A stretch of 64,000 nt of DNA from contig LSRY02000016.1 of assembly GCA_001643675.2 (NCBI GenBank), positions 1,116,001-1,180,000 on the forward strand. The letters are read 5' to 3'. Each line of letters opens with the position of its first letter. The first letter of the stretch is position 1. The notes beneath the pieces were generated by a model, which searched no databases, was not told the origin of the DNA, and saw only the letters and a list, made by a program, of their open reading frames with translations. This document shows, piece after piece, positions 1 through 64,000 of this stretch. Both the position numbers and the translations under genes were made by a program. Source of the stretch: Monocercomonoides exilis PA203 (lineage: Eukaryota > Protista > Preaxostyla).

Positions 1-3000
1 TCTTGAAGGATGTTTCATTTCCTGGGTGCGATGCGAGAGAAGGGAAAGAGATCTTCGTTAATGCACATGATCTTTCAGGCGTGATTGACAGAAACTCGAT
101 TAGATTTGATGTTGATTTGAATAACTTTTCAAAACTGAGTGGATTTGAGAGATCAACGCTGAATGAGACATTTGCCATTCCGCTGGTGGTGTATTTGTGG
201 AACAACTTTTCTGCATCAGGATTTGTTGGAGGAGGATCGTCAAGCCATGATTTTTCGATGTGTGGATATGAAGTGTTTCCATGCACCACGATTGCAAAGG
301 CAGCATCTGTTCATTTTGAAGGGAAGAAAAAAGATGTTACTGTTCTTGAGCCATTTGTCTTTGGGGATGAATTGGGATTTGATTCGGAAGAATGGAGCAT
401 CAGAGCAAAGGAGAATGAAATGAAGTGCGGAGTTGCTGATCTGACAGAAGGAGCACAAAGTGGATTGATGGAGAACACAGTCACAACATCTGTAACTGGC
501 ATTGTATTTTCGATATCTCAATCGCTGACATATCATGAAAGCGTGTTTTGTTGTCGTTCAGAGAAGCTCACACTGAGCAAGTGTGGGATGGAAGGAGATG
601 TTGAGGCTATTTCGGCAGTGCTTGTGAAGGCTGTTGGAGGAGTTGTGGAGGTGATTGAGTTTGGATCAGAAAGTGTTGCCAAATGGGGTTTTTCGTTTTT
701 CATTGTTGAAGGAAATTCCGAAAGTGTGCCTTCGATGAATATGACGAACAGCAATTTTGGAGAAATCTCATTTGTTGATGGATGTGTTGTTGCGTGCCAC
801 AACGGAAATATCGAAGAGATATCTGGTTGCACATTTTCATCGATTACACGCTCGAAGGGAAGTGGAGGGTGCATCAGCATTACGAACGAGAACGATAATG
901 ATGGAAGAGATCACAAAGTGGAAATAAATGACTGCACATTCGAAGGATGTGCTGTTGCTGGAGAGGAAGAAGAGTGCGGTGGAGGGGCATTCTTTTTTGA
1001 AGCATCTCCAAAAACGAATCTTGTGGCAAATGAATGCACATTTTATGGTTGCACAGCACCATATGAAGGTGAAGTTGTTGGATATGGTGGAGGAATAATG
1101 CTGAAGATACTGAGAGAAGAAGAGGTTAATGGATGGTTTGTGATATACTCACCTGTTTTTTCACCAAACAAGCCAAACAATGCGAAATATGGGAAGGATC
1201 TATTCATTTCGTCTCCATCGCTTGCCAGCAGCGTCAAGAACGAAACACTTCCATTTGTGAGAGATAGATTGGAGATGCTGACTGAAGACTCTCTGAGAGG
1301 ATATGATGGAGGAAACAGAGAGTGTGCAATCCCGCTGATCTATTTCTGGAAATCTATTGGATCGAGCGTCTATGTTTCACGAGAAGGAAACAACGTGGTT
1401 GTATGTGGATTAGAAGAATATCCGTGCGGATCCGTTGATTATGCGCTCAATAGGGCAAGCAACCTATCTCTTGAAGGGATGGTAATACAGGGGATTTGCG
1501 ATGTGAAGAGGGAAATAAGGTTGCGCAGCATGAAAATGGAAGGAACAAATGACGAATCAGACAAAATCAAATTTGTTCAAGCAATTGAGGGAAATGCAGA
1601 CGTTGTTGTTGAATGCAACGGAGTTACTGAATTTGAAAAAGTGGAGATTTCGATTCCATCATCCTTTGACAATCCAGCAAAAATTTTCATCTGGACAGGT
1701 TCAGATTCAATCAAAGCGAGTCTTGTGTGCTGCTCAATCCATGCATATTCTAATGCTGGAAACAATTTATCCTTTGTTCTGATTTTGGCCGCAAAAGGAA
1801 TTGTTCAGATAGAATCGACAAAGATCACAGAGCTGGGATCGATGCACGAGATAATGAGCATATCAGTTGATTGCAAAGTGTTGATGAAGAATGCAGCATT
1901 CGAAGATATTTCTTTGAATGGAGGAAGTGTTTTTGCTCTGGCCGAAACGCGGATATCTGGAGGTGGAAGCAATGCAGCCGATGAAGGATGGAACGCCATT
2001 CTTGAGCAATGTGCATTCCTGAATGTGAAGCACAGTTCATCGGGAAATCCATCGTTGCTTTGTTGTGGTGAGCAAAATGTTGTGAAATTGAAAATGAATA
2101 ATTCGACAATCCGTGATTGTGGGTCAACAAGCTCGAATGAAGGGGGATCTGTATTCTTTGGACTCAGCGAAGGCGGATTGTTGGAAATCAACCACACAAA
2201 TGTGACAGAATGCTTCTGCTCGAATATTGGGAGAGGAGGAGGGATGTTTTTGAAATCACAAAGTGTCTCGCAGAAGCCATTGCCATTTGTGCTGTCGAAC
2301 ATCACATTCCGAGGGAATGTTGCACTGAAAGGGAGAGATGTGTTTGTGCAGTGCACTGACCTTGACTCTCAGATAAGTGAATCACAATTCCTGATAAATT
2401 TTGGGGAGCCATTTGTGAAGGAACTGGCAATATGGGGATGCACAGCAGACAATTATGAGGATGAAGAGGATCTGTTGGGAAGGGTGTATGTGTTCAGGAG
2501 CGAATTCATATTTGTGTCATCGATTGTGGGGAACAGCAGCGACAGCAAGAATTGTGGGGAGATGAAGAGCGCATGCTCATCGCTGAATGTTGGAGTGAGC
2601 CACATTATCCCGTCTGATTATTCTCAGCTGTTTATCTGGAATGAAACAACTTTAACAGGCTCGTGCTCTGCTCAAAAGGTGACGATCAAGTCAATGGAAT
2701 CGAATAGGAATGCCGAGATAAAAGTGAGTGAGGTTGAGTTGGTAGGGGAGGAAGTTGTGAGAACTTCGGAATCTGTTCGATTTGAGAGAGTGTCACTTGT
2801 TTTTGATGGAATGTGTAACATTGCCTGCTCGTGCTTAATACGCCAATTGAATGGATTTCTCTTTTTGGGATCTGTTTCATTTCTGGCTGAGCGTGGATCA
2901 CTTTGGAATTCACAGAACAATTTAGATTTTTCATTGTTAACTGTTGAGGATGGACTGCTCGAGGGAAGCGAGTGCAGCATATGCAGCTTGCAATTAGCAA

Positions 3001-3676
3001 AGTCAGCGTTTCGTGTGTTGACTTCTGAAAGCGTAAAGTTTCAAGGTCTCACAATCAGCAATGTTCAATGCCTGAGCTCAGTGATAGAGTGTGGTATTAG
3101 CCAGAGTGTTAGTATTTCCAAATTGAAAGCAGAAAATACAACTCTGCAAAATGGTTGTGTGATTTCTTCGAAAGAGAGCTCTTCTTTGCTTTTTTCATTG
3201 TCGTTATCATCATTTGCGAACATCAGCCGATCATCATCTGGACCAAGCGTTATTTTCACGTCTCACGCAAAGTCTGCCTCTGAAATGTTCAACTGTTCAT
3301 TTTGCGAATGCGCATCAGCATCTGCGAAAGGGAGTCAAGTGGCAATGGTCTCTGCCGATGAGATGATGGTCGATCAGTGCAAGTTTGAAGGGAATCTTGC
3401 TGGTGGTTCAGAGGAAATGAATGTTGCTGAAGAGGGCATCTGCGAATGGAACGGCTCTGTTGTTGATTTCTCTGATTGTGTCACTGAGATAAGAGACACA
3501 ACAGTTTGCGACTCCTCGAAAGGCGGGTTGACAGCGAGTGGCGGTGCTGTGACGATTGAAGCATGCAATTTCAACAACAATAATCCATCTATTTTGCACT
3601 ATCCATCGGTAAGACGGAACATCATTTGCTCAGATTTTGGGGTTGTAAATGTGATGAGTGTGAAAGGAGGAGATGG
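1..3676 (+). repeat. Near-identical duplicated ectodomain block, copy 1 (copy 2 at 37513-41188)
   Basis: Constant offset of 37512 with no net indel; the same antisense ORFs recur in both copies. Identity ends after ...GTGAAAGGAGGAGATGG. Confidence 0.97.
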
Positions 3677-5462
3677 GCTGCTGCCAAACACATCATTATG
3701 GATCTTGAATAATGAATGCACGATGAAAGGGATTGCTGGAGAGAGGCCTTCTCCTTTGTTCATCCCCACAATAGAATCAGCAAAGATAGATAAGAAAGGA
3801 GACGAAGTTAGATTGTATGTGAAAGGCACATTGTTGCTTCCTTGCAACGTGGGTTTGAAGTTGAGTCTGAGGAATGGAGACGAAGAGCGTGTGGAAAAAT
3901 ATGATTTTGATGAATTTGTGAACGAGAGTGTGATAGCTGCAGATATTTCAAGCTCAACTATTGGAGAAGAAGAAAATGCAGAAGCATCTGTTTCTCTTCT
4001 TTTCGGTAATGAGAAACACAAATGCGAAACGCAACATTTTATTCTGAAGAACAGGAGTGTAGCCCAAACAAGTGGAGATGAAAAGATTGTCGAAGGTGGA
4101 AAGAAAGAAAAATCATTTTGGCCAATTATTGTGATTGTGTGTGTTGTATTTGTTGTGCTTCTGCTTGTAATTGTTGTTATTCTGGCTGTTCGGTGGAAGA
4201 AAGCAAAGAACGAAGCAGAAGATCTGAGAGAGATTGTGAATGACAACATCAGAAAGGATCCAAAGGCGTTTGAGATGGTGACGATGGAGATGTCACCTGA
4301 GGAGCAGTGGATGAGAGCAGAGAGAGAGGCCGAGAAAAAGAATGAAGAGAGGATCAAGAAGAGAATATATGATACGAATATGCAACACTCTGAATCATCA
4401 GAGCATCTTCTGTCCGAGAGTGACTCCACCGAATACATTTTGGGGAGAGATTCAGACAAGATTCCAGAATGGGCACTGGAGAAAGATGAGGAAGAAGAGG
4501 AAGATACAAGAAAGAGAACACCTTCACCTTCCATCTCTTCCACATCCACAACTGATTCAGATTCAACATTTGTTCGGGGAGAGGATCTGTGTCCCACCAC
4601 CTCATCAATGTCGAACTTGGTGGATGCAATGGCCTGCTCATCCCCTCATGAGAAGCTGATTGTGGATCTGAGAGATTCGCTGTTCATGCTGCTTCATGGA
4701 AGGAACGAGAAGAAAGAAATGGCGATTGGGAGTTTGAAGGAGAGGAAGCAGACAGCTGCACAGATCCTGTTCTGGGTGGCCAATCTTGCGCTCCACTCCT
4801 TTGACGAAATGGAAAATGAGCTTTCCTCTTTGGCCAATCTCAGTCCCCACATCGTGCTGTTCTCAGAACACATGGTCATCTGCATTGCCCTCCACTCCGA
4901 CTGCTCGTCAGACTCTGACACTTCCTCCATCTCTTCAACCTCTACCATTGCCACATCTTCCTCTGATGTTTCTGTGAAGAGCGAGAGATTCACAAAATCA
5001 CCTCCTCCTTCATCTGCCTTTGAGGATGAGGATGACAACAGAAAAGAGTGCATGAGGTGGAAGGCGCCAGAGCTGCTGATGAGCAAGAAGATGAGAGCAA
5101 CAAAGGAGTCGGTTGCCTTCTCGATTGGGATGATGTTGTGGGAGTGCCTTACGCTCCAGATCCCATTTGGGGAGTATCCAGCAGAGGTGGCAGGGCAGAA
5201 GATTGTGAATGGAGAACGACCTATCATGGGAATTACCGAAAAGAACCCATTTTCTGGCTGCATTCTGTCGTGCCTGGACAGCAATGCCCCGGCAAGGCCA
5301 ACACTTGTCGGCCTCAAGCGCGAGTTCATCCAGCACTTTCCTGCAGGCGCAGCTGTGCTCACGATGTCTGATGCAATTGGCTACGCTTATTCGAGCAGCA
5401 GCGGCAGTCGGTGCAAGGCTTCTGGGGCAGAGTCCGAAGGGAGCGACTCTGGAAGTGTTTAA
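1..5462 (+). CDS. Giant type-I membrane protein, 5'-truncated by the window edge: Cys/Gly-rich beta-helix-like ectodomain modules, one TM helix, cytoplasmic TKL/tyrosine-kinase-like pseudokinase C-lobe
   Basis: 1819-aa open frame running off the window start. Repeated CG-x4-(P/A)C and GGG/G-x-D-x-F motifs. TM helix FWPIIVIVCVVFVVLLLVIVVILAV followed by RWKK. C-terminal kinase subdomain VIII-XI motifs (MRWKAPE, FSIGMMLWECLTLQIPFG, ERP, CL..RP) without HRD or DFG. Confidence 0.85.
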   Translation, partial: LKDVSFPGCDAREGKEIFVNAHDLSGVIDRNSIRFDVDLNNFSKLSGFERSTLNETFAIPLVVYLWNNFSASGFVGGGSSSHDFSMCGYEVFPCTTIAKAASVHFEGKKKDVTVLEPFVFGDELGFDSEEWSIRAKENEMKCGVADLTEGAQSGLMENTVTTSVTGIVFSISQSLTYHESVFCCRSEKLTLSKCGMEGDVEAISAVLVKAVGGVVEVIEFGSESVAKWGFSFFIVEGNSESVPSMNMTNSNFGEISFVDGCVVACHNGNIEEISGCTFSSITRSKGSGGCISITNENDNDGRDHKVEINDCTFEGCAVAGEEEECGGGAFFFEASPKTNLVANECTFYGCTAPYEGEVVGYGGGIMLKILREEEVNGWFVIYSPVFSPNKPNNAKYGKDLFISSPSLASSVKNETLPFVRDRLEMLTEDSLRGYDGGNRECAIPLIYFWKSIGSSVYVSREGNNVVVCGLEEYPCGSVDYALNRASNLSLEGMVIQGICDVKREIRLRSMKMEGTNDESDKIKFVQAIEGNADVVVECNGVTEFEKVEISIPSSFDNPAKIFIWTGSDSIKASLVCCSIHAYSNAGNNLSFVLILAAKGIVQIESTKITELGSMHEIMSISVDCKVLMKNAAFEDISLNGGSVFALAETRISGGGSNAADEGWNAILEQCAFLNVKHSSSGNPSLLCCGEQNVVKLKMNNSTIRDCGSTSSNEGGSVFFGLSEGGLLEINHTNVTECFCSNIGRGGGMFLKSQSVSQKPLPFVLSNITFRGNVALKGRDVFVQCTDLDSQISESQFLINFGEPFVKELAIWGCTADNYEDEEDLLGRVYVFRSEFIFVSSIVGNSSDSKNCGEMKSACSSLNVGVSHIIPSDYSQLFIWNETTLTGSCSAQKVTIKSMESNRNAEIKVSEVELVGEEVVRTSESVRFERVSLVFDGMCNIACSCLIRQLNGFLFLGSVSFLAERGSLWNSQNNLDFSLLTVEDGLLEGSECSICSLQLAKSAFRVLTSESVKFQGLTISNVQCLSSVIECGISQSVSISKLKAENTTLQNGCVISSKESSSLLFSLSLSSFANISRSSSGPSVIFTSHAKSASEMFNCSFCECASASAKGSQVAMVSADEMMVDQCKFEGNLAGGSEEMNVAEEGICEWNGSVVDFSDCVTEIRDTTVCDSSKGGLTASGGAVTIEACNFNNNNPSILHYPSVRRNIICSDFGVVNVMSVKGGDGLLPNTSLWILNNECTMKGIAGERPSPLFIPTIESAKIDKKGDEVRLYVKGTLLLPCNVGLKLSLRNGDEERVEKYDFDEFVNESVIAADISSSTIGEEENAEASVSLLFGNEKHKCETQHFILKNRSVAQTSGDEKIVEGGKKEKSFWPIIVIVCVVFVVLLLVIVVILAVRWKKAKNEAEDLREIVNDNIRKDPKAFEMVTMEMSPEEQWMRAEREAEKKNEERIKKRIYDTNMQHSESSEHLLSESDSTEYILGRDSDKIPEWALEKDEEEEEDTRKRTPSPSISSTSTTDSDSTFVRGEDLCPTTSSMSNLVDAMACSSPHEKLIVDLRDSLFMLLHGRNEKKEMAIGSLKERKQTAAQILFWVANLALHSFDEMENELSSLANLSPHIVLFSEHMVICIALHSDCSSDSDTSSISSTSTIATSSSDVSVKSERFTKSPPPSSAFEDEDDNRKECMRWKAPELLMSKKMRATKESVAFSIGMMLWECLTLQIPFGEYPAEVAGQKIVNGERPIMGITEKNPFSGCILSCLDSNAPARPTLVGLKREFIQHFPAGAAVLTMSDAIGYAYSSSSGSRCKASGAESEGSDSGSV

Positions 5463-7175
5463 TAAAAATTGCATTTCGGCAAAAGGATTGCAAAGTGCAA
5501 ATGGAATCTGGGGCATTTATCAGGAACGGCAATGGAATTTTCATTTGCAATATGTATATATACTCCATTAACAGGGGTGTGAGTAGTTGTGTTGCTGCTT
5601 TTGTTGGGTGTGACAAGAGGCGTTTTGCACCATTTTCAAAGCAAAAATGGAACTTTTCTTTTTTTCATGTTTATTTGTTCGTTTTCTGTTTATGATTCTT
5701 ATGGCTTGAAAGCCCGCACCAGCAAAAGCATGGAACATTTCTCTGTGGCGTTATAAATAGAATATGCGCTGCTCTCTGAGAAATTTTTTAAGAATAAAGT
5801 ATTATTTTCAAAGATATTGAAAATTCATCAAATTTCAATCAAACTCTTTTTGTTTTGCAAGAATATGAAAAGCAGTGCTTTAAAAGCCTTCATCGCAGGA
5901 TATTTCCTTTTCGAGCAAATATTATTATTTGTCATTATCAAAGCACATGTTCAATTTTCAATTCAGAGAAGCTCGGATACGATGGCGTCGCTTGCAATCA
6001 AGATCACAAATAAAATCATTTCTTTTGGTTGATGAAATGTCGTTTTATTTTCTACGCTTTTCTCGTTGGTTGTCATCGTATAAAAATCGTAAGGTAATCA
6101 ATAATCATCTTAGAATGGGAATTATTTAATTTTACAAATATATTTTTAAAATGAAATCAATAAATTGTAGAAATCGATAGAATAAGATAATGTCATAAAA
6201 ACTGATAAACAAAATATCAAAAACAGATTCTTTTTATTTTTATTTCTTTAAAAGGTGATTTTTATTTTATTTTCTTGAAAAAGAGAATTTGAAATCATTG
6301 ACATCAAAATTTTTTCCAAAAATTGAGAAGTGGTGAAAGTGTTCAAATTTGACGCATGCTATAATTTAATTGTTTTAAACTGTCAGTTTATTCGTCGAAC
6401 GTTATGGACTGCATTGAATCCGATGAAAAATATTTTCTTGAGAAACAAATGAGATATTCAATTTTAATTTGAAAAAGGAGAATATTATTTGGCAAAAGGG
6501 GATTATACGGCCAGTAATGATTTTTTTCTTGAAAATATCTAAAACTGTATTGAAACCGAGCTTGACGTACTCGTTAGATAAGGTCAGTTGTTAAATTATT
6601 TTTAAAAAATTTATTTATCTTCCAACATTATCAATCTTTCAGAGATAATAATCTTCGATCAAGCCCATCATTTAATTTTGTCATGTTTTCTTTTTTTTTT
6701 TTTTTTTTTTTTTTTTCAATTAACTATTTTTTACAACAGAACTCTATGAATTAGGGTTAACCCGAAAAGAAATTTCATTTTTTCTTCATTTATAAAGACA
6801 TTAGGGCTTCAATACGAAAATTAATTTTTTATCATTATTCAAAAATTGAAAAAATTAAAAATTTCTTTCTTTGAATAATTGATGATAAAAATAGACTTTA
6901 TCTTCATTGAACTGATGATTTTCTGGAAGGAATATGAAAAAGAAATCGTTATGATATGAATTTTTCACTGGTCGTATCATACCCATTTGCCTATTATTTA
7001 TGTCAAGGACCACACACAAAAAAAAAAAATAATTCAAATTCGAAAATTAATATCTTTATTTCGAAAAAAAACTTTTTTAACTGAACTTTTTTTTCTTGAT
7101 GACTGATTTCGAAAAATAAAAAAAAATTTTGAAATTCAATAAGAAACAAACAAGTCAAGATTTCACACTGAAAAA

Positions 7176-7206
<31 letters not shown>

Positions 7207-7552
7207 AATATTGTTATTTTGAAAAAGAACAAAGTTTGGAGATCAACTCAAAGATGAATTTCACAATGAAATTTATTTACTGCTTCACTTTTATCTGAAA
7301 CATATGTTTCGGCGATAATTGAAATGCATTGAACATTTCAGTATGTATTAACTTACTAATGATTTGAAACTTCAACTGTTTATTCACCGAAAAAAATATT
7401 TGATTTGAAGCGTGATTGCCCACAATATAAAATACTAATTTTTTATTTGATTTCATCAGAAATACATCAACCTTATATTTGAAAAATGAAATTCTCTCAT
7501 TTTTGGATAAACTTGAAAATAAATAAATGAATAAGAGCGATTATTTTTGATA

Positions 7553-7586
7553 TGGGGGAAAATACGGACTTTCAAGCTTTTTTTTT
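7553..7586 (-). repeat. Truncated terminus of MITE family A
   Basis: TA|TGGGGGAAAATACGGACTTTCAAGCTTTTT is the reverse complement of the family A 3' end. Confidence 0.7.
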
Positions 7587-7608
7587 ATTTTATTTTTATT
7601 TTTTTATT

Positions 7609-7878
7609 TGGGGCTAAATATTTCACTTCAGGCATTTTCATTGAAAAGTTATGCACTTTTCATTGACTTTTTGAGATAAAAAAACACAATAAAATTGGGT
7701 CCATTTTTGACATTCATAAAATGTTTCAATTCCTCATGTTTTGATTTCAATGATGCCTGTTTGTAGAGATGAAAATCATATTTGTAATGAAATCTGAGAA
7801 AGCGAAAATAAAGTTTTGAGTGAAGCAATTTTTTAATGCCTAGTGCAAAAAAAGATTGAAAGTCCGAATTTTCCTCCA
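7609..7878 (+). mobile_element. MITE family A copy (~270 bp)
   Basis: Starts TGGGGCTAAATATTTCACTTCAGGCATTTTCATTGAAAA and ends AAAGATTGAAAGTCCGAATTTTCCTCCA. Homologous to copies at 11580, 29207, 44654 and 46146. Confidence 0.85.
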
Positions 7879-7999
7879 ACTGTGAAAAAATAACATGTGA
7901 ATAAATTCATTTATTTCGATAACGTGAACAACAGTTAGTTAATACAAAAATTTTAATTATAAGAATAATAATAATAACTGATTATTTCGAAGTTTCATT

Positions 8000-8024
8000 G
8001 ATGTCCTTCCAGTTTCATTATGTC
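8000..8024. repeat. Orphan Merlin-type TIR
   Basis: GATGTCCTTCCAGTTTCATTATGTC matches the right TIR (15018-15042) of the Merlin element and the reverse complement of its left TIR. Confidence 0.6.
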
Positions 8025-8965
8025 TGAAAAATAAAAAAATAACAATAAATATTCAAATCTGGATTATCGAAAATATTACCGAATGTTGTTATTTGCGTTG
8101 TACTCACATCCTGTTTTGGTTGAATCTTATTTATTTGGAAACTGAAAAGATTCAGCAAAACCCGATGAAATACAGACTGTTTGGAAAAACACTTGCTATT
8201 TCAATGTAGTTTTTTCTAAATGATAATTCTGAAGAATGATTCTTTTTTTTTAACTTTTTGTGTTAGTTTTTTTGATTTTGTTGTTTATGTTGAAGAACAA
8301 TTTGATAAAACAATTTATCATTTCCAGAAAACTTTTTTTGTCAAATAGTCTGTTGAAAAATTCATTTTTTCTGAAAGCGCATCAAAAAATAAGAATTCCA
8401 ATTATGAGGGTGTTAAAATGAATAAATAAATATTTTCTTTTTCTAATGAATAAATTTTTTTTTCAAATAAGCGTTCAATACAAATGTTTAAGCTTTCCAC
8501 TTCTTTTTTTCAGTGTTGAGATGAGCTATCAAATCGAATTATGAAACCGAAACAAAAAAATAATGAACATAATAGATTTTATTCATTTGGTGTTTTTTTT
8601 AAAAGAAGAAGAATCTTCAATGTGTGAAACATGTTATGAAATATAAGAAATGTTATCTTTTTCTTAAAAGAAATTAGACATCTGCGACATGACAAAAGAA
8701 AATTAAAACAATGACAAAATGACTGAAAAGACATTTACGATTTGTCAAAAATGGTTATTTAAAACGATTTCACAATTCTGTATTGCAATAATAATTGATT
8801 TGAAAATTAACGTATAACAATTCTTATAATCTTAAAAAAAATCAAATTTTTAATTATAATAATCAAGTTCCTTATGTATATTTTTTTGTCCAGGAAATCT
8901 CAGTTGAAGAATATTTTTGTCACAATTTGTCATAAACCGTCACTAACAAAAGAGTGAAAGAAATT

Positions 8966-9223
8966 TGGGTGATTAATTTTGATATCATATTTTTCCATTC
9001 AAAGAATCCCGTTCGATAATATTTCTTGAATATCAACAAAAGAATGCTGTAAAGCGAAAAGGCTTAGAAAAAAATATCATTTTCTTTATTTGAGCTTTAA
9101 CATTTGCTTTGATTACAGTTGTGATAATTCAACAATTTTAATACAAATCCTTTTCCCAATGACAAACAATGTTTGAAAAATCGACACCCCGAAAAAAGTT
9201 ATGATATAAAAAATAATTATACA
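8966..9223 (+). mobile_element. MITE family B copy (~255 bp)
   Basis: TGGGTGATTAATTTT...GACACCCCGAAAAAA...AAAAATAATTATACA|TA. Homologous to 63447-63700 and, inverted, to 33135-33393. Confidence 0.75.
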
Positions 9224-9684
9224 TAAATTTCTTTTTCGATCATCAATTCTTTTCCAAAGTTTTTAATGAAGCTTTCTAAAGATTTTGATATCGTTTGGAT
9301 TATTTTGTTTCAATTTTATAAAATTTATAAATCCTTTTTTTGTGATGGACGAGGCTCCAAGTAATTTATCAGGTCACAGAGGTTTTAAAGAAATGTTTTT
9401 TGTCTGATTTTCATAACACAATATTTTAGTGATTGGCTAATTGTTTATATAATTACACATTCGCTTGAAATCAGATTTTATAATTATTTTTGAAAATGAA
9501 AAAAGTCTTTTTTTGTTATTATATGAACGTCAATACAGGTGTTCACAGGTTTTGTTAATTGATAATACTTTTTGTTTTATAAAAACAAAGAAAAATAAAA
9601 ATTTGATGAATATTTTGTTTATTCTATCAAGTTTTTTTTTGAAATGCTCCATGAAATATGAATGAAAAAAACACATTAACATAT

Positions 9685-10950
9685 CTATTGTTCACCAAGA
9701 ATTGTTTTTTGTGGAAGTCCAAAATAAACTGGCATTCTGTCAATGTTCATTATTCCCCATTCACCTCCCTTTGTTTGTCTTGTTTTTCTTGTGCATGAAA
9801 GCGGCAATGATTTGTTGTCCAATTTCACAATTTCGATCACTTTTTGGAAGCTTTCTTCGAAAATCTGAGCTGTTGAAGGAGTTTTATGAAAATCATTCAC
9901 AAGTCTTCTTTCTTTAAATGTAAAAAGAATATTTATCGATGAAGAAACTTGCAATAATACTTTCATTCCAACCCACAAAAGTTGTTGCACGCTGTCGTGT
10001 GTTGAACCCGACATAACCTGTTGGATTTGAAGCTTGCAAAGCGAAAAAATTAATAAATCCTTTGACTGCAACAAGTGTGTTGTATTCGGAGGGAAAACCA
10101 AAAGCAAAATATTTTCATTAGCAAGACGAGTCAATACATTATCCAATAGGTAGATTCTGCAGCCATCAAGAATCAGCACTGCCTGTGCGTGTTTATCTAG
10201 TAAAATCATTCTTTTCATGTTGACATGAGGAATGAAAACTTTCTCAATCCAGTTTTCAAACAACTCCTTTGTGAAATATGACGAATTTCCGATTTCCACA
10301 CAACCATGAATTCCGGCTTGATAGCCTAGAGACCGAAGGGATCTTGCGTTAAACGGTTATTGCACCAGAAAACAAGGAGGAACAAAAGTTCCATCAAGTG
10401 AAATGCAGTGGAGCAATGATTTTCTTTTTTCTCCTCTCTCAACAGGCGTGTGATCCATTTCACGATTTTCATTTGTTCCCACGATCAGATTTATCTTCCT
10501 TGAATCTTCATGGGAATGATAACCTGAGTCATTAGCACAGAAAATCATGGATGAATATTTTCCACCAACATATTAAGAAAAATGATTTTCTCATGAAATA
10601 ATGCTTTGTACAAATATTATCATTCATTTTTCGTTTCTCACGCTTGAATGGACGATCATTAATTCCTCGCTATGCCTTTTTTTTGAAAGAAGATTGAAAA
10701 TTGTTAGAAAGCTATTGATGACAAGCTTTCGCAACAACGGCTCTTAGCGTTTTTGGTGTGATTTGCTTTCTTTTATCTCTCAATTTTTTTTAGTATTTCC
10801 ATGACTCGTTTTTCTTGCTTTCGAGTCATCAACATATTCTTTTTCTCAATAACCTTTTTCCTTTTGTATCCTGTTCGACTCTGGCAGACAAGGCTCGGTG
10901 TGCAGTTGAGTACCATTGCAATTCGCACCCATGAAGAAATTTAAACTTTC
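9685..10950 (-). pseudogene. pogo/Tigger-like DDE_1 transposase, fragmented
   Basis: Fragments CANDSG, CISLDGTFVPP, FENWIEKVFIPH, VLILDG and FPPNTTHLLQSKD are split across frames. The upstream boundary is approximate. Confidence 0.8.
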
Positions 10951-11579
10951 GTCATTTTTCAGGCGTTGAAGATGGAACGAATAAAAGATTCTTTCATTTT
11001 TGAAGTGTTTCGAGATAAGAAGGATGAAATGAAGTGAAAGTCATATTTTAAAAAAGTGTCCTATCAAAACTGTTTCAAATGAAGAAACACTTAAAGTTAA
11101 ATAATACAAACGGCATTTCTAATTTAAAGATTGTCAAATATATTTAACTGAAACAGCCATAATAATTAATGAATTGCTGTTGTTGTTAATATTTAAAATA
11201 TAACATGAATGGTGAGTGACTGTGAATAAAACATTCTGTTTATCATTTCGGAATCACATTTTTTTTTCAATTTTTATTGAAATTGCTATTAATTAAATTT
11301 TTTCTTTAACGAAAGAATGACTTCGATGATAGTCAGCCATTTTTTCAATGAAAGAAACAAAAATGACTTTTATAATATGGATTAAACTCAGACTTTTGAG
11401 CTGTGAAGCAAAAGGCACACAAACAATGCAATATTTCTAACATTATTTAACAAACTCTGATAATATTATATGGTACATATTTAATCTTGACCTCAAAAAT
11501 TAATCTCAACCTTTTTTTTTTGAAACTTTCTGATGCTTTTTTCGAGCTTGGTTAAGGTGTGAAACTAAAAATAAATAGA

Positions 11580-11849
11580 TGGGACAAAATATATAACTAC
11601 AAGAATTTTCATCGAAAAATTATGCACTGTTCATTGACTTTTTGTGATCAAAATATTTGAAAAAAACAGGATTATTTTTTGAAATACATGTGAGGTCGCA
11701 AAACATAATGTTATTATATCAATGATGTTTGCTTACAGTAATGATAATCAAATTTATTTTGAAATCTGGTTAAGTTTAAAAATGTTATTAGAAAAACATT
11801 TTTTTCATGCTTTGTGCATAAAAAGCTTGAAAGTCCGTATTTTCCCGCA
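11580..11849 (+). mobile_element. MITE family A copy
   Basis: Shares GAAAAATTATGCAC, CATGTGAGGTC, CAATGATGTTTG and the end AAAAGCTTGAAAGTCCGTATTTTCCC with the other copies. Confidence 0.85.
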
Positions 11850-13224
11850 GATAAACAATTTTTTCATGATTATTTACAACTTACGGTTATTTGTTATTTT
11901 GGAAAATTTTTGTTCATAAAAAATTGTATATATTTTTTTTATTTAAGAACCCAGATCAAAGACTTGATGGTCATCTTGATAATATTTTGAATCGAGCGTT
12001 AAAAGCCACAACGTCGCAATTCGACATTCCTATACTATTATTTTATCTAGTTTTTAACTTTTTCAATTTAATTTTTGATTTTTTTTTTCTAATTTCTCTG
12101 TTTTAATCAAAAACACGATTTTCGGAATTAATATGAATTTGTGTTAATTTTAAATCATATAAAAAATTAAAACAAAGTCTCAATTATCGTTTATTTGTAT
12201 TAAGTTTTGAAATGAAAAGGATATTTGCAAGGATTTGAACTGAAAAGCAAGTCTATATGATTTTTTTGTTATTCAAATTACCAAACATATACAAACAAAT
12301 AATCATCTTTGCATACAAGAATCGTTTTATTTTAATAATGTTTATTTGTCATTTCAACAAATTTTAAAACAAATGGATGCATGCCTCTGAAATTGTGTTT
12401 TTTTGAAAAATGTGTGAAATGAGAAAAAATGATAAAAAAACAATTTGAGAAAGTTCAAATCAACCAAATCACATAAAAAAGAAACGATGTATTATGATAT
12501 GAAAGCTTGAAACTTCTTATAATGAGTGTTCGTTGGAAAAGCAGAAAACCAATGATCAATGTTTAAAATTATTATAATCCTTGATCTTTTTGTCAAATAT
12601 GAAATATTGAAAAAAAATACAGAATAAGGAAATAAAAACATTTCAAACATTTCTGGTTATTTTTTATTTATCACAAGCTTGTGTATAGCTGAAAGCATAA
12701 CATAAAAGAAAAAAGGTCAAGATAGAATCAAGACCCTATCAAATTTTGATATTTGAGACGAACTTTATAGATATGGGACAATATTTTTTGCAATATGAAA
12801 TTTGTTCCACATGGAACTTTCAAAGATTTTCCTTGATTTTTGAACATTTCTATATCATATTTTGCATGAGAATGTCAGAGAAATAAATTAACGATTTCAG
12901 TTAAAGTTTGAAACAAATTATTGATTTTTTCATTAAAGTGAATATTCTACCCCATATAACAATATTTAGTAATTCAAAAAAAATTCGAATTCGAAACAAT
13001 AAACTTAATGAGTTCAAAATTTTTTTATGTGTGAAAGTTATTCAAAAGTGCAGTTTTTTTGGTGTAAAAAAAAGCCTGAAGCACAGAATTCTGTTCCATT
13101 TATCCTTCTTGTGATTTTTCTTTCTCGATTTATGAGCGAAAAATGATGCGTTGTTTTAATTTTTTCGAAAAAATTAACTGAAACATTTTTCCAAATATAT
13201 GAATTTTGAATTAATGGCATCGGA

Positions 13225-13480
13225 TATGGTCATTCTTTTGAAAAAATCGTATCCATTTAATAACAGCATTTAACAAAATTGATTTTTTGAAGTCTTTTTT
13301 TGAAGTGAATCCATGATACTTCTCCACAACGCACTAATTTTCACATCAGATAAGTACGAATATTCTAATGTGCCAAGTGATAGCGTTTGATGGATTTCCC
13401 ACAAATAAATGACAAAAAATATTCAATTTTTTTTCACCAAGTTTTTTCACATTTGCGATTTTTCAAAAAGAATGACCTAT
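13225..13480. mobile_element. MITE-like element, family C (~255 bp)
   Basis: Inverted termini TATGGTCATTCTTTTGAAAAAATCG (13225-13249) and CGATTTTTCAAAAAGAATGACCTAT (13456-13480). Confidence 0.6.
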
Positions 13481-13584
13481 ATATTGAAGAAAAACAACCA
13501 ATCAATTTTTCAAATTTTTTTTTTGACAGTTTGACATATTAATTATTTGCTTAACATTTAATGAACTTCAATAGCAAAAAGTGG

Positions 13585-15042
13585 GGCATATTGAAATGAA
13601 AAGGACATCTATGAAAATTCGCGATTATCACTTATTCCTTGTTATTTTGTTTCATTAATGAACAATTGAAGGTTTTATTAACAGAAACGAAACGATTTCA
13701 ACCGATGAAAAATAAAGAAAATCTAGTTTATCTCATAAATAATGGAATGATCAAAAAGAATTTGTTCGACATTTATCGCTATTGCTCGAATGTCATACAT
13801 GTCAGAACCTCACAAACAATTACACTCCATTTTTCAGAGGTTTTTATTTGAAAGCAGTGGAACAGACTTTCTTTTCGAGATTGAAATTTTTGTCAAACCC
13901 CTAAAATGCAAAAATGGTCATTCAAACATTTCAATTGTTTCTGAACATGGATGCAAATCTAATTATTCATGTTCCACATGCAAAAAAAGAATGTCAATCC
14001 GCACTGGAACGATTTTTGCTCGATCACCTTTGAAAATTTCTACAATTTTGATATTGGCTTATTGTATTTGGATTCATATCAGTGACACTCAAGCTTCATT
14101 TATATCAGTGGTTGAAGTCCACTCTGTTGGTGCATTTTACAGTAAATTCAGAAGAGCTTGTTCGATGTTTTTGTTCAAAAATCCAAGAACGATAGGAGAT
14201 CCTGGCGTTGAGGTGGAAATAGATAAATCGGCTTGGCGGAGAAGGAAATATAAAAGATGTTTGATTCATTCACATATTTTCTCATAATTTTAAAAAATTG
14301 TTCAAGGTCAAAATAAGAAACTTATTAGGCATTTCGGGTTAATTGAACGTTAAAAATCAATTGGATCAAAACATTTAATGGCAGCTTTTTTTGTGGGAAG
14401 GCGATCAGCAAACGTGCTTCTTCCTCTTATTCAAAAAATAATTAAGCCAGATTCCATCGTTATTTCGGATCAATGGAAAACATATTCCAAACTCTCTGAA
14501 TTAGGATATATCCATCACACTGTTAATCATTCAAAAGAATTTGTTAACGTAAAGGGAGAATCAACAAACACTTTCGAAGGATCTTAGGCCCACTTGCGCC
14601 GTTATATGCCTGCATTTGAAGTTTTATGTACTGGTCTGGAAGAATATCTATATGCATATTTGTGTCAGCATCATGAAGATAAAACCTTTTTGGAATTCTT
14701 GAAAATTATGGTTTATCACAATGAAAATGAATATCACGAAGAACTCAGAAAATTCTTTCCTGATGATGACATCGATCAAGATCCTTCAGAAGATGAGATA
14801 TCATCAGATTCATCAAACGATTTCGAATATGAAAAAGATGACATTATTAATGAAGGCAGTGGAGCAAGCGACTGGTCAGATACAGAAATGACGAAAAAAA
14901 GAACGAAATCTCTTCAATAAATCCATTTCATTTTTCACTTTCATGACACAATTCAACTTATAAATATCAAAAACTATAATATTAACTTTAAAATAGTTTT
15001 TTTATTAAAAAATGACTGATGTGCTCCAAGTTTCATTATGCC
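13585..15042 (+). mobile_element. Merlin / IS1016(IS1595)-like DNA transposon, full length but inactivated
   Basis: Imperfect 25-bp TIRs GGCATATTGAAATGAAAAGGACATC and GATGTGCTCCAAGTTTCATTATGCC. 8-bp TSD AAAAGTGG / AAAAGAGG at 13577-13584 and 15043-15050. Confidence 0.85.
13790..14920 (+). pseudogene. ISXO2-like (Merlin) transposase pseudogene with a probable intron at 14259-14306
   Basis: Zn-ribbon CKNGH..CSTC, SIRTGTIF, VEID, FGLIER, IVISDQWKTY, HHTVNHS and TNTFEG. In-frame stops, including TAG where W is expected at 14585. Confidence 0.85.
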
Positions 15043-15410
15043 AAAAGAGGATAATGTGCAAAAAAATCACACTGTTTAAAAAATGAATTCTAATTCCAAA
15101 TGGAACTTCCTTTTCAAACATTGTCAAAGACTCTTCACATATATTTGGATTATTTTAAAGAATTTCCATCAACAAAAAAACAAACAATCCAAACAATTAT
15201 AAAAGAAACACATGCACACAAAAAATATACGAAGTTTGAATTGGAATATAGGTAACAAAATAAAAAACATCAAATACAATTTTTTTTAAATGATATGATA
15301 ATAGAAACAACAAAATAAACAGTAAGTCTGATAAAAAACACTACCTATGAGAAGTTAAAGCAACTCATGCTTTTCCTAAAGATTTTTTAAATTAAAACAA
15401 ACCAACGGAG

Positions 15411-17830
15411 TTAATAACGCCATGCAACTTTTTGCCCTTTTGGATGAACAATCGCCTGAGAAGCTGGAAGTTCAAGAAGCCTTGTGACTTCAAACGACGA
15501 TCCTTCAATGCTCACAAGTGCCTGCACGTTACGTTCAATTAATATAATCACAATTATTGTTATTAAATACAAGATAAACATTGCAAAAATAATTATCAAA
15601 AAAAAAAATGTGAATCACTCCAAACCATAAATCTGATAGATTCAGGAATGTCAACGAAGTAATTGGGTTGCTGTTTGCCTTTCACGAAAAAGTGGGCTGT
15701 ACGATGAGCAGCTGTCATATCCACCTGAACACCAACCTGATCGCCTTCGTTGTAGCGGCTGTTACCAAGCGTCCACCGCCCATCTTGACGTAGAGGAGCA
15801 GATCTGATTCATAACACAATCAAAAAGTGTGAATCATGAGATACATAAATCAATTGACAGATAAAACAAGATTAATTGAAACAGAATGAATTTTTTTAAA
15901 AAACACTGCACACTCAACACCATAATATCCAGCGCTATTCTTATCTCTTCCGGGTCTGTAATCAGCAGGTGCTGTAAAATTAGAATGGCACAAGCCAAAT
16001 GCTGAAGAAGGAGTTGAAGTGATATGACATTAATGAGAAAAAGGAGAAAGAAACACGAAAATTTGTTTCAAATTAATAAATTAAATAAAAATAAAATTTA
16101 ATTCATAAAATATTCATAATGACAGAATGATCAATTTGAACAAACTCTGCTGCTTGTCAATGTTTGTGAACACGAATTCGCAGTACCAGATGCCTCTGTC
16201 GATGATTTTGTTAACAATAACAGAAGTTGTGCCTTTCTTCACAGCAAGCACTTTGTTCTCCTTCTGGACACAGTGATAGACATCAGGGAATTTGAATGAG
16301 AGATCGCGGCGGACATCCACTTCAGCGACTGAACAGCAGATAAGAATGAAAAAAAATATGAGAACATTCAATATTTGGAGTAATTGCATTAAAAAAAAAA
16401 GAATAATATCACAAATATCTAAACAATAAAAGCAGTGAAAAAAACACAGCAATATATTTCTTTTTGAAAATAAAACAAAAAAAGAGAAAAATATTCTCAT
16501 AAATGCATTGAGCGTACTGATGTCATCGAACAGGATAACAGGAATGGTGATTGCTGGTGTTGAGCTGCTCCGTTTGAGCGTTCCCGACTTCTTTTTGCTA
16601 GGCATCATCGTCCCACCAGCATCAACCATCGACATCGACAACGTTGATGCAGAGCGCTTCATTCCTCCTTCTTTACCTTCCTCATCTTCTTTCCTCTTTT
16701 CGTCGTCTTTTCCAAATGGCGCTTGAGGAGGTGCAGGAAGCGGAGGTTCGCTCTCGGAAGATGGTGTTGATGAAGATGAAGCTGATGAAGACAACATTCT
16801 GCTTCCACCAGGCTGATATCTGTCTGACAACTTAGCCTCGCTCGATGTTTTCGTGCGAAGGACATGAAGAGTGCCAGCTGCGTCGCGTGCGATGTCCGGA
16901 TTTTCGTTTGTGCTTAAATCATCCAAACTTGACATTATTTTATCTCTCAACTTTCCCTTTTTCAACCTAACATCCACAGCCGCTATGTCTGATTCACAAA
17001 TGGCAGTGAGGATTTCCAGAGCAGCCCTCTTTGTGGCAATCGTTCCTGGCTTTAGAGGATCCAATAAAGCAGGAAGTCTGTCCACAAACCCAGAATAAAC
17101 AATTGTACTTGTTACTGCTTTTCGAGATAAGTTCTCTGGGCCTGGTCCAGCCACTCCATGTGGAGCTGCTTTAAGTTCAGAAGAACTCGGAATTAACATG
17201 AGAAGTGCTTTTTTTGCTGCAAGAATAACATTTTGATTTGGGCACTCCAGGAGAGCAAGAAGAGGAAGAACAATTGGAGGTATTCCAGTTCCAGTAATTT
17301 CATTTTCTAAATAATTAGATATTAAGCATAATAAATCAGAGCATGCAAGCTAAAACACAATGTTAAACTAAATGAACATATAAATAATTCTCGCAATTCA
17401 TACAAATAGTTCATCATGAGGTCTATCTTTCATCAATGTTGTGATAATTGAAAGAAGTCCTTGAGAAACCATATCAAGAATGCAATCCTTCTCTATAATG
17501 AAGAAATAATAAACGTAGTTTCAATGGCAATTATAATAATTTTTATTGCTTTAAAGTAATCAGCGAAATACAAACTTCTCAACGCAAACATGCACAGTTT
17601 TCTAATTGTTTCTAATTCCTTTCCCTCTTCATCCCTCAAAACCCTAATCAATTCTCCTAAATTTTTTGCCTAAAAATATAACAAACGAGGAAGTATAATT
17701 GCATCCAAAAGCGTAAATAAATAATTGAATTTCAATTTGTCAAACAAAAATCAAAATACAAAATTCTTCAAACATCAAGACGCTCACTAACAATTATAGC
17801 ATCCTCCGCTGGATTTCTTTTTGAAGACAT
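15411..17830 (-). CDS. Multi-exon protein with helical (ARM/HEAT-like) N-terminus, Ser-rich linker and C-terminal SPRY/B30.2-like domain
   Basis: ATG at 17830 (MSSKRNPAEDAII). GT-AG introns join in frame to GIWYCEFVF..FGLC..AGYYG..GNSRYNEGDQVGVQVDM..HFFVKGKQQP..IPESIRF. Stop TAA at 15411. Confidence 0.75.
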
Positions 17831-17996
17831 TGAAATGCCTTTGCAATCTTCGGATTAGATTTATTTGATCTATCCCCTATTGTTTTCAATCGATCTATCC
17901 CATTGTAAGTTCATTGATTCCTTTTCTCGTCATTTTGCGACCAATTGGCTCCATCTAAACCTTCAATCTTGCTCCCTTTCTTTTTAAAAATTAATC

Positions 17997-19401
17997 ATGC
18001 GTTTAAATATTTTAACTACATTTACAATTATGTTTTTTGTGCTTTTATCACATGCCGGAGAAGATTTGTACAAAGTTCTTGGCATTGATAAGTCTGCTTC
18101 AAAGGAAGACATTAAGCGAGCATACAAACAAATGTCCTTGAAGTATCATCCAGATAAAGTCAAGGATACTGACAAGGAGACTGCAGAACGAAGATTTGCT
18201 GATATTGCAAATGCTTATGAAATTCTTTCTGATGACAAAAAACGAGAAATTTATGACAGTGGAGGAGAAGAAGCTTTAAGAAGAGAGGAACAAGGATTTG
18301 GCGGAGGAGGGGGAGGCTTTGATCCATTTGACATTTTTAATCAATTCCATGCAACATTCACAACCCATGACACATCACATCAACAACGTGCATCTCGTCC
18401 TCGTGGAGATCTCGTAGTTCCGTTACCACTCACATTGGAAGAAATATACAATGGAATTGAATTGGATGTTTGCATTATTTTTTCTACTGAAATTTAAACT
18501 TTTTTTCTCTTTTCGAATTTTCACAGGCAGTTGTTTCACACAGAATTATTTGCAAGAGCTGCAAAGGCATGAGAGTTTTTTTAAAAAAATCAATTTTATG
18601 CTGTCAATTTTTTTAAAATCATTCTTTGTGCAAATTCATTTCTTATTCATCTGAATTATGAAACTCTTTCTTTTTGCAGGAAAAGGTGCAGCCCCAAATG
18701 GAATGAAGCAATGTCATAAGTGCAAAGGTCGCGGAGTGATCACTGTGAAGCGAGCTATGCCGTTTGGGTACTTTACATCGCAGGAGACTTGCGATGTCTG
18801 CGGAGGGGCAGGGTCGATTATTTCTCAGAGATGCAGCGTTTGCAAAGGAGGGGGCACAGTTATGGGCACAGATAAGATTAAAGTGACTGTTGCGCCTGGC
18901 GTGAGCGATGGCTTTGAGATTGTGTATCCCGATCAAGGAGACCAGTTCGTTTCTGGAGACAGATCGAAGCTGGTGATGAGAGTGAGGGAAGAAGAGATGG
19001 AGAAGCAGACTTTGGTGTCGCAGGGCGTTTTGAAGGAAAGAGGCACTCCAAACCTCAAGCAGAAGCCTTTCTTTGTTCGGGACTCCAAAAACAACTTGCA
19101 TGTGAATTTCACCATCACTCTTCTGGAGTCGATTGTTGGAGAAGTGTTTCAAATTCCGCATTTTGGCAATCGCCTTGTGACGGTTGACAGGAAGAATAAG
19201 TTCACAAGAGAAGGAGAAGTGATCACTGTAAAAGGAGAAGGACTGCCAATAGGCAAAAAGAGCGGTTCGTGGATGAGCTCATGGAGCAAGAAAAACAACA
19301 GCAAGACACAAAAGGCTGATCTCATCATCACTTTCCATGTTCAATATCCAAAGCAACTCAGCGAAAAACAACGAAAAGCTATCATCGAAACACTGTCTTA
19401 A
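17997..19401 (+). CDS. ER-lumenal type-I DnaJ co-chaperone (Scj1/ERdj3-like); exons 17997-18467, 18527-18566, 18680-19401
   Basis: Signal peptide, J-domain with HPD, G/F region, four CxxCxGxG repeats after splicing, DnaJ C-terminal domain. Confidence 0.9.
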
Positions 19402-19710
19402 CACAGAAAACTACAGCTATAACTGCTCTTCAATCTCCACTTCAGTTTCTGCTTCATGTCATTCTTGATGGAATCGGAATTAATGAAGAATTCACCGAAT
19501 GTTTCTCTCAGATAATTCATTTCAAGGAGTGAAAGATTATTTATCAATATAGTTTTTTACATTACCGTTTTTCTGAATAATTTTATGTTTTATTTTGCGT
19601 ATGAAATCTGATTTCTTATTTCTGTTCAGCAATAAGAACATTTTTGAAAAGAGTTAGAAGTGATCTACATGTAATAAAATATAGTTATCCCATAGTTTCT
19701 TCTATTTTCA

Positions 19711-22700
19711 ATGAGTCTGATCATTTCTCCTTTTCGAACGATTGGACTCGTTTCCGGTGATTTACCGTTGTCATTTCGTCATGAAAAAATTGATGCGTAT
19801 ATTTCATGTGCAGTCGAGAATTTTTATCAAATATATAATGTATATATTTCAATTTCGTAATATATTTCATTGTTGTTGATTATTCGAAACTATTTTATAT
19901 ATGTCTTTAATGTAGCTATCAAAATTGCGTTTATGTTATGTAGGTACGCTATTTTTATTTGTTTTTTTGAAACGTTTAAATGGAAATCTTTTTAAAAAGG
20001 TGTTCGACAATCCACAAAAATAACTGCTTTCTTGGACACTAAAAATATCACATTTCTTTCTGTTAATGGAGCAATTAAAATTTATCGCAGAAATAGATTG
20101 GTTTGCTTTCTATAAATATGCATTTTCTTATCAAACTCATTTTTTTCAGTTGCGTATTTTACCTGGTCACCCTGATCATCCTGTTACAAATATTATGGAA
20201 CTGGGAAGTTATATAGTGACAACTACTGCAACAAATATTCTTTGCGTTTGGGATTTTAGAAGAGGGAATTGCATATTTTCTTGTTCTCTTCCTCCAAAAG
20301 ATCTAATAACTGCGATTGCACACCCACCAACATATGTGAACATGCTGCTGATTGGAACAATCTTAGGAAACATTTATCTTCTCAATTTTGTTTCAGGCAA
20401 AGTTGTTAATCTTTCATTAAATCATACAACTGATGATCATTTTGATGTATTTGAAGAAATGGCAAAAGTTAAGAAAGGATCCTTATCCTTTGTTGGGTCT
20501 CCTTTGCAAAAAGCTGCTATTACATGCATTTCAGTTTCTCCTGCTTTGGATTGTGTTGCTATTGGAGATGTTTCAGGTGTTATTCGACTGGTCAACATTA
20601 GAGATGATGTTATTCTGTTTTCTTTGAGGCAAAAGGGAACTGTCACAGCAGTAACTTTCAGAACAGGTTCGATTCCATTTTAATTTTCTTTTTGCTTTAT
20701 GCTTTTTTTATTTTTATTTTTTTATTTTTTTATTTTTTGTCTTTCAATTTGTTTCTAAAATTTTATCATTTCTTTTTTTTTTGAACGATATCTTCACACT
20801 CACATTATTTTAATCAACCCACACCTCAACCTTCGTTCCCCCAGTTGGCGATGAGGACTCCATTCTTGTGAGTGCCTCCAACACAGGCTTCCTGTCCGTC
20901 TGGGACCTGACAAAGCGCACGCTCTGTGTGCCAGCCTTCCACGCGCACCAGGGCTCTATCCGCGGCTGTGTGTTTGTGAATGGGATGTCACTGGCAGTCA
21001 CGAACGGCGACGACAACGCCATTCGCGTGTGGACATTCGACAAGCACACCAACGCACCCAGGCTCGTCCGGTCGCGCCAGGGCCACTCGCAACCTCCCAC
21101 TGCGCTGGCATTTGTGAACGAGGACGGTTCTCCCACAGCCTCGTCGAATGTGTGCTCAACTGCCCCTGCTGTGTTCATCCTCTCTGCCTCTTCTGACCAT
21201 TCGCTGAGAGCGTTTCATACAGTCAAAGACGAGCAGAGCACGTCGTTTTCGCAGAGCGGCGCGACGAAGAAGAAAGGAAAGATACTTCCTTCGTCGATTT
21301 TCACTGAGCATGCCACACAAAAGTCGGATGGACAGTATTCTTCAAGCAGCGACCAGACTATGCTCAGACCTGTTACGGATATGGCTGTTGGTTTGAAGAA
21401 ATTTTCTTTATAAATTTTTTTAAAAGTAATAATATTAATTTTTTTCTTTCAATATATTTATTATGATATATGCTGATATTTATATATGTCCTCCTTAAAA
21501 ACGATTTTATTCCCTCCTTTTTATTCAAATATTCATTTTGTATAACATTCATTTACTTCAATCAATCAATCAATCATCATCATCATCATCATCATCTTCT
21601 TCTTCTTCTTCTTCTTCTTCTTCTTCTTCTTCTTCTTCTTCTTCTTCTTCTTCTTCTTCTTCTTCTTCTTCTTCTTCTTCTTCTTCTTCTTCTTCTTCTT
21701 CTTCTTCTTCTTCTTCTTCTTCTTCTTCTTCTCTTCTTCACCAGCCACATTGCGTGATCCCTTATGGCCAGGCGTAGCCACCGTGCACGAGCAAGACCCC
21801 CAGCCACACCTGTGGCATTGGCAAAACAGAGTCGTCTCTTCAGTCAGACCTCACACGAAGTTCGCAACACCTGCCAGATGCGTCGCCATTTCGAACTGTG
21901 GAACAGCTTCTATCGGAGGAGGGAGAGGCTCTTTGGTCGCTTTTGGCGATGCTGCGGGCTTTGCAGAGGTGGTTTCAGCACAGTCTGGAATGCATCTGTG
22001 GCGGTTTGACTCAACACCTGCAACGAATGAATCAGATGAAGAATTCATTGGCAATACTGTGAATGAAGCAAATGCTAGCTCAGCCCGCTCGCCTCTTGTG
22101 GCTGTGTATTTTGACGGGGCGATGCGGTTTCTGTTGGGTGTGAGTGAGAACGGAGCAGTTGTTCACTGGAACATCGCGAAGTTCTCTGCAAAGCAGCGGG
22201 TGCTGGCTGAAGACGAGGCGCTTCCGCCTTCATCGGACTATCAGCTGAATGCGAATGTGGCAGCGACTGCGTTTGCCGCAGAGCAGAGTCTGCTGTGTGT
22301 TGCACTGAACACAAGGAAGATTGTTGTGCTGGATGTGACTTCTCCTGCATTGGATGAGTCTTCTTCTTCTTCTTCTTCTCCATCATCATCATCATCATCT
22401 CAACTTCAATCACTCAACAATTCCATTCAAATGGGCTTTGGCAGCGAGACATTCAAATGCCACATTGTGCGCCGTCTGCGCGGCCATCAAGACGACATCA
22501 CAGCTGTCTCGTTCTCACCTGACTCGCGAATGATTGTGTCAGCCTCACTCGACCAGACAATTAGACTGTGGGACATCCCAACTGGAAGATGTGTGGGCAT
22601 ATGCTCTCTCATTCACCCACTTATGCCACAGCCATTGCAATCATCTGTGTCATCTTCTTCGTCTTCGTCTTCTTCATCATCTTCCTCTTCCTCCTCTTCT

Positions 22701-24260
22701 TCCTCCTCTTCTTCCTCCTCTTCTTCCTCCTCTTCAGTTCCCAAGCGTCCTCGCCTGATTCCTGTGTGCAGTCCAGTTGTGGCTCTGACGGTGTGTGCTG
22801 ACCGAGTGAGCAAAGGAGTGGCGAGTGGGGTTGGCGACGATGCGAGTCTGTTGGGCTCAGTTGGAATGCGAATAGCAACAGCACATGCAAGCTGGAGGGG
22901 CATACAGCTGTGGACAGTGCAGATGAAGACAGACGTGGATGAGGAGGATGAGATGGTGTTTCAAGAAGCGTTTGAAGAAGATGAAGAAAGTGCAAAAGCA
23001 AAGTTAGCTCTTTCATTCAAGCACAACATTCTAAAAGAGCATTCTTTGCTGTCTTTGAGAATGCTCCCGTTCCAAACAACCACTTCGTTAACCCCACTTC
23101 ATGTCCGATATGCCCTCGCCACTTTCTCCTCTCTCCCGCGCAGCGTCGCCCAGAACTTGCCCATCACAGCAGTGATACAAGCACAGTCTGCAGCGCGTGC
23201 TGCTACCGTGTCTGCCACATCGCATTCAAGCATCTTCGCAGCAGGCGCTGACTCCACCCCGTTCTTTTTGACGACCATTCCGGGTTTGAAACCAACGTTT
23301 GCTCCGAATAAAGCGGAGGAGAAAGGGAATTCTTCCTCTTCTTCTTCTTCTTCCGCATCTTCCTCTTCTTCTGCTTCTTCCTCTTCTTCTGCAGATGCTT
23401 CGTCTAATAAAAGCAGCCAGTCAGAAAAGAAGCCGTTCAATTTGGAGGCAGCGATGGCTGAGCTGCTGCAAAGTGCTGCAGAATCAGGTTCATCTTCATC
23501 AAAGGAGCTGTCTGGCTCTGTCGCCTTTTTCACGTCTGGCTCAACTGACTCACAATCTTCTTCTCTTTCTGGCAAAGCTGCTGCTGATGACGAAGCAAAA
23601 TCTTCTGCCCCAGCCTCCAAAATCCTCAGGAACCAGGTTCAACATCGCTCACAGTTTTCGTCTATTCTGATGAGGTGTGTCAGAGCACACAAAGAGAAAT
23701 GCCTTCTCAGCTTGTCTAAGATTGCGCCCCAGTCTGCCAGGCGCACACCCTCTGAACACGACTGCTTTGACCCGCTTTACCAGTTCATCCACACACTTTC
23801 GCCGGCTTCTATTCACTCGGCCATTGTGATGCTTTCGGAGCTGCCGCCGCTGCAAATTGGCGGAGGAGCAGAGAAAGAGATGGATGAAGACGACATTACG
23901 AACATGTGTGTGTTCTTTAATTCTGAGCTTGGGGCGAAAGGGAAAGGAAGAGAATTCGATATGCTGATGGCGATGCTGAATGTGTTTCTGAAGGCGCACA
24001 GCGATGCGATCCGTGCGAAATGCTCAGAGCAACCTTCAGATTTATCATCATCATCTTCTTCTTCTTCTGAAGAGAAAGTAGATGATGAAGACAACTGGAT
24101 TGACTCGAGCTCTTTCAGTTCTGCTTCCAGCTTCTCAAAAAGGTTTCCTCAGCTCTTCAAAAAGCTGCTGGAGACAACACAACACCGCTGGAAGGCGTTG
24201 GATACTTTGTTCCAAAATGGCCTTGCTCTCATTTCACTTTTAACAAAAACTAACATTTAA
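19711..24260 (+). CDS. UTP21: WD40 U3 snoRNP protein UTP21/WDR36, multi-exon
   Basis: N-terminus MSLIISPFRTIGLVS, HPPTYVNMLL, DNAIRVWTFD..PRLVRSRQGHSQPP, GHQDDITAVSFSPDSR, TPFFLTT, and C-terminal Utp21 domain (LSPASIHSAI..EFDMLMAMLNVFLKAH). Confidence 0.9.
21574..21739 (+). repeat. (TCA)n-(TCT)~45 microsatellite inside a UTP21 intron
   Basis: Direct reading; the run ends just before the CACCAG acceptor. Confidence 0.95.
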
Positions 24261-24526
24261 AACAGAAAATGTCACATTACACTAAAAAAATGTTTTTTTT
24301 TCCTTTTTGAGTGCATGTTTTTCACAGAAGCGATGAAGTGATTGCTCTTTATGTGAAAAACAATTTAGAAAAGAGAGAGAAATGTTTGAAGTGTCAAATG
24401 AAGTGCAATTGAATACAATAAATAATTGCATTAATGATAATGTGAAATGTTTTATTTTTTGAAATGATTATAACTTTATTTATTTATTTATCGTTTAATT
24501 TTTTCACATTTATCGTTCAATCACTT

Positions 24527-27333
24527 TCACCTCTGAGTGCGAATGGTATCTACCCATCTCTTCAGCCCTTCATCAATCGACAGATCAGCCAGAATCAAAG
24601 AGCGCTTCACCTCAACTGTCTTGTCAACAGAAAGTTCCTCTCTTGTTGGATGCAGCATCGACATGAGCGTCCCTTTCATTGGCTTCTTTAAAGACTCATC
24701 ACCATCTTCTCCTTCTCTTTCACTTTCTTTACTTTTTTCTCCATCTTCACCTTCTGTTTCAATATCCATCTTCTGCTCGCATTCTTTCATCAGATACATC
24801 GGCGTCTGTTTAATCCCGTCTTCCACAAACAGCTCTTCTTCCTCACTTCCGCAGAACTCGTCCATTTCAAGCATTGCTCTGTATCCTGCTATCCGCGCCA
24901 CCAGCAACTGCGACAGCTGCTCTGCTTCGATCCTCAGCTTCGCTGCCCCTCCTTCAATCAGCCCACCTTCCGTTGCACTTCCATAGCGCCCCGCCTTCGT
25001 CGCAATGGAAGAAGAAGATGCCAACAAATCCATCGATGCCAGTCTTTCTCCACCCGCTGTCACTCCAACCACAGCTGCTCCTCCTCTTCCTCCTCTACCT
25101 CCTCCTCCGCCTCTTCCACCGCCGTTGCTTCCTCCGAAAATGGCTGCTCTTCTTTTGCAGAGTGTGATCAGCCCTTGTCTTTCCAATGAAAGCAGCGCAC
25201 TTTCCAGAAGAGAATTGTTCCCGCTCTGCGACTCAATCCAACTCTGCAGGCATTCTGGCGAGCCGAAACGGAGCACAGAAAGCACTTGGCGCAGAGGAAG
25301 ACGAGGAGAGGCAGAGAGATTCAGAAGAGATGGTGCTGAAGAAGAAGAAGAAGAAGAAGATGATGATGTTGACGAAGTTTGTGCTGATGAACTTGAATCA
25401 GCCTTTTTTCCCTTTTTTGAAGAAGAAGAAGAAGAAGAAGAAGTAGAAGATTCATTTTGAGTGTGTTTTTCGCCAAGGATGATGTTCCTCTTCACAGCCA
25501 GCATCGCCACAAGAAGAGCTCTTTCAATGTGAGATGTCTCGCTAACAAGTCCTTCTTTGCCTGGCTTCTCGTCAAGCGCCTTTGCGGCTGCCAGAACATC
25601 GCTCGTCTGAGCAAATAGAAGTCAATCACATACATACACACATACATACACACACACACACACGTAAACAAACAAGCATTTAAAAAATAAAGAATAATTG
25701 AATGAAGTTTTAAAAAAACAAAGTTTGTAAATGATAGAAATTTAGATCAAATAAAGATATTTGAAAAAACAAACAAAATGAGAAAAAAAAATTTGGAAAA
25801 TAATTACAATGATAAAGAATAAAAATTAAAGAATAAAGAACAAAGAATGAATAAAAGACGGAAATAACAGATCTGTCAAATGCATACAGATATCTTCCAC
25901 TGCTCAACATCTTCTGCTCTTGTAATCCTCTCCCTCACAATTTGCGCCTTCAGCTTTCGCTCAGAAATGATCGCTGCCTCACGTGCCAACTGCAGTGCCA
26001 TCCTGAAATTGAGGGACATTCCGTTGATCTTCCCCACAAGAACACTCCGAGCAGACGAGTCATACAGACTCCGCGGCTCATCTGCTTTGGCTGCTCTTTG
26101 GAGCATTTGCGTGCCCATCCCTCTGCCAACGCCTGGCGTTGCTGCTGCTCCAAAAGGCGTTTTCTCCACTCGCAGTTGTGTGCTTCTCGATAGCGTTGCT
26201 GTTTTCCTTTCAATCTTTCTTGATTTCTCTTCATTATCCGATTCTTCTTCTTCTTCCTCTTCCTCTTCTTCTTTTCCAATTCGCTGTTCGATGATTGTGC
26301 CTATCTGTTCTCTGTTGTATTGCTGGAAGATAACTTTCGGGCAGCCACGCAACAGCGACCCCACTCGCGTGTTGAGGTCGCTCGCCATTCCCAGCTCATT
26401 CGCCACGGCAATGATGCAGAGCCTGTATGGCCTTGTTGTTTGAAGCCTTCCTCGACTTGATGATGGGGCTGATGATGCCTGAGATTTTGTCCATGCAACC
26501 AGATTTTCCAATTCAGAAGGCTTTTCTTTGTTAAAATAATCAACCTCATCAATTAATACAACTAAAGTTATTGGCTTTTCTTTTTTAGTTGCAGATTCTT
26601 TTTCATCAGCTGCATCAAAGATTCGATTCAATTCGTTGAGAGCGTGTTTTGAGGAAATAGAATTGAAAACTGTTGTTTGCGAAACAGGTGAAAAAAAAGA
26701 TGATCCTTGAGGAAACGAAGTTTGCGGTGTACGAGGTGATGCAAATGACTGTGGAGATAACATAATCTTAGCTGGAGAGATTAAAGGATCTCCTTGTTTT
26801 TCAAGTTGAATGTTTTTAATTTGATGAAAAATACCAGGCGATTCAATTACTCCCCAGCCACTTCCTAATTCGTCCAAATGATTGTCACTATTTTTGTAAA
26901 ACTCTTCAACTTTGGCAATAAATTCATATAATGAAATGTAAATTTGTTGAGGATCAGGAACCCTTGCAGCGTTAAATTCTAGGAAGTGCAAAACTGATTT
27001 CACTTTTTTGTGATGAGTATTATTTTCGTTTGAAAGAGCATCACAAATTTGGCGAATTATTGATAAAATTGTAACTGTTTTTCCTGTTCCAGGAATACCC
27101 AATGAAAGAAGAAGTCCTCCTGTTCCATCTTCAAGACGCTGATTTAAAAATGCAGAGATTTGTGTGGTTTCCTTTAATCTGCACAAAAATTTTTGTGGAA
27201 CGTATGCAAGACGAAGTCTTGATCGAAGTTGCTTAAATTCTTTCTTTTTTTTTTGATATGCTTCTAATAGTTGTGAAAACCTTAATTTATATGAGCTACA
27301 GATTTCTCTATGCGTAGGCCCAATGTTTTCCAT
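24527..27333 (-). CDS. Orc1/Cdc6-family AAA+ replication initiator; intron 25607-25887
   Basis: Walker A GIPGTGKT, FLEFNAARVPDPQQIY, Walker B VVLIDEVD, sensor-1 IIAVAN, IFQQYNREQIGTIIEQR, FRMALQLAREA, and a winged-helix-like C-terminus. Confidence 0.8.
25629..25663. repeat. (CA)n/(CATA)n microsatellite in the Orc1/Cdc6 intron
   Basis: Direct reading. Confidence 0.85.
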
Positions 27334-27421
27334 GGTTAATATCAAAACAAAATTAAAAAATTTAATTGTTTTGATCAGAAAAATAATCGCAAATTTTTTC
27401 TTTTGAATCGGAAATTATCAA

Positions 27422-28911
27422 ATGAATAAAGATTATTTTCCCGATAACATTGATCTCATAGAATCTACCATTGAAAGAATTCGTCTTTTTTTAGCTTCAC
27501 ATCCTGATATTGTTGAGTTACACGAGGAAGAACATATATCCAAACTTGTAACTTATAACACACTTGGAGGAAAATATTTTCGTGCTTCCATTATTATAAA
27601 TACAGCACAATATATTTGTGAAGCGAACGAACAAAAATTTGATGCTGAACAGGCAGCAATTCTTGGAGTCTGCACGGAAATGGTTCGATGAGTTATTAAG
27701 CATTACCAAATTTTAAAAAAATTGCTTTCAAAGATGCATGCAAGTTTTCTAATTGCCGATGATGTTATTGACCGATCGCCGACTCGTAGAGGCAAACCAA
27801 CTTGGTACAAACTCCCAGATGTGTGTTATAATATGATAATATTTAATTGCTTCACAAAATTTCTTCTGTAACTGTAGATTGGACTTTCTGGGATAAATGA
27901 CGCTTTCATGTTGGAAAATACAGTCTATGTTGTTCTAAGGCATTTTTTTAAAGAGCATATTTTGTTAGATCGGATAATTTCTGTTTTCCAAAATGTTTGA
28001 ACAAATTTATTTTTATTTTTTTTTTTATAAATATAAAACAGACCATTTGGAGAACGACAATTGGAGAATATATTGATACAAAGTTGTGCTATCATCCAAA
28101 CCATCCGTCAATAACTGCTTTGCCTTCCGAAGATAATAAGCGAGAAGTTCAGCAAATTGATTTATTGACAAAATGTCTAACATCTGAAAATTATAGGAAT
28201 ACTTGCAGCTTGAAAACTGGAGTCTATACGTTCTTTCATCCATTTATTTTGGGGTGCATTTATGGAGGGATAAACCTTAGCGAAGAAGCCTTAAAATCTG
28301 TGGAAGATGTCTGTCTACACATTGGAATTTTGTTTCAAGCTAAGGTATTTGATATTATTAAAATAAGAGATGAATTTTGCACTTTTAATTGAAATTTGTT
28401 TGTGAGGACGATTATCTTGATTGCTATGGAGATCCTGCAATTACAGGAAAAATCGGTACAGATATTGAAGATGGGAAGTGCACTTGGTTTTCATCAAAAA
28501 TCTTATCAATCTCATGTTCCGAAGAAGAAAAAGCAAATATCCTGAAAACTATGATTGTATGAATATGTCTTCGTTATTATCTTGAATGATAATAATTTAT
28601 TTTATGATTTTGATAGACTCATTATGGAAGAAACGAACCTGATTCCGTCAAGGTAATAAAAGAGCTTTATGCAAAATTTAAAGTATGCTTTTCAAAATAT
28701 CATTTCTTTGTTATTTTTTTTTTTTTCCTCCTTCACTGTTAACTTTTTTTTTTCCACTGAAATAAAGTTACAAGAGCTTTTTGAGGAATATTCTGAAAAA
28801 GAAGTTGAGATCATTAAAAAGGAGATTGATTCTTTGCACATCAAAGTTAAAGAAATTCCTGACACAATTCTCAGAAATTTGTGTTATTTATCAAAAGAAA
28901 GAAAGAAATGA
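27422..28911 (+). CDS. FPPS: Short-chain trans-prenyltransferase (FPP synthase fold, possibly FPP/GGPP synthase), multi-exon
   Basis: YNTLGGKYFR, FARM SFLIADDVIDRSPTRRGKP, GINDAFML, KTGVYTF, SARM FQAK|DDYLDCYGD..GKIGTDIEDGKCTW. Confidence 0.9.
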
Positions 28912-29206
28912 AAAGGTTAACACAAGGTATGGAAACAACAAATTACAAATGATAAGGAATGGGATAGAAAGTTCATTTTTTAATTTTTTCACACAAAATT
29001 AAAAAAACAATTGACGTTATTAAATACAAGTGAATAGATTTTTTACAAAATTCAAAGAATAAGATGTACTCATATTCAATCATTAACTATTACGCTTGTC
29101 TGTTCTCATTATTTTGCGGTTCCAGAATAAATATTATTTTTATCATTATTGTTTTTTTTTTTTTTTTTTTTTTTTTTTGAATGAATAAAAGCAGTTGTTA
29201 TTAAAA

Positions 29207-29479
29207 TGGGGCGATGTATTTCACTTCAGGCATTTTCATTGAAAAATTATGCGCTTTTAATAGACTTTTGAAATAAATAAAAAACACAAAAAAAATGAGT
29301 TTATTTTTTGAAATGCATGTGAGGTCACAAAACATTTTGTTATTTCGTCAATGATGTTTGTGAACAAATATGAGAATCATATTTATTTTTAAATTTGTTT
29401 AAGTTAAATTAAGTTAAGAGTTGTTCTTTTTTTTTTGTGCTTTGTGCAAAAAAAGCTTGAAAGTCCGTTCTTTCCCCCA
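29207..29479 (+). mobile_element. MITE family A copy
   Basis: TGGGGCGATGTATTTCACTTCAGGCATTTTC...AAGCTTGAAAGTCCGTTCTTTCCCCCA|TA. Confidence 0.88.
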
Positions 29480-29544
29480 TACGTTAATTATTTTCTTTTT
29501 TCCATTTCTCTTTTTTGAAGTGCAAAAATAAAACAAAGACTTGT

Positions 29545-30950
29545 TTACCATTTAAAAGAAACTTCAAATTCTCCTGTCCCAATCCCTTCTAGATACTTTG
29601 GGTCTTCTGTATCATCAGAAACATATGGATTTAAAATCAAGATTTCTGTATTGATTGGGAACAATCCAGTTGTCCTGAATGCGCTTTCCTTGTTCAGTAA
29701 TGATGTTGCCGTCTTTTCTGCATCGATTGCGCACTCAACGATTAATTTCCTTCTGTCAGCGGCTTTCATTTTTTGTCCATCATTGTGCTCATCCACCCAT
29801 AAGATTTTCCTTCTCCTCGTCAGCTTTCTGAATACATTTCGAAGAGGACAAGCAATTCCAACATTAAAAGGTTGCATTATGTGAGTCATATTTCCAGGCA
29901 GAGTGAAAACGAAAATTAAATGTTTTGCAAATAAAACCAAAGCTGAAGAGCAAAGACGAGATGGATGACCATAAAGAATCAAAAAAAACAGGAGAATTGA
30001 GTGGAATAACTCCAAGCGACCTGCAAATTGTTTTCCATGAGCAGAAATGAACAGCATAACAATGGAAAGCATTTCTGTCCATTCATCCAGATGCAATTAC
30101 GTGGATTTTACAAGAACATGATTTTTTGTAATCCAATAATTCAGAGGGAACTGTTTTCAAGGCAAAAAAATGATAAATGGCGGAGGCGCTATGCAAGATG
30201 GTCCAATGGTGGTCATTATTGATATATGATTATTGAGTTATCTTCTGTGAAAGCATGTGCTCTTTTGGCTTCGGTTGGCACGATTAATTTATGGGAAGAG
30301 CAAAAATCATCATTCCATTCGTCTGCGTAAGATATATTAAATTTGTTTTCAGATGGCTTGAAATCTTTGTTGAACATTAAATCGAACCACGCTCTGATGT
30401 TTGACGCGAATGCTGAGTTCAATTTGGCTGGGGTTTTTTCAGAATAAGAGAAAACTTCAAAATTGAACTTTAAAATGAATCCGGACACATATGCTTGAGA
30501 ATGTGGATCAAGTTGTTAATCAAAATGCTTGATAAAAGGACTAAGTCCAAAGTGAAGAGACATCTTGAATGATTTCAGATTTTGCCTTTGTATTTCCGAA
30601 TAAATAATTTCTCATAATTCTTGAGTTGTTATTCCATCATGTTGATGACATTTTTCATGAACAATATTCAGCACCTTTTCTTCACCCTCGAAGTTAAGCA
30701 AACATGGCCTTGTGTGAATTTCTTTTTCGTTCGAAGTTTGTCCGGAGCAATATCCTCTGACAGCGCTAAAATTTTTTTGTATCGTTATGCTTAACGCTTC
30801 TGATATCAAACAAACCTTCTGTGGATAAGCATCAAGAACAACAATAACTTTTTCGAATAATGAATTATTGTTTCTAACTTCAAACGTTAGTTTTTCTTCT
30901 TGAAATTTTTGTTCTCGTGATATTTTTGACACCTTTGGTTTTTTTAAACA
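29545..30950 (-). pseudogene. Second pogo-like DDE_1 transposase, fragmented
   Basis: SYADEW, ILYGHPSR, LPGNMTHIMQPFNVGI and SAFRTTGLFPIN across broken frames. Confidence 0.75.
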
Positions 30951-33134
30951 AAGAAATAATTAACGGAAAGGAGGAGGATATTTCATCAAAATTTTCCACC
31001 AAAGATTTACGAAATGTTTTTAAAAAAACATACATGCTGTTGCAAATTGAATAATACAGTTAAAACAGTACATAATCACATCGGTTTTTGCACAACTTTT
31101 TGTGACTATTTCCAATTGTGATAATATTCGATATGACTCAACATTGAAATATGAAAAAAAAAACAAATATTTGAAATAATTAATATTATGACTGTTTTTT
31201 TATTTTTTGAAATTCTTCAAAAATATACAATTTTCATTTTCAAAAATTATTTTTGCCATAAATGCACATTGTTTGAACTTATTTGAGCACATTTTTGAAA
31301 AATGAAAAAATGGACTTTTTTGGTTAAAAATTCGGTTTTTCATTGAAAAAATCATGCATAATAATAATAAATGTGATTTTATATTTTCATCCATGTGATA
31401 ATATGAAATAGAAAGTGAATGAAAATAGGCCAAAAATGTCGATTCATGGAAAAATGTGACAATATACGTATGTGATTGTTTTCGAAGTGATTATATCCCG
31501 TTTTGACTGTCCCCCCTTCACGTCCAATTCCCCAGAAAACTACAAATTCGACTTTTTGTGATAGTATGTGTGTTGATGGATCGTCTTTGTCTTCTTTTCT
31601 TCATATTCCAGTCGAAAGCTGCCATTTGGATTTAGTATTTCATTTTCATTCAACATTCATTTTATATCATTATCTTCAGGATAAATACACAATTCTATCA
31701 TAAAAACTTGCAAAATTTCTCATTGGATTCTTTTGATCAAAACATAAATGATTCTTTAGAAGCTCTTTGAATCAATTGTTTTCCAGTTCAATTAATAGCT
31801 TTCTACAAACAATAGCAAATAAATTTCTTATTTGTCTCGATCAGCGAGCAGTGAAATATTTGTTTTCTGAAATAAGATAAGAAAAAAAAAGGAAAAGAAA
31901 AAGTAATTGTTTTAGATAGACATCATAGTGAGATTTCTAATTTGCTGCTCATGTGTTGAAACATGTTTTTTTTATATAATTTGATATCACTCGATTCTCA
32001 TAACTTTCTAACTTTTGTTCATTTTGGCATTTCTTTTTGATAAGAAGCAAATGGAAAATTTTCAAACAGATCATTAATTTCCGTATTTTGCTAAAATTTC
32101 AATAAACATACACCAAACTTCACGAATGGGGAATCTATTTCTTGATAATACTGTTTCATTCAATTTTTTGTTGATTCGTTAGAGGAAACAGATATTGGAT
32201 CAAAATATGTAATTTTTATTCAATTTGAAAATTTTTTTAATGTGACTTTTCAAAAAAAAAAATGACCCATATAATACATTTTGAAAGTGCTTTAGAGATG
32301 TTCATGAATAAATACTCAACTTTCTTTTCTTCTCTCAAACCGAATTGGAATCACAATTTTCTATCGTTAGATAGTCAACAATATTGTTAAATATTCCAAA
32401 CTTTCGAAAATTATTTTTTGTTGCTCAGGATTTCGACAATAATCTTTGTTGAGTTTAAAAAATATCACTTCAACGTTATTTCCTTGGTCAAAAATAACAT
32501 ATAAAAGCATCCTGAAATTTGTTTTATTCATTTTTTTATTATTTTGTATTTCATGATCAAATTTTTTATGTAACATTTTTTTTCGATTTACACTTTTTTT
32601 GTATTTGCTTGCAAGCTACTGAAAAGACATTTTTGGCTTTCAGTTCTTCAAAAAAACATTTTGAATACAATATTCACACAATTTATTTACTGTTTGTTTT
32701 ATTTCTAATTATTCACAACTCATTTGCCAATTTCGTTTTTTTGTTAAAGTTGAAAGGATATTTTCTAGAAAACCAAGAAACGCACATAAAATAAGTTCAT
32801 GATTTGAATAGATTTTTCTGAGTTCAATATTTTTATGATTCTTATTGAAGACAAACAATTTTCATGTGATGTTTTTTCATTTATTTTCAATCACTCTTTA
32901 TCGTAGAGCCAAATATTTTTAATCACATTTTAAATTACTGTGAGATTTTTTTTCTTATATAAATCGTTTTTTTGATCGAAAGTCTCAATTGTTTGATTTT
33001 TCAAAATTATGTTTAACAAGTCCAAATAACAAATAAAAACGAATTTCTTTTTTATTGATGAAGAAAAACGAGTATTCTTGAAAAATATTTAAAAATCAAA
33101 TAACTGACCAAAACTTTATTGATTATTTATTTAT

Positions 33135-33393
33135 TGTGAAATAATTTTTTGAAATCACAACTTTTTTCAGTGTGTTTGTTTTTTAAAGATTGTTTGTCAC
33201 AGCAAAGAAATTTTGTCCATAACTTGTGTATTTATCACAATTGCTTTAATAACAAATATTTTTGCTCAAAAAAAAGACGATGATGACTTTTTTTAACGTT
33301 TTCATTTTTCAGTATTCTTTTGTTGATTCTAAAAAAATATTTGATAACAGAAATCCTTAAAAGGAAAAAAATGCTTGCAAAAATAATTATCAA
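33135..33393 (-). mobile_element. MITE family B copy, inverted and diverged
   Basis: Reverse complement shares TCAACAAAAGAAT, TTGTGATAA and TGACAAACAAT..GAAAAAAGTT.TGAT with 8966-9223. Confidence 0.65.
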
Positions 33394-33874
33394 TTTTTTT
33401 TTATTTTTTTCTGTAAAAACAGAAACAACTTTTAATCACAATCGGATATTATCACAGTAAAATTGCAAAACACGATGTGATTTTATTTGATTTGGACAGA
33501 GATTGATAAATTATGATCTGCTTTTTCCAATTTTAATTTTTATTTTTTTATAAAACCCATGAATTCAACTGTAATGCACAAAGTTTCAACATGAATTAAC
33601 TCGGTTTCACATATTTTCAACAAAAAATAAAATTATTTGAATTTTTGAGTTCAGATCTTCATTTTATCATCGCAAATTTATTATGTGTGATTGGAATTTC
33701 TTTTTTTTTCACTTTTAGTTCAAAAAAATTGTGAAATACTTCTCAGAAATATATGTTTAATTTTTATTTGATTGTTAAACAAATTTATTTGATTGCTTTT
33801 GATACAAATAAATATCTTTCAGATCAATAATTGTAATATTAAGTCTTGATTTTATCAATTGTTTTATTTTACAT

Positions 33875-36800
33875 ATGAGCGGACAATTACTTCTATTAAT
33901 TTGTTTGCTCATAGCTAAGGCACTTGCAATGCAAGATGTCTTTCGATGTAGTGAATCAAATAATAATTATGTTTGTTCTGGTATTGATTTTTTTTTGATG
34001 ACACATTTTCTCTGGTCAGCGAGAGCTGTTTCCCGTAGAGTTGAGTACAAACATACTTAATGCGACTGCGAATAATTTATATTCTTTTTCTAATGCGAGT
34101 GAGCAACATCCTACCTTTTACACGGAGATAATTACTTTTTTCTCAATTTCCAATTCTTCGATTGGATTGAGGTTGCTAACGATGGATCATCATGCTATTT
34201 CGTCTTTTCTACTTTCAACAACGTATTCTAAAACAAGAATTGAATCATGCTTCGTTTACCAAAATTCTTCATTTTTATTTATGTTACGAGAAAGTTCAAT
34301 TTTTATTTGGAACTTAAGCTTTCTTCAAAAAGCAGAAGCGTACCCCAACAGTATCGTAAATGCATCTGACGAATTTTCTTCTATTATTTTGAGTGATTCC
34401 GTTTTTTCAAGTTTGACCATGTCTTCGAAAGATAATTTCCTCGTTTCTGGAAAGAGCCAAAGCGAACAAATTGATAGCTGCCATTTTTATAACCTTTCTG
34501 TAAAGCATGACAAAAACAATTATCACCATATTGATCATTTTTCTTGTTTAAGTTTGATGGAGAATTGCCTTACGTCATCTTCTATGAACGTTCTTGAGGG
34601 AGGGATTGTAAGTGGAACAGAAGGATCTGGTTCATTTTTGTGCAACAATTGCACATTTGTTCAGAATGAAAGAATGGATAGGAGAGTGAGAAATACGGAT
34701 AGAAATACAACAACTCAAACACAGACTTATAAGAATGCTGAATGGATTGAATGCTCTGCTCCATGTGGAGGAGCGCTGTATGTGCATGACAATTCGAGTG
34801 CAACGCTGACTGTTGAGAATTCATCTTTTGTGAAATGCAACGCAACTGAAACCAGAGGTGGAGGTATTTTTGCCGAGAAAATTGCTGAATGCACAGTGAA
34901 ACATTCCGCATTTATTGAATGTTATTGTCTTTCATCAAGAGATCATGGAGGTGCTGGAGTGGAATTTGAAGGTTTAATTATTCAAATTCTTGTTGACAAT
35001 TGTTTGTTCAAAGATGGATGGACAGAAAATGATGGTGGAGGATTGGGGATTTGGAGCTCAAAAGCAACAAAAATGAAAGACTGTGTGTTGAACTGCTTGG
35101 TTCAGAATTGCAGTGCACATAACCGAGACAACTCGGGTGGAGGAGGTTTTAATTTTTGGAACACAGTTGACAAAATAGTTACGCACAACTGCCTTTTTAA
35201 AGGGTGCCATTCAGACTGCACCGGCGGTGCAGTATGTATTCAGACAAATGGATATAATGGAAATCTAATGTGGTTTTGTTTTTTTCACAACAACAGCTCA
35301 CCTCAAGGAATCGATATAAATGTTTATGATAACTCCATGAACTCCATAACCTCATGGTGCTTCTCAACAAGCATAAATGGAAATAGATATTTTGCAGGCA
35401 TAGACAGAAGCGATTGGCTTCCGAATACTGGTGGAAATTGCAGATTTGTCGCTTCGGTGGAGAATCAAGCAAATGCAAAAGACACATTCAGCTGTGGGTT
35501 GAATGAAAGTTGTGCATGTCTCACAATCAGCCATTGTCTGTCTCAAATGATTGTGGGGTTTGTGGAGGAAATCAAAGTGCTTTCTGGAACAGTTGTGGAA
35601 GGAAAAGGAGTTGATGTTGGGGAGAAAACGATCACTATGAATGGGGCTTCACCAGCTGGCTCGGCCATTGAAACAAAGTTTGAGGAAAGTGGACTGAGTC
35701 TGCTTTGTGTTAGAACAGGGAAATTGGTTGTGAGCGATCTGTCTGTGATTCACAATTCTTCATTTGAAAACAACCGACAATGCAGTTTGTTTGAGGTTCG
35801 GGGAAGTGGATTAATGGACGTGAAGCGAATGAATATATCGATGGATGCAGCTCATTCAGAAGAGAGGAGCATCCAGAACTCGCTTGTGAAATTGGAAGGG
35901 GGAGAGTTGAAAATGAAAGATGTGAGATGGATCCAAACATTCAGCGCCACAAGTGTGATGTCTCTGCCTCAAGGATCGCCTGTTTCATTGCCTCTGGATA
36001 ACTGCACTTTCAACAACATTGTGAGGACAACAGCTGGATCATCACTGATGAATGTGGGTGAAGGATCAAACTCAATAACTCTTGATGGATGCACTGTTGA
36101 TGGGTGTGGAAGTGAAGTCTCTGAGTTTGGAGGAGGAATGATGATTGAAATGGGGAATGTTGGTTCATTTACGATGAATGGAGGTGTTGTGAAGAACTGT
36201 TATGCCTCAGCCACTCAAGGGAGAGGAGGAGGGATTGGGCTGAAAGTGAAAGACACAAATGCAGAGTTTCTTATTTCATCAGCATTTGAAGGAAATCGAG
36301 CAAAATTTGGGAGTGATATTTTTGTTGATTCGATCGATCTGGAGTCAACAGCAACAAGTGGGAAAATTGCCTCGTTAACACCCTCATTTGATACAAAGAG
36401 CAAGATGCAAGGATTCAACAATGGAGATGAATCAGCTCCAATTCCGCTATGCGTTTATCTGATTCCTTTGCCAGAAGAGATTGTTGTGAGCAATGTTGAT
36501 GCTTCTGACAATTCTTATTGTGGATACGCTGAAATTCCGTGTCAGACTCTGAAGCATTGCTTGACAAGGCAAGAAGAAGAAAAGAAGATTGTTATCTTTG
36601 GGATGGCGGAAGTGAACAGTGAGCTGACATTTGACTCCTTGAAGCACACAATCCGAGGGAAAGATGGAAACAGTGGATGGAAGGTTATTGATGATTCTGA
36701 TGGAAGTGAAGGAAGCATGATAACTGTCAGTGCAAATGCGAACATGAGCTCACTCATTTTCTCTGTTCCTTCTGCTCTTCCAAATCACGAAATCTTCTTC

Positions 36801-39800
36801 AGTTCTTCGTCACAATCATTTTCGCTTGAAGATTGCACACTGACTTTTCAAGATTCCCAATCAGCGTTGTCTTTTGTGTTTTTGTCAGTGTCAGCAGGTG
36901 AGGCGTCTGTTTCATCGTTGAATGTCTTGTCTTTGGTTATTGGGAACTGTCCGTTGATTAATCTTGATGGAAACAATGCTGCTGGAACATTCACTTCCAT
37001 GAATGTTGAGGATATTAGCTCGACAGAAAATAGTGTTTTGTTTGGGGTGGCGAATGGAGCATCTTTGACGAGTGAAGATTCAACACTTTCAGTGAAAGCA
37101 TCTTCACAGGCAGATTTGCCATCAGGATCTATTCGAGTTATTTCCACAAATTCCGCCAAGTTGCTGAAGTTCACAAACAATACGATGAGCGGATTCAGAG
37201 GAATTGAAGGAAATGGAGGAGCTTTTGAATGCACACTTGGGAGAGAGTGCTCTCTGGAAATAGTTGGAGGGCTGATATCTGGGTGTGAGAGCAAAGGAGG
37301 AAATGGGGGAGGGTTGTGGGTTGAGATGAAAGAAGGATCGACATTCACTGTGGGAAACATGACAAATACTAACTCAGCAAGGACAATATTTTCGAGTGAT
37401 GAAAGTGGTTTGTTGCAACTGGTGAGCTGCAAGGCAACACAAACAGCAGGTGGGGAGCGTGGATATGGGGGAGGGATTTATGTTCATTTGGATGATGGAG
37501 CGAGTTCATTCATCTTGAAGGATGTTTCATTTCCTGGGTGCGATGCGAGAGAAGGGAAAGAGATCTTCGTTAATGCACATGATCTTTCAGGCGTGATTGA
37601 CAGAAACTCGATTAGATTTGATGTTGATTTGAATAACTTTTCAAAACTGAGTGGATTTGAGAGATCAACGCTGAATGAGACATTTGCCATTCCGCTGGTG
37701 GTGTATTTGTGGAACAACTTTTCTGCATCAGCATTTGTTGGAGGAGGATCGTCAAGCCATGATTTTTCGATGTGTGGATATGAAGCGTTTCCATGCACCA
37801 CGATTGCAAAGGCAGCATCTGTTCATTTTGAAGGGAAGAAAAAAGATGTTACTGTTCTTGAGCCATTTGTCTTTGGGGATGAATTGGGATTTGATTCGGA
37901 AGAATGGAGCATCAAAGCAAAGGAGAATGAAATGAAGTGCGGAGTTGCTGATCTGGCAGAAGGAGCACAAAGTGGATTGATGGAGAGCACAGTCACAACA
38001 TCTGTAACTGGTATTGTATTTTCGATATCTCAATCGCTGACATATCATGAAAGTGTGTTTTGTTGTCGTTCAGAGAAGCTCACACTGAGCAAGTGTGGGA
38101 TGGAAGGAGGCTCTGAGGCTATAACAACAGTGTTTGTGAAAGCTATTGGAGGGGTTGTGGAAGTGATTGAGTTTGGATCAGAAAGTGTTGCCAAATGGGG
38201 TTTTTCGTTTTTCATTGTTGAAGGAAATTCCGAAAGTGTGCCTTCGATGAATATGACGAACAGCAATTTTGGAGAAATCTCATTTGTTGATGGATGTGTT
38301 GTTGCGTGCCACAACGGAAATATCGAAGAGATATCTGGTTGCACATTTTCATCGATTACACGCTCGAAGGGAAGTGGAGGGTGCATCAGCATTACGAACG
38401 AGAACGATAATGATGGAAGAGATCACAAAGTGGAAATAAATGACTGCACATTCGAAGGATGTGCCGTTGATGGGGAGGAAGAAGAGTGCGGTGGAGGGGC
38501 ATTCTTTTTTGAAGCATCTCCAAAAACGAATCTTGTGGCAAATGAATGCACATTTGATGGTTGCACAGCACCATATGAAGGTGAAGTTGTTGGATATGGT
38601 GGAGGAATAATGCTGAAGATACTGAGAGAAGAAGAGGTTAATGGATGGTTTGTGATATCCTCACCTGTTTTTTCACCAAACAAGCCAAACAATGCGAAAT
38701 ATGGGAAGGATCTGTTCGTTTCGTCTCCATCGCTTGCCAGCAGCGTCAAGAACGAAACACTTCCATTTGTGAGAGATAGATTGGAGATGCTGACTGAAGA
38801 CTCTCTGAGAGGATATGACGGAGGAAACAGAGAGTGTGCAATCCCGCTGATCTATTTCTGGAAATCTATTGGATCGAGCGTCTATGTTTCACGAGAAGGA
38901 AACAACGTGGTTGTATGTGGATTAGAAGAATATCCGTGCGGATCCGTTGATTATGCGCTCAATAGGGCAAGCAACCTATCTCTTGAAGGGATGATAATAC
39001 AGGGGATTTGCGATGTGAAGAGGGAAATAAGGTTGCGCAGCATGAAAATGGAAGGAACAAATGACGAATCAGACAAAATCAAATTTGTTCAAGCGATTGA
39101 GGGAAATGCAGACGTTGTTGTTGAATGCAACGGAGTTACTGAATTTGAAAAAGTGGAGATTTCGATTCCATCATCCTTTGACAATCCAGCAAAAATTTTC
39201 ATCTGGACAGGTTCAGATTCAATCAAAGCGAGTCTTGTGTGCTGCTCAATCCATGCATATTCTAATGCTGGAAACAATTTATCCTTTGTTCTGATTTTGG
39301 CTGCAAAAGGAATTGTTCAGATAGAATCGACAAAGATCACAGAGCTGGGATCGATGCACGAGATAATGAGCATATCAGTTGATTGCAAAGTGTTGATGAA
39401 GAATGCAGCATTCGAAGATATTTCTTTGAATGGAGGAAGTGTTTTTGCTCTGGCCGAAACGCGGATATCTGGAGGTGGAAGCAATGCAGCCGACGAAGGA
39501 TGGAACACCATATTTGAGCAATGTGCATTCCTGAATGTGAAGCACAGTTCATCGGGAAATCCATCATTGCTTTGTTGTGGTGAGCAAAATGTTGTGAAAT
39601 TGAAAATGAATAATTCAACGATCCGTGATTGTGGATCAACAAGCTCGAATGAAGGGGGATCTGTATTCTTTGGACTCAGCGAAGGCGGGTTGTTGGAAAT
39701 CAACCACACAAATGTGACAGAGTGTTTCTGCTCGAATATTGGGAGAGGAGGAGGGATGTTTTTGAAATCACAAAGTGCCTCGCAGAAGGCATTGCCATTT

Positions 39801-42491
39801 GTGCTATCGAACATCACATTCCGAGGGAATGCTGCATTGAAGGGGAGAGATGTGTTTGTGAAGTGCACTGACCTTGACTCGCAGATAAGTGAATCACAGT
39901 TCCTAATAAATTTTGGGGAGCCATTTGTGAAGGAGCTGGCAATATGGGGATGCACAGCAGACAATTATGAGGATGAAGAGGATCTGTTGGGAAGGGTGTA
40001 TGTGTTCAGGAGCGAATTCATATTTGTGTCATCGATTGTGGGGAACAGCAGCGACAGCAAGAATTGTGGGGAAATGAAGAGCGCATGCTCATCGCTGAAT
40101 GTTGGGGTGAGCCACATCATCCCGTCTGATTATTCTCAGCTGTTTATCTGGAATGAAACAGCTTTAACAGGCTCGTGCTCTGCTCAAAAGGTGACGACCA
40201 AGTCAATGGAATCGAATAGGAATGCCGAGATAAAAGTGAGTGAGGTTGAGTTGGCAGGGGAGGAAGTTGTGAGAACTTCGGAATCTGTTCGATTTGAGAG
40301 AGTGTCACTTGTTTTTGATGGAATGTGTAACATTGCCTGCTCGTGCTTAATACGCCAATTGAATGGATTTCTCTTTTTGGGATCTGTTTCATTTCTGGCT
40401 GAGAGTGGATCACTTTGGAATTCACAGAACAATTTAGATTTTTCATTGTTAACTGTTGAGGATGGACTGCTCGAGGGAAGCGAGTGCAGCATATGCAGCT
40501 TGCAATTAGCAAAGTCAGCGTTTCGTGTGTTGACTTCTGAAAGCGTAAAGTTTCAGGATCTCACAATCAGCAATGTTCAATGCCTGAGCTCAGTGATAGA
40601 GTGCGGTATTAGCCAGAGTGTTAGCATTTCCAAATTGAAAGCAGAAAATACAACTCTGCAAAATGGTTGTATGATTTCTTCGAAAGAGAGTTCTTCTTTG
40701 CTTTTTTCATTGTCATTATCATCATTTGCGAACATCAGCCGATCATCATCTGGACCAAGCGTTATTTTCACGTCTCACGCAAAGTCTGCCTCTGAAATGT
40801 TCAACTGTTCATTTTGCGAATGCGCATCAGCATCTGCGAAAGGGAGTCAAGTGGCAATGGTCTCTGCCGATGAGATGATGGTCGATCAGTGCAAGTTTGA
40901 AGGGAATCTTGCTGGTGGTTCAGAGGAAATGAATGTTGCTGAAGAGGGCATCTGCGAATGGAACGGCTCTGTTGTTGATTTCTCTGATTGTGTCACTGAG
41001 ATAAGAGACACAACAGTTTGCGACTCCTCGAAAGGCGGGTTGACAGCGAGTGGCGGTGCTGTGACGATTGAAGCATGCAATTTCAACAACAATAATCCAT
41101 CTATTTTGCACTATCCATCGGTAAGACGGAACATCATTTGCTCAGATTTTGGGGTTGTAAATGTGATGAGTGTGAAAGGAGGAGATGGATTGGAAAGAAA
41201 TACTTCACTTTGGATATTGAATGATGGATGCAGCTTTGAAGGGATTGTTTCAGAGAGGGATTCATCATTCTTTATTCCTGTTCTGGAGAGTGTGGAAGCA
41301 AAAGAAGAGACAGATAGAATGAAGTTGACTTTCAAAGGGATGCTTCTTGTTCCATGCAATCTATCATTCGCAGTTGTTAAGAAGAATGGAGAAGAGAAAG
41401 AGATTGAAAAACATGATTTTGAAACAAATGGGTTTTTGACGGAAAGAGAAGTTGAAGGGAGCGTGGGAAAAGATCTCGTCAGCAACTGTGGAGAAGAGGT
41501 GGAAGTGAGTGTATACATTTTGTTTGGAGATAAAAATAGTCCATCATCCACTGATTCTATCATTCTGAAGAATAGAAGTGTTAAAGTGAAGGATGACGAA
41601 AGAATATCTGAGGAAGATAACAAAATCGAATGGAGTTTGATTGCATTCATTGGTTGTGTGATAGTTGTTGCGATTCTGTTGTTTGTAATAATAATAATTG
41701 TTGTGCTTAAGAAGAAACAAAATAAAGGTAAAAGGAAAGTTGGAGATGGAGATATAGAAGGAACAAAGAATATTGTGAGAGGGGAATGGAGAAAAGAAGA
41801 TGTTGTGCAAAGAGAGGAGGAGGAAGAAGATAAGGTGCAAGTAGTATTGGATGGAGAAACGGGAAATGAGATGGGAATGTCAACAGAGAAAGTCGAGGAG
41901 CTTGATGTACATGAGAACAAAGAAGTTATTGAGAATACATTTGATTGTGAGGAAGTGATCGGAGTGATGCCAGTGAATTATGTTGAAATGCAAACAGTTG
42001 CTTTGCTTCAAAGCTGTGGAGAGGATGGAAGCATGGAGAGTGCTGCTTGTGCGGGTGGAATAGAAGATCAGAATATGCGAAAAGGAGATGGAAAAGCGAA
42101 AAGGGGGAAGAGAAGGAAGGGGAAGAAACGAAGGCAAGTGGAAGAGATTGATGAAATTGGGGATGAGAGGGGTGGTTCGGAGATTGGATTGAATGAGTTG
42201 GGTGGAGCAGCTTCTGATGATGGAAGAAATGGAAGTCCAACAGAATATTATATTGGGATATGTTCAGCACCAAATAGCCATTTTTCGATGATTGGAGACG
42301 ATTCAGAAGATCAGGGGATGAAGAGAACAATGGAAGAAGAAAGAAAAGTGGTGAAAGAAGTCAGAGAAGAAGAAGGAGAAGTGATTAAACTCAAGAAAAG
42401 GAAGAAAAAGAAAAAGAAAAATCAGAAAAGGGAAGATAAATCGGAAATTGTTAAGGATGTTGCTGAAATGGGGTTGATTGATGCGGGATAA
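33875..42491 (+). CDS. Giant (~2855 aa) type-I surface protein with signal peptide, ~5 Cys/Gly beta-helix-like modules, TM helix and acidic/basic cytoplasmic tail; intron 33971-34019
   Basis: The MSGQLLLLICLLIAKALA signal exon splices in phase 0 (GTTTGT..CAG) onto the 2816-aa ORF. GGAL/GGGI and FxxN motifs. TM helix WSLIAFIGCVIVVAILLFVIIIIVVL followed by KKK. Confidence 0.87.
37513..41188 (+). repeat. Near-identical duplicated ectodomain block, copy 2
   Basis: Matches 1-3676. Confidence 0.97.
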
Positions 42492-43329
42492 AAGGCTGTT
42501 GATCAAGATAGATAATATTGTTGTGGTTGGTTCAGAAAATGAAGGAGGATGTGAGAGAGGGGAGAATGAAGCTCAGAAAACAGAAAAAATAATAATATGA
42601 AAGAACTTTCAAATGATTAAAGCGCTGATGGAACTGCAGTGCTCCATGAAAATCAGTTCATTTGCGAAATGAAAGATCCTCCCAATTGAACATTTTTGCT
42701 GTATCTTCTTAAAAGAGAAGAGTCGGGATAGCTTTGCCTCAATATGAACCAGAGATTGTTTCCATTACTGTTGTACCTCATTCTTTCACAAAATATTTTG
42801 TATTCATTGTTATTCAATAATTTTATTTTTGCAAATGCTGTGTTTGTGTATTTTTCCAACAGGAAGTATTAGTAGGAAGCATTTCACTTTATTCGTTTAA
42901 TTTCAGAAATTTTTTTAACTGACTGTAATGTTTTTGTTCAATTTTCTTCTTGGCTTTGACTTTTTTGAAATTCTAAACTATTTCCTTTCTTTTTTCGATA
43001 TTTCTGTCTCAGCATCACAACTCATTTACTTGTCTTTTTGTTTGCTTGCTTTATCAATAGTTATCTAAAGGGATTGATTGCTTTTCTTCTAACAAACAGT
43101 GCAAATGAAAACTGTCAGATATTTTCATGGTTAGTTTCTCTTTCTTTCAATTGAAGGGTGTTATGCTTTTTCTTTTTGTATAAACGATAATATGATAACA
43201 AATAGACATAAGTGGAATCATAATTGTAACATTTTTCTTTTGTGAATTAAACAAAATTGTTTCAAAAAAAAAGATGAGCCAAAAATGATACATCCATAAA
43301 AAGGTTCAAAAAAAAACCAAAAACTTTGA

Positions 43330-44462
43330 AAAACAATTTAATTCTTTCTGTAACTTCATTTTGTTTCTTTCACTCAGAACACTCAATCTGATTTTCACGT
43401 AAAAGCATTATTGATCAAGTATGGAAAAGATCTAAATCAGTTTGTAGTTGGAAAGTCTTTTTAATCTGTAATCGTTGTTTTAGGGATGCCATCTTCAAAA
43501 ACTCTATCACTCATCATTTTCCATTTTATTTCTATTGGATTGAGATCAGGGGTTGAAGAGGTACAAGGGACAATGAGTATTCGATTTTCTTCACAGAAGT
43601 TTTTTTCAAGTTTTGTTCTAAGAATAAGTGTGTTATCATGTTTGAACCTCCAGCAAAAAGACCACTTTGCATCAGCTTGAGGTTACATAGAATGCTTCAA
43701 AATATGTCTAAATCCTTCTGAAAAGTTCCTTTTGTTAAATATTCAGGAAAAAATGAAAATTGAATAATTTCATCAAAATTTCATACCGACACTCCAAATT
43801 GTTCACCACGATGGATGTGATAACATTATCTATCATTTACATTCAAATTGTTGAAACATAATGAGTTGGAATAAAATTTTGATTAGAATCTTCAGTTTGC
43901 ATTTCACCCTGAAAACAAAACAATAGGAACTTTACATTAAAATTTTAACATATTCACATGATCAACTGAATTAATTGAATTTTCGAATGTTAACAATTGA
44001 CTCTTGAAATCCATCCCAACTGCTTCCCATTCCATAAGTTTTAACATAAACTTCTGATTTAGGTGACCGTTTGAAATAAAATCGTTCAATGGAACCCATG
44101 TTATTATGCTGTTATCTGTCCTGCCGATGTCATTTTTTTTTGTAAGTTAAACAATAATGCTTTTATTTATTGTCATCTCTCAAATAGCACTCGGCAAAGA
44201 ATTTTCTTTGTTGTTTTGTGCAATTCGTTTCGAATGGTCTTTAATCGAATCGAGAACTTGGATAAAACACTTCACAAAAGAAGTCAAGCAGTTGTTCAAC
44301 AACAATGAACGCCAGACGCTTCTGTGACATCTCAAGCCCTCTGGATACGATTTTCATGTAATTCAATGTTAACAGAATATCTGTTCTTTTAAATAAGAAA
44401 CGTTGGATGTAAAAATTTATGCTTTGATTTTCTTTTATCACAGCCTTTTTGTGTTGATTCAT
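43330..44462 (-). pseudogene. Tc1-like transposase relic
   Basis: Manual minus-strand translation gives WRFKHDN and FCEENRILIVPCTSSTPDLNPIEIKWKMM (PDLNPIE at 43530-43550). Many stops; boundaries approximate. Confidence 0.75.
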
Positions 44463-44653
44463 ATTTGTTTATTATTTATGTCATTTCGTTTTTATGCAAG
44501 TTGATCAATGAAAAATTAATAATATCGAAAATAATTTTTCATTCGAATAATGAATGCGTTCCATTTAATTTTAAAGTGCAATATTGAAGTTGGATCAAAG
44601 ACGATGTTTCCTCTTTTTTGAACCTAATGAAAATTGTGTTCTTTTTTTTCGTA

Positions 44654-44921
44654 TGGAAAAAAATGAAACTTAAAGCCTTTTCATTGAAAAATTGAACACT
44701 TTTAATTGACTTTTAGTTATCAAAAAACTTAAATAAATGAGCACATTTCTTCTTATTCAAAAAAAATCACTTTTTATCATTTGTTATTATGTCAATGATG
44801 TTTGTTTTCCAATATGTTAATATAACTTTTTTTGAAATAGAAGAGTGATTTGTAAAGTCGTTTGAGAAACAAAGTTTTTATGCTTTGAATGAAAAATCTT
44901 GAAAGTCTATATTTTTCCCGA
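44654..44921 (+). mobile_element. MITE family A copy, diverged
   Basis: TA-flanked; contains GCCTTTTCATTGAAAAATT, GTCAATGATGTTTG and TCTTGAAAGTCTATATTTTTCCC. Confidence 0.75.
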
Positions 44922-46145
44922 TATTAAAAAAAAATCATTAATAATTCATCAAATTAATAAGACACTGGATTTTGTAGATTTTTCTATGACAAAATTTCTA
45001 TCTGAGCAGAACTGCCTTGTATGGTGGTGTTTTCCTTGTGTCTAATCAAATCCGAATTTTTTATCATTTCTGAAAACTGTAATTATAAGATACAGCTTTT
45101 AGCAATGCAACTTTGCTGTGAACATTTGTTTGCGAGTTATACACACTTGTTATTTTTGCATCAACGTTACTGTTTTATTCTTCAAAAATTGCATATTGAA
45201 CAAAAATGTCAAAATTGAAAACTCCATAATTGATTGCCAAACCATCAAATATTGCTTGAATTTTAGAAAAATTTTTTTTTCGGTATTCGAATGTCAGAAC
45301 ATATTCTCCATCATATGTCCTGCTTCATTCCGAGATTTCTTCTCAAAGAAACCATCTCCATCTATTCATTTTTCACTCTTTCTTGATGTGGACACATCAG
45401 AGAAACAAAAATAACTGTAATTTGATGTTGTAAGTCAAAAATATTGTCATTCATTATTTCTTCAGGGAGGAAACCAGGGCCTTTGATATTCAAATGGGAA
45501 TTTTTTATTTTTAACTTTCGAAATGTTTGCATTTCATTTCATGAATAGAAACAAAGAAAAATAGTAAACATTTGTCTAAATATGGGTGTTCATTTTTGAA
45601 ATCATATTTTTTTTATATGGGTGATTTTTTTTGACGTCATAAAAAAAGATCAAAAATCGAAATAATAATACTTATTGTGGTATTCTTTGATCAAAGAGAA
45701 AATTGATTTATAACAGTATTAAGCTTTTATTTCTGTCATATATATTTGTTTTATTGTTATATTCAAAAAAACACACCTTTTTTTATGTTTTTAGTTAAAA
45801 AGGATTTTTTGATCAAGAAAAAAAAATTAACCAAAAATAAATAAAGTTAAACCAACAAAACTCATCGAAAATATAAAATAAAAGATTCTTAACATATCAA
45901 ACAAAGATAATAAAAGGAAAAAACATTTGAAAAAACTTATAAAAATGCAACAAATTTGTGAATTTTTTAAATACGAAGAAAAAGAAATGTGTTTTCCATT
46001 AATCAATCTGAAACCTCATCAAAAATTTCCACATCTGCTGATCTGCTCAACAGACTTAGTGAATTTTGTTTCAAAAAATGAAGGAGTTACAATAATTTAT
46101 GATAACATCTTTCATAAGCTCTTCTTTTTCTCTTAATTCTTCATA

Positions 46146-46414
46146 TGGGGGAAAATACTATCATTCAAGCTTTTTTTGCACAAAGCACGAAAAAATTGCT
46201 TCATTTATAACATAATTAAACTTAATTAGATTAAAAATTAAATCGAATTATTCTTATCCGCAAACAAACGTCATAGATATAATAACAAAATGTTTTGTGA
46301 ACTCACACGTAATTCAAAAGTCGTTCTCATTTTCAATAAATTTTAATCGCAAAAAGAAAATCAAAAGTGTATAATTTTTCAATGAAAATGCCTGAAGTGA
46401 AATGTTTTGCCCCA
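46146..46414 (-). mobile_element. MITE family A copy, inverted, with TA target duplication
   Basis: CATA|TGGGGGAAAATAC...TGCCTGAAGTGAAATGTTTTGCCCCA|TATG. Confidence 0.88.
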
Positions 46415-47758
46415 TATGGAAAGTGTCCAGGGCGAAGGGATTGGGGAGTGATTTGGAGATGATATTTTCACAAGCAAATACAATGATATTTTTCATTTTG
46501 AATAATGGAATTTGAGCAAAAAACGTAAATTTCTCATGTTTCAGAAGGGAGGGAAATTGATGGATTTGATTGAGAAATGACTTCTGGAATATGGATTTGC
46601 AAATCAGATGATGATACACTTGAAAAAGGAAGGAATAATGAATTTTTATTGGAGGGAAACAGATACCAACTGAATAGAATATAGACATTGGCTAAAAAAA
46701 TAGGTTCTGAAGGTTTGTTGTTGTTTTTTTTGAAGTGATTATTATTTTGTTTCAAGAATGCTGAAAGAATGAAGGATTATATGGCTTTGAAGAAGAAGAA
46801 GAAAAGCAGGGAAGGAAGAATAAAGAAGGACAGATGAATTGCGAGATAAATCGAAGATTCCTGGTATTAACCTTTGGAGAAGAATTATTTTTGATAGAAC
46901 GCAGTGAGACAGGTTTGCTCGGAGATAATGAGTATTGATCACGATTTATGGGAGGTTTAAGTGAAAACTCCACCTTCCCAAATTCGACGTGGAAAAAAAG
47001 GTGAGATGGAAATATGGACAATGACATGTTAAATAATAAAAAGAACATTATGAATTGTACACTTTTATTCCCCACAGACTTCGCCTTTTCGCCTTGGTCT
47101 TGAAGACCAATGGGCAGGAGACATTGCCCCTCGGAGCTGTCTCCTGCAGGCTGTGCAGGGATCCGGTGATGCGAGTATTCTTGTTGGAGCAGAAAGAAAA
47201 ACCACTCTCGCTTTCGCGAGGCGTGGAAAAGAAAACTGCCTATGCAGGACTCTGCCTCCCGCACTTCTGCTGGTCCAGTTGCACAAATTCATTCACCACA
47301 CGCTGTGTGGGCTTATCTGCCTCTTCTCTTCGCAAATAGTTCAAAAAACAAAACAAGGAGTAGGATTATTCATAAAACTTTCAATTTATTCCATGTTTCT
47401 CTATTCAGGTTATATGAACACACTGATCTGTTCAGTCGGTTGATCCTTCTCTTTCTCCTTCCACATCTCGCACCTTTTTTCTCGTCATCTTCTCACAAGC
47501 ATGTCGCTTTCCTTCGCACACAGCCGCTTTGAGTCTATCCATCCGCGTTTCCATTATCTCGGAGCAAACCTGCCTCACTGTGTTTTTATTAATTCGCAAC
47601 GGAGCGAATCATCAAACGCAAGGAGCAGGTTTTCTCCTCAATAATGAGTCTCGAAATCCCTTTTCTTTCCGTATGTGTGATCTAAAACCCCTTTTCTAGT
47701 ACGCTCTAGTGCTGCGGATGAGTTGAGAGCGTGCGTGTAGTGGTGCTGACCTCCTGCT

Positions 47759-48967
47759 CTACCCCCGCTCCCTCTTGGGGTATCTTTGGGGAGACATCGA
47801 TCTGACCCTTGCCTCCTCAGTGTTATCCCCTATCTGTCCTATTCTTCTTCCACTGCGCTTCCTCCGATCCTTTGCTCTCTTCTTCAGCGGAGTTGAATCC
47901 TTCTCTCCCATCAGCTCACAGATATTATTGGGAATAATGGAGGGTGTCTTCTGGCGACTCGGTTGTCGGGGTGTTGAGCTTTGTGACTGAGCCATTTCAC
48001 CTCTGTTTTCATCTCCACTCTGCAATTTCTTTCTTCCTCTTGATCGCTTTCTCGTAAGCTTCTTCCCTATCTCAGATCCCGCTTTGTGTAATTCCTCTGT
48101 GCGATCCTTCATATCTGCATCTGCTATCTCTAGCGTCCCCTCCTTCGAATCTCCACTCTTATCTGGCTTGTAATCTTCTCCCCTCTGGAGTACTGATCCA
48201 CCGATTGTCTCCAGGATCCATCTCGTGTCTTGAACTGGCAGCACGGTGTAATACTCCTTGGCCACTCTCGAACCCTTCGCCCATCTCGCATAAGCATTGA
48301 TAGCCTTCCAGTCCACTCCTTCTTGTCTTGCAAAGTGTGTAATCACTGCGTGTCTTATAGAGTACGCGATGAAAGTTTCGGGAATTTCGTTCTCTCTCAA
48401 AATAGCTGTTAGTTCTTCTTTGATCTTCTGTAGGTTAGCGGGTCTACTCCCCTCTATATCGAACCACACATGTTCGCACTTAAAGGTCGTCTTCACATAG
48501 TCCATCCAACATTGAAGCGCCCATATTGCATCGATACGTGGGTTGGGATGTTTCCGTTTTATAACTTTGATAATCTCACCTCCCGACGTCTTTGTTCGCA
48601 CTTGTGTCTGGACAGAGTTATCTTTAAATATCGTTGTCACACTTCTCATTCTTTCCAGCTCTGCTGGGCTTAAAGCACCAAAGATCATGGTAAGGATGAG
48701 GGCTCTCCTCTGGAGGATCTGTGGGTCCGTCATCTCATGGGTGGCTTCTGCCCATTGAATGATTATTGTGAGATCCCACATCGTCTTGAACCGTTTGCCC
48801 TTTCTCGGCTTATCTCCCACATAAGTTTTTAGAAAAATTTCTATGTCCTCTCGATCAATCTTTGTTTCTCTAAATAGGTTGATGGAATCCAGTATTTTCC
48901 GTACTTTCTGATGAATCACTCCATTTGAGAGGTTTGTATTCGAGAGTGTTTCGGTGAACTCTGCCAT
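47759..48967 (-). CDS. Tyrosine recombinase of DIRS element A, probably inactive
   Basis: WDL..I, RALILTMIFGALSPAEL, RTKT, AYSIRHA, ARW..GSRVAKEYY. The catalytic Arg-I position reads S. Confidence 0.8.
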   Translation of the reverse strand: MAEFTETLSNTNLSNGVIHQKVRKILDSINLFRETKIDREDIEIFLKTYVGDKPRKGKRFKTMWDLTIIIQWAEATHEMTDPQILQRRALILTMIFGALSPAELERMRSVTTIFKDNSVQTQVRTKTSGGEIIKVIKRKHPNPRIDAIWALQCWMDYVKTTFKCEHVWFDIEGSRPANLQKIKEELTAILRENEIPETFIAYSIRHAVITHFARQEGVDWKAINAYARWAKGSRVAKEYYTVLPVQDTRWILETIGGSVLQRGEDYKPDKSGDSKEGTLEIADADMKDRTEELHKAGSEIGKKLTRKRSRGRKKLQSGDENRGEMAQSQSSTPRQPSRQKTPSIIPNNICELMGEKDSTPLKKRAKDRRKRSGRRIGQIGDNTEEARVRSMSPQRYPKRERG

Positions 48968-49132
48968 AATCCATTTTGCATCTTTCTCTATAAGGTGTCT
49001 GTTTCATCTATTCTTTCTCTGTCCAAAAATTGTTAAAAAATTTGTGCAGCGCTCTTCACGTATCTCTCTCACTCTTTTGATTTCTATGTATTGCTGCTGC
49101 TATGTATTTTGCTCCAATGTGATCTCCATATG

Positions 49133-49615
49133 TTAAAAAGAGATCCATTCCAGGGGAATTTTCCTCTCCAGTGTGATGCTTATCACCTCTCCTGGGGGTA
49201 ATTTCCAGCCTTCCCTTCTCATCTTCGCTCCTAGGATCATGCACTCCTGAAAGGTCCTGAGGGTCTTTGTCAAATGCCCTGGCTGCAGCAGCGGGGTCCA
49301 GGTCTGCCCCCGCCAGGCTGGCAGAATCAGAATCGTTAGTTCCCTCTGAGCTTCGTTCATCTTCTCCTTCAGCACCCGTCCAATATTTCTCAGGAACGTG
49401 TGGACAAACACTGCTTCGTTTTCTTACATTTCTCTCCCTCTCTTCTTTCTCAGATAGGATAGTCTCCAAGTTCTTCCGCAGGGAACCTGTGCAATCTGTT
49501 CTAAGATTGTATCTAGAATTTTCGGTGCGATTGTTTGTAATATCTCTGCGACTTTTTCCTCTCTCAGTGCATGGTTCGGTTTTTTCAAAGTCCGGCTGAG
49601 TGCGTCTATCAGCAT
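49133..49615 (-). pseudogene. RNase H C-terminus and methyltransferase-like domain remnants of DIRS A
   Basis: DALSR; IGRVLKEK..ILILPAWRGQTW; GWKLPPG parallels GACLPPG in element B. Confidence 0.7.
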
Positions 49616-51919
49616 TTAAGCTGAGATATGCGGAGTCTCCTCCGAGTATCATCACACCGCACTATGCGGCTTCTTTCTGGATCCGCATCTCGCGTTCTTC
49701 AGCGGTCTCATTCTCTGTCTTCTCCTCGCGATTCTTCGCGGATTACACCTCTTCTGTCTTCTCGAAAAGTTTCGAGGTTTCAATATCTGCACCTATCTTG
49801 TATTAATGCGCTGTTTCTGACCTTATTATCAGTTCGCAATTTCTCTCAATTTCTTTCTCTTTCCTTTTTTCACAGCAAACTCAGCTTTCTGTTCCCTCAA
49901 ACACTTTCGATCAAAAGCAATTTGTCACTCTATAATAATCTCGCGACAATACACGGCTCTCTTATATCTCTCAGTCCCGTTATATTTCGCGGTTTCACTT
50001 ATGTGATAATTTCTTTTATAATGAGTCGTTTCATTTCTAATTATAAATTAATTATATTTCACTTCTTTTGTTTTGATATTGTTTCGTAATACAGCTTGTC
50101 GATATTTCCTATGCAAAGCCTATCGATTTAGTGAGTTTTCTATCTCTATTGTCATCTCAATGCGAAGCGCGGTTCTCTGCTCTATCTCCTCACATGATCT
50201 CGCGATAAAACGCTGTTTCTCTCTCCTCTCTTGGACTAGCGGCAGAGCGAGAATCTCTTTTCTATCTCTATACTCATGATCTCAAGACTTAACGTAGTTT
50301 TGTTCTATGTGAAAATCTCTTGAATATGCACAGCCTCATTTCTATTGATTATTTTTCAGCGGCAATATAATTATCCTTAGACTTGCGATTTATTAATGAA
50401 TATGTTTTGTTGATGCAATTATCCATATCTTGCGTAACCGCGCTATTCCTGACTCTTATAATCTTCCTTCAATATTTAGCAAATTATCTATTTATCCCTA
50501 TTTCGCTGCAATATGCGGCTTTTTTTCCCTTTTAGTCTGTGTAAATATTTTTCTTTCTTATGTTTTTTCATTCTCTGAAATAAACTCTTGAGTATGCATG
50601 TCTTTATTTTAATTAATTATATCTTAATAAAAAGGAGATTCTTTCTCTATTAAAATCTCTCTGCAATATATTCATATATCTTCTTTAATTCTTGAAATAT
50701 ATAAAGATTTCAAAATTTTTCTACATCTCGCCGCATTTGATGGCTCATTTTCCTAATAAATAAATTAAAAAATATTTTGCAGTTTTATTTTCCTTGAAAA
50801 TACATTGAAATACATATCTTTATTCTATGAAAATGGTTAACGATTTTTCGTGGTTTCAATTTCTGAAATTGTTTCACGGCGTAACGTTGAACTCTGTCCA
50901 ATGATTATCTTTCAATGTTTTGTAGCTTCTATTCTTGTATTGTCTTTTCACTATGCGCGGCTCTCTATTCGTCTTTATTAGCTGTGCATTATCTCATATT
51001 CTGGATGATGTCTAACATGCTCAGATCCTGGAAAGTTCTTCAATAATATTTTCCTCTCTTGCCAGTTTCAGAATTCGATCAAAATCTTTTCCATCACCGT
51101 CTCTGTATTTTGGTAACAGGCTGTTGCTTCATTTTCATTGCGGACAATTTGGATCTTCTTTGAATTCGAGTATTGGAGAAGTTAGATCCTAAACCACCCG
51201 TAAATCGTAATCAATACTCATTATTGAGGAGCAAACCTGCTCCTTGTGTTCGTTGATTCGCTCTATTGCGAATTGAGGAAAAAAGATTTTTTGTGAAATA
51301 AGGGAAGCGAAAGAAGAAGAGATGGAATGAAAAAGGAATTGCTCAATATTTCATATTATTTGTTGGAGAGAAAGAAAGAGATTGAGCTGAATGTTTGATG
51401 GATTTGGAGGATCTTATTTGGCAGGAAAAGGATACAAAAAATTGAAGAAGATGAAGAAGTTGAATCATTTTTAATAATCTTTAAAGGAGATGCTATTAAT
51501 TTTGAAGGATTGTACATTTGTTCTGCTGGAATCTTTATTCTTTTCGAAACATCGAGAATTTTTGAGTCTCCAAAAGATGCATCTTCTTTTTCCTCATACT
51601 TATCTTCGTCCATTTTCTGTTTTTTTGATTTTTGTAATCGTCTCATAGAAGATCGTCGATTCCGGTTTCTCCTTTGATGCTTTATCTTTCTCTCTTTGCA
51701 GCAAGCATTCAAAAACGCACTCTGAGCCTTTCAAAGCAATTCCTTATGAGAGGATTGAAGATTAAGTGAATTCGAAGAAAAAGATGAATTGGCTGCAAGA
51801 GGTGCAGAACTTTTCAATAAAAGTGCATAAGCACGTTAATTATCAAGAAAGTGTTTCATCAATTCCTTCTCTTGTTTGAGAGACGCCACAATCTATGGGT
51901 CAGTCACCACATTTGATCA

Positions 51920-53060
51920 ATGATGTCTTCTTCACAATTCCCTGCGATTGTTGGACTTACGCCGTCTGCTGAGGCTGCAATGCAGAACAGTGGTGCGCAA
52001 AGCCAACCAGGGACCTTGTCACAACCGAACATCTTTTCTTCCGCTTCAATTTTTTCGCCTTCGTTATCGGAAAGTTTAACACACAGGAGGTAACACATTC
52101 GGATGACAGAAAGGAAAATGAAGATGACTTGGAGATATCTCAACGTATTGGTCAGGAGTTTGAGGACATTTTCGGACAAACGCCGAATATTTCAATTTTT
52201 GATCGAAGGTTTTCCCCATGATCCGTCCAAGATGTTGTTGGGGAGTATTCAACACAGGATTTCAGCCCTTTGTTATCTCAAGAACCACCAGTTTCCAAGA
52301 GAACAAAGAACTGGATTAACGACGCGTTAGATCAGGCGGGTTCCAAGGTGGAGATTTTTCTTTTCCAGGCGATTAAAGCTGCGCTCATAGGCTTCGCCGA
52401 GATACCGACTTCAAGTGAAGGTGCAAAACAAAGGCTGGCTGACATCTTGATTTTGGTAACCAAGGCGCTTCAAGATGCACGAACGGTTCGAATTCAAGGC
52501 AGGTTCGGTTTCAGAGCTGCCACATTAATGAGTACAGACGCTTCAACGGGAATCCTCACAGAGAGACAGGAACTGATTCTCAGAGAAGCAAGACAAGAAG
52601 CTAAATTAAAAGGAGGTTTCCAAAGACCAGCATTTCCTCTTACACGAGTTCAGCCTTCTGCAAGAGAACAACCAGATACACTTAAAAGAAGATTTAGTTA
52701 TTTCCTTCCTCGTACTAACCCGCGGTTTTTTCGGAAGTCTCCCCGGTCCTAAGCGCTCGAAAGAAGACAGCAATTCGAAAGAAGGAGGAGCCAGAGCGGT
52801 TGGAGCAGGAGACCAAGGGGGCGTCAACAATTTAAGGTTCAGTTCACAAGGAGACAGAGCAGAGGAGGCAGATAGGAGGAAGAACAGCATTGTTTATCTC
52901 GGCACGGAAGCGAATCGGAGGAGAGAAATTGATAAGCAGAGGAGTGCAGGCCACGTGGAAGAGCAAGCAAGCCAGAAAAGCTCTCAGAAAAACTCAATTC
53001 AGAGACGGAGCGTTGCTTCTCAACCAACAAAAGATCAAGGAATTCAAGAAAATATTAGAA
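51920..53060 (+). pseudogene. gag-like ORF1 of DIRS B, frameshifted
   Basis: Lies between the left ITR and RT; helical ORF at 52270-52752 with a basic tail. Assignment is by position. Confidence 0.5.
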
Positions 53061-53090
53061 GAATAAACACGAACAGGAGTCGTTATCCCG

Positions 53091-54770
53091 ATGGAGCAGG
53101 AGGATGTGAAATACAGAAATAATGTTTTCCTCATTCAAAAGAAGTCAGGCAGCTGGAGACAAATTCTCGATTGTCGGAAACTGAATGCAGCGGTGAAAAG
53201 AACACATTTCAAGTGTGACGGAGAGAAAACAGTGGAACGGCTGATAAGACGGAAGGATTACGCTGTATCCCTAGACTTGGAACAAGCTTATTTCCTAATC
53301 CCAGTCTCAAAAGAACTAATGCCCTATCTTGCTTTCAGATTCATGGGAAAAGACTACTCCTTCAAAGGCATTCCTATCGGCTTTGTAGATGCACAGCGCC
53401 TGTTCACACATATTATGAGGAAGGTGACAGTGGAAATAAGAAGGAGATGGGATGTCAGAGTCATTGCCTATTTGGACGACCTTCTTTTTCTGTATCAAGA
53501 TCAGCAAATCTTGAAGAACATAATACAGGAGATAATCGTATTTTTGGAAAGCCTCGGTCTGCTGATAAACAAGAAGAAGTGCAACCTCATACCGAGTTCG
53601 CAGTTCCGTTTTTTGGGATTCGAATGGAACACAACCAGCTTCGATGTTTGTCTCACGGAGGAGAGAAGAAAGGCAGTGCGAGAGTTGTGTCACAAGTGGG
53701 AGAGAAGGTGCATAAGAGTCAAGACTGTCAGAGTGAAGGACTTAACATCATTCGTAGGAAAGCTCAGTTCTACACGCTTCGTTCTGCCAGACGCATCTTT
53801 GCACCTCCAATCAATCTTCAAATTGTTGCAGAAAGGAGTTTTAACAAACGGATGGGATGGAATGATGAGGCTGAATGCTTCAATCCTCCAGCAGATAAGA
53901 AGAAGGAGATGGACATTGAGGAAGAACACCAGGCGCAGACTAAATCCAGTGTTTATTCCAGAAGCAGTTATAACCATAGATGCATCTGAATGCTCCTGGG
54001 GAGCAACCCTCAGAATAAACAGAATGTCACTAGATTGTCACAGTCGTTTTCCATTCTCCGTGAGAAGCCAATCATCCAACTACAGAGAATTAAAAGCAGT
54101 AGAACTTGCTTTAACTCACTTTGCCTCAATCTTATCAGAAAGTCGGATATCACAGTTACAACTTCGATCAGGCAATTCGGCAGTCGTTTTCAACGTGAAC
54201 AGATGGAATGCAGGAAGGAATCTTCGCCCGACACTCAAAAGGATATGGACATTGAAGGAGAAATTGAAAATAGTCTTGAAAGCAGTTCATCTCCCCGGAT
54301 TGCAGAACACAAGAGCCGATGATTTGCCCCGCCTGGAAAGAGCAGGAGACTACAGTATTACGGACGAAGATCTCTCTCAGATTCTGGAGGTACTTCATGT
54401 TACTCCGACACTGGACACCTTTGCAGCTCAACACAATCACAAGGTCGAGCGTTGATGCGGAATAGGAAGCCCATTGGGAGAAGACGGTCTGACATATCCA
54501 TGGAAGAACGAGTGCGTTCTGGAACACCCCCCAATTCCACTGATTCCAATGACGATTCGGAAGGCACAGAAGGAGAGAGCACCAGTAGTATTACTCCTGC
54601 CGAACTGGAAGGGGCAGAACTGGGATGTGTTATTGGAGAAGACACATCATCGGACATTCGAATGGAGGAGTCTGAGAACAGTGTTGAGAAAGGGGCCATC
54701 AATAACAAACACAGGTGCATGTCTCCCTCCAGGCAGATTGAGAGTCATATTGATCAATCCACCAGAGAGA
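53091..54770 (+). pseudogene. Reverse transcriptase-RNase H-methyltransferase of DIRS B
   Basis: VFLIQKKSGSWRQILDCRKLN, LDLEQAYF, AYLDD, FLGFEW; RNase H DAS..WGA, SSNYREL, HLPGLQNTRAD; MT DTFAA..HPPIPLI..LLLPNWKGQNW. TGA at 54453-54455; RNase H DN is mutated to GN. Confidence 0.9.
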
Positions 54771-55972
54771 AAGGCGAGAGTTGGTGGAAGAGAGCGTTGG
54801 AAGAGAGATCTTTCCCAGTTTCATTGGCAGAGGAGTGTAAATCGGGAATTGCTCAGTCGACTTGGGACGGATATTTATTCGGCTTCGAGCATTTTGGAGA
54901 ACAGTGGGAAAAGAGTGATATGTGCATAATTCCAGAGGATATTCACGAGTGGGCAGCTCGATGTTCCAGTATATTTATTACTCTCAAAGACAATGGATTG
55001 AAACTGTCATGTTTGCAACTCATCCGCTCAACAGTTTCATACTTCACAAGCTTGGTTTTCAACACAAATTTGGGGGATATTCCTATTTTGAAAATATTGT
55101 TCAGAGGGTTTAGAAGAACGGAGATGACAAGAAAGAAGAAGATTCAAGAGATCTGGAATCCGAAGACCATTCTGACATACTTTTCTAATCTTGGAGAAAA
55201 TCAAAGCTTGAGTTTCAAACATCTGACAATGAAAGCCATTGTGCTCACCATGTTATTCACTGCGTGCAGGTTGACAGAGTTGGAATGAGTTGACATGGAA
55301 AGATACAGATTCGAGCAGGAAGGAATATACCTGGACACTAGGCAAAAAACATCACTTAATCGAACAGTGATTTCCGTTCCATTTTTGAATGAAAACTCTT
55401 CTGTTTGCCCAGTTTCGGTCATTCAGGTTTTGTGGGAAGAGATACAGAAAAGAGAACCAGATGGAAAGAAATTGTTTTTAAATACCGAAACATTTCATCC
55501 TCTAACGGTGGAAAAAATCAGACGATTGGCAAAGAAGACGTTAAAGGAAGCAGGAATTCCAAGCCATTTTACTCCTTATTCAATAAAGGCTGCAACACTT
55601 TCAACGCTAACGATGTTTGGAATTCCACCAACTCAGATTTCGAAGTTTGCCCGTCTTTCCCCTAGAACAGACACTTTGGTGAAGCATTATGTGAAGGCCA
55701 ATCTTGCTTCAACTTTGGGGAAAGTGATTGCCTCAACTTTGAGTATTCCCAGTGAAGAGTTAGCAAACAATCCTTGTGCAGAAAATGGTGTCAAGATGTG
55801 CGTCAGACCAGAAAGAGACCAGAAGAACAAAAAGGAGAGACGAGAAATGGAATCTGGGATGGTACTGAGGGATAAGAAGCGCCTGATGAAGCCATGTTTG
55901 AGTGAGGAAGAAGCTAAAAATTCTGTTGAATTCCCTTCTAGAGTAGACGAGCCTGATGAGGAGATGGAGTAA
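54770..55972 (+). pseudogene. Tyrosine recombinase of DIRS B with one internal stop
   Basis: STWDGY, IWNP..IL, KAIVLTMLFTACRLTELE*, CPVS, PYSIKAA, KHY. TGA at 55286-55288. Confidence 0.88.
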
Positions 55973-58900
55973 CAGAAGTCACTTGGAGAACAATTCATTA
56001 TTCGAACAAGATCACAAGCAAAAAAGGAGGAAGAGAGCAACAACGCAAAGAAGACGCACACTGTTGTAGTAATGATGGCTTCATCATCCAACTAATTGAT
56101 TCTCTCAAAAAGAGAAGGAATTGATGAAACACTTTCTTGATAATTAAGGTGCTTATGCACTTGAATTAAGAAAGAAAGGAAAGAATCAATTCCTTCTCTT
56201 TGCCCACCACCGTTTTCACTCCCATCCTTTGAAGTTCTGTTTTCAAAACTGTTCGTGTTTTTTGTAGTTCCTTCTCTTTGCGCCTTTTGGTTTTATAAGC
56301 GCAAAGTGGCTTTCATCCAATTCACCAAAACACACAAACGGGCGACTGACCCAAAGATTGTGGCGTCTCTCAAACAAGAGAACGAATTGATTCTCCACTT
56401 TCTTTTTTAAAGAAGAGCGTGATGATGAAAATGGAATAACCTGATCGTTTAATGAATGATAGAATATAATACTGGATAGTGGTTTAATCCACACATGAGA
56501 AAATTCAATTGTTGAAAAGAGTGAACACATGGAATTTCATGAAAGACATGGAGCGAAAGAAAGAAAAGATGTATCTGGAGAACTCATTGATGATGAAGTC
56601 AGAGTTGAAGAAGGTCGAAAACGATGAATTCGATTAGAAAGAAGAAGAATGGAAAGATGAACCAAGCCGCGGAGATTGAATAATCGATGAATAATAAGTG
56701 GAAGACACAGAATTATGAAACGTTGGAGATTGAACAGAAAATGAAGAGTTGGAATTCTTTGGAATTACACAACGAGAAATAACAGAAGACGAATCTGACT
56801 TTGCCAGAAAACTTGCGAAAGAAGATGAATTGCAAATTCTGTTCTTTGCACCGTTTTCTTCTTTTCCTTGCTCTTTTTCTTCTTCCTTTTTGCCTGTTGA
56901 ACTATTTCGCTTGCCTTTTGTTATTAACATTTCCTTTTTCTCTTGCTCAGCTCTTTGCTCTTCAATATTAATGTTCATTCCCTTTGAAGCTGAGTCCACA
57001 AGTTTTGAATGCTCTTCATCCACAACCCACAAATTATTCAGCATCAACCTCTTCTTCTTCCTCTTCCTCCTCTTCCTCATCCCTTCTTCTTTCATATTCA
57101 AATCCTTCCTTGTTCTCGTTTGCAGCTATCTCTCTCATCTTATTCCATGCATCCTGGTCTGCAGCTTCACACACATGCCACTTTTTTGTCAGCTCACACA
57201 GCCACATTACTTTTCGCAGGTCCTCTGGCTTCGGTGGCAACATTGAAGCAGCTTTCTTTTTCATTGAGGTTGCTTGCTGTTGAGAAGGAACAGGATGCAC
57301 TGGAAACGAATTCCTTGAAATGGAAAGCTGAAGCAACTCATCTGAAATCAATTGTCTCTTTTGAACAATAGCAGTTTCATTCACATTTTCAATAGGAAGA
57401 TTTCCTGTTTGCTCTTTTGGTGAAACCTCTTTTCTGTTTGTTTCTGTCTTTTGTGCTTGTTCTTTCACCTGGTTGACTGTATCCAAAGGATCAAAAGCGA
57501 TTTGCTCAGACGAAGAAAGGTGCAATTTGTTTAAAGTTAAAGTACCATTCCCTCCTTCCATGGCAAGCTGTCGAATAGCAGGAGGAATAGAATCAGAAGA
57601 AGCAGAGGAAAAAACAGGAGATGAAGAAGATGACGAAGAAGACGAAGAAGAAGAAGTTTGCTGAGTTGCGGATTTTTCATTTTCCTTCGTTCGAATAGGA
57701 ATGGACTGAGGTTGAATAGCGGGAGAAGAAGCACCCGAACTTGGTGAAGAGGTTGAAAGAGCTGTTGATTCTGAGTCGATTTTGTGATCCTTTTTGAGAT
57801 GAGCATCCAAAGTCTTCAGGGCCAACAGAAGAAACTGAGTTCTTTCTTCTGCTGTGAGAAATGAAGATGGATGAAGCGAAGAGACAAAACTTGAGGGCGA
57901 GTGGAATGAAAGAGAAGGAACAGAAGATAACGATGGTGAAAGAGAAGACGAAGAAAGAGCAGGCAAGGATAGCGGAGAAAGTGAACCAGGAGCAGCAAGA
58001 TTAGAAGCAGATGGATGAACAGCTTGAGATAAAAGGAAGAGAGATGAAGAGATTCTGAATGAAGGAGAAAATTGAAGTTGGATGTTCATAAACAAGGACG
58101 AAATGACAAGCGAAGAAGTGCAGTTAGAGAGAGGATGAAGAGAAATATTCTCATTTGAAGCAAAATCGGCAGCTGAATCAAAAGGCGCAACCAAATTGAG
58201 GGCAGGGTATTTCTGCATTAGATTCATCTCCATTGAATTCTGCGAAGTGAAGAAAGACACCAACTTTGAGAACGAAAGCGAAGAAGACTGCTTCGACAGA
58301 GCATCTCTTCTTCCAGGAACACTGCTCTGACTGAATGTTCTTATCCCTTTCTCCTTCTGAAACAGCAGAGGCGATCCTTTCCCTACTCCTTTCTATCCCT
58401 TTCTGTGTGTTTCTTCTGTCTCCTCTTCGCAGTTCCGCACAGGTTTTCTTTTGAACGCTCTTCAGCGCTCTCATCAGATCCAACCGCGTTCTTGTCTGTC
58501 TCGCGTCGACTGCTGCAAACATGGGCACTTTTCGCATCTTCTACACAAATTACCCATTTTCCTCGCTTTTGATACGCACATAACGGAAGGGCACATCCTG
58601 TTCATCGCTCAAATCTTCAAAGCCAGAATTCGCTAAATCATTCAGCATGCTGTCCAATTTCCTTTCTCTTGACAAAAGTGGCGTTTGGCTATCTTTTGAC
58701 TCTTGTTGTGCATCGCTTACCGTTTTGTTCTCCTTCTGGTTGATCTGTGTGCCTGTTCCAAGGTGTGGTTGTAGTATTCCTTGGAGTTTTCTTTACAGAT
58801 TTTTGTCTTTTTCCTCTATCTCCTCCTCTCTTTTTCTTCTTTCTCATTCCCATTTTTCGATATTTACTGTTGTTTCTTCATCAGACAAAGCAGTTTTTCT

Positions 58901-60618
58901 CTCTGATCATCAGATTCCAATGAATGAAACGTGATTTTCGCCTCTTCATCGTCTTCTTATCCTTTCTCGTTCTGAAACTCATCTGGCATCGCCCTTGCCA
59001 CTTCTTTGTTCAAATCCTTCACACCCATCACACCTAACGTCACCACTTCTCCTCCAACAACAACAACAGCAGGTGACACTTGCATTGTTGCTGCACCAAC
59101 ATCTCCTCTCCCCATCTCCATCCTCCGTCCATTCGCTTCCCTCGAGTATAATGAATCGTTCCAAAGTCGCCTCTTCCTGAAGAATATTGTTTATGTTGCG
59201 GAGGAGATGAAGGTGAAGGTGGGGGAAATGGAGTTGTTTTTGCTGTGCGAGCGATGAATGAGGCTCTGGTTTTGGCTCATCATTGTTTGTTTCGCCTTTT
59301 TTGTTGTTTTTTATTGATTCTTTGGTGTTTGCATTCTTTTCTTCTTCTGTTTGACTGTCTTTCTTTTGAAGTCTTTCAACACTTTCCTGAGCTTTATTGT
59401 TTTCATTTCCTTTCTTTTTCATCGAAGCACTTTGTCTTGTTTCAGTGTCATTCGCATCATCATCATATGCTCCTTCCTTTTCACTCACATCGCTCTCCAA
59501 ACTATCAGTTGATTCGTCATCTGATAGAATTCCCCCAACATTCACCATATTCTCATAGCTCATCAGCTTCAGAATCTTCTCATCATCTGCATAGTCCTCT
59601 TCAAACTACCATCCATACATTTAGCTTATGCTCCACCAGTCGCAGTCGTCTAACTCTTCCTCTTTTCTTCTGAACACTTTCACTATCTCCTGTATCTTTC
59701 TCCACCCCCTATTATTCTTCATCTTTCTTGTTCTGTCTGCGGAGTTTATCCAGTACTTTATATAGTTCTTTTCTTAACTTTCCAATCTTTCACACAATGC
59801 TTTTGTTCTGTGACAGTTCATATTTCTGATGCACTTCCTAATGAAGAGAATCATTGATAATTTGATAATAATTTCATATTACATATTAAAAGCAATACAA
59901 TAATTGATTTTTGAGTATTTTGTGAATTATTAATAAAAACAAACTTCGTCAAAAATGAAAAACAGTTATCAAATTCACATTGAATAATCTTTCTGTTTGT
60001 TTCATCAAAAATTGTCTATGTGCCAAACAGAATTACCAGTTTCTAAACAAATAGGTCAAAATTCTTATATTAAGGTGAAATAACAAAGATTTGTTCCAAA
60101 CCTTTTATACAGCTTTGTCATTATATGTCAAACGTTTTCGCACATTAAATATATAGAATAACTGCAAAAAAATGAGAAAATCTTCGAAGACAGTGCATGG
60201 GAAACAATTCATTTCACACAACACTTCATCCCAAATAAAAAATATGTAAAAAAACAAATTATTACCTTCTTTTTCCACAAACAAATTTTCAAAAAAAGCA
60301 TCAGACATGTTTATTATCGTTATTTATTCACATTGAGCAAAATAGATCAAGGTATTCTTAATGGTGCCATTAATAATAATTTGTATTTTTTATGATCAAA
60401 AATTTCAAAAATGAATGATATTTTTATATTTTTGTTTTATTTAATTTGTGAATATTATTGCTTTATTAATGCCAACATGTCATCAGAAATTAGTTTAGTA
60501 TTTTTTATTATTTGAATATAGGTGGAAAAAAATAAATATTATTTATTGCTATATTTTATTTTTTTTTTATTAAAAATATTGACAGAAGCTTAAAAATAAT
60601 GTCCAAATAAATTAATAT

Positions 60619-63134
60619 TTATTTACAAAGTTTATAAAAGGTTAATCCTGATTTCCATACTTTTATTGAAAAGTATTTTAAATACTGAAACCATTTATCT
60701 AATGCTGGCAGCGACACAACCTCATCGTCGCATTCAAAGAAAATGCTTTTCTCGTCAATCAAATGCTTTTTATCCTTCACAACAGCAATGAAATGTCCAT
60801 CTTTTAATTTTGATGTTGAATGAATCACAGTTCCACAAACCTGATATTTTGCTGCAATCATATTATTGTCAGAGAAGAATTTCAGTGCAGTTTTTGCTCT
60901 CAAAGGATCAATAAAGCAGATATCAAAAGTGCCATTTCCTTTTTCAGCAACAAACAGTTGAGTTGGAGGGGGATTGACTGATGAAGGTGTCAGATTGTTA
61001 TGAAACACACACAAAACACAGGGAAAAGCATCAAGCCTGATCCATTTCAATTCAATTCTTCCAGTTGAACATTTTCCACATTCTTGTTTCATTTGATCCT
61101 CCTCCTCTTTCACAACAGAAAAATAAGAATTAAAACCTTCAACAATGTCAGCGTTTGATATTGTCTCCTCCAACATTATTCCACTTGGCTTTGAAATCAA
61201 ATGATTACAAGACTGACATTTCATAAACTAATGAGTGTGAAGTTGAAACTTTTTAATAACACCATCATCCTCCTCCGACAATAACTCCAAAAATTTTTCA
61301 TATATTGAAAGAGAACCCTTTGGTTCCAACAATGGTCCAAAATTATCCTCATACATATGAATCATTCTCTTCGTTCCCAAAAAGAATTTCTAAAAATCAC
61401 ACACTCAAACATTGCAGAACCAATTGAAGCGATTGTCAATCTGTTCAGTTCTTTTTGCTCGAAAAGCTCCTACCCGAATCCAGAGATACAAAACATTGAC
61501 ATTATGAACTGAATGAACAAGTTTTTCCCAGATTCCTCAATCCTCTTTTCGACATTTTGTTTTTGAAAACACAAGATCTTGAACCCACATCACCATCAAT
61601 CACATGCATTGATAAACAGTCGATAAATCTCTCAATTGGTGCAAAAATCAGATAAACTGTGTCAATTTTTGAAGGGTTTTTTTGAATTGGATTCCATATC
61701 GTCATCTTCGTTTGAAGATATTTTATTTTTGCTGTGAAAGAGTGTTGCTAACTCTGGCTCATAGGGTGAAAAAGTTGACAAAGTTAACGAGGGAGAGGAA
61801 GGGGAGGAGGAGGAAGAAGAACAAGAACAAGAAGAACAAGAAGAGGAGGAGGAGGAGGAAGAGGAAGGAGAGGAGTGAGATGGAGGAGAAGGAAAAGGAG
61901 AGGATGAAAATAAAGGAGAGGAAGAGGAAGAGGAGGATGAGAGAGAGGAAGGAGAGGAGCAAGATGGAGGAGAAGGAGAAGTGGAAGGGGAAGGAAAAGG
62001 AGAAAGAGAAGAAGACAAAGAGGAAGAGGAAGAGGGGGAAGCAGGAAAGGAAGCAGATGAGGATGAGGATGAAACTGTTGAAGGATGAATATTTAAAGGA
62101 GTTGATGGGAAAGAAGATGGAAATGATGGGGAGGAAGAAGATTTAAATGAAGATGGAGAAGCCATATTCGAAGAATGGAAAGAGGATAAATTTGAAGGAG
62201 AAGGGAAGGATGAGGAAGAAAATGAAGTCGATGGGAATGAGGAGGAGGAAGGAGATGAGAATGATGGGAAAAATGAAGAAGATGATGGAATTGATTTTCC
62301 TGATGGAGGAAAAGCAGAAAACATAAAAGGAGATGGAAAGGAGAGAGGGTTGATTGAGGAAGATGAGGATGATGATAATGTTGAAATTGATGATGATTAT
62401 GAAGATGATTTTGGAGTGTCATTGAGTGAAATGCAATCTTCTGAATCATCCATTTCCATTTCAATTGTTTCAATAATTTCATTTTCTGCTCCAAGATATC
62501 CAAAATATGATTTTGAAGAATCACGTTGAGAAGAACGTTGTTTCCTTTTCATTAACGGTATTCTGTCTGTTGAAATTTCTTTCTTAAGATCGAAAAAGGA
62601 TGCTCGAAAAGGCGCTGGTTTAATGTTTAATCCAAATTCTTGGCTTAGTGTCTGCTGAGAAAATTCTTTCGTAAGAATCAACAGCATTTCACTTTGTAAT
62701 TCATAGGAGAGGCAATTGAAAATATTGCTCAACTCTTTGATAGTTCGTTTCAATGGATTTTCATATTTCAAAATAAAAATAGAAATAATAATAAGTATTT
62801 GTAAATAAAAAAAGAATATATTGAAAAAACATTGTGTAAAGAAAAATAACTTAAATAAAACACAGTTTAAAAAAAGCACGCCATTTGATGTATTCAATAA
62901 ACTTTCGAAAAGTTGCATTCCTACTTGTGTTTGTTGGAAAAACATAAATGAAACCATTTCTGCATGAGCGGGTGACATCTTTTGAAAAAAATTTGTGAGT
63001 TGGGCCATATCCTTCTGCAGGCTTCTAAATTCCAATCCATTATGAACCCTTTTAGCTGACAACATTGTCGATAAACCGATCCAGTCAATGAAATTGCAAA
63101 ATATGGGAATTTTTTGACGAGAAATGGAACTCAT
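60619..63134 (-). pseudogene. Ubiquitin-specific protease (C19/UCH)-like gene with Ser/Pro-rich linker, degenerate
   Basis: Cys box RGLRNLGKTC, CxxC pairs, His box GHFIAVVKD..FECDDEVVS. Stops lie between the boxes. Confidence 0.7.
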
Positions 63135-63446
63135 AAAACAATAAAAAAAATTATGAAAAACAAATTCAACTGAATATGTTGAATTTCTGATCAATTAACA
63201 ATTGAACATAAAAAATAAACAGTGTTTTTCTCATTTTGAATATATATTTAATAAGATTCGATTAAAAAATTTAAAAAAATATTTGAAGTTAATTAAAAAT
63301 TTCTAAAATTTTTTTTCATTGCGGAAAAAATAATAATCAACTTTAATTGTCTTCTCATTATTTGAAAATTCAAAAATAAATTTAAAATACTTCAAAAAAA
63401 TAAATATTTATTTATTCTAACAAAATTATATCAATATTAATTTATA

Positions 63447-63700
63447 TGGGTGATTATTTTTTAAATCAAATTTTTTCAAACATAATTTTTGGTTATGAAA
63501 ATGATTTTGAATTTTATCAAATGAACATTGAAAAGTGAAAAGGCTTTTTAAATTCCTTTAAATCTTTGATTCCGAATAACCATTTTTTTTAATAATTTTT
63601 CATGCTTTTTAACTTTTGAATAAAAATTTTATTTTATGAAACTGACAAATTTTGAAAACGGACACCCCGAAAAAATTTTGATTGCAAAAATAATTACCCA
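63447..63700 (+). mobile_element. MITE family B copy with TA target duplication
   Basis: TA|TGGGTGATTATTTTT...AAAAATAATTACCCA|TA. Confidence 0.8.
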
Positions 63701-64000
63701 TATTTTAGAAAAGAACCTTTTGTGTAATTATCAAATCAATTGAACATTTCATTTTTCAATCAAATTTCTGTTTCCACTCACTAAATTTTGCTGTTGTTAA
63801 AATTAAATTTTGACAATGCTATTGTTTCCAATTTTGTGAATATTCATGATTGGGAACAGAAATATGATGGGAATATGATATTTTTATTCCATTAGAAAAT
63901 TTTTTTACATAAGAAACTTTTCAAAAAAAATTTGACATCTAGATATTTTACTATGATGAATAAGCAGTGTATTCCAAAAAAACTTCGATAACATGGAATT

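Follow-up and report, generated by a model that had tools for sequence, protein, structure and literature searches.

The question raised by this locus of Monocercomonoides exilis, a mitochondrion-less gut commensal protist, is how two genes came to share a nearly identical stretch of coding sequence and to end in unrelated cytoplasmic tails. The window, that is, the whole stretch of DNA analyzed here (64,000 nucleotides of M. exilis PA203, contig LSRY02000016.1, positions 1,116,001 to 1,180,000, forward strand), contains the C-terminal part of one gene (hereafter designated copy 1) and the open frame of another (copy 2); coordinates are those of the window, negative numbers lying to the left of its start. 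A first-pass annotation had read the pair as a mix-and-match receptor system, in which the same ectodomain is joined to alternative cytoplasmic modules at a conserved junction motif.

A near-identical tract shared by two mosaic genes

The features of copy 1 and its surroundings are as follows.

3..5462, plus strand: C-terminal 1,819 codons of the copy 1 gene (ORF and translation), the gene start being upstream of the window
1..3677, plus strand: in-window part of the copy 1 tract (full tract -1800..3677), 98.2% identical to 37513-41189 in register
3651..3710, plus strand: junction motif VMSVKGGDG, variable tripeptide LLP, and NTSLWILN
3678..4061, plus strand: membrane-proximal beta-sandwich domain, closing with ILKNRSV at 4041-4061
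4116..4190, plus strand: TM segment
4191..5459, plus strand: cytoplasmic tail of class K1, a kinase C-lobe remnant
1..8117, no strand: in-window part of the right palindrome arm (whole arm, window -2028..8117)
-15980..-5804, no strand: left palindrome arm, bearing a third copy (copy 0) on the minus strand

Those of copy 2 are as follows.

33875..33990, plus strand: candidate signal-peptide exon, MSGQLLLLICLLIAKALA..., in a frame different from that of the main ORF
34041..42491, plus strand: intact open frame of 2,816 codons (ORF list)
34041..35712, plus strand: N-terminal 'tip', absent from copies 0 and 1
35713..41189, plus strand: putatively converted tract, 98% identical to copies 0 and 1, with GKLVVSDLSV codons at its 5' end and GGDG at its 3' end
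41163..41222, plus strand: junction motif VMSVKGGDG, variable tripeptide LER, and NTSLWILN
41190..41582, plus strand: membrane-proximal domain, closing with ILKNRSV at 41562-41582
41631..41708, plus strand: TM segment
41709..42488, plus strand: Glu/Lys-rich tail of class EK with the conserved C-terminus ...VAEMGL[IL]DAG

The candidate signal-peptide exon implies a putative short intron.

When positions 1-3676 and 37513-41188 were compared in register, 67 of the 3676 bases differed (98.2% identity), and the last mismatch, at 3203, was followed by 473 identical bases up to the junction. From 3677/41189 on, directly 3' of the VMSVKGGDG codons (3651-3677/41163-41189), the differences became dense, and HMM segmentation changed its state at exactly the same base. 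The near-identity and its abrupt stop had thus been read correctly in the first-pass annotation, as had the alignability of the proteins further downstream, where NTSLWILN begins at 3687 in copy 1 and 41199 in copy 2, ILKNRSV at 4041 and 41562, and the TM segments occupy 4116-4190 and 41631-41708. However, the full tract revealed by blastn (5,548 bp, 98.07% identity, window -1800..3746 versus 35713..41258) extends 1.8 kb beyond the left end of the window, into G000:C10, and has a second sharp end at window 35713, within the copy 2 ORF. The tract is therefore internal, with a 5' breakpoint of its own, and the N-terminal ~560 aa are unlike between the two proteins; what is coupled to two unrelated tails is one stalk lineage, not the same whole ectodomain as had been proposed. 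The flanks of the tract are diverged, being 52–57% identical on the 3' side and either unalignable or 71–73% identical over short stretches on the 5' side. Both ends are in frame and at homologous positions of copy 2, and the borders are without target-site or element sequence. Such a segment, near-identical, internal to diverged paralogs, and bounded by two abrupt in-frame ends (35713 and 41189), has the features of a gene-conversion tract. Inside it, dN/dS was ~0.24 (28 nonsynonymous and 37 synonymous codon differences).

Copy 0 lies at window -11577..-6032 on the minus strand and forms with copy 1 a head-to-head palindrome of 10.2 kb, whose arms (10,178 bp) are 99.54% identical and separated by a spacer of 3,775 bp. 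Three copies at 98–99.5% identity in an ONT-based assembly raise the suspicion that Nanopore reads were mis-joined within the 5.5-kb repeat and that the junction between the copy 2 stalk and its EK tail is unreal. Frame-breaking 1-bp differences in C runs, such as the one (cccc versus ccc) that breaks the copy 1 frame at about window -1135 and those in the copy 0 and L035 tails, suggest imperfect polishing in the repeats, and Logan contigs stop at 41188, none entering the copy 2 continuation, a break expected of a graph branch, as the copies do not differ in the 473 bp before it. A mis-join, however, swaps flanks only. The stalk at ≥99% identity occurs in exactly three genome copies, of which two have K1 3' ends and one an EK 3' end; as the link to K1 was seen four times (copies 0 and 1, L035, and L036), the EK end is left for copy 2. 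Moreover, the ~100 differences that set the copies apart were kept separate by the assembler, contigs of a 2016 DNA run and of 2024 RNA libraries span the 5' boundary of copy 2 (35607-35745) with 0 differences, and similar mosaic joints recur throughout the gene family described below. The probability of an artefact is considered close to negligible.

A large gene family with alternative cytoplasmic tails

A search with the junction domain yielded >1,400 candidate loci in the M. exilis genome. All of the 150 scored genomic matches had E < 1e-50, and the best 120 database matches were all M. exilis MONOS_ proteins, many of them with PF07714. By a rough estimate, candidate places multiplied by gene length, the family probably makes up about one tenth of the genome. 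The following results refer to a sample of 60 loci and 120 proteins out of these candidate places. The members are laid out alike, with beta-helix modules in the ectodomain, then a membrane-proximal beta-sandwich that is conserved, a TM segment, and a single tail; the family cassette, C..SG.L.V.SLKGGDG followed by three residues and NTSLW, leads into a domain ending with ILKN[RK]S and then a single TM segment. Both window genes bear the cassette, ILKN[RK]S, and the TM segment. SLKGGDG and NTSLW are essentially invariant among the 60 loci and 117 proteins. The ectodomain consists of repeated modules of ~340–420 aa that open with the motif C-G-x-x-x-x-C-x-[ST], with five starts in copy 2 at about aa 485, 827, 1245, 1626, and 2009. 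In Pfam searches with E up to 1, no ectodomain segment gave a match, the repeat profiles PF02415, PF13229, and PF07602 remaining unmatched, and nothing was found in the membrane-proximal domain or the EK tail. Structure modeling predicted the stalk module as a long beta-solenoid (pLDDT 84), and an AlphaFold model showed a low-confidence loop (residues 150–155) directly past GGDG, between the solenoid and the beta-sandwich.

At least three classes of tails were distinguished, two of the dead-kinase type (K1 and K2) and one Glu/Lys-rich (EK), and some tails of the family thus contain no trace of a kinase. In copy 1, the tail matches PF07714 in the C-lobe only (about 5028-5324, corresponding to profile positions 160–257 of 258) and contains a W-x-APE motif at 5055-5078, and HRD, VAIK, and GxGxxG motifs were not found in it, with essentially no DFG. 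Likewise, none of the 108 K1/K2 tails has an HRD-type loop or a VAIK-like motif, three are DFG-like, three contain GxGxxG, and 101 retain W-x-APE; among the K1 tails, 3 of 89 match D[FLY]G or GxGxxG. Because only the C-lobe part of the profile (positions about 156–257) is matched and the catalytic motifs are missing, the K1 and K2 tails are, as judged from their sequences, pseudokinase remnants, which agrees with the earlier description of copy 1. The equally early description of an unrelated Glu/Lys-rich tail in copy 2 was borne out by its assignment to class EK, with no Pfam family above the curated cut-off.

Positions of breakpoints and decoupling of stalks and tails

Breakpoints were called in 420 locus pairs by pairwise global alignments and a three-state HMM, a nucleotide MSA of the 60 loci having been set aside as too gappy (6,674 columns for 3.5 kb). 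They fell in ~55 position clusters. 'Hard' events were located at 8–9 positions, of which one, the copy 1/copy 2 tract end, is at KGGDG and the others are at -247, -232, +363..373, +414..417, +446, +906, and +1496..1520 nt from it. Independent events thus show no single preferred switch point, and the proposal that the family recombines at KGGDG could not be upheld. Transition points were mildly enriched within 20 nt of KGGDG (4 of ~55 clusters in 40 of ~3,400 nt); three of these four clusters are soft transitions in one group of C18 genes, which may stem from the variable tripeptide past GGDG and not from tract ends.

Stalks and tails were found to assort almost independently across the family. 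The correlation between stalk and tail distances was -0.07 to 0.11, as compared with 0.6–0.8 within each block; it was ~0 both in the 117 annotated proteins and in an independent sample of 51 raw genomic loci. Among the 117 proteins, the stalk tree requires at least 19 changes of tail class, in comparison with ~27 when the labels are shuffled and 3 on the tail tree. The incongruence of 5' and 3' relationships expected from the first-pass annotation is thereby confirmed, and the mixing of ectodomains and tails across the family is real. This statement rests on the correlation between stalk and tail, both of which are variable blocks; the low correlations between the cassette and its flanks may be low-variance noise, and independence of cassette and stalk is not claimed. 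The family-wide boundaries of decoupling are at about 50–90 aa before KGGDG and +110..130 aa after it (ILKNRS, pre-TM). Indeed, in the raw-locus sample, the windows -50..0 and 0..60 were still correlated (r 0.69), and the behavior became tail-like from +110..130 aa. Exchange points cluster in the conserved part of the sequence that surrounds the membrane-proximal domain.

The tripeptide past GGDG, next to the N-T-S sequon, is trimorphic (xER 42, xKD 41, and xLP 31), its forms are randomly shuffled with respect to both flanks, and some near-identical paralogs differ there only. As a unique hotspot the tripeptide was rejected, because similar homoplasy was seen in all parts of the cassette when every 3-residue window was scanned; polymorphisms of the conserved cassette are highly homoplastic in general, and near-identical paralogs differ by patches of 9–20 nt. 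Identity between paralogs at fourfold-degenerate sites was 0.64–0.69 at the motif and 0.51–0.67 (mostly 0.52–0.62) in the stalk; no DNA-level signal sequence was found at the motif from these sites, which contradicts a cassette conserved at the nucleotide level.

These data bear directly on the idea that a dedicated short junction cassette (KGGDG..NTSLWIL) recombines ectodomains with cytoplasmic modules for combinatorial diversification. Such a cassette would account for the tract end exactly past GGDG, the invariance of SLKGGDG and NTSLW, the three discrete and randomly distributed tripeptide forms, the mild enrichment of transition points around the motif, and the independent assortment of stalks and tails, but not for the second tract end within the ectodomain, by which a swap of the whole ectodomain did not take place. 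Nor does it agree with one of 8–9 hard breakpoints at the motif, with the correlation persisting across the motif up to the jump at +110..130 aa, with the modest identity of its fourfold sites, or with homoplasy that belongs to the whole cassette and not to the tripeptide alone. We regard a dedicated cassette as clearly improbable.

Origin of the copy 2 mosaic

Copy 2 is a three-way mosaic. Its tip is nearest to the family members P0101/P0119/P0059 (65–67% aa identity), its tract to copy 0 (98%), and its cassette and tail to MONOS_3094 (90 and 76%, respectively), and its membrane-proximal domain contains patches up to 98–99% identical to L002 (C10:1500343). Copies 0 and 1 are also mosaics, their breakpoint towards L038/L039 lying at +363..373 nt (ILKNRS); copy 1 is 98% identical to the C10 genes L037–L039 from about +377 nt past the junction. 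Over the final 1,526 nt of the tract, identity is 99.5% between copies 0 and 1 and 98.2–98.4% between either of them and copy 2, and L035/L036 are 96.6–96.9% identical to all three. The copy 2 tract thus nests in the copy 0/1 clade, while the flanks of copy 2 group elsewhere. From this nesting, and because members of the clade keep their homology past the junction to +383 nt, we infer that the copy 0/1 clade was the donor. The DnaJ, Utp21/WDR36, and AAA ATPase genes between copies 1 and 2 are intact, which excludes a single crossover and favors a non-crossover patch.

A segment of the copy 0/1 type might instead have been duplicated and then inserted into or fused with an unrelated family member, either by two reciprocal crossovers or by a non-homologous event, e.g., one mediated by a transposon. 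A DDE_1 remnant at 9688-10299 and DIRS elements at 47–56 kb lie nearby, and palindromes and segmental duplications are frequent in the family; however, the in-frame ends at homologous positions, with neither target-site nor element sequence at the borders, and the intact housekeeping genes in the interval do not fit such an event, and the gradual patchiness in other pairs, together with the 9–20-nt patches, is what homologous repair would leave. This course of events is very unlikely.

Collectively, copy 2 most probably arose by ectopic gene conversion limited by local homology and domain boundaries, and not by a dedicated cassette system. Its central 5.5 kb, encoding four stalk beta-helix modules, would have been overwritten non-reciprocally from the copy 0/copy 1 lineage, which lies on this chromosome at a distance of 37 kb; the original tip at the N-terminus, the membrane-proximal domain, the TM segment, and the Glu/Lys tail would have been retained. 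Presumably, the tract ended where the local likeness of donor and recipient sufficed to resolve the exchange, so that homology and selection would both have had a part in placing its ends. The 3' end at the invariant SLKGGDG codons would correspond to a flexible loop that links the final turn of the beta-helix to the beta-sandwich, and, because of this interdomain position, the chimera is expected to fold. Throughout the family, long tracts and very short patches are probably copied in this way from paralog to paralog, in most cases between genes of one chromosome and often inside palindromes; in the course of time, this would have brought stalks and tails to independent assortment, and tract ends would pile up at -80 to +120 aa around KGGDG because this is the most conserved region of the protein. 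Nothing points beyond ordinary ectopic gene conversion to the programmed diversification system suggested at first.

Discussion

A farther-reaching possibility is that the cassette (about -80 to +120 aa around KGGDG) does not merely offer passive homology but acts, under selection, as a hinge for recombination, by which hundreds of receptor genes would be kept near linkage equilibrium and new ectodomain-tail pairings and loop states would continuously be created. We consider this unlikely. If true, beta-helix ectodomains would be continually re-paired with at least three signaling tails and new xER/xKD/xLP loop states, possibly on a clonal time scale, and a mitochondrion-less commensal would possess a germline-encoded combinatorial receptor repertoire. 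With ectopic gene conversion as the preferred explanation, the mechanism itself is not new, since mosaics generated by homology-guided ectopic gene conversion are well known in other multigene families; the picture is that of a commensal protist assembling a very large and diverse receptor repertoire. For annotation, it should be noted that the kinase counts of M. exilis consist here mostly of pseudokinases and that 1-bp homopolymer frameshifts within these repeats may be assembly errors.

The same genes have been described as 'tyrosine kinase-like', the largest gene family of M. exilis (332 predicted kinases, of which 320 are TKL), and as overlapping 'unclassified repeats' (Karnkowska et al. 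2019, PMC6759080; Treitli et al. 2021, PMC8767320). The passages found there on the family treat its members as kinases only and do not mention the ectodomain architecture, dead-kinase status, alternative tails, palindromes, or mosaicism; the >1,400 candidate places found here are far above the 332 kinases published there. What the present analysis adds is that the genes encode giant receptors of the beta-helix type, whose tails are either dead kinases or no kinases at all, that they are arranged in palindromes, and that their ectodomain and tail lineages have been fully decoupled, probably via gene conversion. No M. exilis paper was found among the 15 best-ranked of 4,981 on Monocercomonoides together with receptor kinases, surface proteins, or gene conversion.

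In Foldseek searches, the best PDB fold matches of the modeled stalk module were PL6 alginate lyases, GH136, polygalacturonase, and phage tailspikes, all of them weak (E of 4e-3 or worse, TM 0.2–0.4), and the Atlas leads were Beta_helix, Chlam_PMP, and DUF1565 clusters, all with scores <0.9. The relation of the predicted stalk to right-handed parallel beta-helix proteins of the pectin-lyase fold, including Chlamydia Pmp and DUF1565-type repeats, is one of fold resemblance only, with no sequence match. The modeled junction, consisting of the solenoid end, a loop, and a beta-sandwich, is arranged in the style of insulin and cytokine receptors, a style built from a solenoid L domain, an FnIII-like domain, a TM segment, and a kinase; with TM ~0.2–0.3 and ~10% identity to insulin/IGF1 receptor ectodomains and cytokine-receptor FnIII (Foldseek), this likeness is an architectural analogy and not evidence of kinship.

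The ectodomains of the Entamoeba histolytica TMKs are composed of Cys-rich CXXC repeats, whereas those of the M. exilis family are parallel beta-helix modules without a Pfam match. The TMKs likewise form a large family of a gut protist, combining an ectodomain, a single TM segment, and a kinase-type tail, and many of their members are also truncated or inactive (PMC2880585, PMC2211552). In M. exilis, the catalytic motifs are missing in every tail examined.

The trypanosome VSG, Plasmodium var, and Giardia VSP families are mosaic surface families subject to ectopic gene conversion. Mosaic surface families of Trypanosoma cruzi (PMC1965468, PMC7563717) and the Gal/GalNAc lectin genes of Entamoeba (PMC3125142) have been shaped in the same way. 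With these, the M. exilis family has in common a large number of membrane paralogs, patchwork identity between them, tract ends that fall in conserved stretches, and an arrangement in local clusters and inverted pairs, a likeness drawn from the genes alone and not from an expression site, mutually exclusive expression, or telomeric location. It differs in belonging to a commensal and in encoding beta-helix receptors of 2,000–4,000 aa with signaling-type tails, and, unlike in these surface families, the cytoplasmic module is itself among the parts that are reshuffled.

A near-identical tract with two ends in copy 2

The first-pass annotation had described one ectodomain joined to two different tails. 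The underlying near-identity is real: positions 1–3676 of the window, in the receptor gene entering from the left (copy 1), and 37513–41188, in the gene at 34041–42491 (copy 2), differ at 67 of 3,676 positions when compared in register (98.2% identity), the final mismatch at 3203 being followed by 473 identical bases. Dense differences start at 3677/41189, directly past the VMSVKGGDG codons (3651–3677 and 41163–41189). A three-state HMM on the global pairwise alignment placed the state change at exactly this base, with identity of 98.2% before and 52% after it, confirming the abrupt stop that had been noticed. Downstream, the proteins are still alignable, with NTSLWILN, ILKNRSV, and the TM segment at equivalent places, as had also been noted.

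Since the window begins within copy 1, 20 kb to its left was added to the analysis (negative coordinates). The near-identical block extends upstream of the window, its register shifted by a 1-bp difference in a C run (cccc vs ccc, about −1135); with gaps allowed, it comprises 5,548 bp at 98.07% identity (−1800..3746 vs 35713..41258). Its second abrupt end, at 35713, lies at the GKLVVSDLSV codons, well within the copy 2 open frame, and upstream of it the N-terminal tips, about 560–600 aa long, all differ among copies 1, 2, and 0 (a third, minus-strand copy). Because diverged sequence flanks the block on both sides, it is an internal tract, not one ectodomain on two tails. Since the event, the window part of the tract has gained 37 synonymous codon differences and 28 nonsynonymous ones; a dN/dS of roughly 0.24 suggests that the genes are under constraint.

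Features of the window and its left flank
−15980..−5804 and −2028..8117 (G000:C10): head-to-head palindrome whose arms are copy 0 and copy 1; arms of 10,178 bp, 99.54% identity, spacer of 3,775 bp
−11577..−6032, minus strand: copy 0
7609–7708, 7688–7833, 11580–11679, 11660–11805, 29207–29306, 29289–29434, 44652–44751: AT-rich repeat family (100–150 nt, 69–77% identity), one copy lying about 2.15 kb past the stop codon of copy 1 and likewise of copy 2
9688–10299, minus strand: DDE_1 transposase fragment, a mobile-element remnant between receptor genes
18658–19398: DnaJ-type chaperone
20066–24257: Utp21/WDR36 homologue in two or more open frames, probably because of an intron
25879–27345: AAA-type ATPase
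33875 onward: candidate signal-peptide exon of copy 2 and putative intron
47762–48967, minus strand, and 53091–54452, plus strand: mobile-element remnants downstream of copy 2, a tyrosine-recombinase ORF and a reverse transcriptase, in keeping with DIRS elements

Origin of copy 2

Over its final 1,526 nt, the tract is 99.5% identical between copies 0 and 1; here copy 2 is 98.2–98.4% identical to both, and L035/L036, a second, related palindrome (C10:1291263/1307071), are 96.6–96.9% identical to each of the three. Past the junction to +383 nt (offsets are counted from KGGDG), copies 0, 1, and L035/L036 are mutually 97–100% identical, and copy 2 departs. The copy 2 tract thus nests in a clade in which stalk (the beta-helix ectodomain modules) and membrane-proximal domain are ancestrally joined, so that copy 2 is the recipient; from this we infer both the direction of transfer and its non-reciprocity. 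The cassette (the conserved region from about −80 to +120 aa) and tail of copy 2 have their nearest relatives in MONOS_3094 and L002, which lie on the chromosome of copy 2 (90% and 76% aa identity, with DNA patches to 98–99%), and the nearest relatives of its tip are three other genes at 65–67%.

A single crossover is ruled out as the source of copy 2 by the intact housekeeping genes between copies 1 and 2, and a non-crossover conversion patch explains the structure. Instead of the whole-module swap proposed for the window, a two-ended gene-conversion patch probably overwrote an internal tract of copy 2.

Genome copy counts match this structure: exactly three stalks at ≥99% identity, two 3′ ends of the copy 1 kind (K1), and one of the copy 2 kind (Glu/Lys-rich). 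A mis-join in the assembly could exchange flanks and nothing more, which would leave the mosaic in place. The 5′ boundary of copy 2 (35607–35745) is bridged by 0-difference contigs from a 2016 DNA run and 2024 RNA libraries; none bridges the 3′ boundary, because contigs stop at a graph branch at 41188. One RNA-library contig continues into copy 1-type sequence past the junction. The RNA-library contigs suggest transcription, with the proviso that these libraries may contain DNA. The 2024 RNA-library contigs also carry variant sets at 36378, 36533–36544, and 39494–39725 that are absent there in the strain's DNA runs, probably from other expressed paralogs or a diverged culture line.

Copy 0 is as close to copy 2 as copy 1 is (98.2% identity). 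The palindrome arms of copies 0 and 1 take in 2.6 kb of 3′ flank besides the kinase-type tails, and their differing N-terminal tips fall in the spacer. These arms stop at a module-start motif, FFCGFDETHPCETIG, 228 bp upstream of the copy 2 tract end; palindrome and tract are separate events, each with its own ends. Numerous further inverted pairs with identical scores occur in the family match lists. On another contig, three tail-to-tail palindromes (L043/L044, L048/L049, and L053/L054; G000:C18, about 810 kb, 1,030 kb, and 1,183 kb; about 4.8 kb apart) have arms beginning 245 nt before the junction, so that the paired genes have a common cassette and tail and unrelated stalks, in mirror image to copies 0 and 1. 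In three places, all of them short C runs, a length difference of 1 bp breaks the frame: at about −1135 (L032:8866–8870) and in L033 and L035, in the latter two about 320 codons past the junction at different positions. The affected copies are otherwise 99.5–100% identical to the intact partner; these breaks are probably homopolymer errors of the Nanopore data that polishing missed in the repeats or, less probably, real frameshifts.

Protein architecture and tail classes

The ectodomain consists of repeated modules of about 340–420 aa (starting at aa 485, 827, 1245, 1626, and 2009 in copy 2), which no Pfam family matches. An AlphaFold model of the last stalk module (63-sequence alignment, pLDDT 84) is a long beta-solenoid, for which the top PDB matches, parallel beta-helix enzymes and phage tailspikes, are weak; Atlas leads agree. 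In a junction model (residues −150 to +140, 51 sequences, pLDDT 75), the solenoid ends at about residue 148, a low-confidence loop (150–155) follows directly past GGDG, and a beta-sandwich occupies 181–277; weak fold matches are cytokine-receptor FnIII-type domains and, from the insulin receptor, the portion made of solenoid plus FnIII. The position of this modeled loop places the copy 1/copy 2 breakpoint between domains.

At least three tail classes occur among 117 proteins: K1 in 89 (copy 1 type), K2 in 19, and the Glu/Lys-rich tail with C-terminus ...VAEMGL[IL]DAG in six (copy 2 type), with a further kind in three. The tails of copies 1 and 2 do differ as annotated: that of copy 1 (4191–5459) matches only the kinase C-lobe (PF07714 positions 160–257 of 258), and that of copy 2 has no Pfam match above the curated cut-off. 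K1 and K2 alike match only the C-lobe. In all of their 108 tails, both an HRD-type loop and a VAIK-like motif are absent, DFG or GxGxxG turns up in hardly any, and 101 keep W-x-APE, from which the C-lobe runs onward. By their missing catalytic motifs and C-lobe-only match, these tails are pseudokinase remnants. According to the accessible parts of two papers (PMC6759080, PMC8767320), the largest M. exilis family is that of "tyrosine kinase-like" genes (320 TKL among 332 predicted kinases), which overlap unclassified repeats; if the above holds, this published family would be largely catalytically dead.

Family-wide decoupling of stalk and tail

The genome searched was the M. exilis PA203 Nanopore assembly (82.3 Mb, 101 contigs; PMC8767320). 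The membrane-proximal domains of copies 1 and 2 each found about 1,400 candidate places, with E below 1e-50 for 150 of the 150 scored per search and most inside open frames of 2,000–4,400 aa; the stalk query found about 1,590. The best 120 protein matches were all M. exilis MONOS_ proteins. Sixty loci and 120 proteins were sampled for detailed analysis.

The comparison of 5′ and 3′ trees that had been proposed was conducted as distance correlations and parsimony counts, and stalk and tail proved not congruent. Pairwise distances among 117 proteins correlated well between alignment windows within the stalk (−600..−100 aa; r 0.70–0.80) and within the TM segment plus tail (+130..+490; r 0.61–0.76) and hardly at all between stalk and tail (r −0.07 to 0.11); 51 raw genomic loci gave the same pattern without dependence on gene models. 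By parsimony, tail class changed 19 times on the stalk tree and 3 times on the tail tree (shuffled labels, about 27), and stalk clusters changed 25 times on the tail tree and 9 times on the other half of the stalk (shuffled, about 38). These results show that ectodomains and tails have been reshuffled many times, which bears out the earlier interpretation in this general sense. In a 20-aa-step scan, correlation with the stalk drops between −90 and −50 aa, near ...MCRW[ND]GS..., where the C18 palindrome arms start, and correlation with the tail rises at +110..130 aa, from 0.18 to 0.54, at ILKNRS, which adjoins the membrane from outside. Between these boundaries, mid-cassette, is KGGDG, and the windows on its two sides are still correlated (r 0.69, raw-locus sample).

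Distribution of breakpoints

From 60 loci of 3.5 kb centered on the junction, 420 pairs sharing at least 40 25-mers were aligned and segmented. Ends of high-identity tracts formed about 55 position clusters from −1,363 to +1,951 nt. Ends were termed hard when the neighboring sequence was at most 72% identical, that is, when exchange was between distant lineages.

Hard ends around the junction
−247/−245 and −232 nt: arm starts of the C18 tail-to-tail palindromes
−1 nt: copy 2 event, the sole hard end at the motif
+363..373 nt: copies 0/1 vs L038/L039, at ILKNRS
+414..417 nt: L037
+446 nt: copy 2 vs L002
+906 nt
+1,496..1,520 nt: within the kinase remnant

Four clusters fall no more than 20 nt from the motif vs about 0.65 expected under uniform spread; three of them are soft transitions (0.99 to 0.83–0.88) in one group of C18 genes. 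Copies 0 and 1 are themselves mosaics: they have a stalk and 125 aa of membrane-proximal domain in common with L035/L036, and from ILKNRS on, through TM segment and tail, they match L037–L039 at 98% identity. Of the exchange through a conserved cassette that had been suggested, what stands is that most exchange lies in conserved near-membrane sequence; KGGDG is just one of many breakpoints.

No part of the protein is more conserved than the cassette (about 80% aa identity vs 45–60% elsewhere), which would provide the sole stretches alike enough among distant paralogs for homologous repair to begin or finish and so account for tract ends gathering there. No special DNA signal was found in it: fourfold-degenerate site identity is 0.64–0.69 around the motif vs 0.51–0.67 in the stalk, and 0.74 near ILKNRS. 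The low values around the motif indicate that cassette conservation is mostly protein-level selection.

Polymorphic residues of the cassette are strongly homoplastic (ratio to shuffled labels, 0.6–1.06; median 0.61 over all windows of −300..+115 aa), and between near-identical paralogs on C18, C25, and C17 the differences come in patches just 9–20 nt long. This is plainest at the tripeptide between KGGDG and NTSLW (3678–3686, 41190–41198), in a low-confidence model loop directly before an N-T-S sequon, which is xER in 42, xKD in 41, and xLP in 31 of 117 proteins, forms that are random on the trees of either flank; paralogs identical for 75 nt on either side (L043–L054, L006–L028, L013–L023) differ only in a 9–20 nt patch at this tripeptide. 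Such patterns fit a process in which many paralogs often exchange short patches by conversion. Resemblance between paralogs is closer within a contig than between contigs for stalk, cassette, and tail (0.58/0.76/0.74 vs 0.38/0.61/0.44), indicating that exchange and duplication are mostly local.

Relation to known systems

Collectively, the earlier interpretation is partly supported: ectodomains and tails are freely combined family-wide, and nothing points to a dedicated mechanism. Term searches of the literature, as far as its text was accessible, found no description of the architecture or evolution of these genes, and the receptor family itself is without description in that literature. The phenomenon adds another case to a known category, the multigene families of surface proteins made mosaic by ectopic gene conversion.
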